Shown here piece after piece: positions 1-64,000 of a stretch of DNA of 64,000 nt. The DNA lies in IMG/VR virus record IMGVR_UViG_3300050821_003860, positions 4,023 through 68,022 of that record; one strand, written 5' to 3'. Made by a program: the position numbers and the translations under genes. The DNA is from a virus. How positions within the stretch are numbered: position 1 is the first letter of the stretch; each line of letters begins with the position of its first letter. The notes beneath the pieces are model-generated. The model was not told the origin of the DNA. It saw only the letters and a list, made by a program, of their open reading frames with translations, and did not search any database.

Positions 1-1
1 C

Positions 2-706
2 ATCCTTGGCCGTAGACCCTCTGCGGGCTTCCGCTCCGTGTGGCCGACGTGGGTATTCGAGAAAGCCCTGACGACGTTCCAGCATTCCCCCGCCTCAGCC
101 TTCCTCCAGATTGGCTTCGACGTGGGCGAGATGGGCGACGACCCCTCTGCGTTCTGCGTCCGGCATGGGGGAAACATCATCCACCTGGAGGAGTTCCACG
201 GCCCGAAGGATTTCTCTGCCGGGAAGAAGGCCGCTGGCCGGGCGCGAGACTTGGCTTTCCACTGCGCCACGGGACTCGGCAAGGATCCCAAGCGCGTGCC
301 GATCGTGGTGGACTGCGGGGGCGGATACGGAAATGAGCCCGTGAACCATCTCCGGGCCGAGGGGTACATGGCGATACCCATTATGGGCAGCTGGACGCCG
401 GGGGACGAGGAGCAGTTCCCGAACCTGCGCTCAGAAATGTGGGTACTCTCTTCCCGCGCCGCTGCGGACGGGCAATTGAGTTTCGCCCAGCTACCCATCC
501 GAGAGCAGGAGATGCTCCGGGTGGAGTTGACCGCGACCGAGTACGACATCAACCTCAAGGGGCAGATGCAAGTAGAACGGAAGGCCGAGACGAAGAAGCG
601 CATCGGGCGGTCGACGGACTGCGCGGATAGCCTGCTTTACTCGCTGGTCAATGTGGGCATGATCGAGGAGAAGGTGGCCGGGAGGCTGGAGACGCCGGGC
701 GGCTAG
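2..706 (+). CDS. terL: Terminase large subunit, C-terminal nuclease domain (5' truncated by window)
   Basis: Frame open from window start. RNase H-like motifs GFDVGEMGDDPSAF, VVDCGGGYG, FPNLRSEMW and KKRIGRSTDCADSL; portal and head genes lie downstream. Confidence 0.9.
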   Translation: MLGRRPSAGFRSVWPTWVFEKALTTFQHSPASAFLQIGFDVGEMGDDPSAFCVRHGGNIIHLEEFHGPKDFSAGKKAAGRARDLAFHCATGLGKDPKRVPIVVDCGGGYGNEPVNHLRAEGYMAIPIMGSWTPGDEEQFPNLRSEMWVLSSRAAADGQLSFAQLPIREQEMLRVELTATEYDINLKGQMQVERKAETKKRIGRSTDCADSLLYSLVNVGMIEEKVAGRLETPGG

Positions 707-794
707 GTGTGACCCCGGTTCACACCCGAGTGCAAAATTGCACTCCTGTCTACCTAGCGGGTAGACTATTAGCAGGTGTATTGGGCAGTACACC
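706..794 (+). promoter_or_regulatory. Composite element: GGTGT-N11-ACACC (706-726), GTGCAAAATTGCAC (730-743), putative -10 TAGACT (762-767), GGTGT-N10-ACACC (775-794)
   Basis: Read directly from the sequence; similar arrangement recurs at 22.7 and 39.0 kb. Confidence 0.7.
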
Positions 795-1298
795 GGGATT
801 CCGGGAGAGGAGGCGAAGAAACGATACTTCCTCTACTGCCAGACGTGCGATAAGTTCAGTCTGGTCAAAGCGTTCTCGAATCGGTGGAACCCCGCGAAGA
901 TTCCGAAGTGCGAGTGCGGCAGTACACGGCGAGAGTGCAACTGGAAAGAGGCTGAGAAAGCCCGGCTGCTGTTCCCTTGGAAGCCAAAGAAGGGTCGGCT
1001 CGACTGGTACGGCAAGTACCTGGCCGGTCCCCTTTGGAGGGTGATTCGGGAGCGAGTGCTTGTTAGGGATAACCATGAGTGCCAAGCTTGCCATCGCCTC
1101 GCTACCGAAGTTCACCACAAGTCCTACGACGAGGAAGTCATGGCGGGCCAGCGGGATGACTTGCTGGTGTCGATTTGCCACGACTGCCATCGGTTTATCG
1201 AGTTCAATGAGACAGGCCAGAAACGGGGATTGCGGAAGGCGAACGCTGCTTTGCGGCGGCTGATCGAAGGCCAACCCCCGGTGTCTAGACACGGGTAG
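780..1298 (+). CDS. HNH endonuclease with N-terminal Cys-rich extension; start uncertain
   Basis: RDNHECQAC...EVHHKSY...LVSICHDCH. Frame is open back to 765 (CQTC, CECG, YGKYLAGPLW) with no ATG/GTG/TTG before 1041. Confidence 0.75.
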   Translation: MGQYTGIPGEEAKKRYFLYCQTCDKFSLVKAFSNRWNPAKIPKCECGSTRRECNWKEAEKARLLFPWKPKKGRLDWYGKYLAGPLWRVIRERVLVRDNHECQACHRLATEVHHKSYDEEVMAGQRDDLLVSICHDCHRFIEFNETGQKRGLRKANAALRRLIEGQPPVSRHG

Positions 1299-1768
1299 AA
1301 TTCCATCATGCGGGCGAGTTGCTGTGCCCGGAAAGACTCCTCTAAGGAGAGTGTGAGGTATGAGCGAGCGGGTAGAAATCCTGATCGACGACAAGTGGTG
1401 GCCTGCTATCTCCGGTCAGCTTGTGGCCGAGAAATACGAGTGGGAAGTGGAACTTATGGCCGGTCGGAATTGGGTTAACGGGCGGCCCACCGAAGGGAAT
1501 GCCTACGTTCGCGGTCGCGGGGCGTGTCTGTGGCGATTGGTAGCGTGAACTTCCACAACTCTCCAATCCGTCCACCGTCCATCCTCTGCATAGAGGCGCA
1601 CCGACCGGCCCGGCTTGGCCTCGGGAGAGGGTAGCCAGACCTGCCGGCGATCGGCGTGGCGTTCCAGGGTTACAGAGCGGTAGTCCATGCGAGACGGACG
1701 CAGGAGAGCGGGCGACGGTTCACTTCTATTCTAGGCGGGGCGGACGTGGGCTATCAGGGAGGAGAGGG

Positions 1769-2023
1769 TCATGGCATTTTCTCCACGAAGCGGCCCCCAT
1801 CCTCTCGGTAGAGTTTGAGAATCATTTCCATCATCCCGGCAGCTGCATCCATGTCCCGAACGGCGGCACTTTTGCCAAACCAGAATTCGGCTTGCTTATT
1901 CGGATTGTTGATGCGCCATTCAGCAGCCCATCCGATGACGACTCCTAGGAAGGTGGTTCTGGACAGCAGTTCAACGATTAGAGTTTTCGTGGGCACGAAT
2001 GATAGATCAGGCTGTTCTGTCAC
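1769..2023 (-). CDS. Hypothetical protein
   Basis: GTG start after GGAGG; ORF track. Confidence 0.45.
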   Translation of the reverse strand: MTEQPDLSFVPTKTLIVELLSRTTFLGVVIGWAAEWRINNPNKQAEFWFGKSAAVRDMDAAAGMMEMILKLYREDGGRFVEKMP

Positions 2024-2189
2024 GGCTTCGCCTCCATAGTGGGTAGGGAACGCTCGATCTTTTCCAGACGCTCCTGTATTTTGTGCGACACTGCGACGAA
2101 TATGAACCATCCCGCCATGACGAACAGGGCCAAGCAACCGACCTCGCTCCGCGCCTCGTCTTTGGCAACCCTGCGGATTTCATCGTCGG

Positions 2190-2387
2190 TCACTTGCTGT
2201 TCCCTCCCCTAGTCCGTCCGCGTTTGTCCTGAGCCAGGGTGAGCAAGCTTTCCTGCCAAGCGTCGTTGACAAGTTTGCGGAGAGCAGCGGGCGGATGCAG
2301 ACAGACCGTTTCGAGGAATTCCAGCTGAGCAGCCGATAGGTAGATCGTGACGGCCTTGCCTCTTTTCTCCGCTCGCGGTCTTCCCAT
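2190..2387 (-). CDS. Small DNA-binding protein, ribbon-helix-helix-like
   Basis: MGRPR...KAVTIYLSAAQLEFLE: beta-strand then helix pattern, 65 aa. Confidence 0.5.
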   Translation of the reverse strand: MGRPRAEKRGKAVTIYLSAAQLEFLETVCLHPPAALRKLVNDAWQESLLTLAQDKRGRTRGGNSK

Positions 2388-2700
2388 CGGATACCCCCTT
2401 GAATGTCGGACACGCTATGTTATACTAAAACACGAAAGGTATCAACTGTCTTTTAGGAGTATGATAATGCGAAAACGTGGCTTCGTTGTGCAATACCTCA
2501 AAGACGGAGTGCCATATATTCTTGGCCCCGTCGTATTCGCTGACGATTACAATGCGGAGCAAGCGGCCAAGGAAAGGTTCGGCGACAATGTCCCAGGAAA
2601 GCAAACTTGGTGGACTACCGGAGTTGCTCTGGATTTTTCAGACGTTAAGTTGATCCATCCCGATTATGTTTCCTAGCGGAGTCCTGTTTAGGAGTCAGCG

Positions 2701-3039
2701 ATGTCCGCCTCCGACCATGACGCAGCCGTGGCGTACCTGAAGGTTGCCAGCCCCGTCCCGCACGACTCAAGAGGCTATGTTTGCGACGCATTCCTAGCCG
2801 GGTGTAAGCACGGGAGGAGTGCAGGTGTGTCGGACGGCGCAGTGGAATCGCCAGAGTTACCGGAGGTCTACTTCCCTGTCTTCCACGACACGAAGGGGTG
2901 GGGAGTGTGGGAGGGAAACCAGAGGCTGAAGGGCGGACTGACGGAAGCCGCTGCGTATGACCTCGCTCACGCCCTGAACACAGCCCGCCGGGACCGGCAA
3001 AAGCTGTCCAAGCGCGACGTGATGGAGGCCAAGACATGA
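2701..3039 (+). CDS. Hypothetical protein
   Basis: AGGAG RBS; ATGA overlap with next gene. Confidence 0.55.
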   Translation: MSASDHDAAVAYLKVASPVPHDSRGYVCDAFLAGCKHGRSAGVSDGAVESPELPEVYFPVFHDTKGWGVWEGNQRLKGGLTEAAAYDLAHALNTARRDRQKLSKRDVMEAKT

Positions 3040-3431
3040 ACGAGCGATGCGAGACGTGCAAGTTCTTTCGTCGCCATCAGAATGGGAGAGACCACTACGC
3101 ATGGGGTAGCTGCCATCGTTATCCACCCGTTCTTGTGGGAGAACCAATGGGTGGCGTTCGCATCGAATTCCCGCAAATTAGCGATCAAGAGTGGTGCGGG
3201 GAGTATAAGTCAAGTAGCGAACCGAGCATACCCCTGAATGGTCGGGAGCGAAACCCGCTCTCTGCTTGGAAGCTTCGCATCGTCACATTCTTGAAGGAAA
3301 AGCAACTGGCAACGAGGCAGCAGATTGTAGCAGGAACCGGTGTACCCGTTGGCTCTCTTTCGTCACTATTACGAGACAAGACTTTCAAGAGCATATCGCA
3401 CGGAATGTGGGGATTGAGGGCTGATCTATGA
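3036..3431 (+). CDS. Cys-rich phage protein with C-terminal winged-HTH-like segment
   Basis: CETCKFF...GSCHRYPP...FPQISDQEWCGEY; ATRQQIVAGTGVPVGSLSSLL. Confidence 0.6.
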   Translation: MNERCETCKFFRRHQNGRDHYAWGSCHRYPPVLVGEPMGGVRIEFPQISDQEWCGEYKSSSEPSIPLNGRERNPLSAWKLRIVTFLKEKQLATRQQIVAGTGVPVGSLSSLLRDKTFKSISHGMWGLRADL

Positions 3432-3445
3432 GGGGGAACGCTTCC

Positions 3446-3537
3446 GGTGTACCGGGGGTGTACACCTACGGACAATCAGGGATAGTGTAAGTCGCCTGAA
3501 GTGCAAAATTGCACTCGTCTCGGGCCCGTGGTACGAT
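3446..3537 (+). promoter_or_regulatory. GGTGT-N11-ACACC (3446-3466) and GTGCAAAATTGCAC (3501-3514) overlapping a sigma70-like promoter TTGCAC-N17-TACGAT
   Basis: -35 at 3509-3514, 17-bp spacer, TGn extended -10 at 3532-3537, upstream of a run of small + ORFs. Confidence 0.7.
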
Positions 3538-3941
3538 TCTCCGCAAGAGGGACACCCATGCCAATCGACCTAGCCGAACGGGAAGCTTACCGGCGCCGCA
3601 TGCTCCGGCAGTTGTGGGAGCACGAGCTACACCATAAGAATGACCCTCCCGACGAGCCGGACCCGAAGCACTGGCGGAATGTGGGGAAGATCGAGATTGC
3701 TCCAGCGAAGGGGAAGTGAGTGCTGCGGCGACTTCTTACCATCCTGTTCGCTTGCCACCATTTCGAACGGCGCGGATGGTTCCGCGTGCTCGGCTTCGGC
3801 CTGCACTGGAAGGACGTTCGGAGGCACGCCCCGCTGTTCAGTGAACGCAACGGGCTGACATGGCATCTGAGGATTGGCTGGCTCAGTCTCGGGCTGCTGT
3901 GGCCCGATGGGACGTGGCGATACTTTACCCTGAGGCGACCA

Positions 3942-4330
3942 TGATCCGACGCAACTTCATCACCGGCTCTCTAGCGAGCCTCGCGGCGTTCTTCGGGCTG
4001 GGTAAGGCGGTAACGGCCGAGTCCGGAATCAGTAGCAATGTGCGGGAGTGGAAGCGGTACACGCCGGGCAGTGTTGCCGACTTTCAGGACTGGCCGAAAC
4101 TGGGGACCGTCATCGACGTTCCGCTCGGCGTGACCTACGAACCGCCGCCGTGGGGCGACTTCAAGTATTTCTGCGACCTGTCGTACAAGGTCGATGGCGA
4201 GGAGGTCAAGAAAGTCGGCGGGTTCCAAACGCTGGAAGAGATGATCGCGTTTATGAAGGCGACGGGACCGACAGGCGATCGTTTCGTGGAATCCATGCTC
4301 AAAGGTCAGGAGAAGCTACATGGCCAGTGA
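3942..4330 (+). CDS. Hypothetical protein with twin-arginine-like N-terminus
   Basis: MIRRNFITGSLASLAAFFGLGKAVTA. Confidence 0.5.
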
Positions 4331-4529
4331 AGGCGAGACGGTCAAGATCGAGGGTGCCGGCAGCTACATCGTCGCGGTGAAGAACTGCGCCCGCTGTCAC
4401 CAGGACCACGACGCGGTACAATTCCTGCGCCTCCGTCATCCATTAGAGGTATCCGGCATGACGCATTGGGCAAAGTGCCCGGTGACAGGCGAGCCGATCA
4501 TGGGTAAGCAAATAGACCCGGAGGTATGA
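4320..4529 (+). CDS. Small Cys/His zinc-binding protein
   Basis: CARCHQDH...THWAKCPVTGEP. Confidence 0.55.
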   Translation: MASEGETVKIEGAGSYIVAVKNCARCHQDHDAVQFLRLRHPLEVSGMTHWAKCPVTGEPIMGKQIDPEV

Positions 4530-4530
4530 C

Positions 4531-5556
4531 ATGGCCGCTCCTGTTCTCGGTCTGGACCAGTTCGGCGTGAATCTCTGCAAGGCCCTCGGGTTGAATCCGG
4601 ACGTGACGCGCCACATTTGCATGGACTGTCCGTGCGATGGGATAGTCACTGTTTACGTGGAGCAACACATCACGGAGGAAATGAGCCAGGAGGTCGTAGC
4701 CGCTGTCAAGGCAGCGAATCAAGAGAACTGGCGGAAGTACCTGCCGAAAGAAGGGCCTGACTCGGCAGCCAAGCTAACCCGCATCCTGGATGGCCGGATC
4801 GCCGAATTCTCCGACCACACCTACGCGGACATCCCGGCCGGCTTCGTGGCACAGCGGCGGGTGGGCGTGCTTTCCGAGTATCATCCTCCCCGGTGGCGTA
4901 TCTGTCGAGAGGAGCACGTCTATAAGGAAGGGTACGGAATTCTGATCCCGCAAGGAACCTGTCGAGATTACTTCGACATCGCCATGCGGTACATCACGCT
5001 AGCGAAGGACCTGCCGGAAGAGAAGATGGTGCAGGTCGGCGAGCGATTGTACTCGAAAAGGGTACTAGCTGAAGCTGCCGGACTGCCACCGGTTGAGATT
5101 GAACACCCTCGTTGGTGTGAGGACATCGAAGAGTGGACGCTCACTCCGGACAAATGGCTGAAGGGCGAGTTGCATTTCGAGGAGAAACCACCTCTCGGTG
5201 CCTTGTTGGGCATTAAATCGGTGGGAGCGATGTTATCGCCGGACGTAGTGACGGCCACGATAAAGGAAGCTGATGGTCGGGCTATCTGTTGGGCGAGTGG
5301 CACTCTCGCAATGCCGGGTGGGTGTTACCCGATTGCCGAACCGATTGAGTTGACCAATCCCCCGCAGAGAGTTTCTCTCAAAGGCCGTGCCGGCAGGGTG
5401 ATTGTTCTAGCCAAGCACGAAGGCCAGTGGTGGACTGCTTATCTGGAGAAGAGGGCACTAGAAGAGGCGGAAGCGACCTTGGGTGTACCGCCCGAAACAC
5501 CTGCGCCAAGCGAGGGCGACGCGGCAATGGAGTTCTTCCGGAAGACGAACCACTGA
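4531..5556 (+). CDS. Hypothetical protein (341 aa)
   Basis: GGAGG RBS, long ORF coupled to neighbours. Confidence 0.65.
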   Translation: MAAPVLGLDQFGVNLCKALGLNPDVTRHICMDCPCDGIVTVYVEQHITEEMSQEVVAAVKAANQENWRKYLPKEGPDSAAKLTRILDGRIAEFSDHTYADIPAGFVAQRRVGVLSEYHPPRWRICREEHVYKEGYGILIPQGTCRDYFDIAMRYITLAKDLPEEKMVQVGERLYSKRVLAEAAGLPPVEIEHPRWCEDIEEWTLTPDKWLKGELHFEEKPPLGALLGIKSVGAMLSPDVVTATIKEADGRAICWASGTLAMPGGCYPIAEPIELTNPPQRVSLKGRAGRVIVLAKHEGQWWTAYLEKRALEEAEATLGVPPETPAPSEGDAAMEFFRKTNH

Positions 5557-5779
5557 TGCCCGACTACGACGAAAAGGCCGTGATTGCCACCAGTCAGTTC
5601 GTCACGCCGGCCGATCACGCCCAGCGGGTGATAGACTACTATCTAGCCGAGCGTCCCTGCCATGCGATGCACCCTCACCTGGCGGTGAGCAAGGCGACAA
5701 TCGTGGGCGCGGCACCGGTCGACAACTACGGGCCGGGCTTCGTGCGGATCGAACTGACCTACGAACCGAAGGAGAAGTG

Positions 5780-6109
5780 ATGGCAGCGAGAGACGTGGCA
5801 CCGATCGGCGTACAGGGCAACGCTTGGCCCGGCGGCAACGCGATTACAGGCGGGGTTGTTTCGGCGATTGTGGACACCTTTAGCTGCCCCTTCGTGACCG
5901 GCTTCGGTCATGCGGACGGGGCCACGACGATTACCCTGCTGGGAAGCATGGACGGGGTCAACTTCTACGCCGTCGCTACGCAGGTCTTGGCGGGAGCGGC
6001 GGACTTCGCAATCAATGTAACGTGTGCGGCACGGTATTTTGTCCTGAAGTCTTCGGCGAGCCTGACGGGCGGGACAATTGGAACTATCGCGGCATGCGGG
6101 AGCGGGTGA
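5780..6109 (+). CDS. Small beta-rich protein, possibly virion-associated
   Basis: AAGGAG RBS; MAARDVAPIG...SMDGVNFY...ARYFVLK. Confidence 0.55.
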   Translation: MAARDVAPIGVQGNAWPGGNAITGGVVSAIVDTFSCPFVTGFGHADGATTITLLGSMDGVNFYAVATQVLAGAADFAINVTCAARYFVLKSSASLTGGTIGTIAACGSG

Positions 6110-6437
6110 GATGCGGACCGAGTACCGATTGCCGATGGAGGATATCGTCATAGGTCCGGATGGGCTGCCCGGCGGCGAATTCGGGCCGCGCTCTTCGGTG
6201 ACGCATCCAGGTGTTGTGTGTTCCCATTTGACGGAGTGCAGGCACGCTGCTTTTATGCGAGAGGTTTGCAAGGGCAACGAAAAAGAATTTCTTCACAGCG
6301 AGGCTATTCGCTGGCAAGTCCACATCCGGGCTATTGTCAGATTGTACCCTCATCCGGCCGAGTTGATAGCCAAGGGTGTAGGCTAGCGTAAAGCTTAATC
6401 ACTTCCCCCTCTGTTCATCGTCGGTTATTCTGCCGAC

Positions 6438-9275
6438 ATGGACACCAACGGTCACAGCATACCAATTGCCCATCCCGTCTCCGATACCCTGCGCGACCTA
6501 CAGGAGCAGGTGGACCGGGAACGCCTGAACGCCGAACTCGCCTCGATCAAGCAAACCCGTCAAGTGATGGAGCAGGCGGGCGGGGAATTCGGCAACTGGA
6601 TCAACCCGGCCACGCCGTTTTTTGACTCCCCCGATTTCTTCTTCCCCTACGTCGGCGAGAACCTCCCGTTCAATATGGACAACCGCCTCAAGGGCGAGTT
6701 GCTCCCTGTCTACATCACGGAATATGGTCTGAAACTGCTGCGGGACTACTCCCGGTGGCTCGCGGCGTTCAACCCCTACGCAATCTCGGCGCTCGAGAAT
6801 CGGGTGTCCTACGTCATCGGCAAGGGGTTTGGTTACACGGCCGTTCCTTCCTCGCGGAAGCCCGTCTTCACGAGCGGAGACCGGGAACTCTGTCGCATGG
6901 CTCAGGCGGTGTGGGATGAGTTCACGGATCGTGTGGACTGGGGCCAGTGGGAGCAGCTCATCGCGCACAAGGTCGACGTCGATGGGGAGGCGTTTATCCG
7001 GTTCTTTCACACCGGGGGAGGGCGGGTGACGATTCGCCCCGTCGAGCCGGAGCACGTCCGCTCACCGGGGGACCAATCGGCGCACCTGAGTTACGGGATC
7101 GAGACGCCCGAATACGACATCATGGACGTCATGGCCTACTGGGTGATCTTGAACCCGGCCCTGTCGGTGTCCCCAACGCGGATCCCGGCAGAAGAGATGA
7201 TGCACTTCAAGCAGGATGTCGGGCCGTCTGCTAAGCGAGGTTATCCGCTGCTCATTCCGATCCGGCAGAACCTCGCAAGAGCGGTATCCCTGCTCCAGTA
7301 CATGACCGCCCTCGCGCGGGCGCAGTCCTCGATCGCCATGACGCGGAAATGGAAGCAGTACAGCGCTCAGTCAATCAACGCCTGGCAGCAGAACAACGCG
7401 GACGTGCAGAGCGCAAACTGGTTTTCCGGACAACAAAGGTACGGCAAGCAGTACCTTCCGGGGACGGTGCTAGACATCCCGGAGAACGTGGAGTACGAGT
7501 TCCCCGCCACGAAGATCGGCGCGGCCGCACTGACGGAGGTATTGCAGGCGGAACTACGCGCGATCGGCGCTCGGTTGGTGATGCCGGAATACATGATTTC
7601 GGGGGACGCGAGCAACAATAACTACGCGAGTTCGCTTGTGTCCGAAGCCCCCTCGGTGAAGAATTTCGAGCGCATCCAGTCCACCTACTCCCGTTGGTTC
7701 GGAGACGGGCGGAAAGGCTCACCCCGTCATTGCGGGGTCTGGTGGCGCGTCATGCGTGCTGCCGTGGAATGGGGACTCCTACCGCGAGAGGTTCTCTCCC
7801 GAGTCAAGGCACACGTCGAGCCGCCGATGGTAGCAGCTCGTGACCAACAGAAGGATACGGAACGCTTCAAGTCCCTGAACGAATCAGGAGTCATGTCCAA
7901 GGAGACGTGGAGCAAGAAAGAGGGCCTTGAGCGCGACCGGGAAAAGACACAGATTGAGAAGGAACAGGCCGAGCAACCGCAGGGTGTACCGGGTCAGCCG
8001 GGCCAAGTACCCGGACAAGTGCCAGGGCAGCCCTCTCAACCACCGAAGCCCGGGGAGCAGCCTCCCGAGCAGTCTGAGGGTAGCCCCGAACGTCCGGATG
8101 GTGGCAACAGCGGGAGTGGCGGGATCGACGAAAAGCACCTGCCCGCGATGGCTAAAGACGCGCAAGAGTGGATCGAGGAAGTATTCCGTCTCACCGGGAA
8201 AAAAGCACGTTTGGACCCTCAGCAGGTGATGGATGCCTTGCGAGGGCAGATGCCGGGTGAGCAACGTGGGATGGTGGAAGCTACGGACTCGACAGGACAC
8301 GAGCACGACGATGCGGGGTTATTCACTGGCCCTGGACAACCAAGCAAGGCCGACAAGGTTTATGCACACACACAACGACAGAAAATTTACAAGCAGTATG
8401 GGCATGTCGGTTATCAGGAGATTTCGTTAAGCGAACTAGCCGACGATGATTTGCCGGATGCAAAGGCGGCAGAAACTGCCGTGAAAATAGCACGACAAAA
8501 CGAATCTGCCAATCAAGACGTTGCCGTTACCACAAATAAACACGGCACGTTTACGGTTTGGGTTGGTACAGAGAGTCCGACGCATGCCCTGGACATCACC
8601 TACAAAGATGGCGATGTAATTTTTGAATCTTCGGATGGTAGGAAGCGAATTCAGGCCGAAGATGTAGCCGAGCAAAAACGGTGGATAACCCGCATGCTCG
8701 GGTATCGCAAGCGGAAAGAAGAAGCCTGCGAGCCCAACAAGATCGGCCACGGCTACCACGATTCCGAGTCCGGCTTTCCCTGTTCTCCTAACGGTAAATC
8801 GACAGGTCAGCGCCAGAACGGCGCAGGTGTGACCCCCCCTCACACCCAAGGTAATAAATCACCCGAGTTGTCCTCTATCGCACAGAAAACGGCTAAAATC
8901 CTGAGCCATGCGAAGGGAGCAGTAAAGCGTCAGGCGATCCGGATGGTGGGCAAGGCGCGGGCTTTCGCGGAGAAGAAGTTTGCGGCCCTGGAGGCGAAGT
9001 ACGGCCGGGCCGGGGCAATCGCGGTAATGTCGGCGGTGATCGCCATGACGCCGGTCCCGGTGCCGGGGAGCAGTCTGGCGCCGATACTGTTGGCAGAGGG
9101 GGTGCGGTATGTCGCTCAGAAGATGGCGGGGCCACAAGTAGCGATGGAATCCGTCTCCCATCCCCGCCGCTGCGCCCTCTGCGGCGGTCCAGCAATCCCA
9201 ATGGCAGCCGGCGGCTATCGGTGTGGGAATCCCCCGTGTGAGTGGGTGACATGCACGACAACAGCTACCTCTTGA
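6438..9275 (+). CDS. Portal protein (lambda-type) with ~430-aa C-terminal extension
   Basis: VDGEAFIRF, KRGYPLL and SGDASNNNYASS motifs; lies between terminase and protease; PGQ-repeat linker after about aa 515. Confidence 0.88.
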   Translation: MDTNGHSIPIAHPVSDTLRDLQEQVDRERLNAELASIKQTRQVMEQAGGEFGNWINPATPFFDSPDFFFPYVGENLPFNMDNRLKGELLPVYITEYGLKLLRDYSRWLAAFNPYAISALENRVSYVIGKGFGYTAVPSSRKPVFTSGDRELCRMAQAVWDEFTDRVDWGQWEQLIAHKVDVDGEAFIRFFHTGGGRVTIRPVEPEHVRSPGDQSAHLSYGIETPEYDIMDVMAYWVILNPALSVSPTRIPAEEMMHFKQDVGPSAKRGYPLLIPIRQNLARAVSLLQYMTALARAQSSIAMTRKWKQYSAQSINAWQQNNADVQSANWFSGQQRYGKQYLPGTVLDIPENVEYEFPATKIGAAALTEVLQAELRAIGARLVMPEYMISGDASNNNYASSLVSEAPSVKNFERIQSTYSRWFGDGRKGSPRHCGVWWRVMRAAVEWGLLPREVLSRVKAHVEPPMVAARDQQKDTERFKSLNESGVMSKETWSKKEGLERDREKTQIEKEQAEQPQGVPGQPGQVPGQVPGQPSQPPKPGEQPPEQSEGSPERPDGGNSGSGGIDEKHLPAMAKDAQEWIEEVFRLTGKKARLDPQQVMDALRGQMPGEQRGMVEATDSTGHEHDDAGLFTGPGQPSKADKVYAHTQRQKIYKQYGHVGYQEISLSELADDDLPDAKAAETAVKIARQNESANQDVAVTTNKHGTFTVWVGTESPTHALDITYKDGDVIFESSDGRKRIQAEDVAEQKRWITRMLGYRKRKEEACEPNKIGHGYHDSESGFPCSPNGKSTGQRQNGAGVTPPHTQGNKSPELSSIAQKTAKILSHAKGAVKRQAIRMVGKARAFAEKKFAALEAKYGRAGAIAVMSAVIAMTPVPVPGSSLAPILLAEGVRYVAQKMAGPQVAMESVSHPRRCALCGGPAIPMAAGGYRCGNPPCEWVTCTTTATS

Positions 9276-9748
9276 TGACCGAACTCCGCACCGTCATCCC
9301 GCCCGGCTCCCGCGTAGCCGATTGGGGCGCCAAGGACGCCTTCGGCGATGGCGTGGTCTACCGTCGCCTGTTCGCGGACTGCGTTTATCAGGGAGTGGAT
9401 ATCGAGCCGGGTCCGAACGTGGATATCGTGGTTCCGGCAGACGGTCCGTCATCCATCCCGGCCGAGTCCTTCGACGCGGTGATCAGCGGGCAGTGTCTAG
9501 AGCACGCGGAACGGCCGTGGCTCGTGGTGAAGGAGATGGCTCGCGTCCTGAAGCCGGGCGGGGTATGTATCCTCATCGCGCCGTGGCAGTGGTGTATCCA
9601 CCGCTTCCCGGTCGACTGCTGGCGTATCTTGCCGGACGGTATGCGGATCTTGTGTCAGGACGCCGGGCTGACGGTTGAGAAGTGCGACGTATCGGAGAAT
9701 GATTGCTATGCCGTGGCGCGGAAGCCTACATCTTCAGCAGCCTCTTGA
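9251..9748 (+). CDS. Class I SAM-dependent methyltransferase
   Basis: VADWGA, GVDIEPGPNVD, FDAVISGQCLEH, EMARVLKPGG, HRFPVDCWR. Confidence 0.9.
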   Translation: MHDNSYLLMTELRTVIPPGSRVADWGAKDAFGDGVVYRRLFADCVYQGVDIEPGPNVDIVVPADGPSSIPAESFDAVISGQCLEHAERPWLVVKEMARVLKPGGVCILIAPWQWCIHRFPVDCWRILPDGMRILCQDAGLTVEKCDVSENDCYAVARKPTSSAAS

Positions 9749-10199
9749 GCGAATCGGCTGCGTCCATCAGTGCCGTGAACACTTTGGGGTCTCCACCCCG
9801 ATCGGGGTGATTCTCAAACGCCACTTGCCGCGCCCATGAACGAACGATGGAAGCGTAGTCGACGGCCGGAGGAGATGGGGGAACTTGACGGGGTGGCTCT
9901 TTCGTGGCCGTGTGCGTGCTAAAACCGTTGCCGAAGAGGTTGGCAAAGACTGTGGGGTCTATATAGTCCCAACCGACTTCATTCACTTTCGCATAGTTCC
10001 ACTGCCGGGCCTTGGACTGTTCTCTACGCCTCTCCTCTTCCGCCTTGCGGATGGTATCGCCGCTGACGACATCCAGGATCATCTGCCGTTCTTTGCCAGT
10101 GAAACGAAACCAGTCCGGGCCGCCGACGAGTTGTCGGAGGTACTGTGGCGGAACTCCCTTGATATCTTCCCCTTCGTGGGGACCAAATGGCATCTTCAT
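9726..10199 (-). CDS. J-domain-like (DnaJ) protein with N-terminal MPFG motif
   Basis: MPFGPHEG...VPPQYL; C-terminal HPDRGGD. Confidence 0.75.
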   Translation of the reverse strand: MKMPFGPHEGEDIKGVPPQYLRQLVGGPDWFRFTGKERQMILDVVSGDTIRKAEEERRREQSKARQWNYAKVNEVGWDYIDPTVFANLFGNGFSTHTATKEPPRQVPPSPPAVDYASIVRSWARQVAFENHPDRGGDPKVFTALMDAADSLKRLLKM

Positions 10200-10209
10200 G
10201 GGTTGCTCC

Positions 10210-10416
10210 TCAGACAAACTCCTGCACGGACACATTGAGCGCCTTCGCCAGCGATACCGCACTCCTCCACGTTGGGGCATGTAGGCCCCTCTCCAGTCCC
10301 CGCAAACCAGAGCTATTCAGATTGGCCCGCTTGGCGAGCGCGTAAGTGGAGAGTCCGGACTTCTTCTTCAGACGGCGAAGGCTGGCGGAAAAGCGGGTGA
10401 CAACAGAGTCCGGCAT
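10210..10416 (-). CDS. XRE-family HTH regulator
   Basis: LRRLKKKSGLSTYALAKRANLNSSGLRGLERGLHAPTW...LAKALNV. Confidence 0.88.
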   Translation of the reverse strand: MPDSVVTRFSASLRRLKKKSGLSTYALAKRANLNSSGLRGLERGLHAPTWRSAVSLAKALNVSVQEFV

Positions 10417-10472
10417 TACTCAACCCTTTGGGATAGCACTTATCCGCCCGAGTGCAAAATTGCACTTCAACC

Positions 10473-10691
10473 CTAGCAGGTGGCAAATCCGATTGGGAGC
10501 CGTTTCGATTGAGCGATTCCCTTCACTTCACGAACGGGAAGCCAGACTTCCGTGTAAGTGTTGTCTGATTTCCAGTAGCCGACGTTGTATTCGACGTGGC
10601 CATTTCCCTTGATGTTGACCGAGACGATAGTCGCTGACAGCTTGTCGTCGCCAACCTCAACCTTGGTTCCCGGAGCGAACACTTCCAGCAT
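10473..10691 (-). CDS. Small SH3-like hypothetical protein
   Basis: AAGGAG RBS; FAPGTKVEV...EYNVGYW...EVWL. Confidence 0.55.
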   Translation of the reverse strand: MLEVFAPGTKVEVGDDKLSATIVSVNIKGNGHVEYNVGYWKSDNTYTEVWLPVREVKGIAQSKRLPIGFATC

Positions 10692-10834
10692 TTTTACTCC
10701 TTTCGGCCACTGATCAACCTCCGGTGTACCGGGGGTGTACACCCAGTGGCTTCGGCCCTCAATTTGTAACGCATTACTCTAGCGTAACCGATTCTACGTT
10801 GACGAAAGGGGAGGAAGCAATTGCAATCTACCGT

Positions 10835-12343
10835 ATGGTTCAGTCCCGGCATGGAAAGAATGGACGCAGCGCAAACCGGTTGACGCGCCGGTTTCTCAAG
10901 GAAGAATTCGCCCCCGAACCGAATGAGGGGCTTGAGGTAGACGAGAAAAACTGCCTCATCCGCAACATCTGTATCCTCGGGCCGAACTCCCGCAACCGCA
11001 ACCGCTACACGCGTCAGGCGATGGAGCAAGCCGTCGCGGACGGGATTTACGACAACGCGAAATCTTTCATCAACCACCCGGAAGACCCACGCGGGCGCAG
11101 GAAATTCGAGGCGCGACTCGGCAAGACGGTCAACCCCCGCTTTGAGAACGGCCGGGTCTACGCGGATTACCTTTACAACCCGAAGCACGATCAAGCCGAT
11201 TCGCTAGTGTGGGCTGCCAAGAATGACCCGGACTTCGGGGGGTTCTCTCCCAATCACGAAACGGTTGGACACGAGGAAGCAGACGGGACATGGGTGGTCC
11301 ACAAGATCACTCAGGCCCGCAGCGTCGACCTCGTGGCCGAGCCCGCCACTAACCGCAACTTGCAAGAGGGCGCAATGGACCCGGAACTCGATGACATCGA
11401 AGACGGTGGCGGGAATTACGAAGAGCATCTCGGCAAATTGGTTACCGCCGTGATGCGCGATACCTCCCTCGACGTAGCGGCCAAGCGAAAGAAGATTCTC
11501 GGCGCCCTGAAACTCCTCGACGATGAGCCGGAAGAGGAGGTTGAAGACGGCGGCGATATGGTCGGGGACGAAGAGGAAGGCCGCGACGATCACGAGGACA
11601 TGCCCGAATCCCCGGAAAATGAACCGGAGTGGATGGGCAAGGACGAAGAGGAAGACGAGGAGCAGGGCCTCGACGTCGAGCCAATGGCCGAATGCCCCGA
11701 CTGCGGGGGGGAGATGGTCAACGGCGAATGCCCGGCCTGTTCCGGAGAACGGAGCAAGGTGGCGAAAGAGTCGACGGGTTCCAAGCAGGGGAAGAAACGC
11801 ATGAAAGAATCCATCGACTACGCCCGCCAGCTTGCCAAGAGCAAAGACCCTCGCGTCCGTCACATCGCGGAATCGCTCCTGCACAACCTGGACCCTCAAC
11901 CGCCCCGGCGACCAGCAGGTCGCGGTAAGCAACGGCATGTACAAGAGAGTGTCCGCCGTCATCGTCAGGTCCAGGAAGACCTCTCCCATCACCCAGACCC
12001 GCGCGTCCGCCGGCTGGCCCGCGAGCATCAAGACCTCGCGGAACGGCATGACGTGATGGAGTCGCGCCTCGACGAAATGGAGGTGGCGCAACAGCTTACC
12101 TCCAAACGCACCACGGCCCTACGGCTGTGCGAAAAGGCCCATCTACCCCGCGAGGCGGTGACAAAGACCTTCCTTGGACAGCTGCTCGACGCGCCGTCCC
12201 GTCAGGTCATGGAGGACTTGGTAGAGGACCGCCGGCATGCGTTCGGGATTCAGATTCCCGTTTACGCACAAGCGGGGGGTCCAAACGGCATGACGGACAA
12301 GCAAGCCAAGAACATCATCCTGAATGGTCACGCGGAGAAGTAA
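10835..12343 (+). CDS. Prohead protease fused to acidic/coiled scaffold region
   Basis: NSRNRNRYT, FINHPE, GGFSPN, SVDLVAEPAT (His/Ser/Asp); acidic and helical C-terminal half; upstream of capsid genes. Confidence 0.85.
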   Translation: MVQSRHGKNGRSANRLTRRFLKEEFAPEPNEGLEVDEKNCLIRNICILGPNSRNRNRYTRQAMEQAVADGIYDNAKSFINHPEDPRGRRKFEARLGKTVNPRFENGRVYADYLYNPKHDQADSLVWAAKNDPDFGGFSPNHETVGHEEADGTWVVHKITQARSVDLVAEPATNRNLQEGAMDPELDDIEDGGGNYEEHLGKLVTAVMRDTSLDVAAKRKKILGALKLLDDEPEEEVEDGGDMVGDEEEGRDDHEDMPESPENEPEWMGKDEEEDEEQGLDVEPMAECPDCGGEMVNGECPACSGERSKVAKESTGSKQGKKRMKESIDYARQLAKSKDPRVRHIAESLLHNLDPQPPRRPAGRGKQRHVQESVRRHRQVQEDLSHHPDPRVRRLAREHQDLAERHDVMESRLDEMEVAQQLTSKRTTALRLCEKAHLPREAVTKTFLGQLLDAPSRQVMEDLVEDRRHAFGIQIPVYAQAGGPNGMTDKQAKNIILNGHAEK

Positions 12344-12378
12344 GGTTGTTCCGGTCAACGATTTAACGAGGGCTTTCG

Positions 12379-13020
12379 ATGAGCTTCAACCAGAACAACC
12401 TGTACTACCAGTACGGGGACACCCTCCCGGCCTCGGTGCCGTTCGACCAAACGGTCGGGAGCGCGGCCACTACCCCGGTCGGCTTTCCCATCTCGGAAGG
12501 CGACTTGTGCTACTGGGATCCGCAAGATGACTCGATCCAGGCTCCTACGCTGGGGCCGGGCTGCGTCAAGGCGGCGGACCAGTTCCCCTGGACCACGAAC
12601 CTCTCGACAACGCAGGTCAATTTCGGGATTCAATTCTTCGGCATCTCGGCGCAATACTGGGGCGCCCAGTACCCGCTGAACAATGTTCAAGCGAACTACG
12701 GCCTGAAAGCCGGCCTTATCACGATCAATCAAAGCGGGACGTACCTCTTCCCGTGTGCTGCGGGATCAAAGTTCACAGTTGGCGATCTACTCGGCCCGGA
12801 CAAGAATCCCGCTTCCAATAACATCCTCGCTCAGCAGGTGGTCAAGGTCGCAGCCACGGCGAACGCCATCGCCTACTGCGTAACGCCGTGCATCAACGCC
12901 TCGAACGTGCTGATGAAGATTCGCACCTCTTCGGGGGTGGGTGGCCAGGTCCAGCCCACGACTACCACTACCACCACGACTACGACTACCACGACAACCA
13001 CCACAACCACAACGCCTTGA
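12379..13020 (+). CDS. Head decoration/cement protein with C-terminal Thr19-Pro
   Basis: Between scaffold and capsid genes; ISEGDLCYWD...FFGISAQ...FTVGDLLGP pattern. Confidence 0.7.
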   Translation: MSFNQNNLYYQYGDTLPASVPFDQTVGSAATTPVGFPISEGDLCYWDPQDDSIQAPTLGPGCVKAADQFPWTTNLSTTQVNFGIQFFGISAQYWGAQYPLNNVQANYGLKAGLITINQSGTYLFPCAAGSKFTVGDLLGPDKNPASNNILAQQVVKVAATANAIAYCVTPCINASNVLMKIRTSSGVGGQVQPTTTTTTTTTTTTTTTTTTTP

Positions 13021-13053
13021 ACGGGGCTTTCAGTCACCTAAGAGGATTCGCAG

Positions 13054-14490
13054 ATGGCACTTCGGACTCGAAAGCGGCCCGTCTATCAAAATGGCGCCGA
13101 GCGGCGGACGCGGGAGTTGGTGGAAGACTACCGCCCGCGCCTCATGCCCTACGCGCCTCCGGGATACTACGAAACGCCCCCGGACGCTGTGGACCCCAAC
13201 CGGTATCAGGAGCAGACCTCCGTTACCCGCAACCGGGGCATCAACAAGCTCGGCCAGAATATGCGGGCATTGTGCGAGTCCGTGGGACCGCAGGAAGCGG
13301 CGAACATTCTCGGTCGTCTGCTTCAGTCCGGGGAGATCAAGCACACCAATTTCTCGATCAAGGAACTCGCGGAAGCGTTCTGCGGTCGGGATTGGGTGGA
13401 ACGTCTCAACCCTCAGAGGGGCGGGCAGTATCAGCGGTCTGTGATGGAAGGCGGGGCCGGGCAGGGTGTTGATGTCTCGGCGTTTTCGGACATCATCGGG
13501 CAAATCTTCTTCACTCGAATCTTGGAGGGATGGCGCAACGCGACCCTGGTAGCGGAGAAGATTTTCGACCGCCAGCCCACTGAGTTCAGCGGTGAAAAGC
13601 TGCCGTGGCTCTCCCATGTGATTCAGGAAGGCCAGCCGATCCAGTCGAACATGCCGTACCCGGAAGCGAACTTCGGGGAACGGTGGGTGCAGACCCCCTA
13701 TACGCAGAAGTGGGGTATGATCGTCTCCGTCACGCGGGAGATGATCTTCTTCGACCGCACCGGCCAGGTCACTCGCGCGGCTTACGAAGTTGGGAAGAAG
13801 CTCGGCTACAACAAGGAAAAACGCTGTCTCGTCTGCTTCATGGGCATGACGAATACTTACTCGTTGAACGGGACGACGTACAACACCTACAACGTCGGTC
13901 CTCAATCCCCGCCGAGTTACGCGAACGCGCAGGCATCGACCCCGTTCGTGGATTACTCCTCGCTCCAGACGCCCCTAACGCTGTTCAGTCAGATTCTGGA
14001 CCCGGACACGCTGAACCCTCTGGATACCCCGGACTGCAAGGACTTGTTCGTCCTGCCCGCGCGGCTGTTGCACGCTCGGGCCGTGGTGAAGGCGTCGGAA
14101 TATTGGGGCACGAACCCGGCGTTCAACTCTTCGCCAGCTGCCGGGGAGCCCTACGGCAACCTCCAGATGCACTCCCCGAATCCCTGGATGGACGGGGCGC
14201 TGAACATCATCACCAGCCCGATCGCTTACCAATTGCTGACGGCGGGTTCACAGGTCTACGCTCCGGCGTGGGTGAACCTGACCGCCAATCAGGCGAACGA
14301 ATACTGGTGGGTGGGTGATTTCAAGCGGGCCTTCAACTACATGGAAAACTGGCCGATTACCGTCGTGCAGGCGCCGCCTCAGTCGATCCGCGAATTCGAG
14401 CAAGATTTGGTGCTCCGTTACAAGGTGAGCGAGATGGGCACGCCGGCCGTGATCGAGCCTCGGTATCTGTGCCGCCTCAATAACAGCTAA
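13054..14490 (+). CDS. Major capsid protein (HK97 fold, Mu gpT-like)
   Basis: KWGMIVSVTREMIFFDRTG; C-terminal GTPAVIEPRY; size and synteny. Confidence 0.88.
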   Translation: MALRTRKRPVYQNGAERRTRELVEDYRPRLMPYAPPGYYETPPDAVDPNRYQEQTSVTRNRGINKLGQNMRALCESVGPQEAANILGRLLQSGEIKHTNFSIKELAEAFCGRDWVERLNPQRGGQYQRSVMEGGAGQGVDVSAFSDIIGQIFFTRILEGWRNATLVAEKIFDRQPTEFSGEKLPWLSHVIQEGQPIQSNMPYPEANFGERWVQTPYTQKWGMIVSVTREMIFFDRTGQVTRAAYEVGKKLGYNKEKRCLVCFMGMTNTYSLNGTTYNTYNVGPQSPPSYANAQASTPFVDYSSLQTPLTLFSQILDPDTLNPLDTPDCKDLFVLPARLLHARAVVKASEYWGTNPAFNSSPAAGEPYGNLQMHSPNPWMDGALNIITSPIAYQLLTAGSQVYAPAWVNLTANQANEYWWVGDFKRAFNYMENWPITVVQAPPQSIREFEQDLVLRYKVSEMGTPAVIEPRYLCRLNNS

Positions 14491-14500
14491 AGAGGGACCG

Positions 14501-15220
14501 ATGGCAGAAGATAAACAAGCCGCTGACGCCAGCATTCAGGCCGCGAACGACAAGGCCATCGAAGCCGCACGCGCCCTTGCACGGGAGAAAGCCAAGAATG
14601 CCGTCAAGGACGTTCAGAAAGGGCCGCAAGCTACGCTTCAGAATGCAGCGCTGGCCGCTCTGGCGTCGGGTGCTCAGACTTCAGTGCAATCGGGTTTCCA
14701 GAAGACACTGGAGCAGCAGGCCGCCGCGTTCATTCAACCCCCGGCGCAAGCAGCTCCTGAAGTGCCTCCCCCCGAGCCGCTCACCGAAGCGGAGCAGGCC
14801 GAGTACAAGTCCGCGCTGGAACGGATTCAGGAACTCCAGAAGAAGGCATATGGCGATGCCATGCCTCCGGAGGGTGTGCCGGCCCTACGACCCGTCAAGA
14901 AATGGCGGGTGCGCCTGGACGGGGTGACGATCGGCACCACGGCGGGGGCGAAGCAGTTGGTCGCCTACCAGCGCAACACGAAGATGGTTCCGCACCCTCT
15001 CCCCGGTTACAGGCCGCTCCTCTGTCCCGATGGTCTGGACGTGGTGGAAGCCACGAGCGAAGGGGAAGCGTTCGAGAAACTCAAGGCGCGGTTCTCGATC
15101 ATTCAGACTGAAAAGACTCCTGTGATTGTGGAGTACAACAGCGCCAAGGACCGGGAACTGTTGCAGGCCGAGTTCCTCGCGGGAGTCGCCAGCGGCGATG
15201 ACATGCGGATCCCGGCGTAG
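14501..15220 (+). CDS. Hypothetical head-region protein
   Basis: GAGGG RBS, directly after capsid gene. Confidence 0.65.
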   Translation: MAEDKQAADASIQAANDKAIEAARALAREKAKNAVKDVQKGPQATLQNAALAALASGAQTSVQSGFQKTLEQQAAAFIQPPAQAAPEVPPPEPLTEAEQAEYKSALERIQELQKKAYGDAMPPEGVPALRPVKKWRVRLDGVTIGTTAGAKQLVAYQRNTKMVPHPLPGYRPLLCPDGLDVVEATSEGEAFEKLKARFSIIQTEKTPVIVEYNSAKDRELLQAEFLAGVASGDDMRIPA

Positions 15221-15265
15221 GTGTACCTCCCCGGTACACCGCTGGGTGTCAAGGGGGTTCACACC
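15220..15265. repeat. Tandem pair of GGTGT-N11-ACACC palindromes (15220-15240, 15245-15265)
   Basis: Read directly; first copy overlaps the upstream TAG stop. Confidence 0.85.
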
Positions 15266-15295
15266 TGAGTCTAAAACGGACATCGTTGGTGTGAC

Positions 15296-15514
15296 ATGCC
15301 GCTTTTGCCGGGTTCCAGTGACGCGGTTGTTTCGCACAACATAGCGGAAATGATCAAGGCGGGTCATCCGAATGACCAGGCAGTTGCGGCGGCGTTCCGG
15401 AAGGCCGGCCGGTCGAAGTCCAAGAAAGAGAATGTCAAAGAGGACGACGAAGCGAGCGGCCAGTTTCAGGCGAAGGTCCGGAGATTGCTCGAGCGCTGTC
15501 GAAAGGGGAAGTGA
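15296..15514 (+). CDS. Small basic phage protein (MPL..G.S...S.NI.EM...G....QAVA type)
   Basis: Motif common in head modules. Confidence 0.65.
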
Positions 15515-15798
15515 TGTCTCCCAGCGTTCCGAACACCGTCTTGCTCGCCAACCTTCAGGCCGCACAGCAGAACATCTCGGCGCTGATCGCGGACATCACC
15601 GCGAACCCCAAACCCACGTACAACGTCGATGGGCAAAATGTCGACTGGACGACGTACCTGTCGACCCTGATCGAGAAGTCAAAAAACCTCAACGAACTGA
15701 TTCAAGTCGCCGGGGGGAACTTTGAACTACAAACGACCATGCTTCCGGGCGGGGGCGGGAATAGCGGCGTAGGCGGTGGAATACCGGGGATCTGGTAA
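15514..15798 (+). CDS. Head-tail adaptor (gpW-like)
   Basis: PKPTYNVDGQNVDW...L; position. Confidence 0.65.
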   Translation: MSPSVPNTVLLANLQAAQQNISALIADITANPKPTYNVDGQNVDWTTYLSTLIEKSKNLNELIQVAGGNFELQTTMLPGGGGNSGVGGGIPGIW

Positions 15799-16149
15799 AT
15801 GTCCACCATCCCAAACCTGATGAACGTCTTCGATGACTTCCAAGTTGTCGACCAGCTAGAGCAAGTAACTCTCTTCCGCAAGCAGCCGGACGGGACGTTT
15901 GACACCGGGACCATCTGCTACAACGCTCTCCGGCGCGAGGAGTTGATAACCGAGATCAAGGACGGGGTTTACTTCGCAACGCAGGTAGTGACCTGGCACA
16001 TTTGGGTCGCGGACTTGAACAGTCAACCCCCTCCGAAGATCCGAGACGTCGTGCAGGATGGGAACGGGGTACGCTGGACGGTCAACGAGGAAGTGAAATA
16101 CTCGACGTGGCGGACTCGTTACCCCTTGCGGACGATTCAAGAGCATTGA
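15799..16149 (+). CDS. Head closure/head-tail joining protein
   Basis: PPKIRDVVQDGNGVRWTV; position. Confidence 0.6.
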   Translation: MSTIPNLMNVFDDFQVVDQLEQVTLFRKQPDGTFDTGTICYNALRREELITEIKDGVYFATQVVTWHIWVADLNSQPPPKIRDVVQDGNGVRWTVNEEVKYSTWRTRYPLRTIQEH

Positions 16150-16158
16150 GAGTGAAGC

Positions 16159-16650
16159 TTGTCCGTCCAGTTGACCATCCTGAACGGCATGGTGGCCTAC
16201 CTCAAGACGCTCACCTGGACGGGTTCCGGAGCGATTGGAACGATTCAGCCCGCGAACATCATGGTCCGGGCGCTACCGGTTGCCGAGCAAGGGTTGGAAG
16301 TCCTGCCGGCTATCTGTGTGTGTCCGGGAGAGACGGGACAGGGGGAGAAGGTCGATCAACTCCGGATGGGATCGCACGGGGAGGTCAAAGTCACCTACCG
16401 GATTCAGTTGGGCATCGTCATCAACGACAACAGCGGCTGGGATCAAAACCTTCCGCTGTACCTAACCTGGAGAGAGCAGCTACGGAAAGCCTTCCAGGAC
16501 TGGCAGAACGTGATCAACGGTGTCCCCCCGGTGTGGCAGACATGGGTGCTTCCCCGGGAAGTGATCGACCGGGCCAAGCTGAATCAGAACTACGGGTACA
16601 TCGTGGTTGCCGTGGACGTGATAACGAACGAGCCGCGCGGCACTCATTAG
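16159..16650 (+). CDS. Tail terminator/completion protein
   Basis: LPAICVCP motif; directly upstream of tail tube. Confidence 0.55.
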   Translation: MSVQLTILNGMVAYLKTLTWTGSGAIGTIQPANIMVRALPVAEQGLEVLPAICVCPGETGQGEKVDQLRMGSHGEVKVTYRIQLGIVINDNSGWDQNLPLYLTWREQLRKAFQDWQNVINGVPPVWQTWVLPREVIDRAKLNQNYGYIVVAVDVITNEPRGTH

Positions 16651-16659
16651 AGGAATGAC

Positions 16660-17115
16660 ATGGCTACCACCGGTCTACCGCTGTCCGGAACAGACGGGGA
16701 AGTCTCCGTCAACGGCGTTGAATTGACGATGGACAAGTGGCAGATCAGTTCCAAGACGCCCTCCATCGGCGCCTCGTCCTTTCGGGGCCAAGGGTTCTAC
16801 GAACAGACCCGTGGTCTCCGGAAAGCCTCGGTCCGGTTCTCCGGGTACTGGGATGCGAATGCGAATCCGGGAGCCAATCCGCCGAACCTGAACGATTCGC
16901 AGTTTCTCCAGAACGTGAAGCTGTACATCTCACGGTCGATGGGCATTGCCTACCTCTTCGCGCAGTTCTACGTGGAGGAGATCATTCCGAAGGACGATCT
17001 TGAGGGACGCGCGGATTTCGAGGTCGTGGGTTACGGAGACGGGGTTTACACGACGGCCCTGACGTATACGACCACGACAACCACCACGACCACGACGACT
17101 ACCACGACGCCATGA
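16660..17115 (+). CDS. Tail tube protein with C-terminal Thr14-Pro
   Basis: SGTDGEVSVNG...KWQIS...GLRKASVRFSGYWD...FEVVGYGDG. Confidence 0.75.
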   Translation: MATTGLPLSGTDGEVSVNGVELTMDKWQISSKTPSIGASSFRGQGFYEQTRGLRKASVRFSGYWDANANPGANPPNLNDSQFLQNVKLYISRSMGIAYLFAQFYVEEIIPKDDLEGRADFEVVGYGDGVYTTALTYTTTTTTTTTTTTTTP

Positions 17116-17122
17116 GGGACAA

Positions 17123-17587
17123 GTGAGCGAGCTCGGCCAAGCACTGGGGATTGGACCGCCCATCGACTTCGAGGGGAAGACGTACATCGTCACGCCCTTT
17201 GACATCGGCCAGGCTGCGGAGTTTGAATACTGGATGGAGGCCGAGCTCTGGCGGTCGGTAGAACGACAACGTAACGCTTCCACGCCTCAGGCTCACCAGG
17301 AGCGCGTCGCTGCTACTTTGGAGGTGATTGGCGGGGGCGGGTTGAAGTACGGTACGCAACTCCACGCCAATATGGCGAAGTCCATTGAGGGGCGGACCTA
17401 CCTCCTGTACCTCATGCTCAAAGTGCGGCAGCCGGACGTTAGTTTGGACGTGGCTCGCCGCATGCTGGACTCGGAAATGAAGGCGTTCTTTGAGGCGTTG
17501 CAGAGGAAGATTTTCGACCCAAACTCCTCGACCCCGGAGAAGAAGACTCCGGGGGAAGAAACGGGCGAAAACGAAAAAGCAGCATGA
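17123..17587 (+). CDS. Tail assembly chaperone
   Basis: Position between tube and tape measure. Confidence 0.55.
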   Translation: MSELGQALGIGPPIDFEGKTYIVTPFDIGQAAEFEYWMEAELWRSVERQRNASTPQAHQERVAATLEVIGGGGLKYGTQLHANMAKSIEGRTYLLYLMLKVRQPDVSLDVARRMLDSEMKAFFEALQRKIFDPNSSTPEKKTPGEETGENEKAA

Positions 17588-17892
17588 CGGCAACGCAGAT
17601 GGTCGGGTTTCTGGTCGAGCGCTTCCCGAACAAGTCCATCGAAGAAATCAAGCGGATCACTTTCTACCAGCTCCACCGCGTCTACCTCTGCGAACGCGAC
17701 GACAAAGGCGTTCCCTTGCTTCCAGGGAGGAAAAAGGGATTGTCGGCCCCTACCTACCGCGAGACGTTCTGGAACACCTGGAAGGATCGCGGGGAGACGG
17801 AGAAACAGATTGAGAAACGCTGGGAAGATTACGTCCTCACCAATTACGTGAAGCGAGACACCGATGCCCGATCCCGTAACGGACATCGCTAA
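17584..17892 (+). CDS. Second tail assembly chaperone-like ORF
   Basis: EEIKRITFYQL motif; ATGA overlap in the -1 frame. Confidence 0.55.
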   Translation: MTATQMVGFLVERFPNKSIEEIKRITFYQLHRVYLCERDDKGVPLLPGRKKGLSAPTYRETFWNTWKDRGETEKQIEKRWEDYVLTNYVKRDTDARSRNGHR

Positions 17893-19477
17893 TGCGTTCG
17901 ACCTGGCAACCGTCGCTCTCAAAGCGGCGACGGACATGATTGCGCTGGCAACGCAACAGTCTCAATTACTGACTTCCGCTCAGAATTCGCAAGTTGCGTC
18001 GTTGATGGCTCAGACGACCGCGATGGACTCGGCCACAGGCAGCGTAATCTCTGCGCTCTACACGACTAGCGGTGCCCTGGCTACAGCCACTGCACAATCG
18101 CAGGCTCTCGCAGCAGCGCAGGCGGCAATTATCACGCAACTTAGCGGTGCCAACGCGGGAGCGGGCATCTACGGACCGGCCACGTTCGGATTGCAATTGT
18201 TTACCCGGGCTGTGAACGATGCGGCGGTTGCGGCGTGGAATTTCACGCAGGCTGCAAACAATCCGCAGAACCCGCCCGGACCTCCGCGCCCGCCAAGTGG
18301 AGGCGGACCCAAAGGCCCGGGCGATGCGTTTCTTGTTGCGGCTCAAAAAGCTGCTGCACAGTTCGACGTGGTGAACAACGCGATCTTGGGAGCGGTCCAC
18401 AATGCCTCTCCCGTTGCCTGGGACACGCTAGGAAAGAGTTTCGCCATCTTGGGCGCCCAAATCGGCAAGTCGTTCATCCCCTACGTTATCGAGGCTGCCG
18501 GGTGGCTCCAAAAGGGAGCAGACTACGTTGCCACGATGGACACGGCGCAAAAGTCCAGCATCGCGCGGTGGATCGAGTATGGAGTGGTTGTTCTAGCAGC
18601 TGGGAAGGGGATCAGTATCGTCCTATCCCTTCTAACGCCCCTGGCAACGGGCCTGAGGCTCGTGGGAGCCTCTCTGGCATTCTTGATAGCCAATCCGGCC
18701 GTAGCTGCTGTGGCACTGTTCGCGGCAGGGCTCGGTTACGTGGCGTATCAAGCCGATCAGGCAGTGGATGCTCTGAGTAGACTCGTACACGCTCAAGACA
18801 ATTTGGCGGACAGCATCAGCAAAACGGACCTCATGGCCTCAAAGGAATTCCAGAACGCGGCGGCTCAGAAAAATCCAGATGAGCGCAAGAAGGAATTGCA
18901 GCAGCAGATGCAGGCTGTCATTACCGAAACCGCGAAGAAACTGGAAGAACTTAAACGTATCGAGTCCGGCGGCATTCTCCAGGACATCCCTCTCCTCAAT
19001 AAACTCCCGTCCGGGGAAATAGGGCAGGGAATCGGAATAAGTTTGCATGCAAAAGAAATCAAAACGCTATCGGATGAAATTCTCGGCCTCCAGAAGCGCC
19101 TTGAACTCCTGAAGGCGACTTACAACCAATTGGTTTTGGGCAAACCTTTCGTACCCGGCCCGGCTGGAGCTGCTGCGGATGCCGAGTTAGAGAAGAAAAA
19201 GGCAGCGGCCAGTGGAAAAACGCCGAGCGGTGGCAAGGGTCCGTCGCTTGATGTATCTCACGAGATGCAGCCGCAATACTTCTCCGACTTCGCACAGGCC
19301 CGCAAGGCGATTGAGCTCGCGTCCGTGGGCAAGAGTGACTTGGACCGGCAGTTACTCCAGGCCCAGCGCGACGGCAACCAAATCGCCAAGCAAGCGGCCG
19401 ATGACATCAAGCAGCTCAACGCCAAGACTCCTCCGTTGCCCGGACCGCAACCGAAACCCACGACCATCGGGCCCTGA
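17864..19477 (+). CDS. Tape measure protein (short, 537 aa)
   Basis: Ala-rich helical composition, central hydrophobic segments, synteny. Confidence 0.75.
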   Translation: MPDPVTDIANAFDLATVALKAATDMIALATQQSQLLTSAQNSQVASLMAQTTAMDSATGSVISALYTTSGALATATAQSQALAAAQAAIITQLSGANAGAGIYGPATFGLQLFTRAVNDAAVAAWNFTQAANNPQNPPGPPRPPSGGGPKGPGDAFLVAAQKAAAQFDVVNNAILGAVHNASPVAWDTLGKSFAILGAQIGKSFIPYVIEAAGWLQKGADYVATMDTAQKSSIARWIEYGVVVLAAGKGISIVLSLLTPLATGLRLVGASLAFLIANPAVAAVALFAAGLGYVAYQADQAVDALSRLVHAQDNLADSISKTDLMASKEFQNAAAQKNPDERKKELQQQMQAVITETAKKLEELKRIESGGILQDIPLLNKLPSGEIGQGIGISLHAKEIKTLSDEILGLQKRLELLKATYNQLVLGKPFVPGPAGAAADAELEKKKAAASGKTPSGGKGPSLDVSHEMQPQYFSDFAQARKAIELASVGKSDLDRQLLQAQRDGNQIAKQAADDIKQLNAKTPPLPGPQPKPTTIGP

Positions 19478-19480
19478 GAA

Positions 19481-20608
19481 ATGGGTAGCCCGCTCAATAC
19501 ACCCCCGGAAACCTTCACCAACACCTTTTCAGGGGCTACGTTCGACTATTGGCGTTCGGTCGAGGGGCTTGAGTACCCCGCTGAGGCGATGGAGAATGAT
19601 AACGAGACCATCGACTGGCTTGTGTACGTTGGCTATTCTGAGCGCATTTCCGCTACACAGAATTGGATTGGCTACCCGGTTATTAAAACGGATTACTCGC
19701 AGAGTCCTCCCGTCCAGTACATTTCCCGGATCATCCCGTTCGGCAACCCGGAATGGTTGAACGTGGATACCGGCAACCCCTTTATGTGGTGTACCAGGGT
19801 TGAGACCAAACCCCACTCGTTTCTGACGGACGACGCCGGGACGAACCCCCTCCCGACAGACGGGACGCCCCCCTTTGACTACGCGAGTCAATTACTGCAC
19901 TTTGAATCGCCGATGTACGACGTGCGGGACGACAACGATCCTCTCGTGATCGGTCCCTACATCCAAGGGGGAAGTCCCTACGCGGGCTTGCCGGATGAGA
20001 GTCTGTTGACCCGCTATGTGACGATCTTGAACAAGCCGAGCGGAGAATACCTCTCTCTTCCGGCTGGGTCGTTCAAGTATGTCATTCAGTCCCCGACAGC
20101 GGTCCCCGGACAGCCCGGCATCATTCAGCCCTCCAGCCGGTATGAAATAGCATGGGAGCAAGTCCCCCGTGCGGCGATCGGGATGAAGGCGATCAACAAG
20201 ACCGCCCCTCCCACGGGGTACTCGATTGACTACGCCATCGGGAAATTGAACCTCACGACGTTCATGGGCTGCCAGCCGGGCACGTTGCTCTGCGAGCCGC
20301 CCGCGGTCACGCCGATTCGGTCGATCCAGGGCTTGAAACTATTTCGAGTGGTATTCGGCCTGAAGTATTTTGAGGGAGGCTTTCTTCAGGCGCCGAATCC
20401 CAACGCTGGAAAGCTATCCGGGTTCAACAGCGTCTACTACCCGCCCTCAGGGGGAAATCCGGGGTTCTACGCCGAAGTGACGACAGACGGGATGTCTCAC
20501 TCTCCGGGCGATGACACCCCAACGACGCAGTATCATATCTACCGGTACGCCGAGTTCGCTAATATGTTCCGCGTCCCGGCAGCCGGAATGACACCGAACC
20601 CTACCTGA
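19481..20608 (+). CDS. Distal tail/tail tip protein
   Basis: Follows tape measure; GKLNLTTFMGCQPGTLLC. Confidence 0.6.
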   Translation: MGSPLNTPPETFTNTFSGATFDYWRSVEGLEYPAEAMENDNETIDWLVYVGYSERISATQNWIGYPVIKTDYSQSPPVQYISRIIPFGNPEWLNVDTGNPFMWCTRVETKPHSFLTDDAGTNPLPTDGTPPFDYASQLLHFESPMYDVRDDNDPLVIGPYIQGGSPYAGLPDESLLTRYVTILNKPSGEYLSLPAGSFKYVIQSPTAVPGQPGIIQPSSRYEIAWEQVPRAAIGMKAINKTAPPTGYSIDYAIGKLNLTTFMGCQPGTLLCEPPAVTPIRSIQGLKLFRVVFGLKYFEGGFLQAPNPNAGKLSGFNSVYYPPSGGNPGFYAEVTTDGMSHSPGDDTPTTQYHIYRYAEFANMFRVPAAGMTPNPT

Positions 20609-20616
20609 GAGTCTCT

Positions 20617-22584
20617 ATGCGATTTGTCCAACTGCCACGGTTGACGCAGGGGCAACAGAACTCCCCGGACTTCATTGACTTCCTCAACCGCATGGCCGAC
20701 GCGATTGAGTTGGTCTCCAACATCACCGGCACGCCACCCATCGACGTCTTGGTTCATTCAGGGGGGATGTGCGTTCGTTACACGGGCCCCCCACAAGTGG
20801 CGAAGGTGTCTGTTTCGTCGACGGTCACAGTCGACGGCCTCTATCCCTGTACCATCGAGTCCTATAACGATGGCACGTTTTACGCCTTCATCACTGCGGT
20901 TACATCGGGCACGAACAATCCCACGATTACGACGGCTGCGGACCACAATTTGACGGTCGGGCAGCTGATATTCATTACCGGGGTCGTCGGCGCGATTCAG
21001 GTCAACGGTCCGGCCATTGTGCTTTCGACGCCGACCTCAAAGACGTTAACTATTCAGACGGATTTGTTCACGACCAACTACACCAGCGGCGGAACGATTC
21101 TTTCGGTGCCGTCGTGGATGCCAGAGGACGCCACAGGCTGGGTATTCCCCCCTCAGGGAGAGGTTTTGCTGGAGGAGAACTATCCGGCCCTACTGCTCGG
21201 CACCCATTCGGACCTGAAGCCAGTATTTACGGTCACGGCGCCGGCGGTGAAGGTGCGGATTCTCGGCGCCGACACAATGCTATTCAGCAACGTAGCGGTT
21301 GCGGACACCGGTATCACGGTCTCTTCGCTGCTGCCGTTTATGAACCCGAGTCGGTATATACTCGTCGGCGCCGAGATGATGAACTACACCGGCGCCACCT
21401 TCCCCATCGCCTCGGTAGGCAGCAACCCGCTAGGGCAACTCAATTCGCTGACACGCGGGGCACTGGGCACGACCGCGACGACGCACACCATCGGCGATTG
21501 GGTGCGAAGCGCGATTTACTTGACGGCCGGCATCGGTACCACGGACACGACGATATCGGTTTACAACCCAACCGCGAGCGCTCCGGAGCAGTTCCTTCCG
21601 AGTCAGTACCCTTACTATCTATATCTCGGGAATCAGAACGCCCAAACCGGGGAAGTGATTCAGGTCCAGGCGTTCATTTCCGCGACTAGTGCAATCAACT
21701 TGCAGGTCGTTCGGGGCGCTGACGGGAACCCCGCGCAGTCATGGGGAACGAATACCCCAGTGACACTCTGGACGCCTTACAGCCCAACTCCAGGCGACGG
21801 GAAGTTTGGCCCGTGGGGACTTCGCCAGGGCGCCGTCACGGTATATATACCGATCATCAACACCGGTCAGTGGATTGACATCGCTACTGTCTTCGTGACC
21901 CCGGTCAACACGTTCTCAAACCCCGGCGCCCAGACGCCGGCCTACTTCGCCCCCCTCTATGCCGGGAAGCGATACACGGCGATCCTGGACCCGAGCGGGG
22001 TTCCGCATCTTACGAATCCACCGCCGCTTTACGATGTGCAGGCCGAGTGGGAGCCGCCTACGTACATCAGCGGGGGAGGGACGTTCAGCTTCAATTTCGC
22101 AGGCTTTTCCCCGACGACGGGGAACGGCATTCGATTCCCCTTGAATGCCGGCACTCCGTCGAGTGGCACCCGAACCGATCAGTGGACCGTCCAACTCCCT
22201 CAGAGTCCGGCTACGAATTGGATGGTCCGGGTTGACTGTTACATAGCGGGCGCTGGACCTCTCACCCCGCCTGCCGGATCCTTCGGGGCTATCACTCTCT
22301 GGAACATCACCACGAGCACGAACGCGACGACGTTCACCGGGACTGCTCTGGCGACGGAGACGAGCGGCATCCCGAATACGACGCAGAGCGGACTGTTGCC
22401 GGCGATCAACTTCTTTGCGATCGGTTTTCTTTCCAGCGGCTCATCCTTCTCCGTGGGCATGCAGAGTAATTACAACTTCGCTAACGCCGTAGACTTACCG
22501 ACCGGACCTCTCGGAATCGTGACCCTGATTCCGATGGCCACCTTCCCGATTTACAACCCCGCCCAACTCTTCAACCCCGGCTAG
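20617..22584 (+). CDS. Tail fibre/tip protein, Thr/Gly-rich beta domains
   Basis: ITTAADHNLTVGQLIFITGVVG; two RGA(L/D)G repeats. Confidence 0.65.
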   Translation: MRFVQLPRLTQGQQNSPDFIDFLNRMADAIELVSNITGTPPIDVLVHSGGMCVRYTGPPQVAKVSVSSTVTVDGLYPCTIESYNDGTFYAFITAVTSGTNNPTITTAADHNLTVGQLIFITGVVGAIQVNGPAIVLSTPTSKTLTIQTDLFTTNYTSGGTILSVPSWMPEDATGWVFPPQGEVLLEENYPALLLGTHSDLKPVFTVTAPAVKVRILGADTMLFSNVAVADTGITVSSLLPFMNPSRYILVGAEMMNYTGATFPIASVGSNPLGQLNSLTRGALGTTATTHTIGDWVRSAIYLTAGIGTTDTTISVYNPTASAPEQFLPSQYPYYLYLGNQNAQTGEVIQVQAFISATSAINLQVVRGADGNPAQSWGTNTPVTLWTPYSPTPGDGKFGPWGLRQGAVTVYIPIINTGQWIDIATVFVTPVNTFSNPGAQTPAYFAPLYAGKRYTAILDPSGVPHLTNPPPLYDVQAEWEPPTYISGGGTFSFNFAGFSPTTGNGIRFPLNAGTPSSGTRTDQWTVQLPQSPATNWMVRVDCYIAGAGPLTPPAGSFGAITLWNITTSTNATTFTGTALATETSGIPNTTQSGLLPAINFFAIGFLSSGSSFSVGMQSNYNFANAVDLPTGPLGIVTLIPMATFPIYNPAQLFNPG

Positions 22585-22625
22585 TGGGCTATAATTGGTT
22601 TGCCCTCTCTCCCGGAGTATCGACC

Positions 22626-23822
22626 ATGCGAAGGATTCTATGGCTCTCCCTTCTGCTGACCGGCTGTAACACCGGACACGGCGAGTCCGTTGTAGTGCAA
22701 AATTGCACTCCTGCGGACACCGAAGGTAGCAAATCCGCGCAGGTGTACCGGGGAGGTACACCGGAAGTAGCCCGCAGGTGTGACCCCCCTGCACACCTGA
22801 AACCTCCGACTCCGGAAGAGGAGGTCGATCGCTGGCAAACCCTGCAATCTTCGCGGATTTCACCGGCTAGGGATTGGGGCTTTTGGAAGTTCACTACCGG
22901 GGACTACCGAGAACAACTGAAGGCGAAGGTAACGAGCCTTCCTCCGATCCATTTCGACGACGCCGGACGGAAGGTGCCGCATCCGATCCGGTTCTACCCG
23001 CTTTCGGCGCCCGGATTTCCACTGGTCGAGATCAACGCGGCCGAGCAGTTGCGGCACGTCTACGATCCGTCCAGCCTCGATCAGTTCAGGAAGGACAAGC
23101 CCGTTGTCCGTGCCTCACGATGGCTACGCGGCAAGGGAATTGACCTGATTCTGGTCCCAGTGCCGAAGATGACCGAGGTCTACATCGAGCACTTCATCGA
23201 CGGCGCTCCGGCAATCATCGCGCCGCACGTCCGACAGACGATAGACGAGATGATCGCAGACGACGTGGAGGTAGTGGACCTCTTCCCGTTGTTCCGCCAG
23301 CATCGAAAGGAGTGGCTCTACAACACGGTTGATCGGCACTGGTCTCCGGCAGGGCAGAATCTCGCGGCGAAAGAAGTAGCCCAGCGTCTGAAGCGGTACG
23401 GTTTTGCCCGGAGAGATTTCGCACTGGAGAGGCAACCCTACACGGTCCTGCCGTCCTTCCAGGCGACAACCGCACCCGGAGCCATGCCGGAGCAAGAGGG
23501 CTGGGCATTCCTGACACCCGCTCAGAGGATTCTGGCCGAGAAAGTGCAAACTAGATATTGCGAAGTCCCCATTCCAAACGAAGATGATCCAGCTTCACCG
23601 GTTCTCCTGATCGGCAACAGCTACGTCCCGAACTTCCGCGAGCAACTCATCCGGCAGGCGGGTACACTGATACGGACGCACTGGCGCCCGGCCGAGACGA
23701 CGGAAAGCTTCGCAGACTTCGTGCGAGAGCCGGAGATGCTAGAGGGTGTGCGGGTAGTGGTGTGGGTAACTACCAATTGGCACCTGACCCATTTCAAGCC
23801 GTTGCCGGAGGAAGTGCGATGA
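22626..23822 (+). CDS. AlgX/AlgJ-like SGNH O-acetyltransferase, predicted lipoprotein
   Basis: Lipobox LLLTGC; LVPVPK, YNTVDRHWSPAG (DxH), VLLIGNSY (Ser); TATAAT at about 22590. Confidence 0.75.
   Translation: MRRILWLSLLLTGCNTGHGESVVVQNCTPADTEGSKSAQVYRGGTPEVARRCDPPAHLKPPTPEEEVDRWQTLQSSRISPARDWGFWKFTTGDYREQLKAKVTSLPPIHFDDAGRKVPHPIRFYPLSAPGFPLVEINAAEQLRHVYDPSSLDQFRKDKPVVRASRWLRGKGIDLILVPVPKMTEVYIEHFIDGAPAIIAPHVRQTIDEMIADDVEVVDLFPLFRQHRKEWLYNTVDRHWSPAGQNLAAKEVAQRLKRYGFARRDFALERQPYTVLPSFQATTAPGAMPEQEGWAFLTPAQRILAEKVQTRYCEVPIPNEDDPASPVLLIGNSYVPNFREQLIRQAGTLIRTHWRPAETTESFADFVREPEMLEGVRVVVWVTTNWHLTHFKPLPEEVR
22695..22797. repeat. Composite element inside the AlgX-like gene: GTGCAAAATTGCAC (22695-22708) plus two GGTGT-N11-ACACC (22742-22762, 22777-22797)
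   Basis: Read directly. Confidence 0.85.
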
Positions 23823-24062
23823 AGACCACGATGAAAACCGGAGTGGTGATAATCACTGGTCCGATGCGCAAGTCAGTTTGGCCAGCCGTCGTTCAGACTT
23901 TTGATCCAATCACCTGCACTTGGAAAGACGGCAAAAAGTGCTGGGCAAAGCATTTGAACGGCGGAATTCTCATGCCTAGCCAGAGATACGCCGGGCTTCG
24001 TTCTCGTAAGCGTTCTCCTGGTCGCCGTGCAATCTACAAGTGTTCTTGAGGAAGTCAGATAG

Positions 24063-24962
24063 ATGGGTTGCCCGAAACTGACTCCGTTCCCGCGCCTCCG
24101 GGCAGACTCTCCGGAGGCGTTTCGTCGCGCCCGCTTACCACGTCTGTACGACCCCGGTCCGGTGCGTCCCTACCGAGCGGCGGACTTGGAGTACGTGCGG
24201 AAGCCGAACTTCGCCGTACAGACGATTGGAGCCACATCCACGAACGGATCAACGGGACTATCGGGTTCCGGCGGGAATACTAATTTCACAGCAAGCGGCA
24301 CATCGCCAACGTGGGGTGGAACCACGGTAGCAGGGAGTTACCTTGCGCTGGTCATTGGCTGGTCTTCTACTCCCGGCACGGTGACAGTATCCGGCTCATG
24401 GGCGATCCACGGGACTATCCACAACGCCGGCAACACGTACCTCTCCATTTACGAGATCGTCAACGCCGCCTCGCAGACATCCGGGACCGGACCTACGATC
24501 ACTTGGGGAACATCGGTCAATGCTTGTGCCGTGTGCATGATCGAGGTGAAGGGCACGGCGACCAGCAGCCCGCAGGACGGTTCGGATCAGACGGCCAGCG
24601 GTGCCACAACAACTCCTGCCGGCGGGGCAATCACGACCGCCAGCGCCAACGATTGCATCCTTTGCGGGCTGAATCAGTCGATCAATAGTGCGGCCACGAT
24701 TGATACGTGGTCCTCGCCCCTGCCTGCCGGGACTACTCTGATCTCCTCAACGGCATCGGCTGCGGGGGGTACGGGATTCAAGGGAGCCTGTCGGGTAGGG
24801 TTCAACTATCAAATTGTGACAAGCACGCAAACCGGTTATACTCCGTCCGTGACATCTAACGGTACGCAGCAGTGGTTCGGACTGACCTACGCCGTGAAGG
24901 CAGCCGCAACATTCGTGGGCGACGAAGAGGGCATGACCATTTCCTTCCGACAGAACTGGTAG
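24063..24962 (+). CDS. Putative virion fibre/appendage protein (Thr/Ser/Gly-rich)
   Basis: Composition and location; ends FVGDEEGMTISFRQNW. Confidence 0.6.
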   Translation: MGCPKLTPFPRLRADSPEAFRRARLPRLYDPGPVRPYRAADLEYVRKPNFAVQTIGATSTNGSTGLSGSGGNTNFTASGTSPTWGGTTVAGSYLALVIGWSSTPGTVTVSGSWAIHGTIHNAGNTYLSIYEIVNAASQTSGTGPTITWGTSVNACAVCMIEVKGTATSSPQDGSDQTASGATTTPAGGAITTASANDCILCGLNQSINSAATIDTWSSPLPAGTTLISSTASAAGGTGFKGACRVGFNYQIVTSTQTGYTPSVTSNGTQQWFGLTYAVKAAATFVGDEEGMTISFRQNW

Positions 24963-24965
24963 GCC

Positions 24966-25391
24966 ATGACTACACCGCACGTCCTTGACGATTGCCGCAC
25001 GAAGATAGCGAATACCTTCGTGGGAGACTGGGAGCTCCCCAGCGGCCGAGTCGTCCGCATTCTACTGGAGTACACTTATTGCTGCTCGTGCGGCAAACTC
25101 TATGGCGTCTGTCCTTCCGAGAACATGGTGGACGTGCTCTGCTTCTGCCGGAAGTGCTGGGAGAAGTACGGCGAGGAAATGATCTCCGGATACTACGTCT
25201 CCAGTACCGAGCAGTTCTGCCAGGATGTGGGCAATGAACTAATGGAGCGATTCGGCTATACTCCCACGGACGTCGAGATTTTCGAGTTTGCCAAGGATCA
25301 TCGACTCGGCCCGGCGCTCGAGGCACTCATGCGAGACAGCCCTTTCCCGGTCCCGGACGACAACGGTTTCGGCAATCGCCCGAAACGCTAG
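24966..25391 (+). CDS. Cys-rich hypothetical protein
   Basis: CCSCGK...CFCRKC. Confidence 0.6.
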   Translation: MTTPHVLDDCRTKIANTFVGDWELPSGRVVRILLEYTYCCSCGKLYGVCPSENMVDVLCFCRKCWEKYGEEMISGYYVSSTEQFCQDVGNELMERFGYTPTDVEIFEFAKDHRLGPALEALMRDSPFPVPDDNGFGNRPKR

Positions 25392-25449
25392 GCCCAAATC
25401 AGCGTAGGTGTACACCCCTGATACACCCAGCCAATAAGGGACAGTAACG

Positions 25450-26325
25450 ATGGACAATCGGCCCCAAATCAAGTCGGGAATGGCCCGGATTCTGAAGAAG
25501 ATCGAGGATGATCCGGCCCCGAATATCCGCGTCCACGTCGCGCAGTGTACGCTCCTGCGACCAACCGGGATGGTGTCCGGATTCTGGTCGCGGTGTGTTC
25601 AATCCATGTTTCGGGAGAACTGCTCCGGGTGGAGCATTCACTACCTACAGGACGCCAAAGGGGGAGAGATCGCGGAAGGCCGCAACGCCATCGTGGCGAG
25701 CGTTCTGGCAGAGGACCGACAGTCCCCGGTGTCGCGTACGCTCTGGATCGACGACGACGTGCTTGTGCAGCCCGGGCTGTCGATGGAGCTTTTGCTTCAG
25801 GACAAGGACATCATCTCTGGCGTCTACTTCACGAAGCGCGAGGGAGACTTGTCTCGGCCGCTGATCTACCGGGAGTTGGGGAGCGGGTCCGACACGTTCC
25901 GGCCGAATGCTGTCTATCCGGTGTTCGGGCATGGCATGGGTCTGTGCATGATCCGCACGGAAGTCTACAAACGCATGTGGGCGGAACTGGACCTTGGAAC
26001 GGACAAATACGGCAACCCGCAGTGGTATCGGGAGACGTTCAAGGAGCCGCCGGTCCTCTTGGAAAACGGGGTCATGGACACGGGCGATACGGAGGATATG
26101 TACTTCTTGAAGAACGCCCACAAGCTGGGCTATCAGCCGTGGATCGACTGCCGCAAGCACGCCTTCGGGTTTCACCATCAGCCGGCGAAGGTGGAGACGG
26201 ACAAGTTCGGCCGGCGCAAGGTGGTACAAGAGGAGACCGGCTATCCTCAGGCTCAATATGCCGCATGGGTGGCGGGCGAGAAAATTAGTTGGGAAACGCC
26301 CGAAGGCATGATAACTTGGGATTGA
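25450..26325 (+). CDS. GT-A fold (family 2-like) glycosyltransferase
   Basis: IAEGRNAIV, LWIDDDV, DIISGVY, GMGLCMIRTEVY, TEDMYF, GYQPWID. Confidence 0.85.
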   Translation: MDNRPQIKSGMARILKKIEDDPAPNIRVHVAQCTLLRPTGMVSGFWSRCVQSMFRENCSGWSIHYLQDAKGGEIAEGRNAIVASVLAEDRQSPVSRTLWIDDDVLVQPGLSMELLLQDKDIISGVYFTKREGDLSRPLIYRELGSGSDTFRPNAVYPVFGHGMGLCMIRTEVYKRMWAELDLGTDKYGNPQWYRETFKEPPVLLENGVMDTGDTEDMYFLKNAHKLGYQPWIDCRKHAFGFHHQPAKVETDKFGRRKVVQEETGYPQAQYAAWVAGEKISWETPEGMITWD

Positions 26326-26478
26326 ACAAAAACGGGACGCTCTGAGCTTCGCAGGCTCTCGGCGTCCCTGGCACCCAACCTGTAACGGAGGCTGGAATGC
26401 TTGGAGCGATTTTACAAGATTCCGGCGAGCTTAGGGGCTAGCTTCCGGAAGCAAGGTAGGCCCCGGTGGAGACCTACC

Positions 26479-26997
26479 TTGGCATTCATCTACCAGATGT
26501 GCTGCAAGCAGACGCTCGAAAACATGGCCACTAGCGGGTCCGCCAATACCGAGGTGGATTTCGTGTTCGTGAAGCCCGGCGCGTCGAGAACCGTCTCCGC
26601 GCAAAAGGTTAGCGTCCAGGGGAAGGGCGCTCAGCTCACTGCTCTCTCTGGCATTTCTGTCCGCCTGAAACAGTGGACCTCAACAGCCTCGACCACTGTT
26701 GCGGGCACTGGCACAACGCCACAACCAAAGAACAATCTCGTACCCGCTTGCGTGGCGACGTCCGGACAAGCGACCTCTGCGGCGTCCAACATCACCAGCG
26801 GGACAGGTGGCCCGCAGCAAGTCGGTTATCAGGGTATGGGCGGCTCCGGTCCTGGCGGTAACGCTCCGATCAACCCGGACGATTCGCCGCTCTTGGACGG
26901 CAATGCAACGAAGTCTATGGACCTTTTCTCGTCCTGTCCGACCGCCTCGCTCTCGTTTGAGTGGGCGCTGGACATCTCCGAAGCCGGCTCGGCGTGA
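26479..26997 (+). CDS. Putative virion beta-sandwich protein
   Basis: TTG start after GGAG; Ser/Thr/Gly-rich. Confidence 0.55.
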   Translation: MAFIYQMCCKQTLENMATSGSANTEVDFVFVKPGASRTVSAQKVSVQGKGAQLTALSGISVRLKQWTSTASTTVAGTGTTPQPKNNLVPACVATSGQATSAASNITSGTGGPQQVGYQGMGGSGPGGNAPINPDDSPLLDGNATKSMDLFSSCPTASLSFEWALDISEAGSA

Positions 26998-27012
26998 TCT
27001 AAAGGGGATCAA

Positions 27013-27292
27013 AATGGCCTTGACCAAAGAAAGTATTCGCGGCGGGTTTGCGTTGTTCGATGGTCCTTTCAAGGTAGCCATCGTCAACACCCTTCAAGAC
27101 TCGCCGGAACGGGAGTACGACCAGATAACCGATCACACCGGGCAACCGAAGATGCTCCAGAAGATGCCCAAAGAAGTCGGTCTTCAACGGCCTCACTGGC
27201 GCATTCATTTCTGTTCGCCGCAGCAGTCCATCGAACAGCTTCAGGCCGTGCTCGATGCGATTCCCAAGGAAGAAGCAGCCGAGCAAAAGTAA
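27013..27292 (+). CDS. Hypothetical protein
   Basis: GGGGA RBS, MALTKES start. Confidence 0.55.
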
Positions 27293-27331
27293 CCGCGTCA
27301 CCCTTTCCCCTAAATGGGCTGGTGATGCGCG

Positions 27332-28801
27332 ATGGAACTGATCTTCAACGTCGACCGGCGTCCGCCTCCTTGGATTGCTATGGAGCAAGAGGAGGAGTTG
27401 CTCGGGTTCGCTTTCGCACTGGAGCAAGAGGAGCCTTACGCCCTTCTGAGCTTCCCTCCCGTCATGCAGGTGACGTGGACGCCCAATGTCGTTATGGACG
27501 ACGAGATCATGGGCGCCCATCTCGCAGCTTTTGCACTGGAACAGGAAGAACCTTCGATACCACTGTCCACGAAAGTACCGTGGTCCCCAAACGTCGTCGC
27601 GCAGGAGGAAGAGACGCCGATCGCGTTCGACCAGGAAGAACCCCCGCCTCCCTTGTCGATGGCGATCCCTTTCACGCCAAATGTCTCCCTTGAGCAAGAG
27701 GAGGCGATTGCGATTCTCGGTATCGAACAGGAGGAACCCTCGATACCGCTATCGATGGCGATTCCCTTTACGCCTCACGTCTTCGCCAACCGGGAAGAAG
27801 AGATAGCTATTCTCGGGCTGGAGCAGGAAGAGCCGTCGATTCCCCTGTTCACCTCGATCATCTGGACGCCGAACGTCTATGCGAACCGGGAGGAAGAGGT
27901 ACACACGTTCGGCATCGATCAAGAGGAGCCTCCTCCCCCGCTGTCGATGTCCGTCCCCTTCACGCCGCGCAACTTCTTGGACGATGAAATCACCGGGGCT
28001 AACTTGGCACACTTCGGCATCGATCAAGAGGAATTCTGGCAACGGCTCACTTCCTCACTCATTTGGACGCCGAATGTCGCTATCGACGACGAAGCCAACG
28101 CGCACTTGATTACTGCCGCTATTGAGCAAGAGGACGCGGCGCCGGTCCGGCAAATGTCCGTCGTGTGGACGCCGTTTGTCGCAATGGATGAAGACCCCAC
28201 TTCGCCGCAAGCAAATTTCGCTCTGGATCAAGAGGAATTTTGGCAACCGCTCACAACCTCAGTGGCTTGGACCCCCTCTGTCGTCTTGGATGAGGATCCC
28301 GCCCCTCCCCCATTGTCCGGGTTCGGGATGGATCAAGAGGAGTTCCTCGCGTTTCAGGCGATGAGCGTAGTCTGGACGCCCTTTGTCGTCACAGACGAAC
28401 ATGCGGGCGCCGCACTGGCCTTTGCCTCTCTGGATCAAGAGGACGCGGCGGTCATTCAAACGATGTCCGTGGTGTGGACTCCCACCGTCACCACGGACGA
28501 TGAGATCACGGGTCACTCGCTGGCAGGATTCGGGCTGGACGAAGAGTACAACTACACTCCGCTTGTGCAGTCGGTGCCGTGGAACGGACTGGCGGTTGTC
28601 TCCTTTGCGATTGCCGACGACATTCAGCCCTTCCCGGCGGTTTCCCCACTCGGGCCGCAGTTTTTGATCATTGCCCCGCCGCTTCTTTACAGCGGTATCG
28701 GGGTTGGGTTAACATTCACCACCACGACGCAGCCTCTCAACCTAGCTGCCATCGATCCGGGGCTGGTGTTCATCGTGCGGGTGCAGGGGAATAACCAGTG
28801 A
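27332..28801 (+). CDS. Acidic tandem-repeat protein (about 12 units of 31-39 aa, [DE]QE[ED]...[WF]TP)
   Basis: Repeats visible in translation and DNA. Confidence 0.75.
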   Translation: MELIFNVDRRPPPWIAMEQEEELLGFAFALEQEEPYALLSFPPVMQVTWTPNVVMDDEIMGAHLAAFALEQEEPSIPLSTKVPWSPNVVAQEEETPIAFDQEEPPPPLSMAIPFTPNVSLEQEEAIAILGIEQEEPSIPLSMAIPFTPHVFANREEEIAILGLEQEEPSIPLFTSIIWTPNVYANREEEVHTFGIDQEEPPPPLSMSVPFTPRNFLDDEITGANLAHFGIDQEEFWQRLTSSLIWTPNVAIDDEANAHLITAAIEQEDAAPVRQMSVVWTPFVAMDEDPTSPQANFALDQEEFWQPLTTSVAWTPSVVLDEDPAPPPLSGFGMDQEEFLAFQAMSVVWTPFVVTDEHAGAALAFASLDQEDAAVIQTMSVVWTPTVTTDDEITGHSLAGFGLDEEYNYTPLVQSVPWNGLAVVSFAIADDIQPFPAVSPLGPQFLIIAPPLLYSGIGVGLTFTTTTQPLNLAAIDPGLVFIVRVQGNNQ

Positions 28802-29493
28802 GCGTCAGCATTCCCCCGGTCCAGATTTATGGCCTTGTGGACTTCAACGGCAACGGCGTTTTCACCCGCACCTACACCGTCTCCTATGCCCCCTTCGTGG
28901 AAATCCAGGGCGGCGCCACCATCATCAGTGCCAATGCCGTGGGAGGCTCGGGAATCAGCGCCGTACTAGGTTCTCCCGGCACTACGTCGGTCCCTATCAC
29001 AATCAGCGGGGGAAGTCTGACGGGCGGGGAGGACACACAAGGCAATCCGGGCGGCCCGAACTACACCGGCAGCATTCAGGTCGTGCTGTCGAACAATGCC
29101 AAAGTCGAACAGCCCTACCTCTATACCCTGGTGACGGCGGGGAACGGGCCGGCGCAATCGAACTTTCTGAACTTCATCACCCTCCCAAAGACGCCGTACT
29201 ACGACCGCTTTTATCAGTTCCCGTTCGGCAAATACTTCCCCGATTGGTCGACGGGGAATCCCATCACCGGCACGCCTACGGTGGTCGCGGACAGCACGGC
29301 CGGGGGATTGGTGCTCGGGATACCCACTGTGTTTACCGGGGGCCTGGTGGTGTGCGAGATACGCGGGGGAAGTTTGACGGGTGGTTTGAATAGTGACGGG
29401 GTGTACAATCTGATTGCCCGATGCGATTTGCAGGACGGGACGCAACTGGCAATGGCCGGGCAGCTTCAGTTGCTTACGAACATGCCGCTGTGA
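28798..29493 (+). CDS. Putative virion protein with two internal repeats (ISGGSLTGG / IRGGSLTGG)
   Basis: GTGA overlap; internal duplication. Confidence 0.6.
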   Translation: MSVSIPPVQIYGLVDFNGNGVFTRTYTVSYAPFVEIQGGATIISANAVGGSGISAVLGSPGTTSVPITISGGSLTGGEDTQGNPGGPNYTGSIQVVLSNNAKVEQPYLYTLVTAGNGPAQSNFLNFITLPKTPYYDRFYQFPFGKYFPDWSTGNPITGTPTVVADSTAGGLVLGIPTVFTGGLVVCEIRGGSLTGGLNSDGVYNLIARCDLQDGTQLAMAGQLQLLTNMPL

Positions 29494-29502
29494 GGAATAC
29501 CA

Positions 29503-30490
29503 ATGACACGCGATGAGTTACTCGAAAAGATTTCCAAAGCATGGCCCGCGATTGCGGCTACGTTCCGAGTGCCGTTGCCTCCGAAGTTTGAGACCGTGAA
29601 GACGGAGTACATGCACGACTTTGAGAAGTACGGGTGCATCATCGAAGCCACGGACGAATGCTTGCAGTTCGACCTCAGCGATAAGGTCATCAATGAGCTT
29701 CATACGGCCGCTCGCAATCTTGGCCGGAAGATTCGCGGCTTGTGGTATGAAGCGATGTCTCTAGACAGTCGAGAGGTTTATCTCGGCCCTCACTGAAGGC
29801 ATGGATCGGGAAGGCAAGTTGAAGCTAGGCGAGGATTGTTTCCGAGAATCGACCATCGACCTCTGTTGGCTGGAGAACTGGCCGCTAACGTGTGTCCAGG
29901 GGCCGCCTGAAATCGACTTCGATACAGGTTTGCCCGTTCCCGGAGCCTCACCCGTCCGCTTCAAGATATCCATTCGCGGCGGGTGGCGATGGATCACTCA
30001 TTACGAGAAAACGATCCTCGAAATGGGCGGGGTGATCGCTCGACTCATGCTGCCCGAACCGCGACTGTTGCCGATGGACTCGGTGAAGTGGGATCCGATC
30101 CGGGAAGGCGAAGTATACCCTCTCATTCGGAAAGTAGGGAAGGACGATTAGAGATGTCCTTTGTCCGTTCGAGTGCAATTTTGCACAGGGGAGGACAAGC
30201 CCATGTCCGTCGTGGAAAGCTACTTTGATCAGGCCAGAGCGAGGATGTGCTACGCCTTCCCGGACGGCGATGTCTCGGAAGTCCTTTGGGAGAAGTACCC
30301 GCAAGATGCCGGCGTCCGGTACACGTTCACGGTCGACCTCGGCTACCCGGAGCCGGTTGTCGTCCACATGATCGTAACGCGGGAGGACGCCCGCCGGACC
30401 AAATCACCCGATCAACTAGCGATGCTGTACCGCAACCGGATCGAGAGAGCACTGGCGGAATTGGGGCGCCAGACCAATCGGAAGGTTTAG
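29503..30490 (+). CDS. Three small hypothetical ORFs (29503-29796, 29801-30151, 30203-30490)
   Basis: Tightly packed with plausible RBS. Confidence 0.5.
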
Positions 30491-30537
30491 GTGTACACCC
30501 CCGGTACACCCAGCCTAAAAAGGGACAAGCTTTGTCT

Positions 30538-33270
30538 ATGAACAAGCAATTAACCGTCGCAATGGCCGCATACGGACCCAGCGAAAGCAATAACGTCTGG
30601 TTTACGTGCGAGGCGCTTCGCACCTACCACGGATACGACTTTGACCTCGTGGTAGTGAACTCCGGGCCGGAAGACTGCCGGCATATGCGGGCGGTGACGG
30701 AGGCGTGTCGGGGCAAATATGTCTGGCGCCCGGACCTTACGGGGACCAGTGCTCCGCGCGATCACGTCTTTGAGTTGGCGCAGACAGAATGGGTGATGTG
30801 CATTGACTCGCACATCTTCCTGGTGCCGGACGCGGTTCGTCACTTCCACGGATTTATCGCCCAGTCTCCCAACTGCACCGATATCGTTTCCGGACCGCTC
30901 TTCCAAGACAACGGCGAGATTCAGGGCTACAAATGGGGCGGCGATGAGACGTGCGGCCTGTGGGGAATATGGGTCCATCCAGAATGGGAGGAAAAAAAGC
31001 GGGCTGCGATGCCCTTTGAAATCCCCATGATGGGCCTTGGTCTCTTTGCCATGCGCAAGGAAGCGTGGCCGGGCTTCAACCCACTCTTTCGGGGTTTCGG
31101 AGGGGAAGAAGGGTACATCCATGAAAAGGTACGTCAGCAAGGCGGTAAGGCTATTTGTCTCCCCTGGCTTGGATGGAGACATAAGTTCCGGGACACGAAA
31201 GAGGCGGGCAAGGGAGACCCGACGCCGTACCCGTGCTTGATTCAGGATCACACGTTTAACCTATTGGTCGGGCATCGGGAGTTGGGCATCGATGCGGTGG
31301 CGAAGATTCACCGTCACTTCGGGGACCGCATGCACCCGCTCATGTGGGCGGAACTGGTCAAGGAATCGGAACGGGTCCAGCCCTTCGGAGAGTGGGCCAG
31401 GACACAGACGCCTCTCGACAAGCATTACCGCAAGGAACTGAAGCGGGCGAGCACGATCAACCAGCACATGCCGACGCTCAAGAAGCTGGCCTGTGAGGCG
31501 AGCGAGGTAGTCGAGTTCGGCGTACAGACGGCGCAGAGCACGGCAGCCCTACTCGCCGGTCGACCGGAGCGGATGCGGTCCTTCGACATCCAGTACAGTC
31601 AGGCGGGGGTGGAAGTGCTCAAGATGGCAGCGCCGGAGACGCTATCCGCCTCGTTCACTCAAACGGACACGCTGTCGCTTGCCCCACAAGCGAGCGACTT
31701 GCTTTTCATTGATACGTTGCACACCTGCGAACAGCTCTATCAAGAGCTTTACTTCCACAGCACGCACTGCCGGCGTCGGATCGTCATGCACGATACCGCC
31801 ATCTTCGGGGATGTCGGGGAGGACAAGGGCCCCGGACTCCGTGAGGCGATCCGGAGATTCCTGAAAGAAGCGGGGAACTACGGCTGGCACGTCATGTCGG
31901 ACACGGAAGTCTCCTGCGGCCTGACGGTGCTCTCCAGCGATCCGAAAGACCCCTGGCAATATCCGGACTGGTTAGGCGACCTCATTCCGAAGCTGAACAT
32001 TCTCGGCATCTGGTACACGAACAACAAAGCGCCCGCGAGTTTGATGAAGAGGTCGCTCCAGTCCATCGAAAAGGCGGGCAAGTCGTCGCGGCACAACGTC
32101 AATCTCACCGTCTCCTGCTGGGACACGGTAGAAGGACTGCCTCCTGGAACACCCTACGCTTTCGCAGAGGACCGCAACGGGAATCACGTCACCATCACCC
32201 GGCAGATGAAGCAGTGTCTAGACCTCGCGGAAGGCTGGCCGTGGGAGATAGTTTGTTTCTTGGAACACGATACCCTCTATCCCCCCGATTACTTTGACCG
32301 GGTGGGGAGAGCGTTCCTTGAAAACCCCTCTGCGCCCGTGGTCAGCAACATGGACTACGAAGGGCTCAACGCAACCGGGTGGTTAGCCGTGCGCGAACGC
32401 CATGAGCCGATGCACCAGCTTTCTTTGCGGAGAGACGTGGCGATCGAGAACCTTGCTCGGTGCGAGCGAGACTTCCTCGCGGCCGTGCCGGGGACTCTAC
32501 TGGAGCCCCAGAGCGGACCGGACGGGGACCGATCGAACTGGGCACGGATTCCGTACACCGGGGCCATGCCGTCCATCCATGTGAATTTCCACGGACGCTT
32601 CACCTCGCATGGGGAGGTGGTGTACGAGCAAGATTCACACGGAAAGGTGATGCACCGCTTTTGGGGGTATGCCGGGGACTACTGGCCGGGAGACTTGGAC
32701 GGCAAGGTTCCCCCGCTGGTCGGGCCGAAAAACGGCTGGGGAGTGCCGGCCCTCTTGGACCTCTATGGAAGGGTCTTTGCCGAGCACGCGGACAACGGCT
32801 GGCAAGATGCGATGATGCGGCTCCGCAGGATTTCAGCGGGACAAAATCACGTCACGTTGATTTCCGGGGGACCGACTCCGGCGTTCATTGCCCTGGCAAC
32901 GGGACGGCCGAAACAGCTTTTGCACGTCTGCCCCGGGGGAGACCCGAGCTGGAATGCGTTCCTGTCCAAACACGTGTCAATGGGTCAGAACACGACCCTA
33001 AAGACCAATCCGAGCCTGGACCCGTTCTGGCTGGAAGACACGGACGTCACGCCTACCGATGTGATGGTGTTCTCGGATACCCCGGAGGCGGATCGGTTGC
33101 AGGCCCTTCTGGTGCGTCATGCGGCGAAGTCCCGACAGAAGGTAGTGATTTGCCTCACCCCGGAGATGAAGGAACAGGAAGGGGCGGAAGCGTGGTTACA
33201 GTCGATGCCGGAGTGGGGACGGAAGGACGCCCCGCACGGGATCCTAGTCTTTCAGAGGGTAGGAAACTGA
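30538..33270 (+). CDS. Multidomain protein: GT2-like glycosyltransferase + class I methyltransferase + second GT-A-like domain + degenerate methyltransferase-like tail
   Basis: WVMCIDSH and FRGFGGEEGYIHEK; VVEFGV, DLLFIDTLH, IVMHDT; VCFLEHDTLYPPDYF. Confidence 0.85.
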   Translation: MNKQLTVAMAAYGPSESNNVWFTCEALRTYHGYDFDLVVVNSGPEDCRHMRAVTEACRGKYVWRPDLTGTSAPRDHVFELAQTEWVMCIDSHIFLVPDAVRHFHGFIAQSPNCTDIVSGPLFQDNGEIQGYKWGGDETCGLWGIWVHPEWEEKKRAAMPFEIPMMGLGLFAMRKEAWPGFNPLFRGFGGEEGYIHEKVRQQGGKAICLPWLGWRHKFRDTKEAGKGDPTPYPCLIQDHTFNLLVGHRELGIDAVAKIHRHFGDRMHPLMWAELVKESERVQPFGEWARTQTPLDKHYRKELKRASTINQHMPTLKKLACEASEVVEFGVQTAQSTAALLAGRPERMRSFDIQYSQAGVEVLKMAAPETLSASFTQTDTLSLAPQASDLLFIDTLHTCEQLYQELYFHSTHCRRRIVMHDTAIFGDVGEDKGPGLREAIRRFLKEAGNYGWHVMSDTEVSCGLTVLSSDPKDPWQYPDWLGDLIPKLNILGIWYTNNKAPASLMKRSLQSIEKAGKSSRHNVNLTVSCWDTVEGLPPGTPYAFAEDRNGNHVTITRQMKQCLDLAEGWPWEIVCFLEHDTLYPPDYFDRVGRAFLENPSAPVVSNMDYEGLNATGWLAVRERHEPMHQLSLRRDVAIENLARCERDFLAAVPGTLLEPQSGPDGDRSNWARIPYTGAMPSIHVNFHGRFTSHGEVVYEQDSHGKVMHRFWGYAGDYWPGDLDGKVPPLVGPKNGWGVPALLDLYGRVFAEHADNGWQDAMMRLRRISAGQNHVTLISGGPTPAFIALATGRPKQLLHVCPGGDPSWNAFLSKHVSMGQNTTLKTNPSLDPFWLEDTDVTPTDVMVFSDTPEADRLQALLVRHAAKSRQKVVICLTPEMKEQEGAEAWLQSMPEWGRKDAPHGILVFQRVGN

Positions 33271-33512
33271 ATGGATATTCCCCGAGTCGATTTTGACTGG
33301 GAGAACTACAGTGGCGAAATGGTTTTCCATTTGCTCGTCACACCCAAAGACCTCTTGCAATTGAAGCGAGAACTGCAAGAGCGCGGCTCGCCCGACATTT
33401 TCATTCCCAACTACAAAAGTGGAGGCGTGCTTGCCTTGCAGTTCAAGGCATTGCGGGTGATCGGTGCGGAAGAAGGATTTTTCAGAGTTGATTCGGTTTA
33501 CGAGGATAAGGC

Positions 33513-34253
33513 ATGCGCGTCTTAGAGAGCGGTGAAACTCCCTTCCGCTGGTGGCGACTGGCGGATGTCGTTGGTGGCGACGATATCATACGTGCCGCTG
33601 TTGCAAATGTTCCTCCCGAGACGTGGCCTTGCTGGGTGAGATATTCCAATGACATCGAACGGGGGAAACGCACGACCCGTGAACTCGGAAGTCAGCACTA
33701 TGTCCTCAGAAACGTGGCTGATAGGGTTAATTCTTCGTGGCAAGCTTTTGAGTTCGGCCGATTGATAGGCGATCCGACAGCGATTGTTCCTGATCCAGAC
33801 TATCACGGCGCCGGGTTACACATCACCGATCCCGGCGGCTGGCTTCAGGCGCATGTGGACTACGAACTTCATCCCCGGCTCAATGGCTGGGAGCGGCGTC
33901 TAAACCTCATTCTCTGGCTCAATGAGACGTGGAAACCGGAATGGGGTGGGGCACTAATCCTCTGCGATGGTATGGGGGAGCGGAAGCAGACTTTCTACCC
34001 GATTCCCGGCGAGGCTATCTTGTTTGAGGGTGGCCCTGACTCCTACCACGGGGCCATGCAAACGTCACAGGATGCCCCGCCACGGGTCACGCTGGCCGCG
34101 TACTACCTTGCCCCGGCTAGACCGTCCGCGACCCGCCGCAGGGCGTGTTTTTTCCCAAACAGGGATGCTCCAAATTGCCCCCGTGAGGTGCGGATACCTG
34201 TAGGTGTACCGGGGGTGTACACCGGGGCCGTTTCAACTCAGGCGGCGCTTTAG
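33513..34253 (+). CDS. 2OG-Fe(II) oxygenase (prolyl-hydroxylase-like)
   Basis: GAGLH...LQAHVD...RRLNLILWLN..WKPEWGGAL...SYHG...RVTLAAYY. Confidence 0.88.
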   Translation: MRVLESGETPFRWWRLADVVGGDDIIRAAVANVPPETWPCWVRYSNDIERGKRTTRELGSQHYVLRNVADRVNSSWQAFEFGRLIGDPTAIVPDPDYHGAGLHITDPGGWLQAHVDYELHPRLNGWERRLNLILWLNETWKPEWGGALILCDGMGERKQTFYPIPGEAILFEGGPDSYHGAMQTSQDAPPRVTLAAYYLAPARPSATRRRACFFPNRDAPNCPREVRIPVGVPGVYTGAVSTQAAL

Positions 34254-34398
34254 TTCTAGCGTTTTGGTGTCCTTTAATAGTAGGATGATTGCACAACTGG
34301 ATGGTTAAGCGTGCAAGCCGTCCTACAGTGGCACGGGGTATGCGTGATAGTAGAGGGCGCCCTTCCTCTACTCCGGAGACGACGATGGGGCTTCAAGA

Positions 34399-34653
34399 GT
34401 GGATCCACTACGCAACGATCTTTGGGCTTATCGCGCCATTCTTTGCTGCGCTATACTACTTGCGCTGGCGCCAGTCGTGGCGGCGTTCGTCCACGTCACC
34501 TGCCCCAACGAGGTCAACACCGTCTCCAATCTCGCCACCGGAGCCCTCCTTGCCCTTATCACGCCCCGCGCGGGAAACGGAAAAGGCTCAGGAAACGGTA
34601 ACGGCAACGGATCAGGTAATGGACCACTTCCTGCGCCGGCAACCAGAACATGA
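34399..34653 (+). CDS. Small two-TM membrane protein with GNG tail (holin-like candidate)
   Basis: Two hydrophobic segments; choice of frame here is uncertain. Confidence 0.4.
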   Translation: MDPLRNDLWAYRAILCCAILLALAPVVAAFVHVTCPNEVNTVSNLATGALLALITPRAGNGKGSGNGNGNGSGNGPLPAPATRT

Positions 34654-35007
34654 CTGCCCGTACATGGACGCGAACCAACATTGCACCTGGCCGGACCACA
34701 AGCGGCGGGTTGAGGCACGGCGGGAGCGGATGAGTCTGCCGACTGTCTGAGAAATGGCAAAGCCAGTGAAAGTAAGCGGGAGAATCGCCGTGACGGATTC
34801 GGAGGCGCATACCATCGTCCAGGGGGCGGCTCGCATACTGATCGAGGCTGTGCTTCGAGTGATTGAAGACGACCCGCATCAGTGGAGCAACCGGCTGTGC
34901 GCCTCGTGTCGCGCCGTGAGTTCCGTGGTGGGCAGGCCCTTCGGGTGCGAGGCGAAGCATCAGGCGGGCAGGGGAAGGAAGAACGGCCACTAGCGGGAGG
35001 CGAATTA

Positions 35008-35250
35008 GTGGAATGGCTCCCGGTCATACAGACTGTCGGTATACCCTGTGCCATTCTGGCCGTACTGATTTACGGCGTCTGGCAGGGATCAAAAGCTATC
35101 ATGCGCGACGTTATCAAGGTTCTGGTCGCGGAATATGTCTTGACCCTGAAGGAACTCCGGGAAGCCTACAAGTCGCTGGCAAAGGATTCCTCTGAGATTG
35201 CCAAGGCATATATCGACATCTCCAAGCGCATTGGAGGGCCCAGTGCCTGA
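35008..35250 (+). CDS. Holin-like single-TM plus coiled-coil protein
   Basis: GGAGG RBS; IQTVGIPCAILAVLIYGVW followed by an amphipathic helix. Confidence 0.55.
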   Translation: MEWLPVIQTVGIPCAILAVLIYGVWQGSKAIMRDVIKVLVAEYVLTLKELREAYKSLAKDSSEIAKAYIDISKRIGGPSA

Positions 35251-35797
35251 AATCGGGTCGATTCTGCAAGCGACGACGCTTCTGATACTTGCGATCATCG
35301 GGATCGTCGCGTGGCGTTTATCGGTTGCTTGGCGTCAGGCCGTAAAGCCGATTGCTCGTGGCGTACCCCGTGATGTAGCTGATTCCGATGAAGCCCGCGT
35401 GATGATCAATCCGGACGGTGTTATCCTAGATGTCTCTCCTCCTGTCCTGCCAATGTTCGGCTACACACGGGAGGAATTGATCGGCCAGAATGTCAAGGTA
35501 CTCATGCCGTCACCCTACCGAGACGAGCACGATGGCTACCTTGCTCATTACCGGGACACTGGGGAGCGGAAGATCATCGGCATCGGGCGAGACGTTCAGG
35601 GCCGACACCGTTCCGGGCAGCAATTTCCGGCACGGCTGACGGTGAGCGAGGTCAAGCGGGCCGATGGGTCGGTGAGTCACTTCCTGGGTGCTCTAGAGGA
35701 AACGACGCGCCGGGAATGGGCAAAGGAGAAGGCGCGGGCCGATGCTGCCTATGGTGGCATTGCGGAATCTCATCCTAAGACTGGCGGTGTACCGTGA
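35243..35797 (+). CDS. Membrane-anchored stand-alone PAS domain protein, FixL heme-PAS-like
   Basis: MFGYTREELIGQNVKVLMPSPYRDEHDGYL.HYRDTGERKIIGIGRDVQGR; N-terminal TM; no kinase domain. Confidence 0.85.
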   Translation: MPEIGSILQATTLLILAIIGIVAWRLSVAWRQAVKPIARGVPRDVADSDEARVMINPDGVILDVSPPVLPMFGYTREELIGQNVKVLMPSPYRDEHDGYLAHYRDTGERKIIGIGRDVQGRHRSGQQFPARLTVSEVKRADGSVSHFLGALEETTRREWAKEKARADAAYGGIAESHPKTGGVP

Positions 35798-35915
35798 CGC
35801 TAACGGACTTCTTCTGGCTCAATGTCGGTGCCACTCTAATGTGGCTTGCGATGTCCCTACCACACTTAATCCGAGAACACTCCATCCCGCTGTGGGTGCG
35901 AAAGGCGGTGCGAAG

Positions 35916-36092
35916 ATGGGAATAGTCATTTTGGTCTGTTTTGTGATGGTCATGTTTCTGTGGCTGCTCTCGCTGTTGGGAGCCGTGCCCAACGCGCCGA
36001 ACTACTCACCGTGGCTGGCTTGGTTTGCCTGTCTCTTTCTTGGTCTCATCGTCTTCATCGGAGTGGGTGGCTGGTCCCACTTTGCGCCATGA
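35916..36092 (+). CDS. Small two-TM membrane protein
   Basis: Strongly hydrophobic 58 aa. Confidence 0.55.
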   Translation: MGIVILVCFVMVMFLWLLSLLGAVPNAPNYSPWLAWFACLFLGLIVFIGVGGWSHFAP

Positions 36093-36565
36093 GCCAACGA
36101 CTCCACGAGCACGAGTGGGAAGGCGGCAAGTGCTCTCTTTGCGGCATGCCCGATCCGCGTTGGACCGCCGGGCCACGAATTTTCAGATACGAAGTCGATC
36201 GCTTCGACAATGCGATGACCCTGATTTTTCTAGCGATAGGACCGATAGCTTTCGTGGCTGCAATCGTGCTACTCATCATCAAGGCCATCTCGCCATGACT
36301 CCCGAACGCGACCTCTTAGACATCCTGCGCGACAAGGCCGAAGTGACAGGCCGGATGTACCGTCGTGCCGCATCGGAGCCACAAGGCGTTGAGTCTCAAG
36401 ACACCATTGATAAGCTACGTCTCTCGTGGCTGGAATGCGAGGAAGCCGTGGCGCGGGAGATACTGAGGAAGTCCCCTTCACCCGGCGGTGCGTCCTAGGC
36501 TCATCCTCGTGGGAAGGGTCTTTTCGACACGGACGACCGCCGGGCTTTAATCAATCGGAGAGTAT

Positions 36566-37045
36566 ATGTCCGCTCAGAATGGCCAGTCTCTTGAAGTGCG
36601 TGCGACCAACTACGAGACCATGCGGCACATCGAACAGGTTCGCCGCTTTCTAACCCTGTTCGTGACCGAATTGCTTGACCGCGCCATGCTGCACGATCAG
36701 TCGAAGATGGCGACTCCAGAAGCCGAGATGTTCGCGGAGTTCACATCAAAGCTGGCCGCGTCCACCTACGGCAGCCCGGAGTACGAAGGCTTTCGGGCTG
36801 CGATGGGTCCGGCCCTGGCTCACCACTATGCCAAGAACCGACATCACCCGGAGCATTTTGCGAACGGCGTGGACGACATGAACTTACTTGACCTCGTGGA
36901 GATGTTCTGCGACTGGAAGGCAGCGACGTTACGGCACAACGACGGAAATATCCGGAAGTCCATCGAGACGAATGCCAAGCGGTTCGGCCTGTCGCCGCAA
37001 TTGGTGCGGATTCTGGAGAATACGGCCGATTTCGTTGACGGTTAG
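36566..37045 (+). CDS. HD-like phage protein (DUF5662-type)
   Basis: HDQSK, HHYAKNRHHPEHF, DLVEMFCDW. Confidence 0.8.
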   Translation: MSAQNGQSLEVRATNYETMRHIEQVRRFLTLFVTELLDRAMLHDQSKMATPEAEMFAEFTSKLAASTYGSPEYEGFRAAMGPALAHHYAKNRHHPEHFANGVDDMNLLDLVEMFCDWKAATLRHNDGNIRKSIETNAKRFGLSPQLVRILENTADFVDG

Positions 37046-37592
37046 CGTTCACTGTTGACCCCTCACCACCTGATAGGAGAAAAGCATGTTGACCGCGAAA
37101 CATCTGTCCGCCAATGGCCTTGACCCAAGTGCGGCGGCGGCCGTGGCCAGTGCTACATCCGGGTTTACTTGGATTCAGTGGGTTCAATTGGGACTGGCCA
37201 TTCTCCAGCAGATCGGCGGCGTCATCGGGAAGCTTCCCACGGGTACGACTCCCACCGGACCGTGAAATCCCTTGCTTCCCCTCCCGGCGAGAGTTAGACT
37301 TTGTGCGTCCTGCAATGCTTAGGGAGCGTGTGCAGGATGGTACTGTCGAGTCCGGGGGCGGTGTCAGTTCCTGGAGGATTGGCGCCGCCCTTTTACACTG
37401 ATAACCCACACCCTAACGATAGGATGTAGTGCCGGCTCGGCTTGCGGGGAGTTTGGGTTAAGCGTCTGCAGCGCTCCCGATAACGAACCAAGAGCGGATG
37501 ACCCGGAAACGTCCAAAAGTCTAGCGGCCGGCTCCCTCAATCGCGGGGGAGCCGGCTTAGCGGACTGAAACCTTTCACCTCTGAGGTAATCC
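37046..37592 (+). ncRNA. Candidate structured non-coding RNA
   Basis: About 550 bp with no credible gene; several stems closed with G:U pairs on the + strand. Confidence 0.5.
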
Positions 37593-38972
37593 ATGAAAGA
37601 TAAGCGTTGGCTCGGTCCATCGGTTCTGTTCGCCGCAACCATGATCGGCCTTGGCTTCGTCTACGGCTTTCAGCCTGCCGCCCCTCCCATTCGCGCCGAC
37701 AAGCCCGCAAGCAAGATCCACACGCACTACCGCCGACCGGGCATCCGCGCCCATGTCACGGGCACCTCGTACACGCCTCCGGGGGTGGCGGCGAAGTACA
37801 ACTTTCCGAATGGCGTTACGGGACACGGTGCTCTGGTCGGCATCATCGAATTAGGGGGAGCGTACAACCCTAGCGACATCACAACGTACATGGCTGGGCT
37901 TGGAATTAGTCCGACTGGCGTCTTGCAAGTCATTACTGTTCAGGGCGCAAGACCACCGACTAGCGACGGGCCGACCGGTGCCGATGGCGAAGTGATGTTG
38001 GATGCAGAAGTGATCTACTCGATCGCTCCTGGCGCCAACATCAACATGTACTTCGCAGACAATACCGCTGCCAGCTTCCTCGCGGGATGTCAGCAGGCAC
38101 GGCAAGACGGTTGCAAGATAATCTCGATTTCCTGGGGAGGTCCGGAGGCAGGCTACTCTGCGGCGGAACTACAGGCGTTCAATACCGAGTTTGAGACAGG
38201 AGCGAACAGTGGTGTCAATTACTTCGTTGCGGCTGGGGATAACGGCTCCAACGATGGTACGACAGGTCTCGCAGTCGATTTTCCTGGTAGCTCGCCGTGG
38301 GTCATCTGCTGCGGTGGAACATCCCTCCCGGCGAGTGGGGCCGAAACGGTCTGGAACAACGGACCAAGCAACGGAGCTACGGGTGGCGGTATCTCAGCCC
38401 ACTTCCCTAAGCCCGCCTGGCAGACCGTCCAGCCCTTCGGAGTAACGAGCACTGTCGCCAACCGCATGTCGCCGGATATTGCTGGCAACGCGGACCCGGA
38501 CACCGGGTATCAAACGCTGGTGGATGGCACGTCGGGGACCATCGGCGGGACATCCGCTGTCGCACCGCTGTACGCTGCGATGACGGCCCTCTATTGGGAG
38601 AAGCTCGGCAAGGCACCGGGTTTTCTCGGACCGCAACTCTACGGTGTGGTGAGTCCGTACCAGAAGGCTTTCATCGACATCGTTCAGGGGAACAACGGCA
38701 ACTACAAGGCAGGGACAGGCTTCGACTGCGCGACCGGTATCGGGCGACCGGACGGCGCGAACTTGCTCACGGCTCTTGGCGGTCCTAGCGGTGGAGGAGG
38801 GGGCGGCGGGCCCACGGCAACACCAGCGTTTACCCTGAACTTCCCGACCGCAGTACCGGCCGGCGCGACGTTCCGGATTCGCACGTCAAAGGCAATCGCC
38901 AAAGGTTTTTACAACGCCTTCCCGGTGACGGCACCAGCGGTGGAAGTTGAAGTGGAAGCCGTGGCGAAGTAA
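37593..38972 (+). CDS. Secreted S53 (sedolisin/kumamolisin) serine protease
   Basis: Signal peptide; GIIELGG, DGEVMLD (Glu/Asp), ISISWG, AAGDNG, GGTSAVAP (Ser), Ca site DIVQGNN...GFDCATGIG. Confidence 0.92.
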   Translation: MKDKRWLGPSVLFAATMIGLGFVYGFQPAAPPIRADKPASKIHTHYRRPGIRAHVTGTSYTPPGVAAKYNFPNGVTGHGALVGIIELGGAYNPSDITTYMAGLGISPTGVLQVITVQGARPPTSDGPTGADGEVMLDAEVIYSIAPGANINMYFADNTAASFLAGCQQARQDGCKIISISWGGPEAGYSAAELQAFNTEFETGANSGVNYFVAAGDNGSNDGTTGLAVDFPGSSPWVICCGGTSLPASGAETVWNNGPSNGATGGGISAHFPKPAWQTVQPFGVTSTVANRMSPDIAGNADPDTGYQTLVDGTSGTIGGTSAVAPLYAAMTALYWEKLGKAPGFLGPQLYGVVSPYQKAFIDIVQGNNGNYKAGTGFDCATGIGRPDGANLLTALGGPSGGGGGGGPTATPAFTLNFPTAVPAGATFRIRTSKAIAKGFYNAFPVTAPAVEVEVEAVAK

Positions 38973-38997
38973 TAACGGACCTCGCTTGTCGCCTGGA

Positions 38998-39089
38998 GTG
39001 CAATTTTGCACTTGAACGGACACGGTAGGTAGCTTATTCGCGCAGGTGTGAGGGGGTTCACACCCGCAGGTGTACCGGGGCGGTACACC
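38998..39089 (+). promoter_or_regulatory. Composite element: GTGCAATTTTGCAC (38998-39011), putative -10 TAGCTT, two GGTGT palindromes (39045-39064, 39069-39089)
   Basis: Read directly; immediately upstream of the CxxCH gene. Confidence 0.75.
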
Positions 39090-39110
39090 GGAGACTCCTG
39101 AGGGCACCGA

Positions 39111-40856
39111 ATGCGTTGGCTCCGGTTGGCTCTGCTCTGTTTCGCCTTGTTCGCCGTCGTTTTCGCTCAATCTCCCGTCCAGCCCTCCATTCCCACGAAG
39201 GGCAAACCGCCCGATCCTCCCGCAGAAGACGGGCCTATCAAGCCACACGCTACAACCGATTCAGGAGTGCGGGAGGCTCTACGTGATATCGGGATCGAGG
39301 CTGTCTTCGGTGCGGGTCCAGTCACGCGGTATATCTTCATCGACGACACCGATGAGGAGTTGTTCAAGGCCACGGTCCTAGCGCTGCACTACGTTCTGCG
39401 GGCGAGTCATCCGATCCACTACACGGCGATACCGGGACCGCTCTCGGTCATCATCCGGGTGGACTTGAGCGAGTCTTACCCTGGAGAAAAGAACCTGGCG
39501 GACGTGTTGAAGGTGTGGGAAGGATTCCGGTTCGACCCGCAATTCAATCTCCTGCTGACGCCCGATGTCGTCGAACTCTCGGCGTTCTCGGTCAAGATTC
39601 CCGATGAGGCGAAAACGGGGGAAACGCTACGCTTCAACGCTCCCGACCTCGATCAGCAGCAGTACGAGATACTCAAAGCGGTAACTGGTAGTCAGGCGCC
39701 GATCGTTGACTACCGCTATTTGATCTTCCGCGCCCTCTCCACGATCAAAGATGACGGGCCGTACCGTGATATCTTCGGAGGGCTGTACTATGACCTGCGA
39801 GGAATCAAGAAAGCCGATGCCGAGCAGAAGAAAAAGGGGGCGACCGACCAAGACGTTTTCTTTGAAACTCTCGGTGTCGGGAATATTGCTGCTGGGGAAC
39901 CTTACGAAAAGCTGCTTGACCGAGTCCGAGGGGATCTTCGTCCGTCTCTGTTTATATCGGACGTTACGGGCCATCCTCGCTCCGTTGTTGCCTTCCACAC
40001 ACCCGGAGAGCGAGAGGGAGGATCCTGGGGCGCCGTCACCTGGGATTTGAAGCGAAAGAGCATCGACGTTCGACAACACCCGGTACTCTCGCAGATCAAA
40101 CCCAAGATCGACGCGCAGGAAGCGATCTTCGGCACGGCGGTTCTCCCGATCTTCGCCCTGTTCGACGGCAAGGGGAACTTGCTGGAGAAAGCCGACGCGG
40201 ACGTAGTAGCAGATCGCACCGCACAGGCACCGCACGATACGGAGTTGCAATCAGCGATATCGTGTATCAGGTGTCATTCGGAGGAAACTTGGAAGCCGCT
40301 CCGGGATGACATTGCCGGATTGCTGGAAGCCGATAGGGTGCGAATCTTCGCGGATGTGCAATTCTCAAACGACTTGGCCGACAGTCAGGACAGAGTTTTG
40401 GCCCTCCATTCGGTGATACCGGGCCGTCCACCGGGTCCGAGAACGCGACAGCAGCGCATCCTCGACAAACTTTTACAGAGGGAAAGAGACGACTTTGGGC
40501 AAATGGTCGCAGAAATAACCGGCCCGTGGAAGCGACTGACCGGACATCAAGAGGATGTCGGGAAAGTGGCGACAGCCAAGATCGCATCCATCTACGCCGA
40601 CTTTTGGTACTCGCCAGTGTCAGCGCACGAGGCGTTACTCGACATTGGTCTATCCGTCCCCCCCGCGCGATCGGCGGACGTTCTGACGAAACTGCTGGCC
40701 GAAGAATCGGGCAAGGTTCTCGGCGTGCAGTTTGAGGACATCCGTCTGACCCAACTCGCGGCGGGCGGAAAGATAGGCCGAGCGGACTGGAGTCTCATTA
40801 GATCATTCGCTGCCGGGCGAGTGAATGCAGGGGTGGCGAAGCTACTCAAGCCCTAG
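39111..40856 (+). CDS. Secreted protein with single CxxCH (putative c-type cytochrome)
   Basis: Signal peptide; SAISCIRCH. Confidence 0.7.
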   Translation: MRWLRLALLCFALFAVVFAQSPVQPSIPTKGKPPDPPAEDGPIKPHATTDSGVREALRDIGIEAVFGAGPVTRYIFIDDTDEELFKATVLALHYVLRASHPIHYTAIPGPLSVIIRVDLSESYPGEKNLADVLKVWEGFRFDPQFNLLLTPDVVELSAFSVKIPDEAKTGETLRFNAPDLDQQQYEILKAVTGSQAPIVDYRYLIFRALSTIKDDGPYRDIFGGLYYDLRGIKKADAEQKKKGATDQDVFFETLGVGNIAAGEPYEKLLDRVRGDLRPSLFISDVTGHPRSVVAFHTPGEREGGSWGAVTWDLKRKSIDVRQHPVLSQIKPKIDAQEAIFGTAVLPIFALFDGKGNLLEKADADVVADRTAQAPHDTELQSAISCIRCHSEETWKPLRDDIAGLLEADRVRIFADVQFSNDLADSQDRVLALHSVIPGRPPGPRTRQQRILDKLLQRERDDFGQMVAEITGPWKRLTGHQEDVGKVATAKIASIYADFWYSPVSAHEALLDIGLSVPPARSADVLTKLLAEESGKVLGVQFEDIRLTQLAAGGKIGRADWSLIRSFAAGRVNAGVAKLLKP

Positions 40857-41472
40857 GCAGATGGGTCCAGTTCAGGTGTCGGATGATCCTACGGATTGTT
40901 TTCTCTGTGACGCCGAATTCAGCGATGAGTTCCTGAAGGTTGCCTTTGGTCGGAGGAATATAGCGACGGCGAATCTCCATTACTTGCTCAGAGGTCAGCT
41001 TGGCCGTGTTGATCCGCTCGCCCTTGCAGTTCCTTTTCTTGGCCATCTTGTCAGCGATGTTGTCCAGTTCCGTTCCGATGAACAGGTGGGACAACCGGAC
41101 GCATGAGGGATTGTCGCAGTGATGAAGTATCTGAAGGTTTTTGCCAATAGGACCATGAGCCTGTTTCCAGACCCAGCGATGGGTAAGGACGCCTTTGCCG
41201 CTGTCTCGGAATTGCCCATAGCCATCCGTCGTTTTTCCTCGTGTCCATACCCAACAATGACCGAGTTCTGGCCTATGGGGCGGGATCGGACCTTTCTTGT
41301 CCACGTAAGACCAGAATCGTTCCCGAATTCGTTCGGGCCGAACTTCCCATGCTTCCTTGCATTTACGAGAACAGAACTTACCAATGCCGGTTTTGATTTG
41401 ATAAGCGGTCGCCAGAACGGTACCGCCGCATTGAAGACAGGGGATGTCGGTCTTGATACGATGATGGGACAT
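40846..41472 (-). CDS. HNH homing endonuclease with C-terminal HTH
   Basis: RFWSYVDK, CWVWT, GYGQF, THRWVW, ILHHCDNPSCVRLSHLFIGT..DN, AKLT. Confidence 0.92.
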   Translation of the reverse strand: MSHHRIKTDIPCLQCGGTVLATAYQIKTGIGKFCSRKCKEAWEVRPERIRERFWSYVDKKGPIPPHRPELGHCWVWTRGKTTDGYGQFRDSGKGVLTHRWVWKQAHGPIGKNLQILHHCDNPSCVRLSHLFIGTELDNIADKMAKKRNCKGERINTAKLTSEQVMEIRRRYIPPTKGNLQELIAEFGVTEKTIRRIIRHLNWTHLPRA

Positions 41473-41868
41473 CGGGAAGTCTCCTTTCCTGGTGTCAGGG
41501 AGCGGCGTGCTGACACACGGCCGCTCCATCATTTTAGTGGAAATCTCCAGAGAGAGTAGCCATAATGCGTGCGGGCCGGATCAACCATAACATCGCTAGA
41601 CTACTGGCTGAGCAGAAGGGGAAGCCGTGATGGACGTACAAGCCGGTTTGGCAGCAATGAAGGGCGCCGAATGGGTTCTTTTCGGGGTTTTGATACTCTG
41701 CACGGTTGTTTTCCCGCTAACCTTGCTTTTCAGTTACTTGTCTGAGAAATATGAGGCTAAACGTAGACTTCGCAAAGCTGCTCTAGAGATAATCAACGGC
41801 TTGAGGGATGGCACAATAGTTCCAGACGAGCCATTATCTCAACGGTCTAATTTCACGAAAGGAAACCC

Positions 41869-42945
41869 ATGAAACTCCTCTCAGGCACCGTCGCCTGCCT
41901 ACTGCTGTTACTCATCGTCGCGCCATCTCCGGCAAACGACCCCTACCCGGAAGAAATGGACGGTCGCACAACGGATCGTGGCTACCGATACCACGACGGG
42001 TACTGGTGGAAGAATGGCATCTCGTTCACTCGGCACGGCGTCTACGAAACCGCCTACCGGTCCTACGGCTGCTGCGGACAGACGCAAGCGTACCAGCGGC
42101 TAGTTCGGGTGGACTATGAGCCCTACGTAGTTGCCGCGCCTCCCTATGTCGCGCCGTTGCCTACGGTGAAGTACACGCCCAACTGGCAGACCGAAGCCCT
42201 GAAGACGATGGCCAAGCGGGATGACCTGAACGCCTTCAGCAACACGGTCCAGACCCTTAACGCGACCGCGATCCAGGGCACCTATCCCAGCGTCACGGCT
42301 CACGGCACCTACGCCGGTGGCTACGGCGTCTCCGGAACGACCCTGTACGCACGCGGCGGCTACAACGCTCTGACGAGTCAGCTTTACTCGACGTTCGACC
42401 TCAACGGGGCCAACATCCAGTACGCCCAGGCCACGAATAACCTCATCCGGGCAGCCAAAGACGCCCACGGTGACTTTGGGCAGATTACTTCCCAATTCAA
42501 CGAAGGGGCGCGGCAGGTGGCGGTTATCCAAGCCCTCGCTTCCGGAAGTCAGCAACCGCCCGTCTCGGCGTCTACCTCGTTCCAAGCCGCCCCTACCGCT
42601 CCCGTTGCACCAGTGGCCCCACAGGCTCCGCAGACGCCTCAAACCGGCCCTACGATGCCCCGGGCGCCGGAAGACGTTGGCGCGGCCTTAACGGCGGTCT
42701 GGCAGAACCGGTGTGCAAGTTGTCATACCGGAGCGCAGGCACAGAAGGGATTCACGTTCCAGACCTATCAAGGGTTGAGCCGGCAGGCCAAGATCGACAA
42801 GGTTTGGATGCGGCTAGTTTCGGAGGATTCGGCGCGATTGATGCCTAGAACAAAGGATGGCGTTGGGCAGAGGCTTCCGGATAGTGAGTTGGCCATCTGG
42901 CACAGCGACATCCTTAACATGCCAAGTCCGACTCAGAAGCAGTGA
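41869..42945 (+). CDS. Secreted protein with C-terminal planctomycete-type cytochrome c domain
   Basis: Signal peptide; NRCASCH...LMP (distal Met)...LPDSELAIW. Confidence 0.75.
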   Translation: MKLLSGTVACLLLLLIVAPSPANDPYPEEMDGRTTDRGYRYHDGYWWKNGISFTRHGVYETAYRSYGCCGQTQAYQRLVRVDYEPYVVAAPPYVAPLPTVKYTPNWQTEALKTMAKRDDLNAFSNTVQTLNATAIQGTYPSVTAHGTYAGGYGVSGTTLYARGGYNALTSQLYSTFDLNGANIQYAQATNNLIRAAKDAHGDFGQITSQFNEGARQVAVIQALASGSQQPPVSASTSFQAAPTAPVAPVAPQAPQTPQTGPTMPRAPEDVGAALTAVWQNRCASCHTGAQAQKGFTFQTYQGLSRQAKIDKVWMRLVSEDSARLMPRTKDGVGQRLPDSELAIWHSDILNMPSPTQKQ

Positions 42946-42947
42946 GG

Positions 42948-42995
42948 TGTATAGTAACTGTATAGCCAGAAAGAAAACTATACAGTTGCTATACA
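42948..42995. promoter_or_regulatory. 18-bp inverted repeat built from four TGTATAG heptads
   Basis: TGTATAGTAACTGTATAG-N12-CTATACAGTTGCTATACA. Confidence 0.65.
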
Positions 42996-43235
42996 GGTCC
43001 AGCGGCACCGAAGTAGCGTACCTTTCAGGAGATATCATGGCAATTGGCGTGAAGAAACGAACCGGAGCCCGAATGATGCGTCAACTGGCTCGGCAATCGA
43101 AGTGCCAAACAGGACGCCGACCGAACCGGTACAACCCGAACAAGCCGGACTACAAGGCTGTCCACGGCATACTCGGGTCGCTGGCGTTTCTGAACCGGTA
43201 GAATTGAGTCACTTTCCCACAAAGGAGAATCAACC

Positions 43236-43685
43236 ATGCGTAAACTCGTTCTGACCCTTCTGGTCCTGTTCGCCGTCTCCCACTCGGCCGAGGCTGCCAA
43301 AGGCGTTGCCAAGGCATCTTTCCGGGGCCGGGGCTTTAGAGGCGGCTTTGCCGGTGCCGGGCTCGGTTTCAACCGGTTCGGCTTCGGTGGATTCGGCGGG
43401 GACTTTGGCGCCTCGTTCATTCCGGGGTTTGGCTTCGGTAACGGAATCGGCATCAACACGTTCGGCAGCGGTTTCGGAGTCAACGCCTTCGCCCTCCAGC
43501 AGCCCGTGATCGTGCAGCAGGTTCCCGTGACGGCCAGCTTCAGCGCCTTCTCGGCGGGTAGCTGCGGCGGGGTCGGAGCAGCCATTGAACCGGGCTTTGG
43601 CTCGGCTTTCGGTGCGAACAGCTTCGGTAACGGATTCGGAGGTGGCTTCAGCAACTTCCGCTTCCGTGGTCGTGGTCGTTTCTAA
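43236..43685 (+). CDS. Secreted Gly/Phe-rich low-complexity protein
   Basis: AAGGAG RBS, signal peptide, GFG/FGG repeats. Confidence 0.75.
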   Translation: MRKLVLTLLVLFAVSHSAEAAKGVAKASFRGRGFRGGFAGAGLGFNRFGFGGFGGDFGASFIPGFGFGNGIGINTFGSGFGVNAFALQQPVIVQQVPVTASFSAFSAGSCGGVGAAIEPGFGSAFGANSFGNGFGGGFSNFRFRGRGRF

Positions 43686-43894
43686 CGGGTCCACTCCCGG
43701 AGCCGGGCGCTTGAACTCACCCGCAGTGGCTTGTTGCCACTACTTTGAAAGCCGGTTCCGGGAGTTTTGAAACAGGAGCGGCCGTGGAAGAGAAACCCTG
43801 TTGCTCGCTCCGCATCGACTTGTACGTGCATTTTGTACAACCACCGCCGCGTGGAATCTCCAATTTCACCGGCCATCAAGTGAAAGGAAAGAAC

Positions 43895-44236
43895 ATGGCC
43901 GCAGACGCAGTATTCCAAGGCACCGAAGACGTTGACCCGAACGCCGTCAAAGGCGTGACGAGTTTCTTGCTGAACGGGACTCTCAGTCCCAGCACCTTCA
44001 CCCGTACCATCGTGCCCGGGCAAACGTCGCCCGCGATCAGCTACATGGGGTCCACCCCCACTCCTCCCGCACTCGTGGCCGGAGACAAGGTCCAGGCCAG
44101 TGACGTGACCAGCGACAACCAGAATCCGCCGCTGTCGTCTCCGGCGATCCTCAGCAACGTGGTGACGATTCAGGCGGCGCAACCGGCGCCGACGGGAATA
44201 ACCGGCTTCGTCGGGAAGCAGGTCGGGGCACCTTGA
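43895..44236 (+). CDS. Hypothetical beta-rich protein
   Basis: AAGGA RBS; may extend upstream in frame. Confidence 0.55.
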   Translation: MAADAVFQGTEDVDPNAVKGVTSFLLNGTLSPSTFTRTIVPGQTSPAISYMGSTPTPPALVAGDKVQASDVTSDNQNPPLSSPAILSNVVTIQAAQPAPTGITGFVGKQVGAP

Positions 44237-44643
44237 ACCACTCCGGCGCCCGACCTCCAACTCGGCGGGAAAACCGATGCCTTGCAGTTTTCGAGGGCGC
44301 CAATGGGCCGGGGTCACTCCCGGCTCTTCTTACTTAGAGGGATAACGCATGATTGATTCTGAAATCGAAAGGGAAGATAACCAAACCGAATTGATCTTCA
44401 TGTCCGATCCACTCGTGCGCGAGGTACTAGAAAGGCGCATTTCGGCTATTCTTGCGGACACATCAAAGGAATCGAATTGGGAAGACCTATTTGCAGAAGA
44501 TGCTATATCCTAAATCGGCAAGTCGGCGGGCATTGTGCCCGCCCATTCCCTATCCGTCAGCGGTGGCGAAGTTTGACGGCCTAGACACCGCCGAACGGAG
44601 CACGAGAATTCGTCCATTGTACAATGAATAGGATAGCCTCACA

Positions 44644-45720
44644 ATGCCCTACCCCTACTTCACCGCCCCGCCCCCGTCCGGAGACACAACCGGCGCCACG
44701 GACACGGCCCAACTTCAGGGCGCGATCAACTCCACACCGGATACCGCGTGCCTGCTCTTTCCCTGCCCGGCACCGTACTACATCAACGCCCGCCTCAATG
44801 TCTTCTCCCGCGCTGGTCTGCGTCTCCTGTCAATGGGGTCTCCGGACACGCTCGGCATCGGCAAGCGGGGCACTGAGCTAATCTGGAAGGGTCCGGTCGG
44901 CATCGACTCGGCCCTGTCGCTGAACTACGCTCACCGCTGCTCAGTGGAAGGGATAGCCCTATCCTTCGATGGGAGCACTACGCCGCCTCTCGCTGGCCTG
45001 CGCCTCGACCAGTGGCCGGATCCCACGATGCCGAAGCCTACGATCACGACCACGACCGCCTGCGAGGTCACGCGCTGCCTGGTGACGGCTCCGGTGTCAC
45101 CCCCCGGTACACCTGCGACCTTCCAGTGTGTCAGCCTCGCGCAAGTCTCTCAGCAGAACGTCGATTTGATGACCTTTGACCGCCTGGTGTGCCAGGGGGG
45201 CGCAGTGGGTGTCTGGCAGGGCAGCAACAGCAACGGCAAGGGACAACTCGGGCGCCGGTGCCAGTTCAACAAGTGCGGCACTGCGGTTCACTTCCTCTCC
45301 GGATCCGGAGCCTGGGAGGATTGCACGGCTCAGAGTTGCGGCGTGGACGTGCAGAACGATGGCGTATCGGACTTTTGGGTAGTGGAGCGCTGGAACTCCG
45401 AAGGCGCTGGCATGGCCATATCCGTGCAGGGATCGTCTGCCATTGCCGCTGTCCGCAATAGCCGGTGGGGAAATATGACGGGACCGGCCGCAGTGTGGCA
45501 CCGCAATCTGCCGGGGTTATTCTTGGAAGGGAACTATTTTCAAGGCGCCTGGAATGGAGGCGTCCCATTTACGGCGCCATTCCAGCTTCCGCCGGCCGGT
45601 CAGGCACCGATCACGGCGACGAAATTGCATTGCTCCGGGAATCGGTGGTATCAGATGCTCCCGAAGTTAACGCAGCAGTTCGGGATATGCAGCATTGGTA
45701 TGCCCGATAGTGAGACTTAA
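44644..45720 (+). CDS. Right-handed beta-helix (pectin lyase-like) protein, possible depolymerase
   Basis: SGDTTGATDTAQLQGAIN N-cap followed by beta-helix-like repeats. Confidence 0.65.
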   Translation: MPYPYFTAPPPSGDTTGATDTAQLQGAINSTPDTACLLFPCPAPYYINARLNVFSRAGLRLLSMGSPDTLGIGKRGTELIWKGPVGIDSALSLNYAHRCSVEGIALSFDGSTTPPLAGLRLDQWPDPTMPKPTITTTTACEVTRCLVTAPVSPPGTPATFQCVSLAQVSQQNVDLMTFDRLVCQGGAVGVWQGSNSNGKGQLGRRCQFNKCGTAVHFLSGSGAWEDCTAQSCGVDVQNDGVSDFWVVERWNSEGAGMAISVQGSSAIAAVRNSRWGNMTGPAAVWHRNLPGLFLEGNYFQGAWNGGVPFTAPFQLPPAGQAPITATKLHCSGNRWYQMLPKLTQQFGICSIGMPDSET

Positions 45721-45726
45721 ACAGAA

Positions 45727-45759
45727 CGGCCCCCGGCAGACTCGATTGCCGGGGGCCGT
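45727..45759. terminator. Terminator hairpin at the convergence of late and early arms
   Basis: ACGGCCCCCGGCA-N8-TGCCGGGGGCCGT; T-rich tail on the - strand. Confidence 0.75.
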
Positions 45760-45828
45760 CGCTACACTAGATTGCCTTTGTAGTCGTAATGCATTCCTTG
45801 AAAATTGACATGATCGGGCACTTCCACA

Positions 45829-48800
45829 TCACCTCCTTTTCTTTCGCTTGCGGATCATTTCCAGAGCCATCTGGTAGCCACACAGGCGAGCGTAGAACAC
45901 TGGGCTAGGATCGTACAGTGGCCAGCGGGCGCCGCGCCCACAACCGCAAGCACACTTCGGGCGAAGCTTGCGAGGAGTTTTATCGCCACGTTCTTTGCGT
46001 TCTAGATACTGGCGCCGGCGTTCCGCGCGTTCCTCATTCTCATTCGTGCGCTCTTGCTGCTCAATCTCTTCGGAGGTTCGGATTCGCAGCAGTGTCAGTT
46101 CGCTCATGGCTTCATCTCCGGGAACAACTCTTTCTGTCGTGCCACTGAGACACACCCTTTGACTGGCATTTCTCGCGCGGGCAGCGGATCGTAATCCCGT
46201 CCTGCTCATAGTAGGTTTTCATCTTCTCTCCCTCAGTCAGACAGGAACCCCGCGCAGGTGTGAACCGGGTATACACCCAGCGGTCACTGCCTCGCCGCGA
46301 ACCACGCCCGCGCCTGCGTGCGAAGTACGTGCAGAGCTACGCTTAGCCGTTCATCGCCATCATCGAAGTCTGCCAGCTTTCGCAGGATCGCCTCGGCGCC
46401 GTCGAGACGGCTGGCCTTATTACAGAGTTCAACGAGACTTTCTCCGACGCAGTACCGATTAGTAGTGAAAGGATATGGGGAATCGTGAGCAGTTACGGCC
46501 GCCAAATCCCTGCCGTTGGCGTCAAAGATGTGCAAGCCTTCGTGCCGCAATGGAAGGCGAATGTGCGTGTTCTTGTCGCTCGCCGGCTCTTTGTGCTCTA
46601 CGTTCGCCGGCTTTACAGCCTGAGTGTAGACCCATCTCTTACAAGGACATCCTCCAGTGGTACACGCTCCGGTGGGACCGTGACAGTCGAGAGGATGCCA
46701 GCAAGCGCTACACAGTGGCTTGTGCTCTACGTTCGCCATTGCTCATGTACCTCGGGGTTAGGCGTGGGGTGGGGCGTCGGGGAGAGGAAGATTGCCCATT
46801 GGCTTCCAGTGCGTAGGTTGTGGCCTGAGAGTACGGCCCTCATCGTCCACGAAGCGATCAAGTCGCCCTTGGCACTCGCCGAGTTCGATGTATTGGCCAT
46901 CGGATAAGAGCACTCTTTCGCCGAATCCGGGGTGGTTGTCCTCGATCAGTTGCCACTCCTGCCGCTCCGCTTCCAGTTCGGCGACTCGCTGAGCCAGAGA
47001 AATAGCCTTGTCAATCTGTCCCTCAGAAGCAGCCACCCGCGCCGCAAGCCGACAACCGATGGCATGCCCCTGGTCGTGGTATTGGTAGCAGCACGGGCAC
47101 TGCGAGTCACGTAACGCCACACCATCGGTGTTCCATTCGATGTCGTGGAAGAGAAGCGAGTCCGTGTCGCGCTGGGCTTCCAGATCGGCGACGCGGGCCT
47201 TGAGCCGCGTCACTTCTTTCGACAGGGAGACTATTTCTGCGCCCATTTCATCCGGCATTCGACTTACCCTCCAAAAGCTGAACCCTAGAATCGAGAGCAC
47301 GAGCAATCCGAACATTCTCTAGAATCTTAGAAAGGTTACTTAATCGCTCTCTGACTGACTCGTCCCACTCGCTCCAATCTGTTCCGTCTTGGTGCCAACC
47401 ATCGAGCAGTTGGGCGATATCCGGCATCAAACGATCGGCAAATTCTACTGCTGCTACCAACGGCTGTAGTGCGGCTTCGAGGTCCGCGATGCGTTCTTCC
47501 GCTTGCTCAACCCTGACGACCTCTTCGGCGTGAGAGTCCCAAGCTTGCTTCGCTTCTCGCTCGGCCGCATTCGCGCGGGCCCGCTCGGCGTCCAAAGCCG
47601 TCTCAGTAAACAATCGCGTCCCATGTGGGTACTGCTGTACGTCTCTGAAACGCACGATCCTGGCGTACCCGTCGTCTCGGTGTTCTATGAAAGCAACCGC
47701 ATCGTCCGTCGCCGGTCTCACCTCATCAGCCATCACGCACCGCCTTTCTGAGCGATACAGTCGACGATGGCTCGGCGTGCTTTTTCCAGATTAGCTCTGG
47801 CCTTCTCCTGAGCCTCAGCACTGCCGCCGAATACTCTCAATTGGTACTCCAACCTGACGTAGTCGCGGAATTTGTTGATCCGCCTTTCAAGCTTTCTCTG
47901 CTGCAAGCTCTTGACCATTGGCTCCCTCCCCTATTTGTGATCAAAGATTCTGTTCTTCCCACCCGCTTTTCGCGTCCATCTCTCGATCACAGCGGCGACC
48001 GTAACCACCACTAGGAGTACAAGCCACACCCGGCCAGCCCAGAGGCAGACGAAGTCGAATCCGGTCAGGTCCATGCCCCCTACTCCCCCTTTTCGTGCCC
48101 CGATTCGCCTCGTGCCGGGACCGGCTCCAAGCCCTCTCTGCGCTGCCGGAGAATGTCCAAACAGTAGAGAACACCCACGCATTCGAGACAACTTCCGCAG
48201 GCTCGCAGGTGATCGCAGTAGTGGTCAGCTATCGCTTTAGCTGCCGACATATTCTCCTCTACCGCACCCTGCCGTCGGGCCGCGTCTTCGGCCTCGCGGA
48301 TGATGACGGCAACGCATTCCTGGCAAGGCGAGCTTTCAAAAGTGTGCGTACACTTATCGAATGCTTTCGCTATTCTCTCTTCCGGAGTCGGTATCACATC
48401 TCAGCCCTCCCTTGGTTCCCCTTGCTCACCCCCGGACAGTCAGCCCGAAAAAGGCCACAAACCGTGCCGATGCAACCACGTCCCAAACCGGCTGCCGGGG
48501 TTCCTTGACCCGAACTCGAAACCCAAGACGTAAAATCCCCAGCGACCAGAAATGACCCCCGGCTTATTACGGAAAAGGCCGCAGTAGTCGCCGGACTTAC
48601 ACCTGGTTCGCCACCACGGAAAGCTGCTAATTAAAAAAGGTCCAAGCTTCATCTGTCGATCCCCTCCACAGAGTTAGCTCCCAGGTAGGGCTGTCACCCT
48701 GGCACGGGCTTTTCTTCCCGATGGTTGTAAATCACGCTCTTGTAAACATCGACATGTACGTAGTGCTTGTGCTTCCGAGCGTGTATTGCTGCGGCCCCGA

Positions 48801-48888
48801 GAGCGTTTCGACTGGACAGCTTCCAGCCGCACGTATCGCAAAAGGCTACGTAATCAGGCTTGGTCGACCACTCACGTCGATTGCTCAT
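45829..48888 (-). CDS. Run of small early ORFs, including a DUF551-like protein (46758 to about 47258; PTHWKPM)
   Basis: Coupled start/stop codons and RBS; WQLIED..P...QPTHWKPM motif. Confidence 0.55.
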
Positions 48889-49472
48889 GTTTACCTCTCA
48901 GCTACTCTCTGCGGGCTTGGTCGGGGTGGCTGGCAGCTTCCAGAAGGGCCGGCAGAACAGGCCGCAGCCTACAAATCATTCGCCAGTCGTCTTTTGCTCA
49001 TCTCGACCGAGAGATACTTGAGATGTTTTTCGTCCTCAAAATCGCGGTACCGCCAATTTCCCGGCGCTACCGGCGTTGATTTGGCCAGCAGTTCTCGCAA
49101 CTCAGCTATCACTTCTGGAGTTAGTTCACTGGTCATAGTTCTCTCCCTTGCGTCCTTTTCTACGCGGTGTCCGAAAGGATGCGGATTAGCTGGCCTTCCG
49201 CAACAGCTTCCTCATGTAGCCGACTCTCTGCGGGTTTTGCAGCGTGACTACATCGACCCAGCTTGGCAGTCCAAGCCAGTCCGCTACCCCGTTGCCCGCT
49301 GCGTAGATCATCTCGCGCGTCCACTGCCGCCTCTTGGGGTAGTGCGACCGCACCACAGAGAGGATGATTCAAGGGCTGCCGTCGTCTCGAATCATTCCCT
49401 GCCTACTGTCCAGGACGGCCCTTCTGGCAGCCTGTTTGTCTTCGTGGGTCAACACGATAGTTGCTCCGCGTT

Positions 49473-50312
49473 TCATGGTCCCTCTCCGTTGGTGAGGATG
49501 CGGATTAGCTGGTGGCCGATGTACTCAGCGACCCAAGGGCTCACGGCGTTTCCGTAGGAGTCAAGAGAGTCCACTGAGCAGGAAATCCCATCATCCACCG
49601 GACCATCGTCAAAAGGTCCGCGGTCCCAAGCCCGACAGCTTCGCATACTTCGTTGAGCGGGCGTGAATTTCGAGAGAGCGTTTTCGAGGATGCTTTCCCG
49701 CTCCTGCCCTTGCGCACGGTAGGCGTCGGCAAGAATCCGGCTGTACGCATGGCTCGATAGATTTCCGTTCGATTCGCTCCAGAAGACCGAATGCCCGAAC
49801 AGGCCCGTGGCGTTGGCAAGAATGAAAGTCCTGTCCCGGATATGCGGGGCACCAAAGGCGGCAGCCGGTATGCAATGCCACTCCGCATCAAACCAGAGCG
49901 AGGCCAGGTCTCCGAGAACTCTATCCATCCCCCGTCCAAGCAGAGCTGAGACGTTTTCCACGATGACGATTCGTGGTCGTAAGACGCCAACGATGCGGGC
50001 GAACTCGGACCACAGTCCAGAACGTTCGCCGTCGATGCCTTCACCTTTTCCGGCGTTGCTGATGTCCTGGCAGGGAAATCCTCCACAGATGACGTCGCAG
50101 CGCCATTCAGATGGGTCACTCGGCGGGAACGTTTTGACGTCATCGTGTCGCCTCACTTCCGGCCAGTGCTTTGCTAAGACTCGCCGGCAGAACTCGTCAA
50201 TCTCGACCTGCCAGACGCATTTCAAACCGGCTCTTTCGAGACCAAGATCAAAGCCACCAATGCCCGCGAACAGACTGCCAAACGTCAGGTCCAGTAATCG
50301 CGGCCTCTTCAC
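49473..50312 (-). CDS. DNA (cytosine-5) methyltransferase, main polypeptide
   Basis: SLFAGIGG, GGFPCQDIS, ENV, APHIRDRTF, YGNAV; motif IX absent in this frame. Confidence 0.92.
   Translation of the reverse strand: MKRPRLLDLTFGSLFAGIGGFDLGLERAGLKCVWQVEIDEFCRRVLAKHWPEVRRHDDVKTFPPSDPSEWRCDVICGGFPCQDISNAGKGEGIDGERSGLWSEFARIVGVLRPRIVIVENVSALLGRGMDRVLGDLASLWFDAEWHCIPAAAFGAPHIRDRTFILANATGLFGHSVFWSESNGNLSSHAYSRILADAYRAQGQERESILENALSKFTPAQRSMRSCRAWDRGPFDDGPVDDGISCSVDSLDSYGNAVSPWVAEYIGHQLIRILTNGEGP
49541..50143 (-). CDS. Nested alternative-frame ORF carrying MTase motif IX (beta polypeptide)
   Basis: 200 aa open frame ending VRWMMGFPAQWT; LPTP repeats. Confidence 0.7.
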   Translation of the reverse strand: MTSKRSRRVTHLNGAATSSVEDFPARTSATPEKVKASTANVLDCGPSSPASLASYDHESSSWKTSQLCLDGGWIEFSETWPRSGLMRSGIAYRLPPLVPRISGTGLSFLPTPRACSGIRSSGANRTEIYRAMRTAGFLPTPTVRKGRSGKASSKTLSRNSRPLNEVCEAVGLGTADLLTMVRWMMGFPAQWTLLTPTETP

Positions 50313-50406
50313 AGCCTCAGTCCCTCCATCTCCCGCATCCCATACCAGTATTCCGCCTCGCAGCGGAGAGCCATTCCGGGTTTCTCCTCGTGGGTGTACC
50401 GGGGGG

Positions 50407-51063
50407 TTACACCTGCGCTCCTTCGGGCATGTACTGCAACGCTTTCCGCGCCATCCGATCAAGTTCAGTCCCCGCCGCTGGGCCTTCCTTCATGGCCATT
50501 TCCTGCAAGATCGGTAGGCCCGTTCGCACGCTTTCGGAGACTTCCTCAGCCGTGGCCTTGCGTCCCTGACAGTACCACAGCGGAGTCTCGGCCGGCTCTC
50601 CGATGTTGATGAGCCAACCTCCCATACCGTCATCGAACAGGTAGGCTGTCTCGCTTGTCCAGAGGCAGGTCACTCCGGGATTGCGGCGGATCATTAACCC
50701 GTCCGCGTCTTGCGTCTCTTCCGGCAAGCCGTTCTCGCGCCGATCCATCTGTGGCTTGGTCAGGAACGGACACGCCATCGCGGAGTAGATCGCACATTCC
50801 TTGTGACATCCCGGCTCGGCGGTTGTGCGGTTGACTACGCACATGGGGCCGATGACGAAGGTTTGCCGCTTCGGGTAGCCGAGAGACTTCCCGCACACCC
50901 AGCACTCGCCTAGTATCCATGCCAACTCACGGACTTGCGGTCCAGCGACACGAAACTCCGGCTTGCCGTTCTGCCAGTAGACAAACCGGGGAACCGGGTA
51001 GCCTCGATCATCAACGGGCAGATGAGCCATGTTCGCTGGCAGAGGCGGTAAATCTGGTCGCAT
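50407..51063 (-). CDS. Conserved hypothetical phage protein (RGYPVP...CWVCG...HKECAIYS..ACPFL)
   Basis: Cys/His motifs; RBS. Confidence 0.7.
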   Translation of the reverse strand: MRPDLPPLPANMAHLPVDDRGYPVPRFVYWQNGKPEFRVAGPQVRELAWILGECWVCGKSLGYPKRQTFVIGPMCVVNRTTAEPGCHKECAIYSAMACPFLTKPQMDRRENGLPEETQDADGLMIRRNPGVTCLWTSETAYLFDDGMGGWLINIGEPAETPLWYCQGRKATAEEVSESVRTGLPILQEMAMKEGPAAGTELDRMARKALQYMPEGAQV

Positions 51064-51525
51064 CTCTCACTCTCCCTTAGAGGATGCCTTTCCGGGCGGT
51101 TTGCACTGCCCGGCGCCAGTCTTCTCATTCCCGACTAGGGTTGTCTTGTCGCCTGCTGCGCCGCGACTGGCCTGCGGCAGCAACGAGCCCCCCTACCCCC
51201 CAAACGGGAAGGGGATACGCAGAACCTGAAGCTGATTAGGGCGGTCAGCCGCAGGGAGTCAGGATTGTCTCGCGGGGAGCACTCGGGGTTTCCACCCGAA
51301 TACAGATGCTCCAACCGGGTCGATGCCTCTTGTTGCGAGAGTCCTGCCGGTGGTCGATCGCTGCCACCGACTTCAGCTTGCCAATGAGGGCTATGGTTCG
51401 CTGGTGGTGTTGACAGAGAAGTGCGGTCATCTAAGATGAAGGTACTTCGCTGAGCACACAGCGAGGGCGATTCTTCAGGCCGTTGGGAGAGTGATGACTC
51501 CCAGCGGCCTTCTTCGTCAAATAGC

Positions 51526-51918
51526 CTAAACATTGGCACCTTCTTTTGCAATAGCTTTTCGCAACTTCCTGGCTTTCTGTGTCTCCCGAGCCTTTTGGGC
51601 ATGGACAGCGCATCGCGTCTTAGTGCCTCCCTTTCTGTCGGCGCCACAGATGCAACACAACCCTTTGGCGATCAGTTTCCGTTGCTTTCGCATCACTCTC
51701 TTGATGTTTTCGAGCCTGTGTTTCTCGCAGTAAAATCGTGAGCCTTTGGGCCTTGGCGAACCGCATTGGATGCAAAGTCCACCGGCAATTAAACGCTTCT
51801 GCCTATCCTTGGTCGTCTTCAGATTCTTCTTTCGGCAAGACTCGCAGTAGACCAGCGAAGAGCCGTCAATCTGATTCGGGCAGCGCTGGCACTTGCCGAT
51901 GTTGGAAAAGCGGCTCAT
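51526..51918 (-). CDS. Repeated zinc-finger protein
   Basis: Three CxxC...CxxC/H units (GLCIQCG, GLCCICG). Confidence 0.7.
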   Translation of the reverse strand: MSRFSNIGKCQRCPNQIDGSSLVYCESCRKKNLKTTKDRQKRLIAGGLCIQCGSPRPKGSRFYCEKHRLENIKRVMRKQRKLIAKGLCCICGADRKGGTKTRCAVHAQKARETQKARKLRKAIAKEGANV

Positions 51919-53174
51919 GTGGTCTCTCCCTTCTCACTGCTCTGCTCCGGTGCAAGTGATTTCTGCCGCTCTGCTTCCAACTCAGCGATTATTTGATCCG
52001 CTTCATCCAGGTCTTGTTCAGACTGTTCGATGTATCGGCAGAAGATGCAATGCTCGCCGCCCTCATCATTGACTTCGATGCAGCCTAGCGGGTGGCCGCA
52101 ACTCGCCTTCATCTCCATTACTTGCTCGGCTCTGTCGGCGCGATCTTGCTCTGCCTCTAAGCGAGCGATGATGCCTCTCGCTTCCAGAGGGGTAAGCTTG
52201 ACGTAGGTGAGACGGGCATTCTCGGTCATATCCAAGTAGCCCTTGACCTCGGCGATTTGATCATTCGTCGCTGGCTCGCTCATCTTGTCACTCTCCAGTA
52301 GGACTGGACTCGGAACGGGCTTCTTTCTGTAAGAAGTAACGCAAGTTCCAGTTGTGCCAGAACGTCAACACGGCGAAGAAAGTGGCTCGGTCCCACTGGC
52401 CCAAACAAACATCGGCCAGTGAAGCCACTCCGGTTGCCAGCATCGCAAGGCCGTATAAGGTACTCATGTCTCCTCCCGTGGTTCGACTACCTCAGCCCGG
52501 TCACTTCGCCGATCCCTTACGGCGCCGGCAGGACTCCATGACCTCTTCGTAGTCCGTCCGCTTGTAGGATCGCGAGGCGCTGCACATATAGCGCTGTAAC
52601 GGCGTCGGCACGAGACCCTTTGATTTCCCCGATGTCGAGGAAGACGGCTTCGGCCGGTAGGAAGCGTGGTACTGCATCTTCTGCATTCGCTTCCGCTCTT
52701 TGTTGGTCAGACTAACCATTAGACTTCTCCCGTAAGGTTTTCGGGCACTACCTCAGCCCGGACAATCTGCCCGGGCCGGTCCAAGAGTATCTCGCCGAAC
52801 TCAATGGCACTTGGCTCATTGCCCTCAAAGAGTAACCGCGCGTCCTCCCGCATACGGCGGTCTGACTCGGCATTGCGGCCGGTCACCACGTAGTTGCCAT
52901 CGGCATCAAAAGCTATGGCAAAGCGGGCGGTGATCTTCCCTGAGTCGGTCACGGTTGCTCCTTTCAGGTTCCATACCTTGCGTTGAAGTCGGCCACGTAG
53001 CGATCGGTTTCGGGCGACACTTCGGCCGTCACTCCCAGCGCCCAAAGCAAAGCACCGATAACCAGCAAGCTGCGGTTGCACAAGACGCAATCGCAGTTCG
53101 GTGACAACCGGCTCTCAAGGGCGCGGATGTGACTCCGGATTTCCTCTTCGCTCTTCATGGCGGTTTGCTCCCTT

Positions 53175-53543
53175 TCAAGCCAGGATACGTTCGATGTCAT
53201 CCCAATCTTTCGGCCACCAGCAGTAGTGTTCCTGCTTGGCTCTCTCCATCCGATCCGCCCATACCTTCTGAGCCGGTTTCTGCCGGCCGTGCTTCGATTT
53301 TAACTCGGCGTAGATGACCCGCTCCCGAGTGAGGACGTTGTCGAAGAAGCCCTCTCCGTCAGCTTGGAACGGCGTCTCCCAATAGACCGACCCGTTCGCT
53401 CGACGCACGCAAACCGTCCGGAAGTGGACAACGCTCCAGCCGAGACGATGGGCTAGGTCGATCAGCATGTCCTGGAAAAGCTCCTCCGTCCAATCCTCCC
53501 GGACCATCTGGCGGACCTCTTCGGCGGTGTAGGTGCGGGTCAC
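53175..53543 (-). CDS. VRR-NUC domain nuclease
   Basis: GFFDNVL...IYAELKSKHGRQKPAQKVW. Confidence 0.85.
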   Translation of the reverse strand: MTRTYTAEEVRQMVREDWTEELFQDMLIDLAHRLGWSVVHFRTVCVRRANGSVYWETPFQADGEGFFDNVLTRERVIYAELKSKHGRQKPAQKVWADRMERAKQEHYCWWPKDWDDIERILA

Positions 53544-53718
53544 TTTGCGACCTCTCGTTCTGCGGCATGGCGTTGGGCGACTCGCTGCTTAATCCTTTCA
53601 ATACACTCGTGCAGGTCTCGCCAGTCGTCTTCAGTCCAGTCTTTGACATCGCGGGGAAGCCCGTCGCTAGTGAAGCGTTTCGATTGGTCTCGCCTCAGCT
53701 TCTTTGCGGCCATTCCGT

Positions 53719-54180
53719 TCATCTTCCCCTCTCAATCCACGGGTCGCCTAGCTGGTCTAGGATGCCCACACCTTCGCACACGTCACACCGCACCGCTCGC
53801 AGTGCCTTCCCTAAGTATCCGAACCCGTCGCACCGCCAGCAGATGCCGCATTCCTTGGGAGCTCGTCGCATCGTGTAGAGCCTAGTAAAAGTCTCTTCGG
53901 CTCTCTTCTCTGGAGTGAGGCACCAGGGAAACTCTCGACAAACGATGTCGAACATCAACTCATCGGGGCTGGGGGCTTTGCCCGTATCATGGTGTCGCTG
54001 GTGGCACTCCCGACAGAGAGGAGCAAGGTTGAACCAAACACTTAGTTCTCCTCCCCCTCCCATGCCTTTCGTGAGAACGTGTGCCGCTTCACTCGGCTCT
54101 GACCGAAAACACCAGCAACACCGCATCTGTCGTATGGCGTCTAGGATCGGCTTGACGAGTTTTGGATCGTCGTGGGTCAC
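53719..54180 (-). CDS. HNH-like nuclease (DUF968-like) with C-terminal CxxCxGxG zinc finger
   Basis: CCWC...EAAHV...APLCRECHQRHH; CWRCDGFG, CDVCEGVG. Confidence 0.7.
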   Translation of the reverse strand: MTHDDPKLVKPILDAIRQMRCCWCFRSEPSEAAHVLTKGMGGGGELSVWFNLAPLCRECHQRHHDTGKAPSPDELMFDIVCREFPWCLTPEKRAEETFTRLYTMRRAPKECGICWRCDGFGYLGKALRAVRCDVCEGVGILDQLGDPWIERGR

Positions 54181-54838
54181 GGCGCCTCTTCCTTCGCCGG
54201 GAACAATGCTGCGAGCCCATCCACCGCAAACCGGACCTCGGATTCCGTCTTCAGCTTCCGCACGGCTCGGGCTGCCGTGTTGAGAGCTGCCAAGGCCGGC
54301 TCACTTGGGAGTATCTGCCGCTTTGGCTTGGCGGGTGAACTCGGCGGGCTTTCCGTTTGTGGCAGGTCCGGGTTTGGTTGATCCGGAACCTCGACTGTCT
54401 GGCCGAATGTCTGGCTGTCGTTCGAGAGTCTTCGGTTGCTCATTGGCTTCTCCAGTTAGATCGGTGTAAATCCGCCGCAGTAAGCTTTCGACCCGGGCGT
54501 CGCGGCGCTTGTAAGCCCGGCCGATGATCGCGTCTAACTCCTCATCCTTGGGACCGTTCACAAGGCGGGCAGCAATTTCGACACCAATGCCGCGCAATAG
54601 GACGCCGCCCATCTCGTCACCGTACTTGTCGAGGAACTCTTGCAGGGTCAACGCTGAACCCTCTCAGGCTTACATCCTGCCTTGTGCTTCCATCGCCACT
54701 CCCCATTGACCAACAGGGAAATCACTTCCCCACCACAGAGCGGGCAGATTCCTACCTCGCACTGGTGATCCTCAGCCAGTACCCGTCCAAGCGGGTCGGT
54801 GTCCGTGACATCCTGTTTCGGGTAGGCGAACCGCATGG

Positions 54839-55123
54839 TTACTCCTCGCTTTCTTCCTCTCCGCCTTCGCCGCCCTTCTTGGCCCGCTTGACCTTCACCT
54901 TTTCCAGATCCTTGATCGTGACTACCTTTCCGTCGTACTCGTATACGGAAAGCTTGTTGTCCTTCATCAGTCGCAGCAGGGTATCCTGCCTAGTAATCTC
55001 GATTTTCTGCTGGCCCGTACGGAGATCACGAGCCTCGACGTATTCCTCAGCGGCCTTGTCAATCTCCGGGATAGAGGGAGGCTCCGTCCCCGGAATGTGA
55101 CGCTGCCTCGGTTTCTTCGCCAT
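54839..55123 (-). CDS. Small coiled-coil phage protein
   Basis: IPEIDKAAEEYVEARD; RBS. Confidence 0.55.
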   Translation of the reverse strand: MAKKPRQRHIPGTEPPSIPEIDKAAEEYVEARDLRTGQQKIEITRQDTLLRLMKDNKLSVYEYDGKVVTIKDLEKVKVKRAKKGGEGGEEESEE

Positions 55124-56699
55124 AATCAAACCCCTTCGGTCTAGCCCTCTCGGGCACGCTGGTTAGCTGGTCCATCGGTACATCCTTCACCAGCCAATAC
55201 TTATGAATCTCCTGAACCGGCATGAGAGGCCAAGCCGGGTCGGGCCACTGCCAGTAGTTTTCTTGAGCGAACAAGGCCATTGCGGCGGCGAACGTCTTGG
55301 AACCCTTCACCGATCTTGATCGCCAGTACATCCGCTCCCAACGCTTCGGACCTTCTGGGACCTTGCAGATGCGGTGCGGTCGGAAGATGTCTCCGACTTG
55401 CTCCTTTAGGATTCCTTCGGAAGTGAGGACAGGCCGCGACTTGATTCGTGGGAACTCAAAGCCGCAACCGCCCCGCGCGACATTGCAAGTGCGACCTCCA
55501 GCCCAAACCCGGCGGCAACTAGGACAGAGGAAAGGTTCTCCTCCCGTTTTCCGGAGTCCATCAGAGCGAATGCTGGAGGCAATGTCGGGCGTGTAGGCGA
55601 GTTCCCAATGTCGGTCTTCGTTGAGACTCCCGTGTCGCCACCAGTTCCCGCCGTGGTCTTGAATGGTGACGCAATCCAGGGAAACGTGATTACGAAGCAC
55701 GCGCCCGCCGGACTGAAGGTAAGTCTGCAAGCCGCCGAAGATACACGCAAAGATGCAGTGAGCGAGCCAAGGAGCGTTAATGCCTTCGCGTAAGACGAAC
55801 CGGGTTGAGATTCCGATGATTCGTCCTTCCCGGCTGGCGGCGAGTAAGTCTCGCCGGTTATCCTTGCCTTGCTGCCCGACTGCGGTTTTGAATTCGCCAT
55901 TGATCCAAATCTCCTCTCCGTCGATGTGTGCCCACGGGCAACCCTTGGACGTGAACCGCTCGGCGTACCACAGTGATTCCGGAACCCCCGGAGCGAACAG
56001 AAGCGTCGGCTTGCGCTCCGGGTTTATCTTCTGGAAGTTCTCCCAAACGCTCCCGAAGACGCGGTGAGGAGCCATCGCCTTCTCGGCTTCCTTCACCTTG
56101 AACAGCGGGCCGGGGGAAATCTGCTTGAAGGATCGCATATCCGGCTCATCTGGTGCGAAGTGGATCGCCGGTATGATCGCTCCGCAAGCCCGTAGATCGG
56201 TCATGTTCGCGGCCACGATCAGAACGTCGCAGGTGTCCGCCATTCCCAATGGAGTGCCCGTCAGCATGACGTAGGCCGCGCCCGCTTCCAGGTGAGCATC
56301 AAGAATGCCCTTGGCCATCGCGTTGTTCTGCAAGTGGCCTTCATCGACCAGCAGCCGTTGCGCCGGGTGAAGAGCACCGCCTCGCTTGCTTCTGCTGTGC
56401 TCCGTCTGAATCGAGGAAATCTGTACGGCCTTTTCGTGCTGCTCCTCTTCGCCCGATGCCCGGATGCCGTGGTCTATCCCGGAGTCGGCGAAGTCCTGGT
56501 CAAGCTGTTCGATCAGGAAACGGCGATTAGAGTAAATGCCAACCCACAACCGATCCTCTCGCCATCGCCGGGTCAACTCCTCCATCACCCACGTCTTTCC
56601 GCCTCCCGTGGGAATGTAGAGCGCGATCCGCCTTGTGCCGGCCGAGATGGCTGCCAGCACTTCATCAACGGCCTTCAGTTGGTGCGCCCAAGGAATCAC
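55059..56699 (-). CDS. Superfamily II DExH helicase with C-terminal zinc finger
   Basis: PTGGGKT, DEGH, LTGTP, LREGINAP, QSGGRVLR, DHGGN, CPSC; GTG overlaps the upstream stop. Confidence 0.92.
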   Translation of the reverse strand: MIPWAHQLKAVDEVLAAISAGTRRIALYIPTGGGKTWVMEELTRRWREDRLWVGIYSNRRFLIEQLDQDFADSGIDHGIRASGEEEQHEKAVQISSIQTEHSRSKRGGALHPAQRLLVDEGHLQNNAMAKGILDAHLEAGAAYVMLTGTPLGMADTCDVLIVAANMTDLRACGAIIPAIHFAPDEPDMRSFKQISPGPLFKVKEAEKAMAPHRVFGSVWENFQKINPERKPTLLFAPGVPESLWYAERFTSKGCPWAHIDGEEIWINGEFKTAVGQQGKDNRRDLLAASREGRIIGISTRFVLREGINAPWLAHCIFACIFGGLQTYLQSGGRVLRNHVSLDCVTIQDHGGNWWRHGSLNEDRHWELAYTPDIASSIRSDGLRKTGGEPFLCPSCRRVWAGGRTCNVARGGCGFEFPRIKSRPVLTSEGILKEQVGDIFRPHRICKVPEGPKRWERMYWRSRSVKGSKTFAAAMALFAQENYWQWPDPAWPLMPVQEIHKYWLVKDVPMDQLTSVPERARPKGFDYGEETEAASHSGDGASLYPGD

Positions 56700-57598
56700 G
56701 CCTTCACCTTCTGCAATCGCTTCTTCCAATCTTTCATAGTTTTTGCCACCTTGCCGAGCAACTCGACAACTTCCTTGTACTCGGCGCTCTGCTTCTCTTC
56801 CTTGAACACGTCCTTGATCACGTTCGGGAACCGGGCCACGATCCCGAAAGCGGTCTCATACTTGGTCCAGGTGATCTCGACTTTACCGTTGTTCTGCCGC
56901 TTCTTCTTCTCGGCCTTCTCCTGTTCGCTGTCGTCGCCCGGCTCGCGGGGCGCTTTGCCGTTTCTCTCCTTCCTGGCGTTGTCCCGAATGATCTTGCAAT
57001 CCGGGCAATTCTTCTTCGGGCCGTTGAGTCGGCAGTTACGGCAGAAGACAGGAGCAGCCTTTGTGGAGGACTGTTCTCGGCCATCCTTACCCGTCACTTT
57101 GCCATCGGGAGGCGCAGGTGTACCGCCCAATACACCGGGAGCGTTTTCGAGGTCGCGTTGTGTGGTTGCGGGAGTCACGCCGGTCTTTTCTGCGATAGAT
57201 CGGATGCTCTCGCCTTGCTCTCGCAGACGCGCTGCCTCTGCTCGCCTCTCTTCGATGCGCTTGGCAATGTCCTCTTCGTCTTCATGTCGGCGGTTGTCGT
57301 TGACCAGTTCGTCCCATTCTTCCAGGGTCAGATCCTTCTGGAGTCGCACCGGCTCGAAATCGGGCCGTAAACCGGCTTCGATACACGCCTGGTAGAACTG
57401 CCACCCGTCCGCAACTTTGATCTTCCCGCCGTCGCTTGGGTCCGGCGCGAGCTTCACTTTCCGTTCGTTTACATTGCCGAATTTCTTGACTCCATCCCGC
57501 ATTCGCTCCAATGCCTTGCCCTTTAGGTCGGGTCGCCGGGCCGATACGGGATGCCGTTGCAGGGTTCGCCAGGTTCGCGGTTGTGTGAAAGTGGCCAT
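56696..57598 (-). CDS. ParB-like N-terminal domain plus HTH DNA-binding protein
   Basis: RHPVS...VADGWQFYQAC...NDNRRH; GESIRSIAEKTGVTPATTQRDL; KVTGKDGR; CRNC/CPDC. Confidence 0.75.
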   Translation of the reverse strand: MATFTQPRTWRTLQRHPVSARRPDLKGKALERMRDGVKKFGNVNERKVKLAPDPSDGGKIKVADGWQFYQACIEAGLRPDFEPVRLQKDLTLEEWDELVNDNRRHEDEEDIAKRIEERRAEAARLREQGESIRSIAEKTGVTPATTQRDLENAPGVLGGTPAPPDGKVTGKDGREQSSTKAAPVFCRNCRLNGPKKNCPDCKIIRDNARKERNGKAPREPGDDSEQEKAEKKKRQNNGKVEITWTKYETAFGIVARFPNVIKDVFKEEKQSAEYKEVVELLGKVAKTMKDWKKRLQKVKA

Positions 57599-57730
57599 GA
57601 ATCCTCCAGAGGAAAAGCGCCGCCGCCCCGGGAAATTTCCCCGCCAGGTGAAAAAGGCCGAGACGGCGGCGTGGCTTGGTCCCTGGCGGGGACAGAGAGA
57701 CACGGTAGTCTTAATCGCTTCAGTCGTCAA
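57599..57730 (-). promoter_or_regulatory. Promoter TTGACG-N17-TACCGT followed by an attenuator-like leader
   Basis: -35 at 57725-57730, -10 at 57702-57707; interleaved stems, then TTTT before GGAGG. Confidence 0.6.
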
Positions 57731-57967
57731 GGATTTTCTTGATGTCCGACACGAGGGCCGGCTCGGCAGGATATTCGGTCAAGACATGCCTCCGGCTCCA
57801 TACCTCGAATCGGATGGTGCCTCCTCCGTTTTGTCGGAATCCGCACGTCGAGCCATCCTTCTGAACCGAGAACGCGCAGACTCCCTTGCGGAAGGCGTGA
57901 ATGCCTTGCGGATTCTTCCGCTTCTCGCGCTTGAGGTCGGCAACAGTGCGGTATTGCAGCTCAGTGT

Positions 57968-58609
57968 TCACGTCTCTCCCTCCTGCATCACCTTGGCCTC
58001 GATCTCCAGATAGCGGGCGTGGAATTCTTCCAGAGCTTTGCCGAGCTTTTCCGTGTACTCATCCGGCTCCACTCGAATCCGGAACGGAGGCAATCCACGG
58101 CAGTATGAAACGAAGTCCCACCACAAGGCGCCCGTGATCCAGAGAGCGCCATGAACCTGCGGACGGAACTTGAGCGGCAGAATCCCTTTCAGGCAGTAGG
58201 AGACGTGCGCCTTCGCCTGCGGACACTTCAATTCGATACCGCCGATGCTTTCGATGAGTCCGTCCGGGCTACCTCCGAAGCGGCCGTCGAGCGAGGTCAC
58301 GAATCCTCCGTTGCGGACCTTGTGCCCGGTGTTCATCGTGTACCAGCGGCGGGCTTCGGATTCCATTTGCTGGCCCCATTGCATTGCCCGACTGGTGAAG
58401 GACTCGACTCCTTCGGGCGGAATGTCGCTGTACTTCTCTCCGACCAGTTCACAGATGTAGTCCTCGCATGAGTCGGAAATCTTCCCGGTCCCGGTCAGAA
58501 TGCGGGAGAACTCGCTACAGGTCGGGATGCCCTTCCGCATCTGGAACCACGTATCCGATCCCTGTTCAACATCGAAGTACAGGTAATTGCCCATGTTCTC
58601 GGGTGTCAC
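57968..58609 (-). CDS. YqaJ/lambda exonuclease-family recombination nuclease
   Basis: EQGSDTWFQMRKGIPTCS, AMQWG, GGSPDGL, IELKCP, QVHG. Confidence 0.92.
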   Translation of the reverse strand: MTPENMGNYLYFDVEQGSDTWFQMRKGIPTCSEFSRILTGTGKISDSCEDYICELVGEKYSDIPPEGVESFTSRAMQWGQQMESEARRWYTMNTGHKVRNGGFVTSLDGRFGGSPDGLIESIGGIELKCPQAKAHVSYCLKGILPLKFRPQVHGALWITGALWWDFVSYCRGLPPFRIRVEPDEYTEKLGKALEEFHARYLEIEAKVMQEGET

Positions 58610-59382
58610 TTCTTTACTCCTCCCTTCATCAGCAGCTTGTAGATGCGGCCGAGTTCCTTGGTGGCCCGCTGGTACTCGGATGCCGGACAGTCTTCTACTC
58701 GGGACAGACCGGGTTGAATCCAGTCCAAGAAATCACCCATCTTGAATGGTTCCTGCCCGGTGCGACCGTAGACGTCGTTGATGTCGTTGATGTAATTCTT
58801 GATCGTGGTGATTTGCTCGGCATCGACGGATCGGAGGACCGTGGCCGCGTCGGTATCCTCATCGCAGACCACGATGCCTAATGCATCGGTGAAGGCGTAC
58901 CGCTTCATGTACTGCCTCCAGACACCTACTGCTTGAGCCTCATTACAGTAGGTCGCTTTCGCCAGCTCCAGGATATTAGGAGCCTTGCAGGCGAAGGGCC
59001 GGTCTTCGGCGTGCGAGCCTACCCGCAGATGGCAGACGATCACAAACTGACCCTCTGCGGTCGGAGGGCAGGAGAAGCTGTGAGCGATCTTCCTTTCCGT
59101 GAGCAGCGGCCCGACGACCGCCAAGATGTCCTCGTAAGAGGCGAACTTATACTTTGTCGGAGCGGGGCCATTCCCTTGGCTCTTGCCCTTGACCTCGCGT
59201 GTCTTCTGGATCATCGGGCAGACTGCTTGGAAGCTGGCTATCGCATCTGCGAAGCCCTCAGCGGCGATGCGGGCGGTCCAGCGGGCTTCCATCTCGAATA
59301 GCTCGCCGGGCGGGATACCCTTCTCCAGAGCGAGCTGGATGAGATAGTTTGGGTCACGTTGTACGAGTGCTGTCTCGCTCAT
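58606..59382 (-). CDS. ERF-family single-strand annealing protein
   Basis: YKFASYEDI, QAVG...YMKRYA...GIVVCDEDTDA; adjacent to YqaJ. Confidence 0.8.
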   Translation of the reverse strand: MSETALVQRDPNYLIQLALEKGIPPGELFEMEARWTARIAAEGFADAIASFQAVCPMIQKTREVKGKSQGNGPAPTKYKFASYEDILAVVGPLLTERKIAHSFSCPPTAEGQFVIVCHLRVGSHAEDRPFACKAPNILELAKATYCNEAQAVGVWRQYMKRYAFTDALGIVVCDEDTDAATVLRSVDAEQITTIKNYINDINDVYGRTGQEPFKMGDFLDWIQPGLSRVEDCPASEYQRATKELGRIYKLLMKGGVKK

Positions 59383-62300
59383 GGATTCACTGGCCTTTCT
59401 TCGGGCGTGTGGATGCTCTCGGCTATGCCTAGGCTGTGCCATCTGTCCAAGTCTTTTACAACGATCATCGTTCTCTCAAAAGCTTGGCAGCGTTCGACCA
59501 GCTTCGGAGAGGTATGGTGTGGTTCATCAGGATATGCTTCGTATCTGACGGTTCCGCAGCGCGGACACCAAAACCAGCCGCTGCATAATCCTTCCATCGT
59601 GTGACCGCACGTCAGACAGGCCATCGGTTCAGTCTCCTTCTTTGCTCATTCCAGATTCCGCCGGTACGTGCCCGCAGCAACCTTTCTCCATGCACTTCGG
59701 GCAAAGGTTTTTCGAGCAATTGGCGCAGTAATCAAACAATCCGTACTCCCCAGGGGGAACGGTTGCGCCGCAGCGTTCGCACTTCTGAGCGCTCATGGGC
59801 AGTCCTCCAAAGGTTCTTCTTCACCGGTCAAGTAAAACGCCGCTCTAGTCCACCAGCGGGCTATCCACCGGCTCATCTTCAGGACTCCGTGGGTAAACTG
59901 GCGCTTCACAACACCGACTTCCCTTCGCCAGCCGGCCCTCGACCGGGACGAAGATATGCTCGTTCGTCAACTGGCCGCAGGCGCTGCAGGTTCCTCCGAT
60001 GATCAAGTCAGAGTCCATCGCGGTCACTCCTTAGACTTGTTCAGGGCCGCTAGTTCTTGTTCGCTCAAGCCGCTTAGCTTGCCGATCATGTACCAGTGGG
60101 CTTTCATACGCTTGTTCTGGAGGTCGACCTTGGTATCTAAGCCGCTGACCTTTTCCTCCAGAGACTCCTCAGAGACTTGCCGGGCCTCCAAGCGGCTGAT
60201 TCGCTCGCTCAGGAATTTATTGCATTCGCTTTGCATCACTGTCACGGCCAAGAGTGCTGCTGCCGCGAAGAAACCGGCGAAAGTCCCGAGTCGGTTCATC
60301 GGATCACTTCTCCTGAGAGGGTAAGGGCTGATCAGAACGGCGTGTGGTCATCGCCAGGAGATTCTGGCAGACCGCATCGCAAGCAATTGGGACTGTTCGG
60401 ATCGGTCGCGAACTGGTGAGCCCGCATTCTTGCTGCGACAATGGCGGCATCGGTAGAACCTTCCACGGCCGCAGCAGTCATTCGCAAAGCTTCCTTGCCG
60501 ATTTCGCAGAGGTCATCCTCGTCGCTAAACTGGACGCCCTTGACAGCTGCGGATTCTGCCAGCGTCGGGTGGACGTGTATATCCTTCCCGCACGCGGCGC
60601 AGTCGTCGCCTCTGTCTGCTGGAGCAACGAAGTAGTGATCGACGGGTTTACTGTATTTCTCCAAGCCGTGAGCGATTAACCCGGCTGCCAGCATCCTCCG
60701 CCCCTTGCGGTCCCTGATCTTTTGAGCGAGGTCCAGAATCTTGTGGCCTAAGCGCTCAAGCGTTTCGTCGGTCTGGTAGTGAATCCACAACTCCTGCGGC
60801 TCGCTGATCAGCTTGACAGTGGATTGGTCGCCGTTGACGCTCTCTGGCATCTCAGCGACTTCCACGTCCGGGCATTCTTCGTTCAGCCAGGATTCGATAC
60901 TGCTGGTCGCCATCGGTCACTCCTGAAAGGTCCGCCACCACGAGGCGGCGAAAAGTAGTAGGTCGTGTAAGCGGTACAGAAGCATGGGCCCTCCGTGGCA
61001 AGGGAAAGCGGCTACTGAGCCTGTTGGGTGATAAACTTCAGCTTGCCCACAGCCGTCCGGACTCGCGGATCGTGCTTGATTGGCTTGCTGAGTTTCCTCC
61101 GACCCTTGCGAGGCGTTCCGGGCCTGGACTTGTGGGTCCGATCACGGCTACCGAGTTTGTTCGATGGCGATGGGGCCTGAGTGTGAAGCCGGCCTTCGGG
61201 ATGAATCCCTCTCCCTTGTCGAAAGCCTCGATCTTGTCGCGCATCACTCGCGGCGTGAGGAATCGCTCAACCCGAGTCTCGCCGCTCTCGGTCGGGACTT
61301 CCACGTAAGCCACATCGCGGTAGAACAGAACCTTGTCAGAGCCGACCGATCGCTTGCAAGCCTTGGCCAGAACGCAAGCAGACGCATCGCCGGGCTTGGC
61401 ACCTTTCAAGTCGTTCGGCTGGACGAAGATGCGGAGGTCTTTCACAGCATCGACGACCGGCACTTTACCCCAAAACCGCTTGATCTCCTTGGAGACCTTA
61501 TCTTTCGCTTTCCTGCTCATGTTACTCTCCCATTAGTACACCCACACCGCCATCGCCACCACGGCCAGTGCCGCCGCGACACCGACCAAAATTCCACACA
61601 CAAAACCAGACGCGAATTCGTAGCTGTACTCGTCGTCGTACAATTCCGGCATCCGTGCGTCCTCGCTCGGCTCCGGGCCGAACTCCTCCACGATGCGGCG
61701 TTGCCAGGGAGACATGCGATGATCCATGACTCACCTCAGATTTTGTAGGTAGCTAGCTTCCGGCAACTCTCGTCCTCCAACGTGGCACGGAAGACGCCAG
61801 CTAACAGGCTGCCACCGCCAGCCGGCTTGTTGCGGACGTAGAGGATGCCGCGATCGCAGTCGTATTGACGCGGACCGCTGAGGTAGGTCACGTTGTCGGC
61901 CTTGAGGTCGGCCCGAATCTGCTTCAGAGCTTGTCGTAAGGTCATCATCACTTCCTGCCTTTCGCCTTGAGGAGTTTAGCCCGATGCTTTCGCTGCTTCA
62001 TCCTGTCCACCCGGCTCCGCTCTTTGCGGCTCACGCTGACATTGACTACCCGGTGTCGCAAGTGCGGGTCGGTCGCGTTGCCGAGTTGGCACCAGTGGCG
62101 GGCCTCTGCTTCGGTGTAGATCACGCTGCGGCAAGTTCGGCCGTCACTGGTGGTCCATTCGACGCGGTAGTTTCTGGCCATCCGTGGTCTCCTGAGCGGT
62201 CAAGCGGCTAGTCGTGAGTCACTCGCACAGTTTCGCCACGACTCCGATAGTCTTCGGCGATTCTCTCGGCGCTCTCCTTGTCGGGATATTGGCCTACGAT

Positions 62301-62799
62301 GGTCCACTCTCCGTTTCGGAGAGCTTCAAGGCAGCGGGCGCCAGTTTTTGCAGCCTCTTGGGCGTGGCATTCGTTGTCGCGTTCCACCTTCAGTCTCCTT
62401 AGCTTAGGGCTTGACGACGATTTCGGACTTTTGAAGGCCATACTTAGTTGCGAGTGATTCGCAAGCCAGGTCGAAAGCCTTGGCTACGTCTGCAACGCTC
62501 GGAGATTCGCTGCCAGGGATTTCGACCCACACCTCGCAGGTCAGCGGCTCTCCGCTGATTCCAGCTTCCTTCCACTCAGCGCGAACGTCGTCATCAATCT
62601 GTCGCTCTCGTTCGACTATCTTGACCGACCAGACTTCCCGGCCGCGATTGATACCGCCAACCTGCGGGCGGACGTTGCCAGGACGACCAACAATCGCCCA
62701 CTTATCGGCAAATACGCCGACTGGCGAGTATGAAAAGGTGAAAGTTGCCGAGCGACTCAGCGTTGCGCCCGTTGCGTCCTTGAAAAGATTGCTGGCCAT
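59379..62799 (-). CDS. Run of small early hypothetical ORFs (e.g. 60024-60299, 60332-60913, 61038-61520, 61533-61727, 61736-61951, 61948-62181, 62404-62799)
   Basis: Co-oriented, with GGAG RBS and coupled junctions. Confidence 0.55.
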
Positions 62800-62800
62800 C

Positions 62801-62898
62801 TCTCGTCCACCCTCCCTTGTGCCGGACTGAGCCGGCGGACTCGGATATTTACTCTTCGGTCGTCTGCTGAATCATCCACTCGGCCCCCAGCCCGCCGA
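62801..62898. repeat. Direct repeat copy 1 (98 bp identical to 63903-64000)
   Basis: Direct base-by-base comparison. Confidence 0.92.
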
Positions 62899-62953
62899 GC
62901 AGAGCCACCACTGCGAAAGTCAACCACTTCGCTGCGGTCTTCAGAGTCGCCAT
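62849..62953 (-). CDS. 34-aa single-TM peptide (MATLKTAAKWLTFAVVALLGGLGAEWMIQQTTEE)
   Basis: AGGAG RBS directly after a consensus promoter; below the ORF-track size cut-off. Confidence 0.6.
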   Translation of the reverse strand: MATLKTAAKWLTFAVVALLGGLGAEWMIQQTTEE

Positions 62954-62991
62954 TGTCGTCTCCTGTTCGTTTCGTTCATCCTTACACAAGT

Positions 62992-63020
62992 AATATACCG
63001 GGACATTTCCACCATGTCAA
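62992..63020 (-). promoter_or_regulatory. Strong sigma70 early promoter TTGACA-N17-TATATT
   Basis: -35 at 63015-63020, -10 at 62992-62997. Confidence 0.85.
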
Positions 63021-63052
63021 GCGGCGTTGCAGAAAAATCCCGGAATTATTTT

Positions 63053-63081
63053 TTGCCCGATGCAAGGGAGGGTGATAGAAT
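63053..63081 (+). promoter_or_regulatory. Divergent promoter TTGCCC-N17-TAGAAT with TGn extension
   Basis: Read directly; points antisense to 63156-63903. Confidence 0.55.
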
Positions 63082-63155
63082 GCTACGGGAGGACGTCAAT
63101 GAGAGTCGGCTGAGATGGCATGTCGGGTCTCGCAAGAGGAGCAGCACCGGGGTAC

Positions 63156-63903
63156 TCACTCCAGACCCCACCCGTAGTATCTGCCAGTCTGGCGCGACCA
63201 CTGGTAGTCTCCGCACCCGGGCACGATCACTACGTCTCGCCACTCGCCGCCGGTCCCATCACTTTCGCCCGACGAGACCTCCGCGTGTATCGCCGTGGCG
63301 AATTCCGCCGCCGTCATCGTCTGCGCCTGTTCGTGCAGCAATTCCGCACGTGAGAAACCGCGCCCAACCAATTGTTCAATTGTCGCCATCATCATCGGTC
63401 TCCTTTGGTGGGCGGATCGTCAAAATCGTAAGGGCGACTACACGGCTTGGCCCGGAAAATCTCTGCTAGTATTTCCGCGGCGAGTTTTCGATTCCCTTCG
63501 AGCATCGCCAAAAGCGCGTCGAATCGTTCGAGAGCCTGCAGCCCATCGAAACCGTTGAATCGCAGCCAATGGCTGGCCGTCTCTTGCTCCAATCCGGTCC
63601 TGGCCATGAGGGTTGCTCGCCTCTGTCTGGCCCTCTCGCGGCGGAATTTGTTTTTGTTCGCCATCGAAAAAGCCCTTATGCAGAAACTCCGGATTGGTGG
63701 ATTATTTTGCCGTGGTGCCGGACGCGGGCAGCGCGGTAATGGTGACCCGTCAAAGACGAGCACGCTTTTTTCGCTTCGGCGCGATCATTGAAGCGAATAT
63801 GATCGCGCCACGCGAATGGCGGGAATCCGCCGAAAGAGCCGCACACCTCGATGATATATGCTCCGCCCACGTCGCCGCTGTAAGGATTGGCCTTAGTCGT
63901 CAT
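63156..63903 (-). CDS. Three small ORFs between the direct repeats (63156-63395, 63392-63664, 63676-63903)
   Basis: ORF track; the first ATG sits at the repeat boundary. Confidence 0.55.
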
Positions 63904-64000
63904 CTCGTCCACCCTCCCTTGTGCCGGACTGAGCCGGCGGACTCGGATATTTACTCTTCGGTCGTCTGCTGAATCATCCACTCGGCCCCCAGCCCGCCGA
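63903..64000. repeat. Direct repeat copy 2 (runs off window end)
   Basis: Direct comparison with 62801-62898. Confidence 0.92.

Follow-up and report, generated by a model that had tools for sequence, protein, structure and literature searches.

A dispersed palindrome in a soil phage genome

The window considered here is a 64,000-bp stretch, bases 4023 to 68022 of the single 68,022-bp virus record that makes up a soil phage genome. It carries 19 copies of the palindrome GGTGT-N10/11-ACACC, a second conserved palindrome and, on the minus strand, the gene of an HTH protein with a helicase gene immediately downstream. Palindromes are listed without strand.

706-726: palindrome with a C-run core; lies across the TAG that ends the large terminase gene; the AGTGCAAAATTGCACT element is 26 nt downstream
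730-745: second conserved palindrome, AGTGCAAAATTGCACT; forms cassettes with GGTGT sites
775-794: palindrome, N10; identical to the in-gene copy at 19/20 positions; 43 nt downstream of the AGTG palindrome
3446-3466: palindrome; G5 core; intergenic, 15 nt past an ORF end
5482-5501: palindrome, N10; read in frame as GVPPETP, close to the 3' end of ORF 4531-5556
8826-8846: palindrome; C7 core; within a low-complexity linker of the portal-fusion ORF, read in frame as GVTPPHT
10723-10743: palindrome; G5 core; ORF 10799-12343 follows 56 nt downstream
15220-15240: palindrome; C-run core; overlaps the TAG that closes ORF 14501-15220; forms a tandem pair with the 15245 copy
15245-15265: palindrome; G5 core; second of that pair; 31 nt before ORF 15296
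22742-22762: palindrome; 45 nt past the AGTG palindrome; part of the linker that follows the lipobox in ORF 22626-23822, in frame
22777-22797: palindrome; C6 core; tandem with copy 22742, whose linker it shares
25407-25427: palindrome; intergenic; 16 nt past a stop codon and 23 nt before the ATG at 25450
30490-30510: palindrome; C5 core; lies on a TAG stop; the ATG at 30538 follows after 28 nt
34203-34223: palindrome; G5 core; read in frame as GVPGVYT, 16 codons from the end of ORF 33513-34253 (2OG-Fe(II) oxygenase)
39045-39064: palindrome, N10; 45 nt past the AGTG palindrome; first of a tandem pair
39069-39089: palindrome with 9-bp arms; 22 nt before the ATG at 39111
45093-45113: palindrome; C6 core; in frame (PVSPPGTP) in ORF 44644-45720
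46257-46277: palindrome; intergenic, between minus-strand ORFs
50393-50413: palindrome; G6 core on the plus strand; holds the TAA of a minus-strand ORF; upstream of the C5 DNA methylase gene
55059-56729, minus strand: SF2 helicase (ResIII/SNF2-like)
56696-57598, minus strand: proposed site-binding HTH protein, 300 amino acids from the ATG
57117-57136: in-gene palindrome, N10; encodes GVLGGTP in the linker directly after the HTH; position conserved in homologues

All 19 palindrome starts given in an earlier note on this DNA were recovered exactly, against a mean of 0.12 copies and a maximum of 1 in 100 dinucleotide-preserving shuffles. The whole genome holds 20 copies, the additional one being at genome position 367, before the window begins. 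Copies with one mismatch were at chance level (5 copies; 30 Markov-1 simulations averaged 3.1 and reached at most 8), indicating that the palindrome family is sharply bounded.

The 20 copies represent 16 distinct sequences, with the outer 5 bp identical in all; after collapsing strands, four are identical and two others form a further identical pair. Spacing is N11 in 16/20 copies and N10 in the in-gene copy, and the extra base would rotate the half-sites by about 34 degrees, which runs against taking the array for sites of the HTH protein. Arm position 6 covaries across the arms (16/20 Watson-Crick pairs versus 10.3 expected; p=0.0016), a pattern that a dimer on independent half-sites would not predict. 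It would be expected of a hairpin, or if the copies came from two lineages. As described earlier, the core is a G run or C run in either orientation, of at least 4 in 15 of the 19 window copies and of 3 in the remaining four (775, 5482, 46257 and 57117). Relative to gene strands, the sense strand carries the G run and the C run equally often (10:10 for the 20 copies), and predicted RNA hairpins, ranging from -6.6 to -15.6 kcal/mol, have similar energies in sense and antisense. Given these two properties, recognition of the palindrome is most likely symmetric.

The centers of 11/20 sites are noncoding, although noncoding DNA makes up only 12.5% of the genome as estimated with a crude gene caller (binomial p=6.6e-6). 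Intragenic copies lie in Gly/Pro/Thr-rich linkers or near C termini, in agreement with the low-complexity linkers noted previously, and seven are in frame in linkers. The reported overlaps with stop codons hold at all four sites: in the copies at 706, 15220 and 30490, the initial G of the motif is also the last base of a TAG, and the TAA of minus-strand ORF 50407-51063 falls within the 50393 copy. The sites form 16 clusters spaced regularly, about 4.25 kb apart (coefficient of variation, 0.44; P=0.0005 when compared with uniform placement, P=0.0004 when placement takes intergenic DNA into account). Further window copies of AGTGCAAAATTGCACT lie at 3501-3516, 10452-10467, 22695-22710, 30173-30188 and 38998-39013, with one more upstream of the window. 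Six GGTGT copies are located just downstream of this second, promoter-like palindrome cassette, and four cassettes are laid out as TTGCAC-N18-TAGNNT-like-N7-9-GGTGT.

The sites can fold as RNA hairpins and are placed like terminators or 5' stabilizers, an observation that runs against reading them as protein sites. An HTH-independent explanation would have them act as RNA or single-strand hairpins at transcript boundaries, that is, as terminator/attenuator and 5'-stabilizer stem-loops that make up promoter-plus-stem-loop cassettes resembling PeSLs. In the consulted part of the report on T4-like phages RB49 and phi1, PeSLs are repeated intergenic cassettes combining a sigma70-like, promoter-like element with a transcription-terminating G/C-tract stem-loop (PMC2839356), and four to six of the phage sites form comparable cassettes with AGTGCAAAATTGCACT. 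Enrichment between genes, overlap with stop codons, compensatory pairing at arm position 6, variable loop length and the four cassettes all agree with this explanation, as do canonical terminators, which are not above chance (12 versus 18.0 and 13 versus 17.5 expected), and two unrelated contigs that carry other palindromes just before ribosome-binding sites. We nevertheless consider it improbable. Stems need pairing rather than identity, yet the outer 5 bp are invariant while inner stem and loop vary, the loop orientation is balanced with respect to transcription, neither strand is energetically favored, and no Rfam family matched. PeSL stems, as far as that source describes them, are not invariant in sequence, and no protein is assigned as their reader; most of the phage sites stand alone. 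Hairpins would also leave unexplained both the prediction of arm bases by the recognition helix and the recurrence of the same arms in the HTH gene, described below.

The array is phage-specific. The earlier note had held that equal frequency in the host chromosome would point to a host factor; in GTDB, the palindrome is no host-genome repeat, its canonical form being repeated in no species genome. A form with 19 specified bases, which covers 7/20 copies, gave three single matches in GTDB genomes and four in metagenome contigs, and the exact 21-mer had 0 matches in IMG/VR. Against the protein-site reading, an array of this kind is missing from the relatives closest in the structural module (L035-L037), within the 11.5 to 14 kb examined per relative. 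A selfish mini-palindrome of the REP/MITE type, spread by insertion, including in-frame 21-nt insertions, and having neither a trans-acting reader nor a function, would account for the seven tolerated linker copies, for the 16 copies of 21 nt (7 codons) and for the identical copies. It is nonetheless very improbable: the 114 ORFs yielded no Y1/RAYT transposase family, no target duplications were seen in the flanks of the copies, the element is not repeated in host genomes, regular spacing is unexpected under random insertion, and the in-gene copy keeps its position in the family and covaries with the protein.

The HTH protein and the palindrome within its gene

The 56696-57598 protein comprises a ParB/Srx-like N-domain, an HTH (helices at residues 132-139 and 143-152), a conserved DGKVTGKDG motif, a CxxC..CxxC zinc ribbon and a helical C-domain. 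A fold search with its model (mean pLDDT, 71) placed ParB, Spo0J, KorB and Noc as top PDB matches, with TM-scores of only 0.2 to 0.4. Pfam ParBc, searched at a cutoff as loose as E<=1, matched none of five homologues. The Box II arginines of ParB proteins are absent, with DGWQFYQA in their place. By tblastn, the protein had no match in 50,697 phage records. A partition role, as proposed before, is unlikely, since no ParA-type family occurs among the 114 predicted ORFs; neither a KorA partner nor an integrase was found among these ORFs either. The pairing of HTH and helicase genes is kept in G006, G007 and G008, so that the two adjoin in 4/4 genomes, and genes for an Erf-type annealase and a RecE/YqaJ-type exonuclease lie beside the HTH gene in G000 and G008.

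The 57117 copy encodes GVLGGTP four residues past the HTH and, strand-collapsed, differs from the 775 copy at 1 of 20 positions, both as reported previously. A post-HTH palindrome is found at the same place in 4/4 full-length homologues with DNA, whose proteins are 28 to 35% identical, and the arms differ in a compensating manner: GGTGTA..TACACC in this phage, TGGTGTCT..AGACACCA in L082, CAGGTGCGGA..TCCGCACCTG in L002 and CACTGTGAC..GTCACAGTG in L001. A fifth locus, L083, which matches the HTH stretch only, has no such palindrome. G008 has a second copy with identical outer arms, and the complete genome G006 has the in-gene copy alone, indicating that the array is dispensable for the basic function of the protein. 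On these sequence comparisons, the in-gene site appears to be an ancestral feature of a large family rather than a peculiarity of this phage.

Covariation of site and recognition helix

The HTH protein family numbers 349 representatives at E<=1e-30, and covariation was analyzed on the amino acid sequences of the best 150 profile hits; of 145 windows around the post-HTH position, 24 without the central Gly were left out, giving 121. In these, codon pairs around the Gly were compatible with reverse complementarity in 65% (-3,+3), 67% (-2,+2) and 54% (-1,+1) of cases, whereas 2000 permutations gave means of 31, 20 and 13% and did not exceed 44, 34 and 23%. Of seven off-register controls, six stayed at chance level and one, (-4,+4), rose slightly above it. 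By this codon-pair covariation, the post-HTH palindrome appears to be family-wide.

Across about 250 columns of the alignment, mutual information with arm class peaked on one face of the recognition helix, residues 143, 144, 147 and 148 being the best predictors. With classes of 77, 79 and 45 members, whose relatedness inflates the values, the middle dinucleotide gave 0.93 bit with residue 143, 0.52 with 147 and 0.44 with 132, and the inner dinucleotide was best predicted by residue 148 (0.66), followed by 143 and 144. At base 5, C was paired with E143 in 17/25 members, A with Q143 in 17/19, T with P or V143 in 18/28 and G with R, H or K143 in 6/7. R148 was present in 31/31 members with inner CC or AC and in 0/14 with inner CA. 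The pairings suggested by these alignments thus follow canonical preferences (E-C, Q-A, P/V-T and R/H/K-G), and the P143 and Q147 of this phage are consistent with its GT.

Proposed reading and known systems

Taken together, these data suggest that the phage's own protein, with its ParB fold, HTH and zinc ribbon, probably recognizes the 20 palindromes as double-stranded DNA. The earlier proposal that this protein binds the array, the copy in its own gene included, gains strong computational support from the conserved in-gene palindrome (4/4), the covariation and the ParB-type fold matches, binding itself being a prediction. The protein would most likely bind as a symmetric dimer, with residues 143, 144, 147 and 148 reading arm positions 4-5 and 7-8 and a segment near residue 176 tracking the outermost dinucleotide; the invariant GGTGT/ACACC would span exactly the outer and middle arm positions, and the G/C-run center would be a spacer of indifferent orientation. 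The ancestral site, about 30 bp past the recognition-helix codons, would co-evolve with the helix across hundreds of lineages. This phage appears to have amplified it into an array, multiplying it to 16 loci, most of them between genes or in disordered linkers.

The in-gene site may serve autoregulation, an origin recruiting the neighboring helicase, or both. Autoregulation through a site particular to this phage, as first suggested, does not stand, because the site is ancestral, family-wide and helicase-adjacent in 4/4 genomes, and it may equally be a replication origin. Origins inside initiator genes occur in lambda (O/ori) and SPP1 (gene 38, G38P/oriR), and parS inside spo0J is a cognate site within the gene of its own binder. 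As in these systems, the cognate site here is inside coding sequence just past the DNA-binding domain, and a helicase gene is adjacent. A replication reading would make the HTH protein an origin-binding initiator that recruits the SF2 helicase, leaving the binding step unchanged but turning the extra copies into secondary origins or titration/handcuffing sites instead of roadblocks. The conserved helicase adjacency, the annealase and exonuclease genes, the site in linker-coding DNA directly past the DNA-binding domain, the joint diversification of site and helix expected of type-specific origins, and G006, which gets by with a single in-gene site, speak for such an initiator. We nevertheless regard it as rather unlikely: unlike the lambda and SPP1 origins, the phage gene has one palindrome and no iteron array, with 19 extra copies elsewhere; the 20 gene-junction sites, six of them right after promoter-like cassettes, look more like expression control; and no primase or polymerase family was recognized among 114 ORFs.

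If the HTH protein binds the sites, it could, as we tentatively propose, act like KorB and block, silence or insulate transcription units throughout the genome. KorB of plasmid RK2 is a ParB-family CTP clamp and repressor with dispersed OB operators, through which it exerts long-range silencing according to the consulted part of one report (PMC11790492). Like the phage protein, it combines a ParB-type N-domain with an HTH, and KorB chains are among the top fold matches; in RK2, too, a single palindrome is repeated many times across a mobile replicon, in places close to promoters. Unlike KorB, the phage protein has a zinc ribbon and lacks a Pfam ParBc match and the Box II arginines, and no KorA or ParA partner is recognized. 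The phage sites further differ from KorB operators in their variable 10/11-bp G/C-run center and in having a cognate copy inside the protein's own coding DNA.

The likeness to L5 stoperators drawn in the earlier note fails on symmetry and orientation. L5/Cluster A stoperators are also short conserved sites at gene junctions genome-wide, and their bound form is proposed to block transcription. As given in the part of the report consulted, however, they are asymmetric, oriented with transcription and recognized by a temperate phage's immunity repressor (PMC4351075), whereas the arms here are symmetric, the center orientation is 10:10 and no integrase was found.

Another parallel comes from the Cluster O mycobacteriophages, such as Corndog, as presented in the same source (PMC4351075). 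Their 17-bp palindrome, TGTTCGGNNNCCGAACA, occurs in 34 copies with invariant 7-bp arms and a variable homopolymer center (TTT or AAA) in either orientation, mixes intergenic and intragenic positions and is absent from the host, all of which resembles the present array. These phages have no integrase and no parAB, but they encode a ParB-like domain protein. Sequence and spacing of the two palindromes differ, and no protein homology was detectable (tblastn, 50,697 phage records). For Corndog, the consulted part reports no palindrome copy inside the ParB-like gene and assigns no binder, its authors expecting a dimeric one and regarding the role as unknown; here, covariation assigns a candidate reader to a dispersed phage palindrome.

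Distribution and setting of the GGTGT palindromes

All 19 copies of the palindrome GGTGT-N10/11-ACACC that the earlier note had listed were found exactly at the positions claimed (starts at 706, 775, 3446, 5482, 8826, 10723, 15220, 15245, 22742, 22777, 25407, 30490, 34203, 39045, 39069, 45093, 46257, 50393 and 57117), against 0.12 in dinucleotide-preserving shuffles. A 20th copy lies outside the window, at genome position 367 of the same 68,022-bp record, whose G+C content is 58.7%. Sites that depart from the ten arm bases at one position were at chance level (5 versus a simulated mean of 3.1 in 30 simulations), and the GGTGT family is therefore sharply bounded. The 20 copies comprise 16 distinct sequences, and their arms form a perfect inverted repeat whose outer five bp are constant throughout. 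As for the claimed G- or C-run centre, the run is at least four bases long in 15 of the 19 window copies and three bases long in the remaining four. Further details of the same description also held, namely, the overlap of copies 706, 15220, 30490 and 50393 with stop codons, the peptide GVLGGTP encoded by the 57117 copy, and the agreement of the 775 and 57117 copies at 19/20 positions.

The sites are unevenly shared between coding and non-coding DNA, since the non-coding 12.5% of the genome (crude gene calls) holds 11 of the 20 site centres (p=6.6e-6), while intragenic copies fall in Gly/Pro/Thr-rich linkers or close to C-termini, as had been noted for the linkers. Grouped into 16 loci, they are separated by a mean gap of 4.25 kb (range, 1.2-7.5 kb), and this spacing (CV 0.44) is far more even than chance (P=0.0005). 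Folding potential at positions expected of RNA ends gives some, though low, probability to the sites acting as RNA hairpins. Predicted RNA folding ranged from -6.6 to -15.6 kcal/mol and was alike on both strands; the sense-strand centre was G-type in 10 copies and C-type in 10, and G-U asymmetry judged by eye, which favoured sense at two sites and antisense at two, was uninformative, in agreement with the fold energies. Canonical intrinsic terminators fell below shuffle expectation rather than above it, hairpin-plus-T-run candidates in window 1-40000 numbering 12 versus 18.0 and 13 versus 17.5 expected. The most economical account of the sequence data is that the palindrome would be bound as duplex DNA by the ParB-fold HTH protein (P0001) encoded in the window.

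The source of the window is a novel tailed phage. Its predicted functions include a lambda-type portal, a capsid and a tape measure, together with an Erf-type annealase, a RecE/YqaJ exonuclease and an SF2 helicase; genes for three DNA methyltransferases, a 2OG-Fe(II) oxygenase and a GT2 protein of 1007 aa may serve as a set in DNA or surface modification. Among 114 crudely predicted ORFs, none fell into an integrase, ParA, sigma factor, RNA polymerase or Y1 transposase family, and searches for Rfam families and tRNAs found none. Megablast and tblastn detected no close relative in 50,697 phage records, and an IMG/VR capsid search and a single-sequence terminase search gave no match. Terminase relatives include a Gemmata prophage (40% identity), a weak hint at the host. 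Among public runs, the stretch matched one soil-metagenome DNA run only, possibly its source, and no RNA run.

A host repeat was rejected as the origin of the array. The form scanned specifies 19 bases and covers 7 of the 20 copies; it gave three single, chance-level matches in 185,579 GTDB species genomes and four single matches among metagenome contigs, and was repeated in no genome or contig. The exact 21-mer was absent from IMG/VR. REP/RAYT elements were dismissed because the Y1_Tnp family was missing among the predicted ORFs and genome-wide host copies were lacking, and a cyanobacterial HIP1-type explanation because GCGATCGC is present once. No GGTGT copy occurred in 35 IMG/VR loci related via terminase, of which only one (L048, in record G001) has a dispersed palindrome family, of different sequence. 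The nearest structural-module relatives (L035-L037; portal and capsid 57-62% identical) showed no such family within 11.5-14 kb each, and no homologue of the HTH protein was found in IMG/VR records G001-G005, which are 19-83% complete.

A second conserved palindrome, the AGTG palindrome AGTGCAAAATTGCACT, occurs in seven copies with flanks GTCCG/CGGAC.

AGTG palindromes and the neighbouring XRE gene
730-745: AGTG palindrome
3501-3516: AGTG palindrome
10210-10416: small HTH gene (XRE)
10452-10467: AGTG palindrome
22695-22710: AGTG palindrome
30173-30188: AGTG palindrome
38998-39013: AGTG palindrome
Upstream of the window: seventh AGTG palindrome

Five of the seven lie less than 60 nt from a GGTGT site. 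Four are placed 43-45 nt upstream of one, with a -10-like TAGNNT in between, and at two places a GGTGT site precedes the AGTG palindrome by 26-57 nt. Six GGTGT copies follow a promoter-like AGTG palindrome at 43-69 nt; a sigma70 scan called none of these elements. By analogy, the layout at these places resembles that of the PeSL terminator-promoter cassettes (PMC2839356). The start of the XRE gene has one AGTG palindrome 38 nt upstream of it, which makes the XRE protein a candidate binder of this second palindrome.

The palindrome inside the gene of the HTH protein

Features of the HTH gene
56696-57598, minus strand: gene of the HTH protein P0001, 300 aa
57117-57136: in-gene GGTGT site, N10 spacing
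About 57071-57073, minus strand: codon of residue 176

Three full-length homologues of the HTH protein, 28-35% identical, were found in IMG/VR (locus/record L001/G006, L002/G007 and L082/G008). The earlier note had pointed to such homologues as the place to look for a post-HTH palindrome, and a linker-coding palindrome indeed lies right after the HTH in 4/4 full-length proteins with DNA, this phage included. In the homologues, it has a G-run centre and its 3' end lies 9-10 nt ahead of the conserved DGKVTGKDG codons. The arms differ per lineage yet remain mutually complementary. A fifth locus, L083, matches the HTH stretch only and is without the post-HTH palindrome.

In-gene palindromes of the four full-length proteins
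This phage: GGTGTA-TTGGGCGG-TACACC
L082: TGGTGTCT-TGGGGC-AGACACCA
L002: CAGGTGCGGA-GGGG-TCCGCACCTG
L001: CACTGTGAC-GGGGGG-GTCACAGTG

Beyond the in-gene site, the complete record G008 holds one extra copy sharing the outer arms and the complete record G006 holds none, while G007 has a second palindrome within its HTH gene. An array in G007 was rejected, as its two contig-end copies stem from a fold-back duplication of the in-gene region, and its copy at 31577 was discounted because it differs at the arm positions read according to the code described below. The contig end (G007:48060-48354) repeats the palindrome region 4365-4485 in inverted orientation and in tandem, at 94-95% identity, and probably reflects an assembly fold-back at the palindrome. 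At 41.7 kb, G007 also carries a 77%-similar copy of a 60-nt stretch of the palindrome region, between two other G/C-run palindromes.

An in-frame palindrome forces reverse-complement codon pairs on the protein, so that its trace can be read from amino acids. A profile built from the four proteins matched 17,818 representatives at E<=1e-3, a number that falls to 2,943 at E<=1e-10 and to 349 at E<=1e-30; the test was read from the amino-acid sequences of the best 148 profile matches plus P0001-P0003, giving 145 usable windows, of which the 121 with a central Gly were analysed and the 24 without it left out.

Codon-pair compatibility (observed; permuted mean and maximum, 2000 runs)
Pair (-3,+3): 65%; mean 31%, maximum 44%
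Pair (-2,+2): 67%; mean 20%, maximum 34%
Pair (-1,+1): 54%; mean 13%, maximum 23%

Off-register controls were at chance level in six of seven cases, with (-4,+4) slightly raised (41% versus 30%). The commonest residue pairs were T/V, G/P, V/T, A/A, E-or-D/S, P/G and Q/C; neither G/P and Q/C pairs nor the exact reverse-complement rule would be expected of a beta-hairpin. The family-wide result agrees with the direct DNA evidence from the four genomes.

We then related alignment columns to arm class by mutual information, excluding residues 150-166 and ignoring kinship among members. Residue 143 scored highest for the middle dinucleotide (arm bases 4-5; 79 members), at 0.93 bit above shuffles, followed by 147 (0.52) and 132 (0.44); for the inner dinucleotide (45 members) the highest columns were 148 (0.66), 143 and 144, all remaining columns reaching at most about 0.35 bit. 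In the structural model, the first HTH helix starts at 132 and the second spans 143-152, so that 143, 144, 147 and 148 share one recognition-helix face. Neighbouring columns are not raised, so that the signal is unlikely to stem from simple linkage or clade structure.

Residues and arm bases
Arm base 5 = C: E143, 17/25
Arm base 5 = A: Q143, 17/19
Arm base 5 = T: P or V143, 18/28
Arm base 5 = G: R, H or K143, 6/7
Inner CC or AC: R148, 31/31
Inner CA: R148, 0/14

The pairing follows textbook preferences (E-C, Q-A, P/V-T and R/H/K-G), and P0001 itself combines P143, Q147 and R148 with the site GG-T-GT. This covariation of helix and arms indicates that the HTH would read a specific palindromic site. 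The outer dinucleotide (77 members) tracks residue 176, which is Y in 28/34 members with GG/CC and R in 33/43 members with AC/GT; this residue lies three positions past the invariant DGKVTGKDG, and the segment around it may be a second DNA-contacting element. Three features of the array are awkward for binding by the ParB-fold protein, namely, the N11 spacing in 16/20 copies versus N10 for the in-gene copy, the fact that the two arms covary at position 6 (p=0.0016), and the hairpin potential described above.

Protein class, proposed reading and described systems

Pfam matches of the protein were to HTH families only, and ParBc (PF02195) gave no match at E<=1 for any of five homologues. The AF2 model has a mean pLDDT of 71, rising to 77-91 over residues 11-100, and its top Foldseek PDB matches were ParB, Spo0J, KorB and Noc, with probabilities of 0.94-1.00, E-values of 5.6e-4 to 8e-2 and low TM-scores of 0.2-0.4. 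The model thus places a predicted N-terminal ParB/sulfiredoxin-like fold ahead of the HTH. ParB carries a Box II arginine patch, GERRxRA, for CTP binding; these arginines are replaced in the HTH protein (DGWQFYQA) and in the family consensus (DGWQLYRA), a minority having DGRNR. No ParA/CbiA/AAA_31-type partner was found among the 114 predicted ORFs at E<=1e-3 (family tallies, crude gene calls), and partition is therefore unlikely. Of the proposal that the ParB-like protein binds the dispersed sites for silencing, partition or DNA organisation, the binding part gained computational support from the conserved in-gene palindrome, the codon pairs and the helix/arm covariation, and the partition part did not.

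By analogy, the in-gene site might instead be an origin of the lambda O type, in which an initiator has the origin inside its own gene. The cognate site follows the DNA-binding domain at a position kept in 4/4 full-length homologues and a helicase gene adjoins the HTH gene in 4/4 genomes, both of which fit such an origin. Origin activity would involve an iteron array, an unwinding element or initiation at the site; a single palindrome was seen here, and two in G007. No relevant report of an origin-in-gene ParB-like phage initiator, or of the GGTGT motif, was found in the literature, supplementary files aside.

Returning to the HTH protein as reader of the sites, the cognate palindrome in linker codons about 30 bp past the recognition helix would constitute a self-contained "reader plus site" cassette. 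The in-gene copy would be ancestral and keep reader and site inseparable, and this phage would have amplified it into an array of even spacing; the bases that stay constant there would be those read according to the code. The promoter-proximal and junction positions suggest, by analogy, KorB-like or stoperator-like roadblocks or insulation. A joint reading, which we offer tentatively and still regard as somewhat doubtful, is that a large undescribed ParB-fold/HTH/zinc-ribbon family exists in which each lineage has a self-embedded, co-evolving site under a simple code, and that this phage copied its site into a regular 16-locus array insulating, silencing or firing the whole genome. If true, this would parallel the KorB or DnaA-box networks on the scale of a phage, without the CTP-clamp residues. 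The literature, supplementary files aside, yielded no account of a family of ParB-fold proteins that carry a co-evolving site within their own genes.

KorB and its OB operators are the closest mechanistic model for a dispersed-site array. KorB operators are multiple and dispersed, some being promoter-proximal; here 20 copies are dispersed, six of them after a palindrome of putative promoter function that the sigma70 scan did not call. The comparison with mycobacteriophage L5 drawn earlier fails on symmetry and orientation, since L5-type stoperators are asymmetric and oriented with transcription, whereas GGTGT sites are symmetric with centres divided 10:10. Among described phenomena, the 17-bp palindrome of Cluster O mycobacteriophages comes nearest (PMC4351075). 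Its arms are invariant, its centre is a homopolymer that can face either way, and it occurs in intergenic and intragenic copies but is absent from the host; the phages have no integrase and no parAB but a ParB-like domain protein, and no binder of the palindrome is named there. ParB-fold diversity in phages has been surveyed (PMC12704722).

Dispersed invariant phage palindromes, such as those of Cluster O, have been unexplained for want of a named binder, and here a candidate is named from sequence alone, via covariation of a recognition helix with the site carried in the same gene. Should this be confirmed, an HTH scaffold would come with a ready-made code of specificity, drawn from hundreds of natural protein/site pairs, and phages would have a route to a genetically inseparable regulator and target, with a single ancestral site amplified into a genome-wide, evenly spaced array. 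ParB-fold roles in phages would then extend past partition.

Other cassettes and repeats

In window 22626-22800, a whole cassette of one AGTG and two GGTGT palindromes (about 120 nt) is in frame and without a stop codon; in ORF 22626-23822, it is preceded by a convincing lipoprotein signal, MRRILWLSLLLTGC, and followed by the AlgX/SGNH domain. Six exact copies of the AGTG palindrome also occur in G002, an unrelated 21-kb IMG/VR contig (50% G+C) with no shared proteins, each 10-20 nt ahead of a ribosome-binding site. In the 47.6-kb provirus G001, the perfect palindrome GGTCGCGCGACC occurs 41 times and is often lengthened to AGTGGTCGCGCGACCACT; many copies lie between a stop codon and the following ribosome-binding site. 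G001 encodes two homologues of the 68-aa XRE, which are 33-40% identical to it, and none of the ParB-fold protein.

The non-palindromic AGCCGGGGGGA recurs on one strand of two 12-13-kb loci (12 times in L059, 9 times in L060), usually followed by a GGGAGG-like stretch, and is also found within the terminase gene. At L040:1248-2250, a 34-base repeat recurs every 71-75 nt, 14 times in all; 13 copies are identical and one has two changes. With unique spacers between the copies, the stretch resembles a CRISPR array, here on a viral contig.

Follow-up and report, generated by a model that had tools for sequence, protein, structure and literature searches.

A membrane-anchored FixL-class haem-type PAS protein without an output domain, encoded in a run of small membrane-protein genes of a phage

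The locus described here raises the question of what a phage might do with the sensory domain of a FixL-type oxygen sensor when that domain is fastened to the membrane, carries no output domain, and is encoded among genes for very small membrane proteins. A preliminary description of the window (the whole 64,000-nt stretch of DNA analyzed here, part of the 68-kb record of an uncultured soil phage) had proposed that a protein with one transmembrane (TM) segment and a single PAS domain retains the FixL-like histidine of an EHDGYL motif and has no output domain, and this part of the description holds. The ORF begins with a GTG preceded by GGAGGG 5 nt upstream, and the start that yields 184 residues was chosen by two independent gene callers. 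Pfam assigns residues 48-155 to PAS (PF00989, E 3.7e-12) and PAS_9 (9.5e-12), no domain beyond the PAS families and no kinase or other output domain is found by Pfam or NCBIfam, and the C-terminus lies 31 residues past the PAS core. The general PAS model TIGR00229 is matched at 80.4 bits (cut-off 22.9), and the best NCBIfam match is the FixL equivalog NF041777, at 92.3 bits against a cut-off of 850, and only the haem-PAS segment of that model (positions 134-239 of 485) is covered. A phmmer search of the PDB returned, at E <= 1e-3, 18 distinct sequences headed by seven FixL haem domains (2.3e-25 to 1e-19; best 1d06); the Sinorhizobium (S. meliloti 1D06/1EW0) and Bradyrhizobium (B. japonicum 1DP6/1XJ4/8JS5) domains, matched at 2.3e-25 and 1.4e-20, share both fold and subfamily with the phage protein. 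Escherichia coli DosP (EcDOS; 1V9Y, 1S66, 9CDR) is also an O2-sensing, haem-binding PAS protein, but it ranks after FixL (5e-13 to 1e-11), bears c-di-GMP phosphodiesterase output domains, and has a distal ligand chemistry unlike that of the FixL class to which the phage protein belongs; FixL likewise ranks ahead of LOV domains. The AF2 model (mean pLDDT 84.2) has the strands of a PAS fold at residues 51-55, 60-64, 116-121, 127-137, and 146-153, and Foldseek places FixL haem domains first, with a TM-score by target of 0.92-0.94 and an rmsd of 1.3 A for BjFixLH. Judged by sequence, the match to FixL-type domains is far beyond chance, and we regard it as confirmed that the protein is a FixL-class haem-type PAS domain that is membrane-anchored and lacks an output domain; that it is an output-less, membrane-anchored haem-PAS sensor is, as a claim taken alone, very likely.

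The residues of the haem pocket point in the same direction. According to PMC10765370, the proximal haem ligand of FixL is a histidine on the F-alpha helix (SmFixL His194 / BjFixL His200), the distal BjFixL Arg220 forms a hydrogen bond to bound O2, and SmFixL Ile209, Ile210, Leu230, and Val232 make up a hydrophobic distal face. The EHDGYL stretch of the phage protein matches that of RmFixL letter for letter in the alignment to PDB sequences, and, as in SmFixL, the proximal His, the distal Arg, and a distal face of identical residues (Ile111, Ile112, Leu132, and Val134) are all present. His96 and Arg116 are invariant in 40/40 sequences of the family alignment A1, and the protein keeps all 16 invariant columns of that alignment, including His96, Asp97, Tyr99, Ile111, Ile112, and Arg116. 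Unlike FixL, it has a histidine (His102) in the column of the propionate-binding arginine (BjFixL Arg206 / SmFixL Arg200). Among the 40 aligned relatives, this column holds Asn in 20, His in 10, and Arg in only 7, so it is not defining for the environmental subfamily, and His102 weakens the haem case little. SmFixL R200 variants, as described in PMC10765370, keep FixL-like spectra but undergo autoxidation in air; for SmFixL the same paper gives absorption maxima of ~395 nm (ferric), ~434 nm (deoxy), ~418 nm (oxy), and ~424 nm (CO). Taken together, the aligned pocket residues predict that the phage protein binds haem via His96.

Where the phage protein departs from FixL is at its two ends. Hydropathy is maximal over residues 10-28, the AF2 model has a helix at residues 4-33, and the segment is flanked by Glu before and by five Arg/Lys after, so that, by the positive-inside rule, the PAS domain is expected to face the cytoplasm. 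The alignment and the AF2 model indicate that this single new membrane helix and a low-confidence linker stand in place of the N-terminal cap helix of FixL and other cellular relatives. At the other end, the protein keeps the beginning of the FixL C-terminal linker helix in the AF2 model, but, unlike FixL, it has neither DHp (HisKA) nor HATPase_c and comes with no gene for a FixJ-type partner; Pfam scans of the ORFs, in overlapping sets of 14, 39, 29, and 13 queries, turned up no response-regulator family. A PAS core with flanking helices and no attached output is also seen in the short LOV proteins (PpSB2-LOV, 7A6P), of which 7a6p is among the Foldseek matches. Short LOV proteins are thought to signal by protein-protein contacts, as is proposed here for the phage protein, whereas, unlike it, they use flavin and light and are soluble and cellular. 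They lack obvious signal transduction domains according to PMC4416707.

The setting of the gene also sets it apart from FixL, as it is phage-encoded and lies among genes for tiny membrane proteins (Table 1). It is one of eight small genes that form a tightly packed run downstream of the tail module; nowhere else in the window do small TM-protein genes cluster. Six of the eight encode a membrane helix, some of the hydrophobic stretches being recognized by eye only (residues 10-28 of the 121-aa product and 6-22 of the 43-aa product, both below the 1.6 hydropathy threshold). The statement in the preliminary description that other small membrane proteins flank the PAS gene is borne out by these packed, open frames, which have coding-like GC3 values of 0.63-0.76; the position at which it began the locus, 34399, belongs to an out-of-frame ORF, and the better frame is that of the 121-aa ORF (GC3 0.68), a singleton in the protein collection. 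The PAS start codon (GTG, 35243-35245) overlaps the end of the 80-aa ORF (TGA, 35248-35250), 8 nt being common to both frames, and a Shine-Dalgarno-like motif precedes the GTG of each. Downstream, the PAS ORF overlaps the next ORF by 4 nt (GTGA), and two further overlaps, both ATGA, follow. This arrangement supports translational coupling of the PAS gene to the small membrane-protein genes. The 43-aa and 58-aa ORFs are absent from the protein collection and were thus not called by any gene caller, and the 43-aa ORF is at present an unproven, putative gene. No family match was found in Pfam, PHROGs, or NCBIfam for the two ORFs that open the run, and promoter- and terminator-like sites were no commoner than in shuffled sequence.

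Table 1. Features of the PAS locus and its surroundings, with nucleotide positions in the window
Feature	Position	Strand	Remarks
2OG-Fe(II) oxygenase (O2-using enzyme)	33513..34253	+	Directly upstream of cluster; Pfam PF13640, E 8.6e-13
121-aa ORF	34385..34750	+	Hydrophobic stretch at N-terminus, linker rich in Pro/Ser/Thr, C-terminal part with Cys/His
79-aa (or 67-aa) soluble Cys-containing ORF	34754..34993	+	GC3 0.76; called as 79 or 67 aa
80-aa ORF	35008..35250	+	One N-terminal TM helix (residues 6-24) and charged helical tail
Membrane-anchored haem-type PAS protein, 184 aa	35243..35797	+	Pfam, PDB, NCBIfam, AF2, Foldseek
PAS protein, N-terminal TM helix	35261-35326	+	Residues ~7-28
PAS protein, PAS core	35393-35701	+	Residues 51-153
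His96 codon (CAC)	35528..35530	+	Predicted proximal haem ligand (= SmFixL His194 / BjFixL His200); alignment
Arg116 codon (CGA)	35588..35590	+	Equivalent of distal BjFixL Arg220 / SmFixL Arg214; alignment
PAS protein, C-terminal helix		+	Residues 156-174
43-aa ORF (putative)	35794..35925	+	Hydrophobic N-terminal stretch, basic tail; GTG overlaps PAS stop (GTGA)
58-aa ORF	35916..36092	+	Two TM helices, without charged residues; hydropathy peaks 3.09, 2.35
69-aa ORF	36089..36298	+	N-terminal CxxC stretch, C-terminal TM helix; ATGA overlap with preceding ORF
67-aa soluble ORF	36295..36498	+	End of packed run; ATGA overlap with preceding ORF
DUF5662 protein	36566..37045	+	Directly downstream; Pfam PF18907, E 1.3e-38
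S53 (kumamolisin-like) peptidase	37593..38972	+	PDB kumamolisin-As, E 4.2e-84, query residues 57-395; Pfam Peptidase_S8
Secreted proteins, one CxxCH motif each	39111-40856 and 41869-42945		Weak likeness to planctomycete cytochrome c

The overlap between the PAS start and the end of the 80-aa ORF is real, but the holin label that the preliminary description gave to the latter is not upheld. The 80-aa ORF, called by two pipelines, has GGGAGG before its GTG, a hydropathy peak of 2.14, and, after the TM segment, a helical tail rich in Lys/Arg/Glu/Asp, a trait that is holin-like but generic. Against the holin families of Pfam, PHROGs, and NCBIfam it gives no match, even at E values of up to 1-10, and neither do its only relatives, three distant, unannotated short proteins (P0122, P0125, and P0126). 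A word-based search of 5.8 billion proteins returned only the query itself, although a sister phage exists, and its alignment (A2) gave no match when scanned over IMG/VR. Nor does it have a recognizable endolysin or spanin gene adjoining it. The idea that it is an i-spanin was set aside because of its small size, a charge pattern around the helix that is the reverse of the one expected, and the lack of any match to spanin families. In Pfam, PHROGs, and NCBIfam, the small ORFs of the run are without matches to holins, spanins, or endolysins, and searches of the window and of the record's first 4.8 kb likewise yielded no family of lysozymes, amidases, peptidoglycan peptidases, or spanins. The sole hydrolase near the run is the S53 peptidase, which lacks a pro-domain and is weakly hydrophobic near its N-terminus. 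The claim that the genes lie at the usual position for lysis genes stands only insofar as the cluster follows the tail module, and, as no lysis family is recognizable in the record, a link to lysis is suggested solely by where the genes lie and by their membrane topology. The timing of phage lysis is attributed to holin accumulation and membrane energization, and antiholins such as T4 RI and lambda S107 are phage proteins that time holin triggering in response to a signal. Their likeness to the PAS protein is one of concept, with no relation in sequence or fold, and we know of no antiholin that is a cofactor-binding PAS sensor; in the literature searched, no phage-encoded cofactor-based gas sensor is described. 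It is possible that the PAS protein is tied to lysis timing, and possible too that it acts as an antiholin.

The distribution of the protein is narrow, and its conservation is uneven along its length. The family comprises three variants and one distant phage relative. The PAS core is 94% identical to that of P0002 and 88% identical to that of P0003, while the N-terminus plus TM segment is only 36% and 9% identical, respectively, and the variants differ by 20-28% overall. P0002 and P0003 lie on contigs of 833 and 2,164 nt, and P0150, which is nearly identical to P0003, comes from a contig of 68,519 nt, so that a sister phage probably keeps the PAS gene. Close relatives were absent from IMG/VR with either the PAS protein or P0150 as the query, tblastn against 50,697 GenBank phage records gave no match at E <= 1e-3, and a metagenome scan with the PAS protein returned only cellular FixL-type loci of <=60% identity, the P0002 and P0003 contigs not being among them. 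The distant relative is encoded in a 46-kb phage record (G1206) with a terminase, a portal, and a major head protein (PHROGs), at L251:514-1113, and is 44% identical over 127 aa (tblastn). It is again a haem-type PAS protein with the same His/Arg/Ile-Ile residues, one TM segment (acidic before, basic after), a short tail, and no output domain, and the two phages have no gene in common other than the PAS gene. In G1206, the membrane ORFs all lie downstream of the PAS gene, which is directly followed by three TM plus coiled-coil ORFs, two of them with weak, non-significant matches to Rz-like spanin PHROGs (E 0.004-0.036). Homology of these to the 80-aa ORF is not demonstrable (hhalign probability 7% for a TM/coiled-coil ORF), and no relative of the 80-aa ORF was detectable near the G1206 PAS gene. 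The design of anchor plus haem-PAS was thus found in only two phage lineages. A further candidate (L252) was rejected, as it proved to be a complete hybrid kinase of cellular type, located where a 10.9-kb 'viral' contig ends.

Given this evidence, we put forward, tentatively and as a chain that is possible rather than probable as a whole, that the protein is a phage haem gas or redox sensor at the membrane that acts through co-encoded membrane partners. Tethered to the membrane and facing the cytoplasm, it would hold a b-type haem by His96, and Arg116, together with Ile111/Ile112/Leu132/Val134, would respond, as in FixL, to O2 on the distal side of the haem, or else to CO/NO or to the iron becoming oxidized. 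Such a signal would move the PAS sheet and the C-terminal helix (residues 156-174), a stub of the FixL coiled-coil linker, and this shift would alter contacts with partner proteins instead of the activity of an attached enzyme. The likeliest partners would be the small single-pass membrane proteins of the coupled run, that is, the products of the 80-aa and 43-aa ORFs, and the output would be a late membrane event, most plausibly permeabilization or lysis timing set by the respiratory state of the host. We infer haem binding, the cytoplasmic orientation, the partners, and the controlled process from the features set out above.

A second reading concerns the host. The phage is probably a phage of Planctomycetota. 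GenBank phages and a pattern scan of genome contigs gave no match to its capsid; capsid relatives occur in 12/301 genomes of Planctomycetota, compared with 4/301 of Acidobacteriota and 0/301 each of Pseudomonadota and Verrucomicrobiota, the prophage relatives in Planctomycetota having the head module alone in common with the window phage. The stretch was found in one soil-metagenome DNA run, which is probably the source sample; no RNA run is listed as holding it, which has no bearing on expression. The likely host phylum commonly has FixL-type haem-PAS kinases, Planctomycetota accounting for 20 of the best genome loci, 77 of which were usable, and the FixL haem domains are dimeric in solution, as stated in PMC10765370. 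A kinase-less haem-PAS might then serve as a decoy or modulator that pairs with the haem-PAS domain of FixL-type kinases in the host or retains these kinases at the membrane, thereby rewiring the low-oxygen response of the host during infection, and the full conservation of its pocket residues is what would be expected if the sensing state matters. Against this, the phage PAS domains are distant from those of cells. A tree uniting the four phage domains is not rejected (p-AU 0.60, 3.76 log-likelihood units above the free search), and their clade sits on a long branch, separated from the closest cellular domain by ~2.8-3.5 changes per column, with identity of no more than about 50-53% and with the nearest rows varying by run among Verrucomicrobiota, Myxococcota, and Gemmataceae. 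(The first tree omitted HSPs shorter than 90 aa and kept 77/80 loci; the second omitted those shorter than 100 aa as well as L201, which had a long branch, and kept 66 cellular rows.) Such distance makes a specific heterodimer with a host kinase less likely, the cap helix of the cellular relatives is replaced in the phage protein, and a decoy needs neither a membrane anchor nor tight coupling to small membrane-protein genes. We consider this reading unlikely.

The genes around the run bear on the remaining alternatives. The cluster sits between a 1007-aa glycosyltransferase-containing ORF and the secreted proteins, which is typical of an accessory region, and its genes could act at the membrane in something other than lysis, for example in receptor masking, in superinfection exclusion, or, together with the neighboring glycosyltransferase, in modifying the envelope, with the PAS protein binding another ligand or playing a structural part and its FixL-like residues merely inherited. 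That no lysis family was recognized in the cluster fits such a role, as does the occurrence of very different short PAS-only proteins in uncultured phages (BFVD; 165-240 aa, <=16% identity to the PAS protein). Mere inheritance sits poorly with the retention of every pocket invariant and with a PAS core that stays 88-94% identical across diverged variants, which together argue that the haem pocket is in use, and we judge this account rather improbable. The neighborhood also has an oxygen and haem theme, with the 2OG-Fe(II) oxygenase upstream and the two CxxCH proteins downstream. Neither the oxygenase nor the S53 peptidase has relatives in IMG/VR, and the DUF5662 protein has relatives at 71 IMG/VR loci, none of which shares another gene with the window. 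A tethered haem holder could serve the oxygen and haem genes of the phage or protect against haem or oxygen stress; however, c-type haem is attached outside the cytoplasm, whereas the PAS domain is predicted to be cytoplasmic, and the conserved residues (distal Arg, Ile-Ile) are those of ligand sensing, not just of haem holding. We know of no haem chaperone with this fold and give such haem handling or oxygen buffering little credence. Finally, although the domain clearly descends from FixL-type kinases of cells and its family is tiny, a decaying, functionless fragment of a captured host kinase gene is very improbable in view of the intact frame with its own Shine-Dalgarno-like motif and new membrane anchor, the domain-specific conservation across divergent variants, and the same architecture in the unrelated phage G1206.

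The reading that we favor, a membrane-bound haem sensor acting through co-encoded partners, has implications beyond this locus. In its boldest form, an inner-membrane haem O2/redox sensor would time the breach of the membrane via small partners and would be one of several independent inventions of the kind; as a complete statement this is improbable, but, if true, the clock of phage lysis would take an environmental input by way of a cofactor. By sensing oxygen or redox state directly, a phage would bring an environmental signal into its infection decisions, which would be relevant in soils and sediments with fluctuating oxygen. Even without a lysis target, the protein may offer a compact natural module for PAS signaling to partners without an attached enzyme, and the finding extends a very sparse picture of the phages of Planctomycetota-like hosts.

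In the Pfam comparison, PAS families are the sole matches of the 184-residue PAS protein (PF00989, E 3.7e-12), and 18 distinct sequences match it at E <= 1e-3 across all PDB chains, the first seven matches being FixL haem domains (1d06, 2.3e-25; 1dp6, 1.4e-20) and the next EcDOS/DosP. These results agree with the preliminary description of a single PAS protein with a transmembrane (TM) segment, a FixL-like EHDGYL histidine region and no output domain; the EHDGYL motif is identical in the alignment with RmFixL. The NCBIfam FixL equivalog scores 92 bits, below its cut-off of 850, and matches only the haem-PAS segment, so the protein belongs to the FixL-type haem-PAS domain family without being a FixL kinase. 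In the AlphaFold2 model (mean pLDDT 84.2), a long N-terminal helix (residues 4-33) precedes the PAS core (51-153), and residues 156-174 form a C-terminal helix; in a Foldseek search with this model FixL haem domains rank first (TM-score by target 0.92-0.94, rmsd 1.3 A).

The residues of the FixL haem pocket can be traced in the protein, with numbering checked on the 1dp6 alignment and roles as assigned in PMC10765370. His96 takes the position of the proximal haem ligand (SmFixL His194, BjFixL His200), Arg116 that of the distal arginine (BjFixL Arg220), and Ile111, Ile112, Leu132 and Val134 those of the distal hydrophobic face (SmFixL Ile209, Ile210, Leu230 and Val232). The protein differs from FixL in having His102 where BjFixL has the propionate-contacting Arg206. 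This column varies in the 40-sequence family alignment (Asn in 20, His in 10, Arg in 7), and all 16 columns that are invariant there are retained.

The PAS gene lies among eight packed ORFs (34385-36498) joined by overlaps (GTGCCTGA, GTGA and two ATGA) or separated by gaps of a few bases, all with coding-like GC3; two of them, the 43-aa and 58-aa candidates, are absent from the protein collection. As previously reported, the start of the PAS gene overlaps the end of the upstream ORF, the two sharing 8 nt from the GTG of the PAS gene to the TGA of the 80-aa ORF, and the starts of both are identical in two gene-calling pipelines. A TM segment exceeds the hydropathy threshold in half of the ORFs (the 80-aa ORF, the PAS protein, the 58-aa ORF with two TM segments and the 69-aa ORF), and in the 121-aa and 43-aa ORFs a hydrophobic stretch near the N-terminus can be seen by eye but stays below that threshold. 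The PAS gene is thus indeed flanked by other small membrane proteins, three above the threshold and two by eye, and the window contains no second cluster of such genes. Every N-terminally anchored protein of the cluster has acidic residues before its helix and basic residues after it, so by the positive-inside rule the soluble parts, PAS domain included, should face the cytoplasm.

The source record is classed as linear, with 68,022 bases and an estimated completeness of 82% (IMG/VR record data), of which the window covers 64,000. Plus-strand genes encode a terminase fragment, a portal (PHROG 21, E 9.5e-42), a major capsid protein (Pfam Phage_capsid_4) and a tape-measure-like protein, after which tail-region genes extend to about 30 kb; genes for replication and recombination (DNA methylase, helicase, YqaJ exonuclease, Erf) occupy the minus strand of the far half. 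Between these halves sits an accessory region that contains a 1007-aa glycosyltransferase (GT2) ORF, a 2OG-Fe(II) oxygenase, the small-gene cluster, a DUF5662 protein, an S53 peptidase and two presumably secreted CxxCH proteins. About 700 residues of the GT2 ORF beyond its domain have no family match, the oxygenase has no relative in the IMG/VR search, and the HNH endonuclease may be a homing endonuclease insertion.

Features of the window and of locus L251, the PAS gene locus of the second phage record G1206
Feature	Position	Strand	Remarks
Capsid gene	13054-14490	+	
GT2 glycosyltransferase-domain ORF	30247-33270	+	up to 1007 aa, start uncertain; domain near N-terminus
2OG-Fe(II) oxygenase	33513-34253	+	PF13640, E 8.6e-13; directly upstream of small-gene cluster
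Terminator-like hairpin	34227-34246		at oxygenase gene
80-aa ORF	35008-35250	+	
PAS gene	35243-35797	+	GTG start preceded by GGAGGG
S53 (kumamolisin-like) serine-carboxyl peptidase	37593-38972	+	PDB kumamolisin-As, E 4.2e-84, residues 57-395
CxxCH protein 1	39111-40856	+	hydrophobic signal-peptide-like N-terminus, single CxxCH haem-c motif
HNH endonuclease	40846-41532	-	PHROG 59, E 1.2e-26; between the genes of CxxCH proteins 1 and 2, which are on the other strand
CxxCH protein 2	41869-42945	+	N-terminus and motif as in CxxCH protein 1
74-aa two-TM ORF (G1206)	L251 144-368	-	PHROG 1374, E 2.3e-15, no assigned function
Three TM + coiled-coil ORFs (G1206)	L251 1082-2602	+	beside TM + haem-PAS gene

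The preliminary description had called the 80-aa ORF holin-like and placed it and its neighbours at the usual position of lysis genes; the analysis gave no positive evidence for a lysis cassette. The small ORFs have no holin, antiholin or spanin family match in Pfam, PHROGs or NCBIfam, lax thresholds included; a scan of ORFs from the window and from the record's first 4.8 kb gave no endolysin family, and the 68-kb record as a whole has no recognisable endolysin, holin or spanin family. A word-based search of 5.8 billion proteins with the 80-aa ORF returned only itself, and an exhaustive search of 1.84 billion representatives returned three relatives, all short and unannotated (E 2.8e-9 to 7.8e-4). 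Because no lysis family is recognised elsewhere in the record, the cluster and the following S53 peptidase are, by elimination and hence by an argument from absence, the best place to look for the lysis genes of this phage. The peptidase lacks a pro-domain, begins with a Gly/Ala-rich, weakly hydrophobic segment, carries a C-terminal extension of ~60 aa and has no relative in the IMG/VR search; it may be secreted or may degrade the envelope. It is the sole hydrolase near the small membrane genes.

A scan of IMG/VR with the PAS family alignment gave two loci. One, L252, was rejected as a phage haem-PAS case: its gene (1-2191, plus strand) encodes a complete hybrid histidine kinase of cellular type (GAF, haem-type PAS, PAS, kinase, receiver) at the end of a 10.9-kb viral-classed contig, which is probably misclassified or else the flank of a prophage. 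The other lies in G1206, a 46,088-nt record (estimated completeness 50%) with phage terminase, portal, protease and major head protein genes by PHROGs, which has only the PAS gene in common with the window. Its PAS protein follows the same plan, with a FixL-type PAS domain (Pfam E 5.6e-14) between a TM helix and a short tail. In the neighbourhood comparison that the preliminary description had suggested, three TM and coiled-coil ORFs directly follow the PAS gene of G1206, two with weak, non-significant matches to Rz-like spanin PHROGs (E 0.004-0.036) and none with demonstrable homology to the 80-aa ORF. Beyond them come a 300-aa ORF (weak Peptidase_C39_2, E 0.0034) and a glutaredoxin-methyltransferase fusion. 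When the four phage sequences were constrained to group in a 70-domain PAS tree, the likelihood was higher than that of the free search, and the constraint was not rejected (p-AU 0.60); Gemmataceae and a Myxococcota-labelled MAG are the closest cellular rows, at the poor resolution of 114 columns. The short PAS-only proteins of uncultured phages in BFVD have at most 16% identity to the window protein.

Among Planctomycetota, 12 of 301 genomes encode relatives of the capsid protein (best E 4.2e-33), against 4 of 301 for Acidobacteriota (best E 1.4e-12) and none of 301 for either Pseudomonadota or Verrucomicrobiota. These loci are prophage-like and have only portal, scaffold-region and capsid genes in common with the window. 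Since the relatives are mostly in Planctomycetota, a host in that phylum appears likely, with moderate confidence. Both CxxCH proteins weakly resemble planctomycete cytochrome c-type proteins: the second has sub-threshold matches to the planctomycete cytochrome c family PSCyt1 (E 0.005), and the first, by language-model features, falls in viral clusters of 182, 65 and 76 members, and related bacterial clusters carry PSCyt1. With the oxygenase and the haem-PAS gene, they lend the region a theme of oxygen and haem.

The well-supported reading of the PAS protein is a haem-PAS sensor of the FixL class that is encoded by the phage, anchored in the membrane, faces the cytoplasm and has no output domain. 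As to its action, the main rival is that it serves as a decoy for FixL-type kinases of the host; kinases with a FixL-type haem-PAS domain are frequent in Planctomycetota. A haem-handling role, in a region that also encodes two CxxCH proteins, is less likely, as is an unrelated membrane role. That the gene is a decaying fragment is also less likely, and we count the conservation pattern of its relatives as evidence at the sequence level for a functional gene. Among the best 120 of 418 matches, only P0002 (80% identity) and P0003 (72%) are full-length relatives; identity to them is 94% and 88% in the PAS core and 36% and 9% in the N-terminus and TM helix, a region that is hydrophobic in both. 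A further PAS protein, P0150, within 90% identity of P0003, is encoded on a 68,519-nt JGI contig, probably a sister phage of similar size.

Full-text literature searches, chiefly of journals open without subscription, returned no paper on a haem-PAS sensor encoded by a phage or on oxygen as an input to the timing of lysis. Because of the two-sided translational coupling, the shared topology and the membrane and coiled-coil neighbours in G1206, we favour a signalling route through co-encoded membrane partners over the decoy. The PAS sensor would signal via these small membrane proteins to a late membrane event, for which lysis timing would be the leading candidate.
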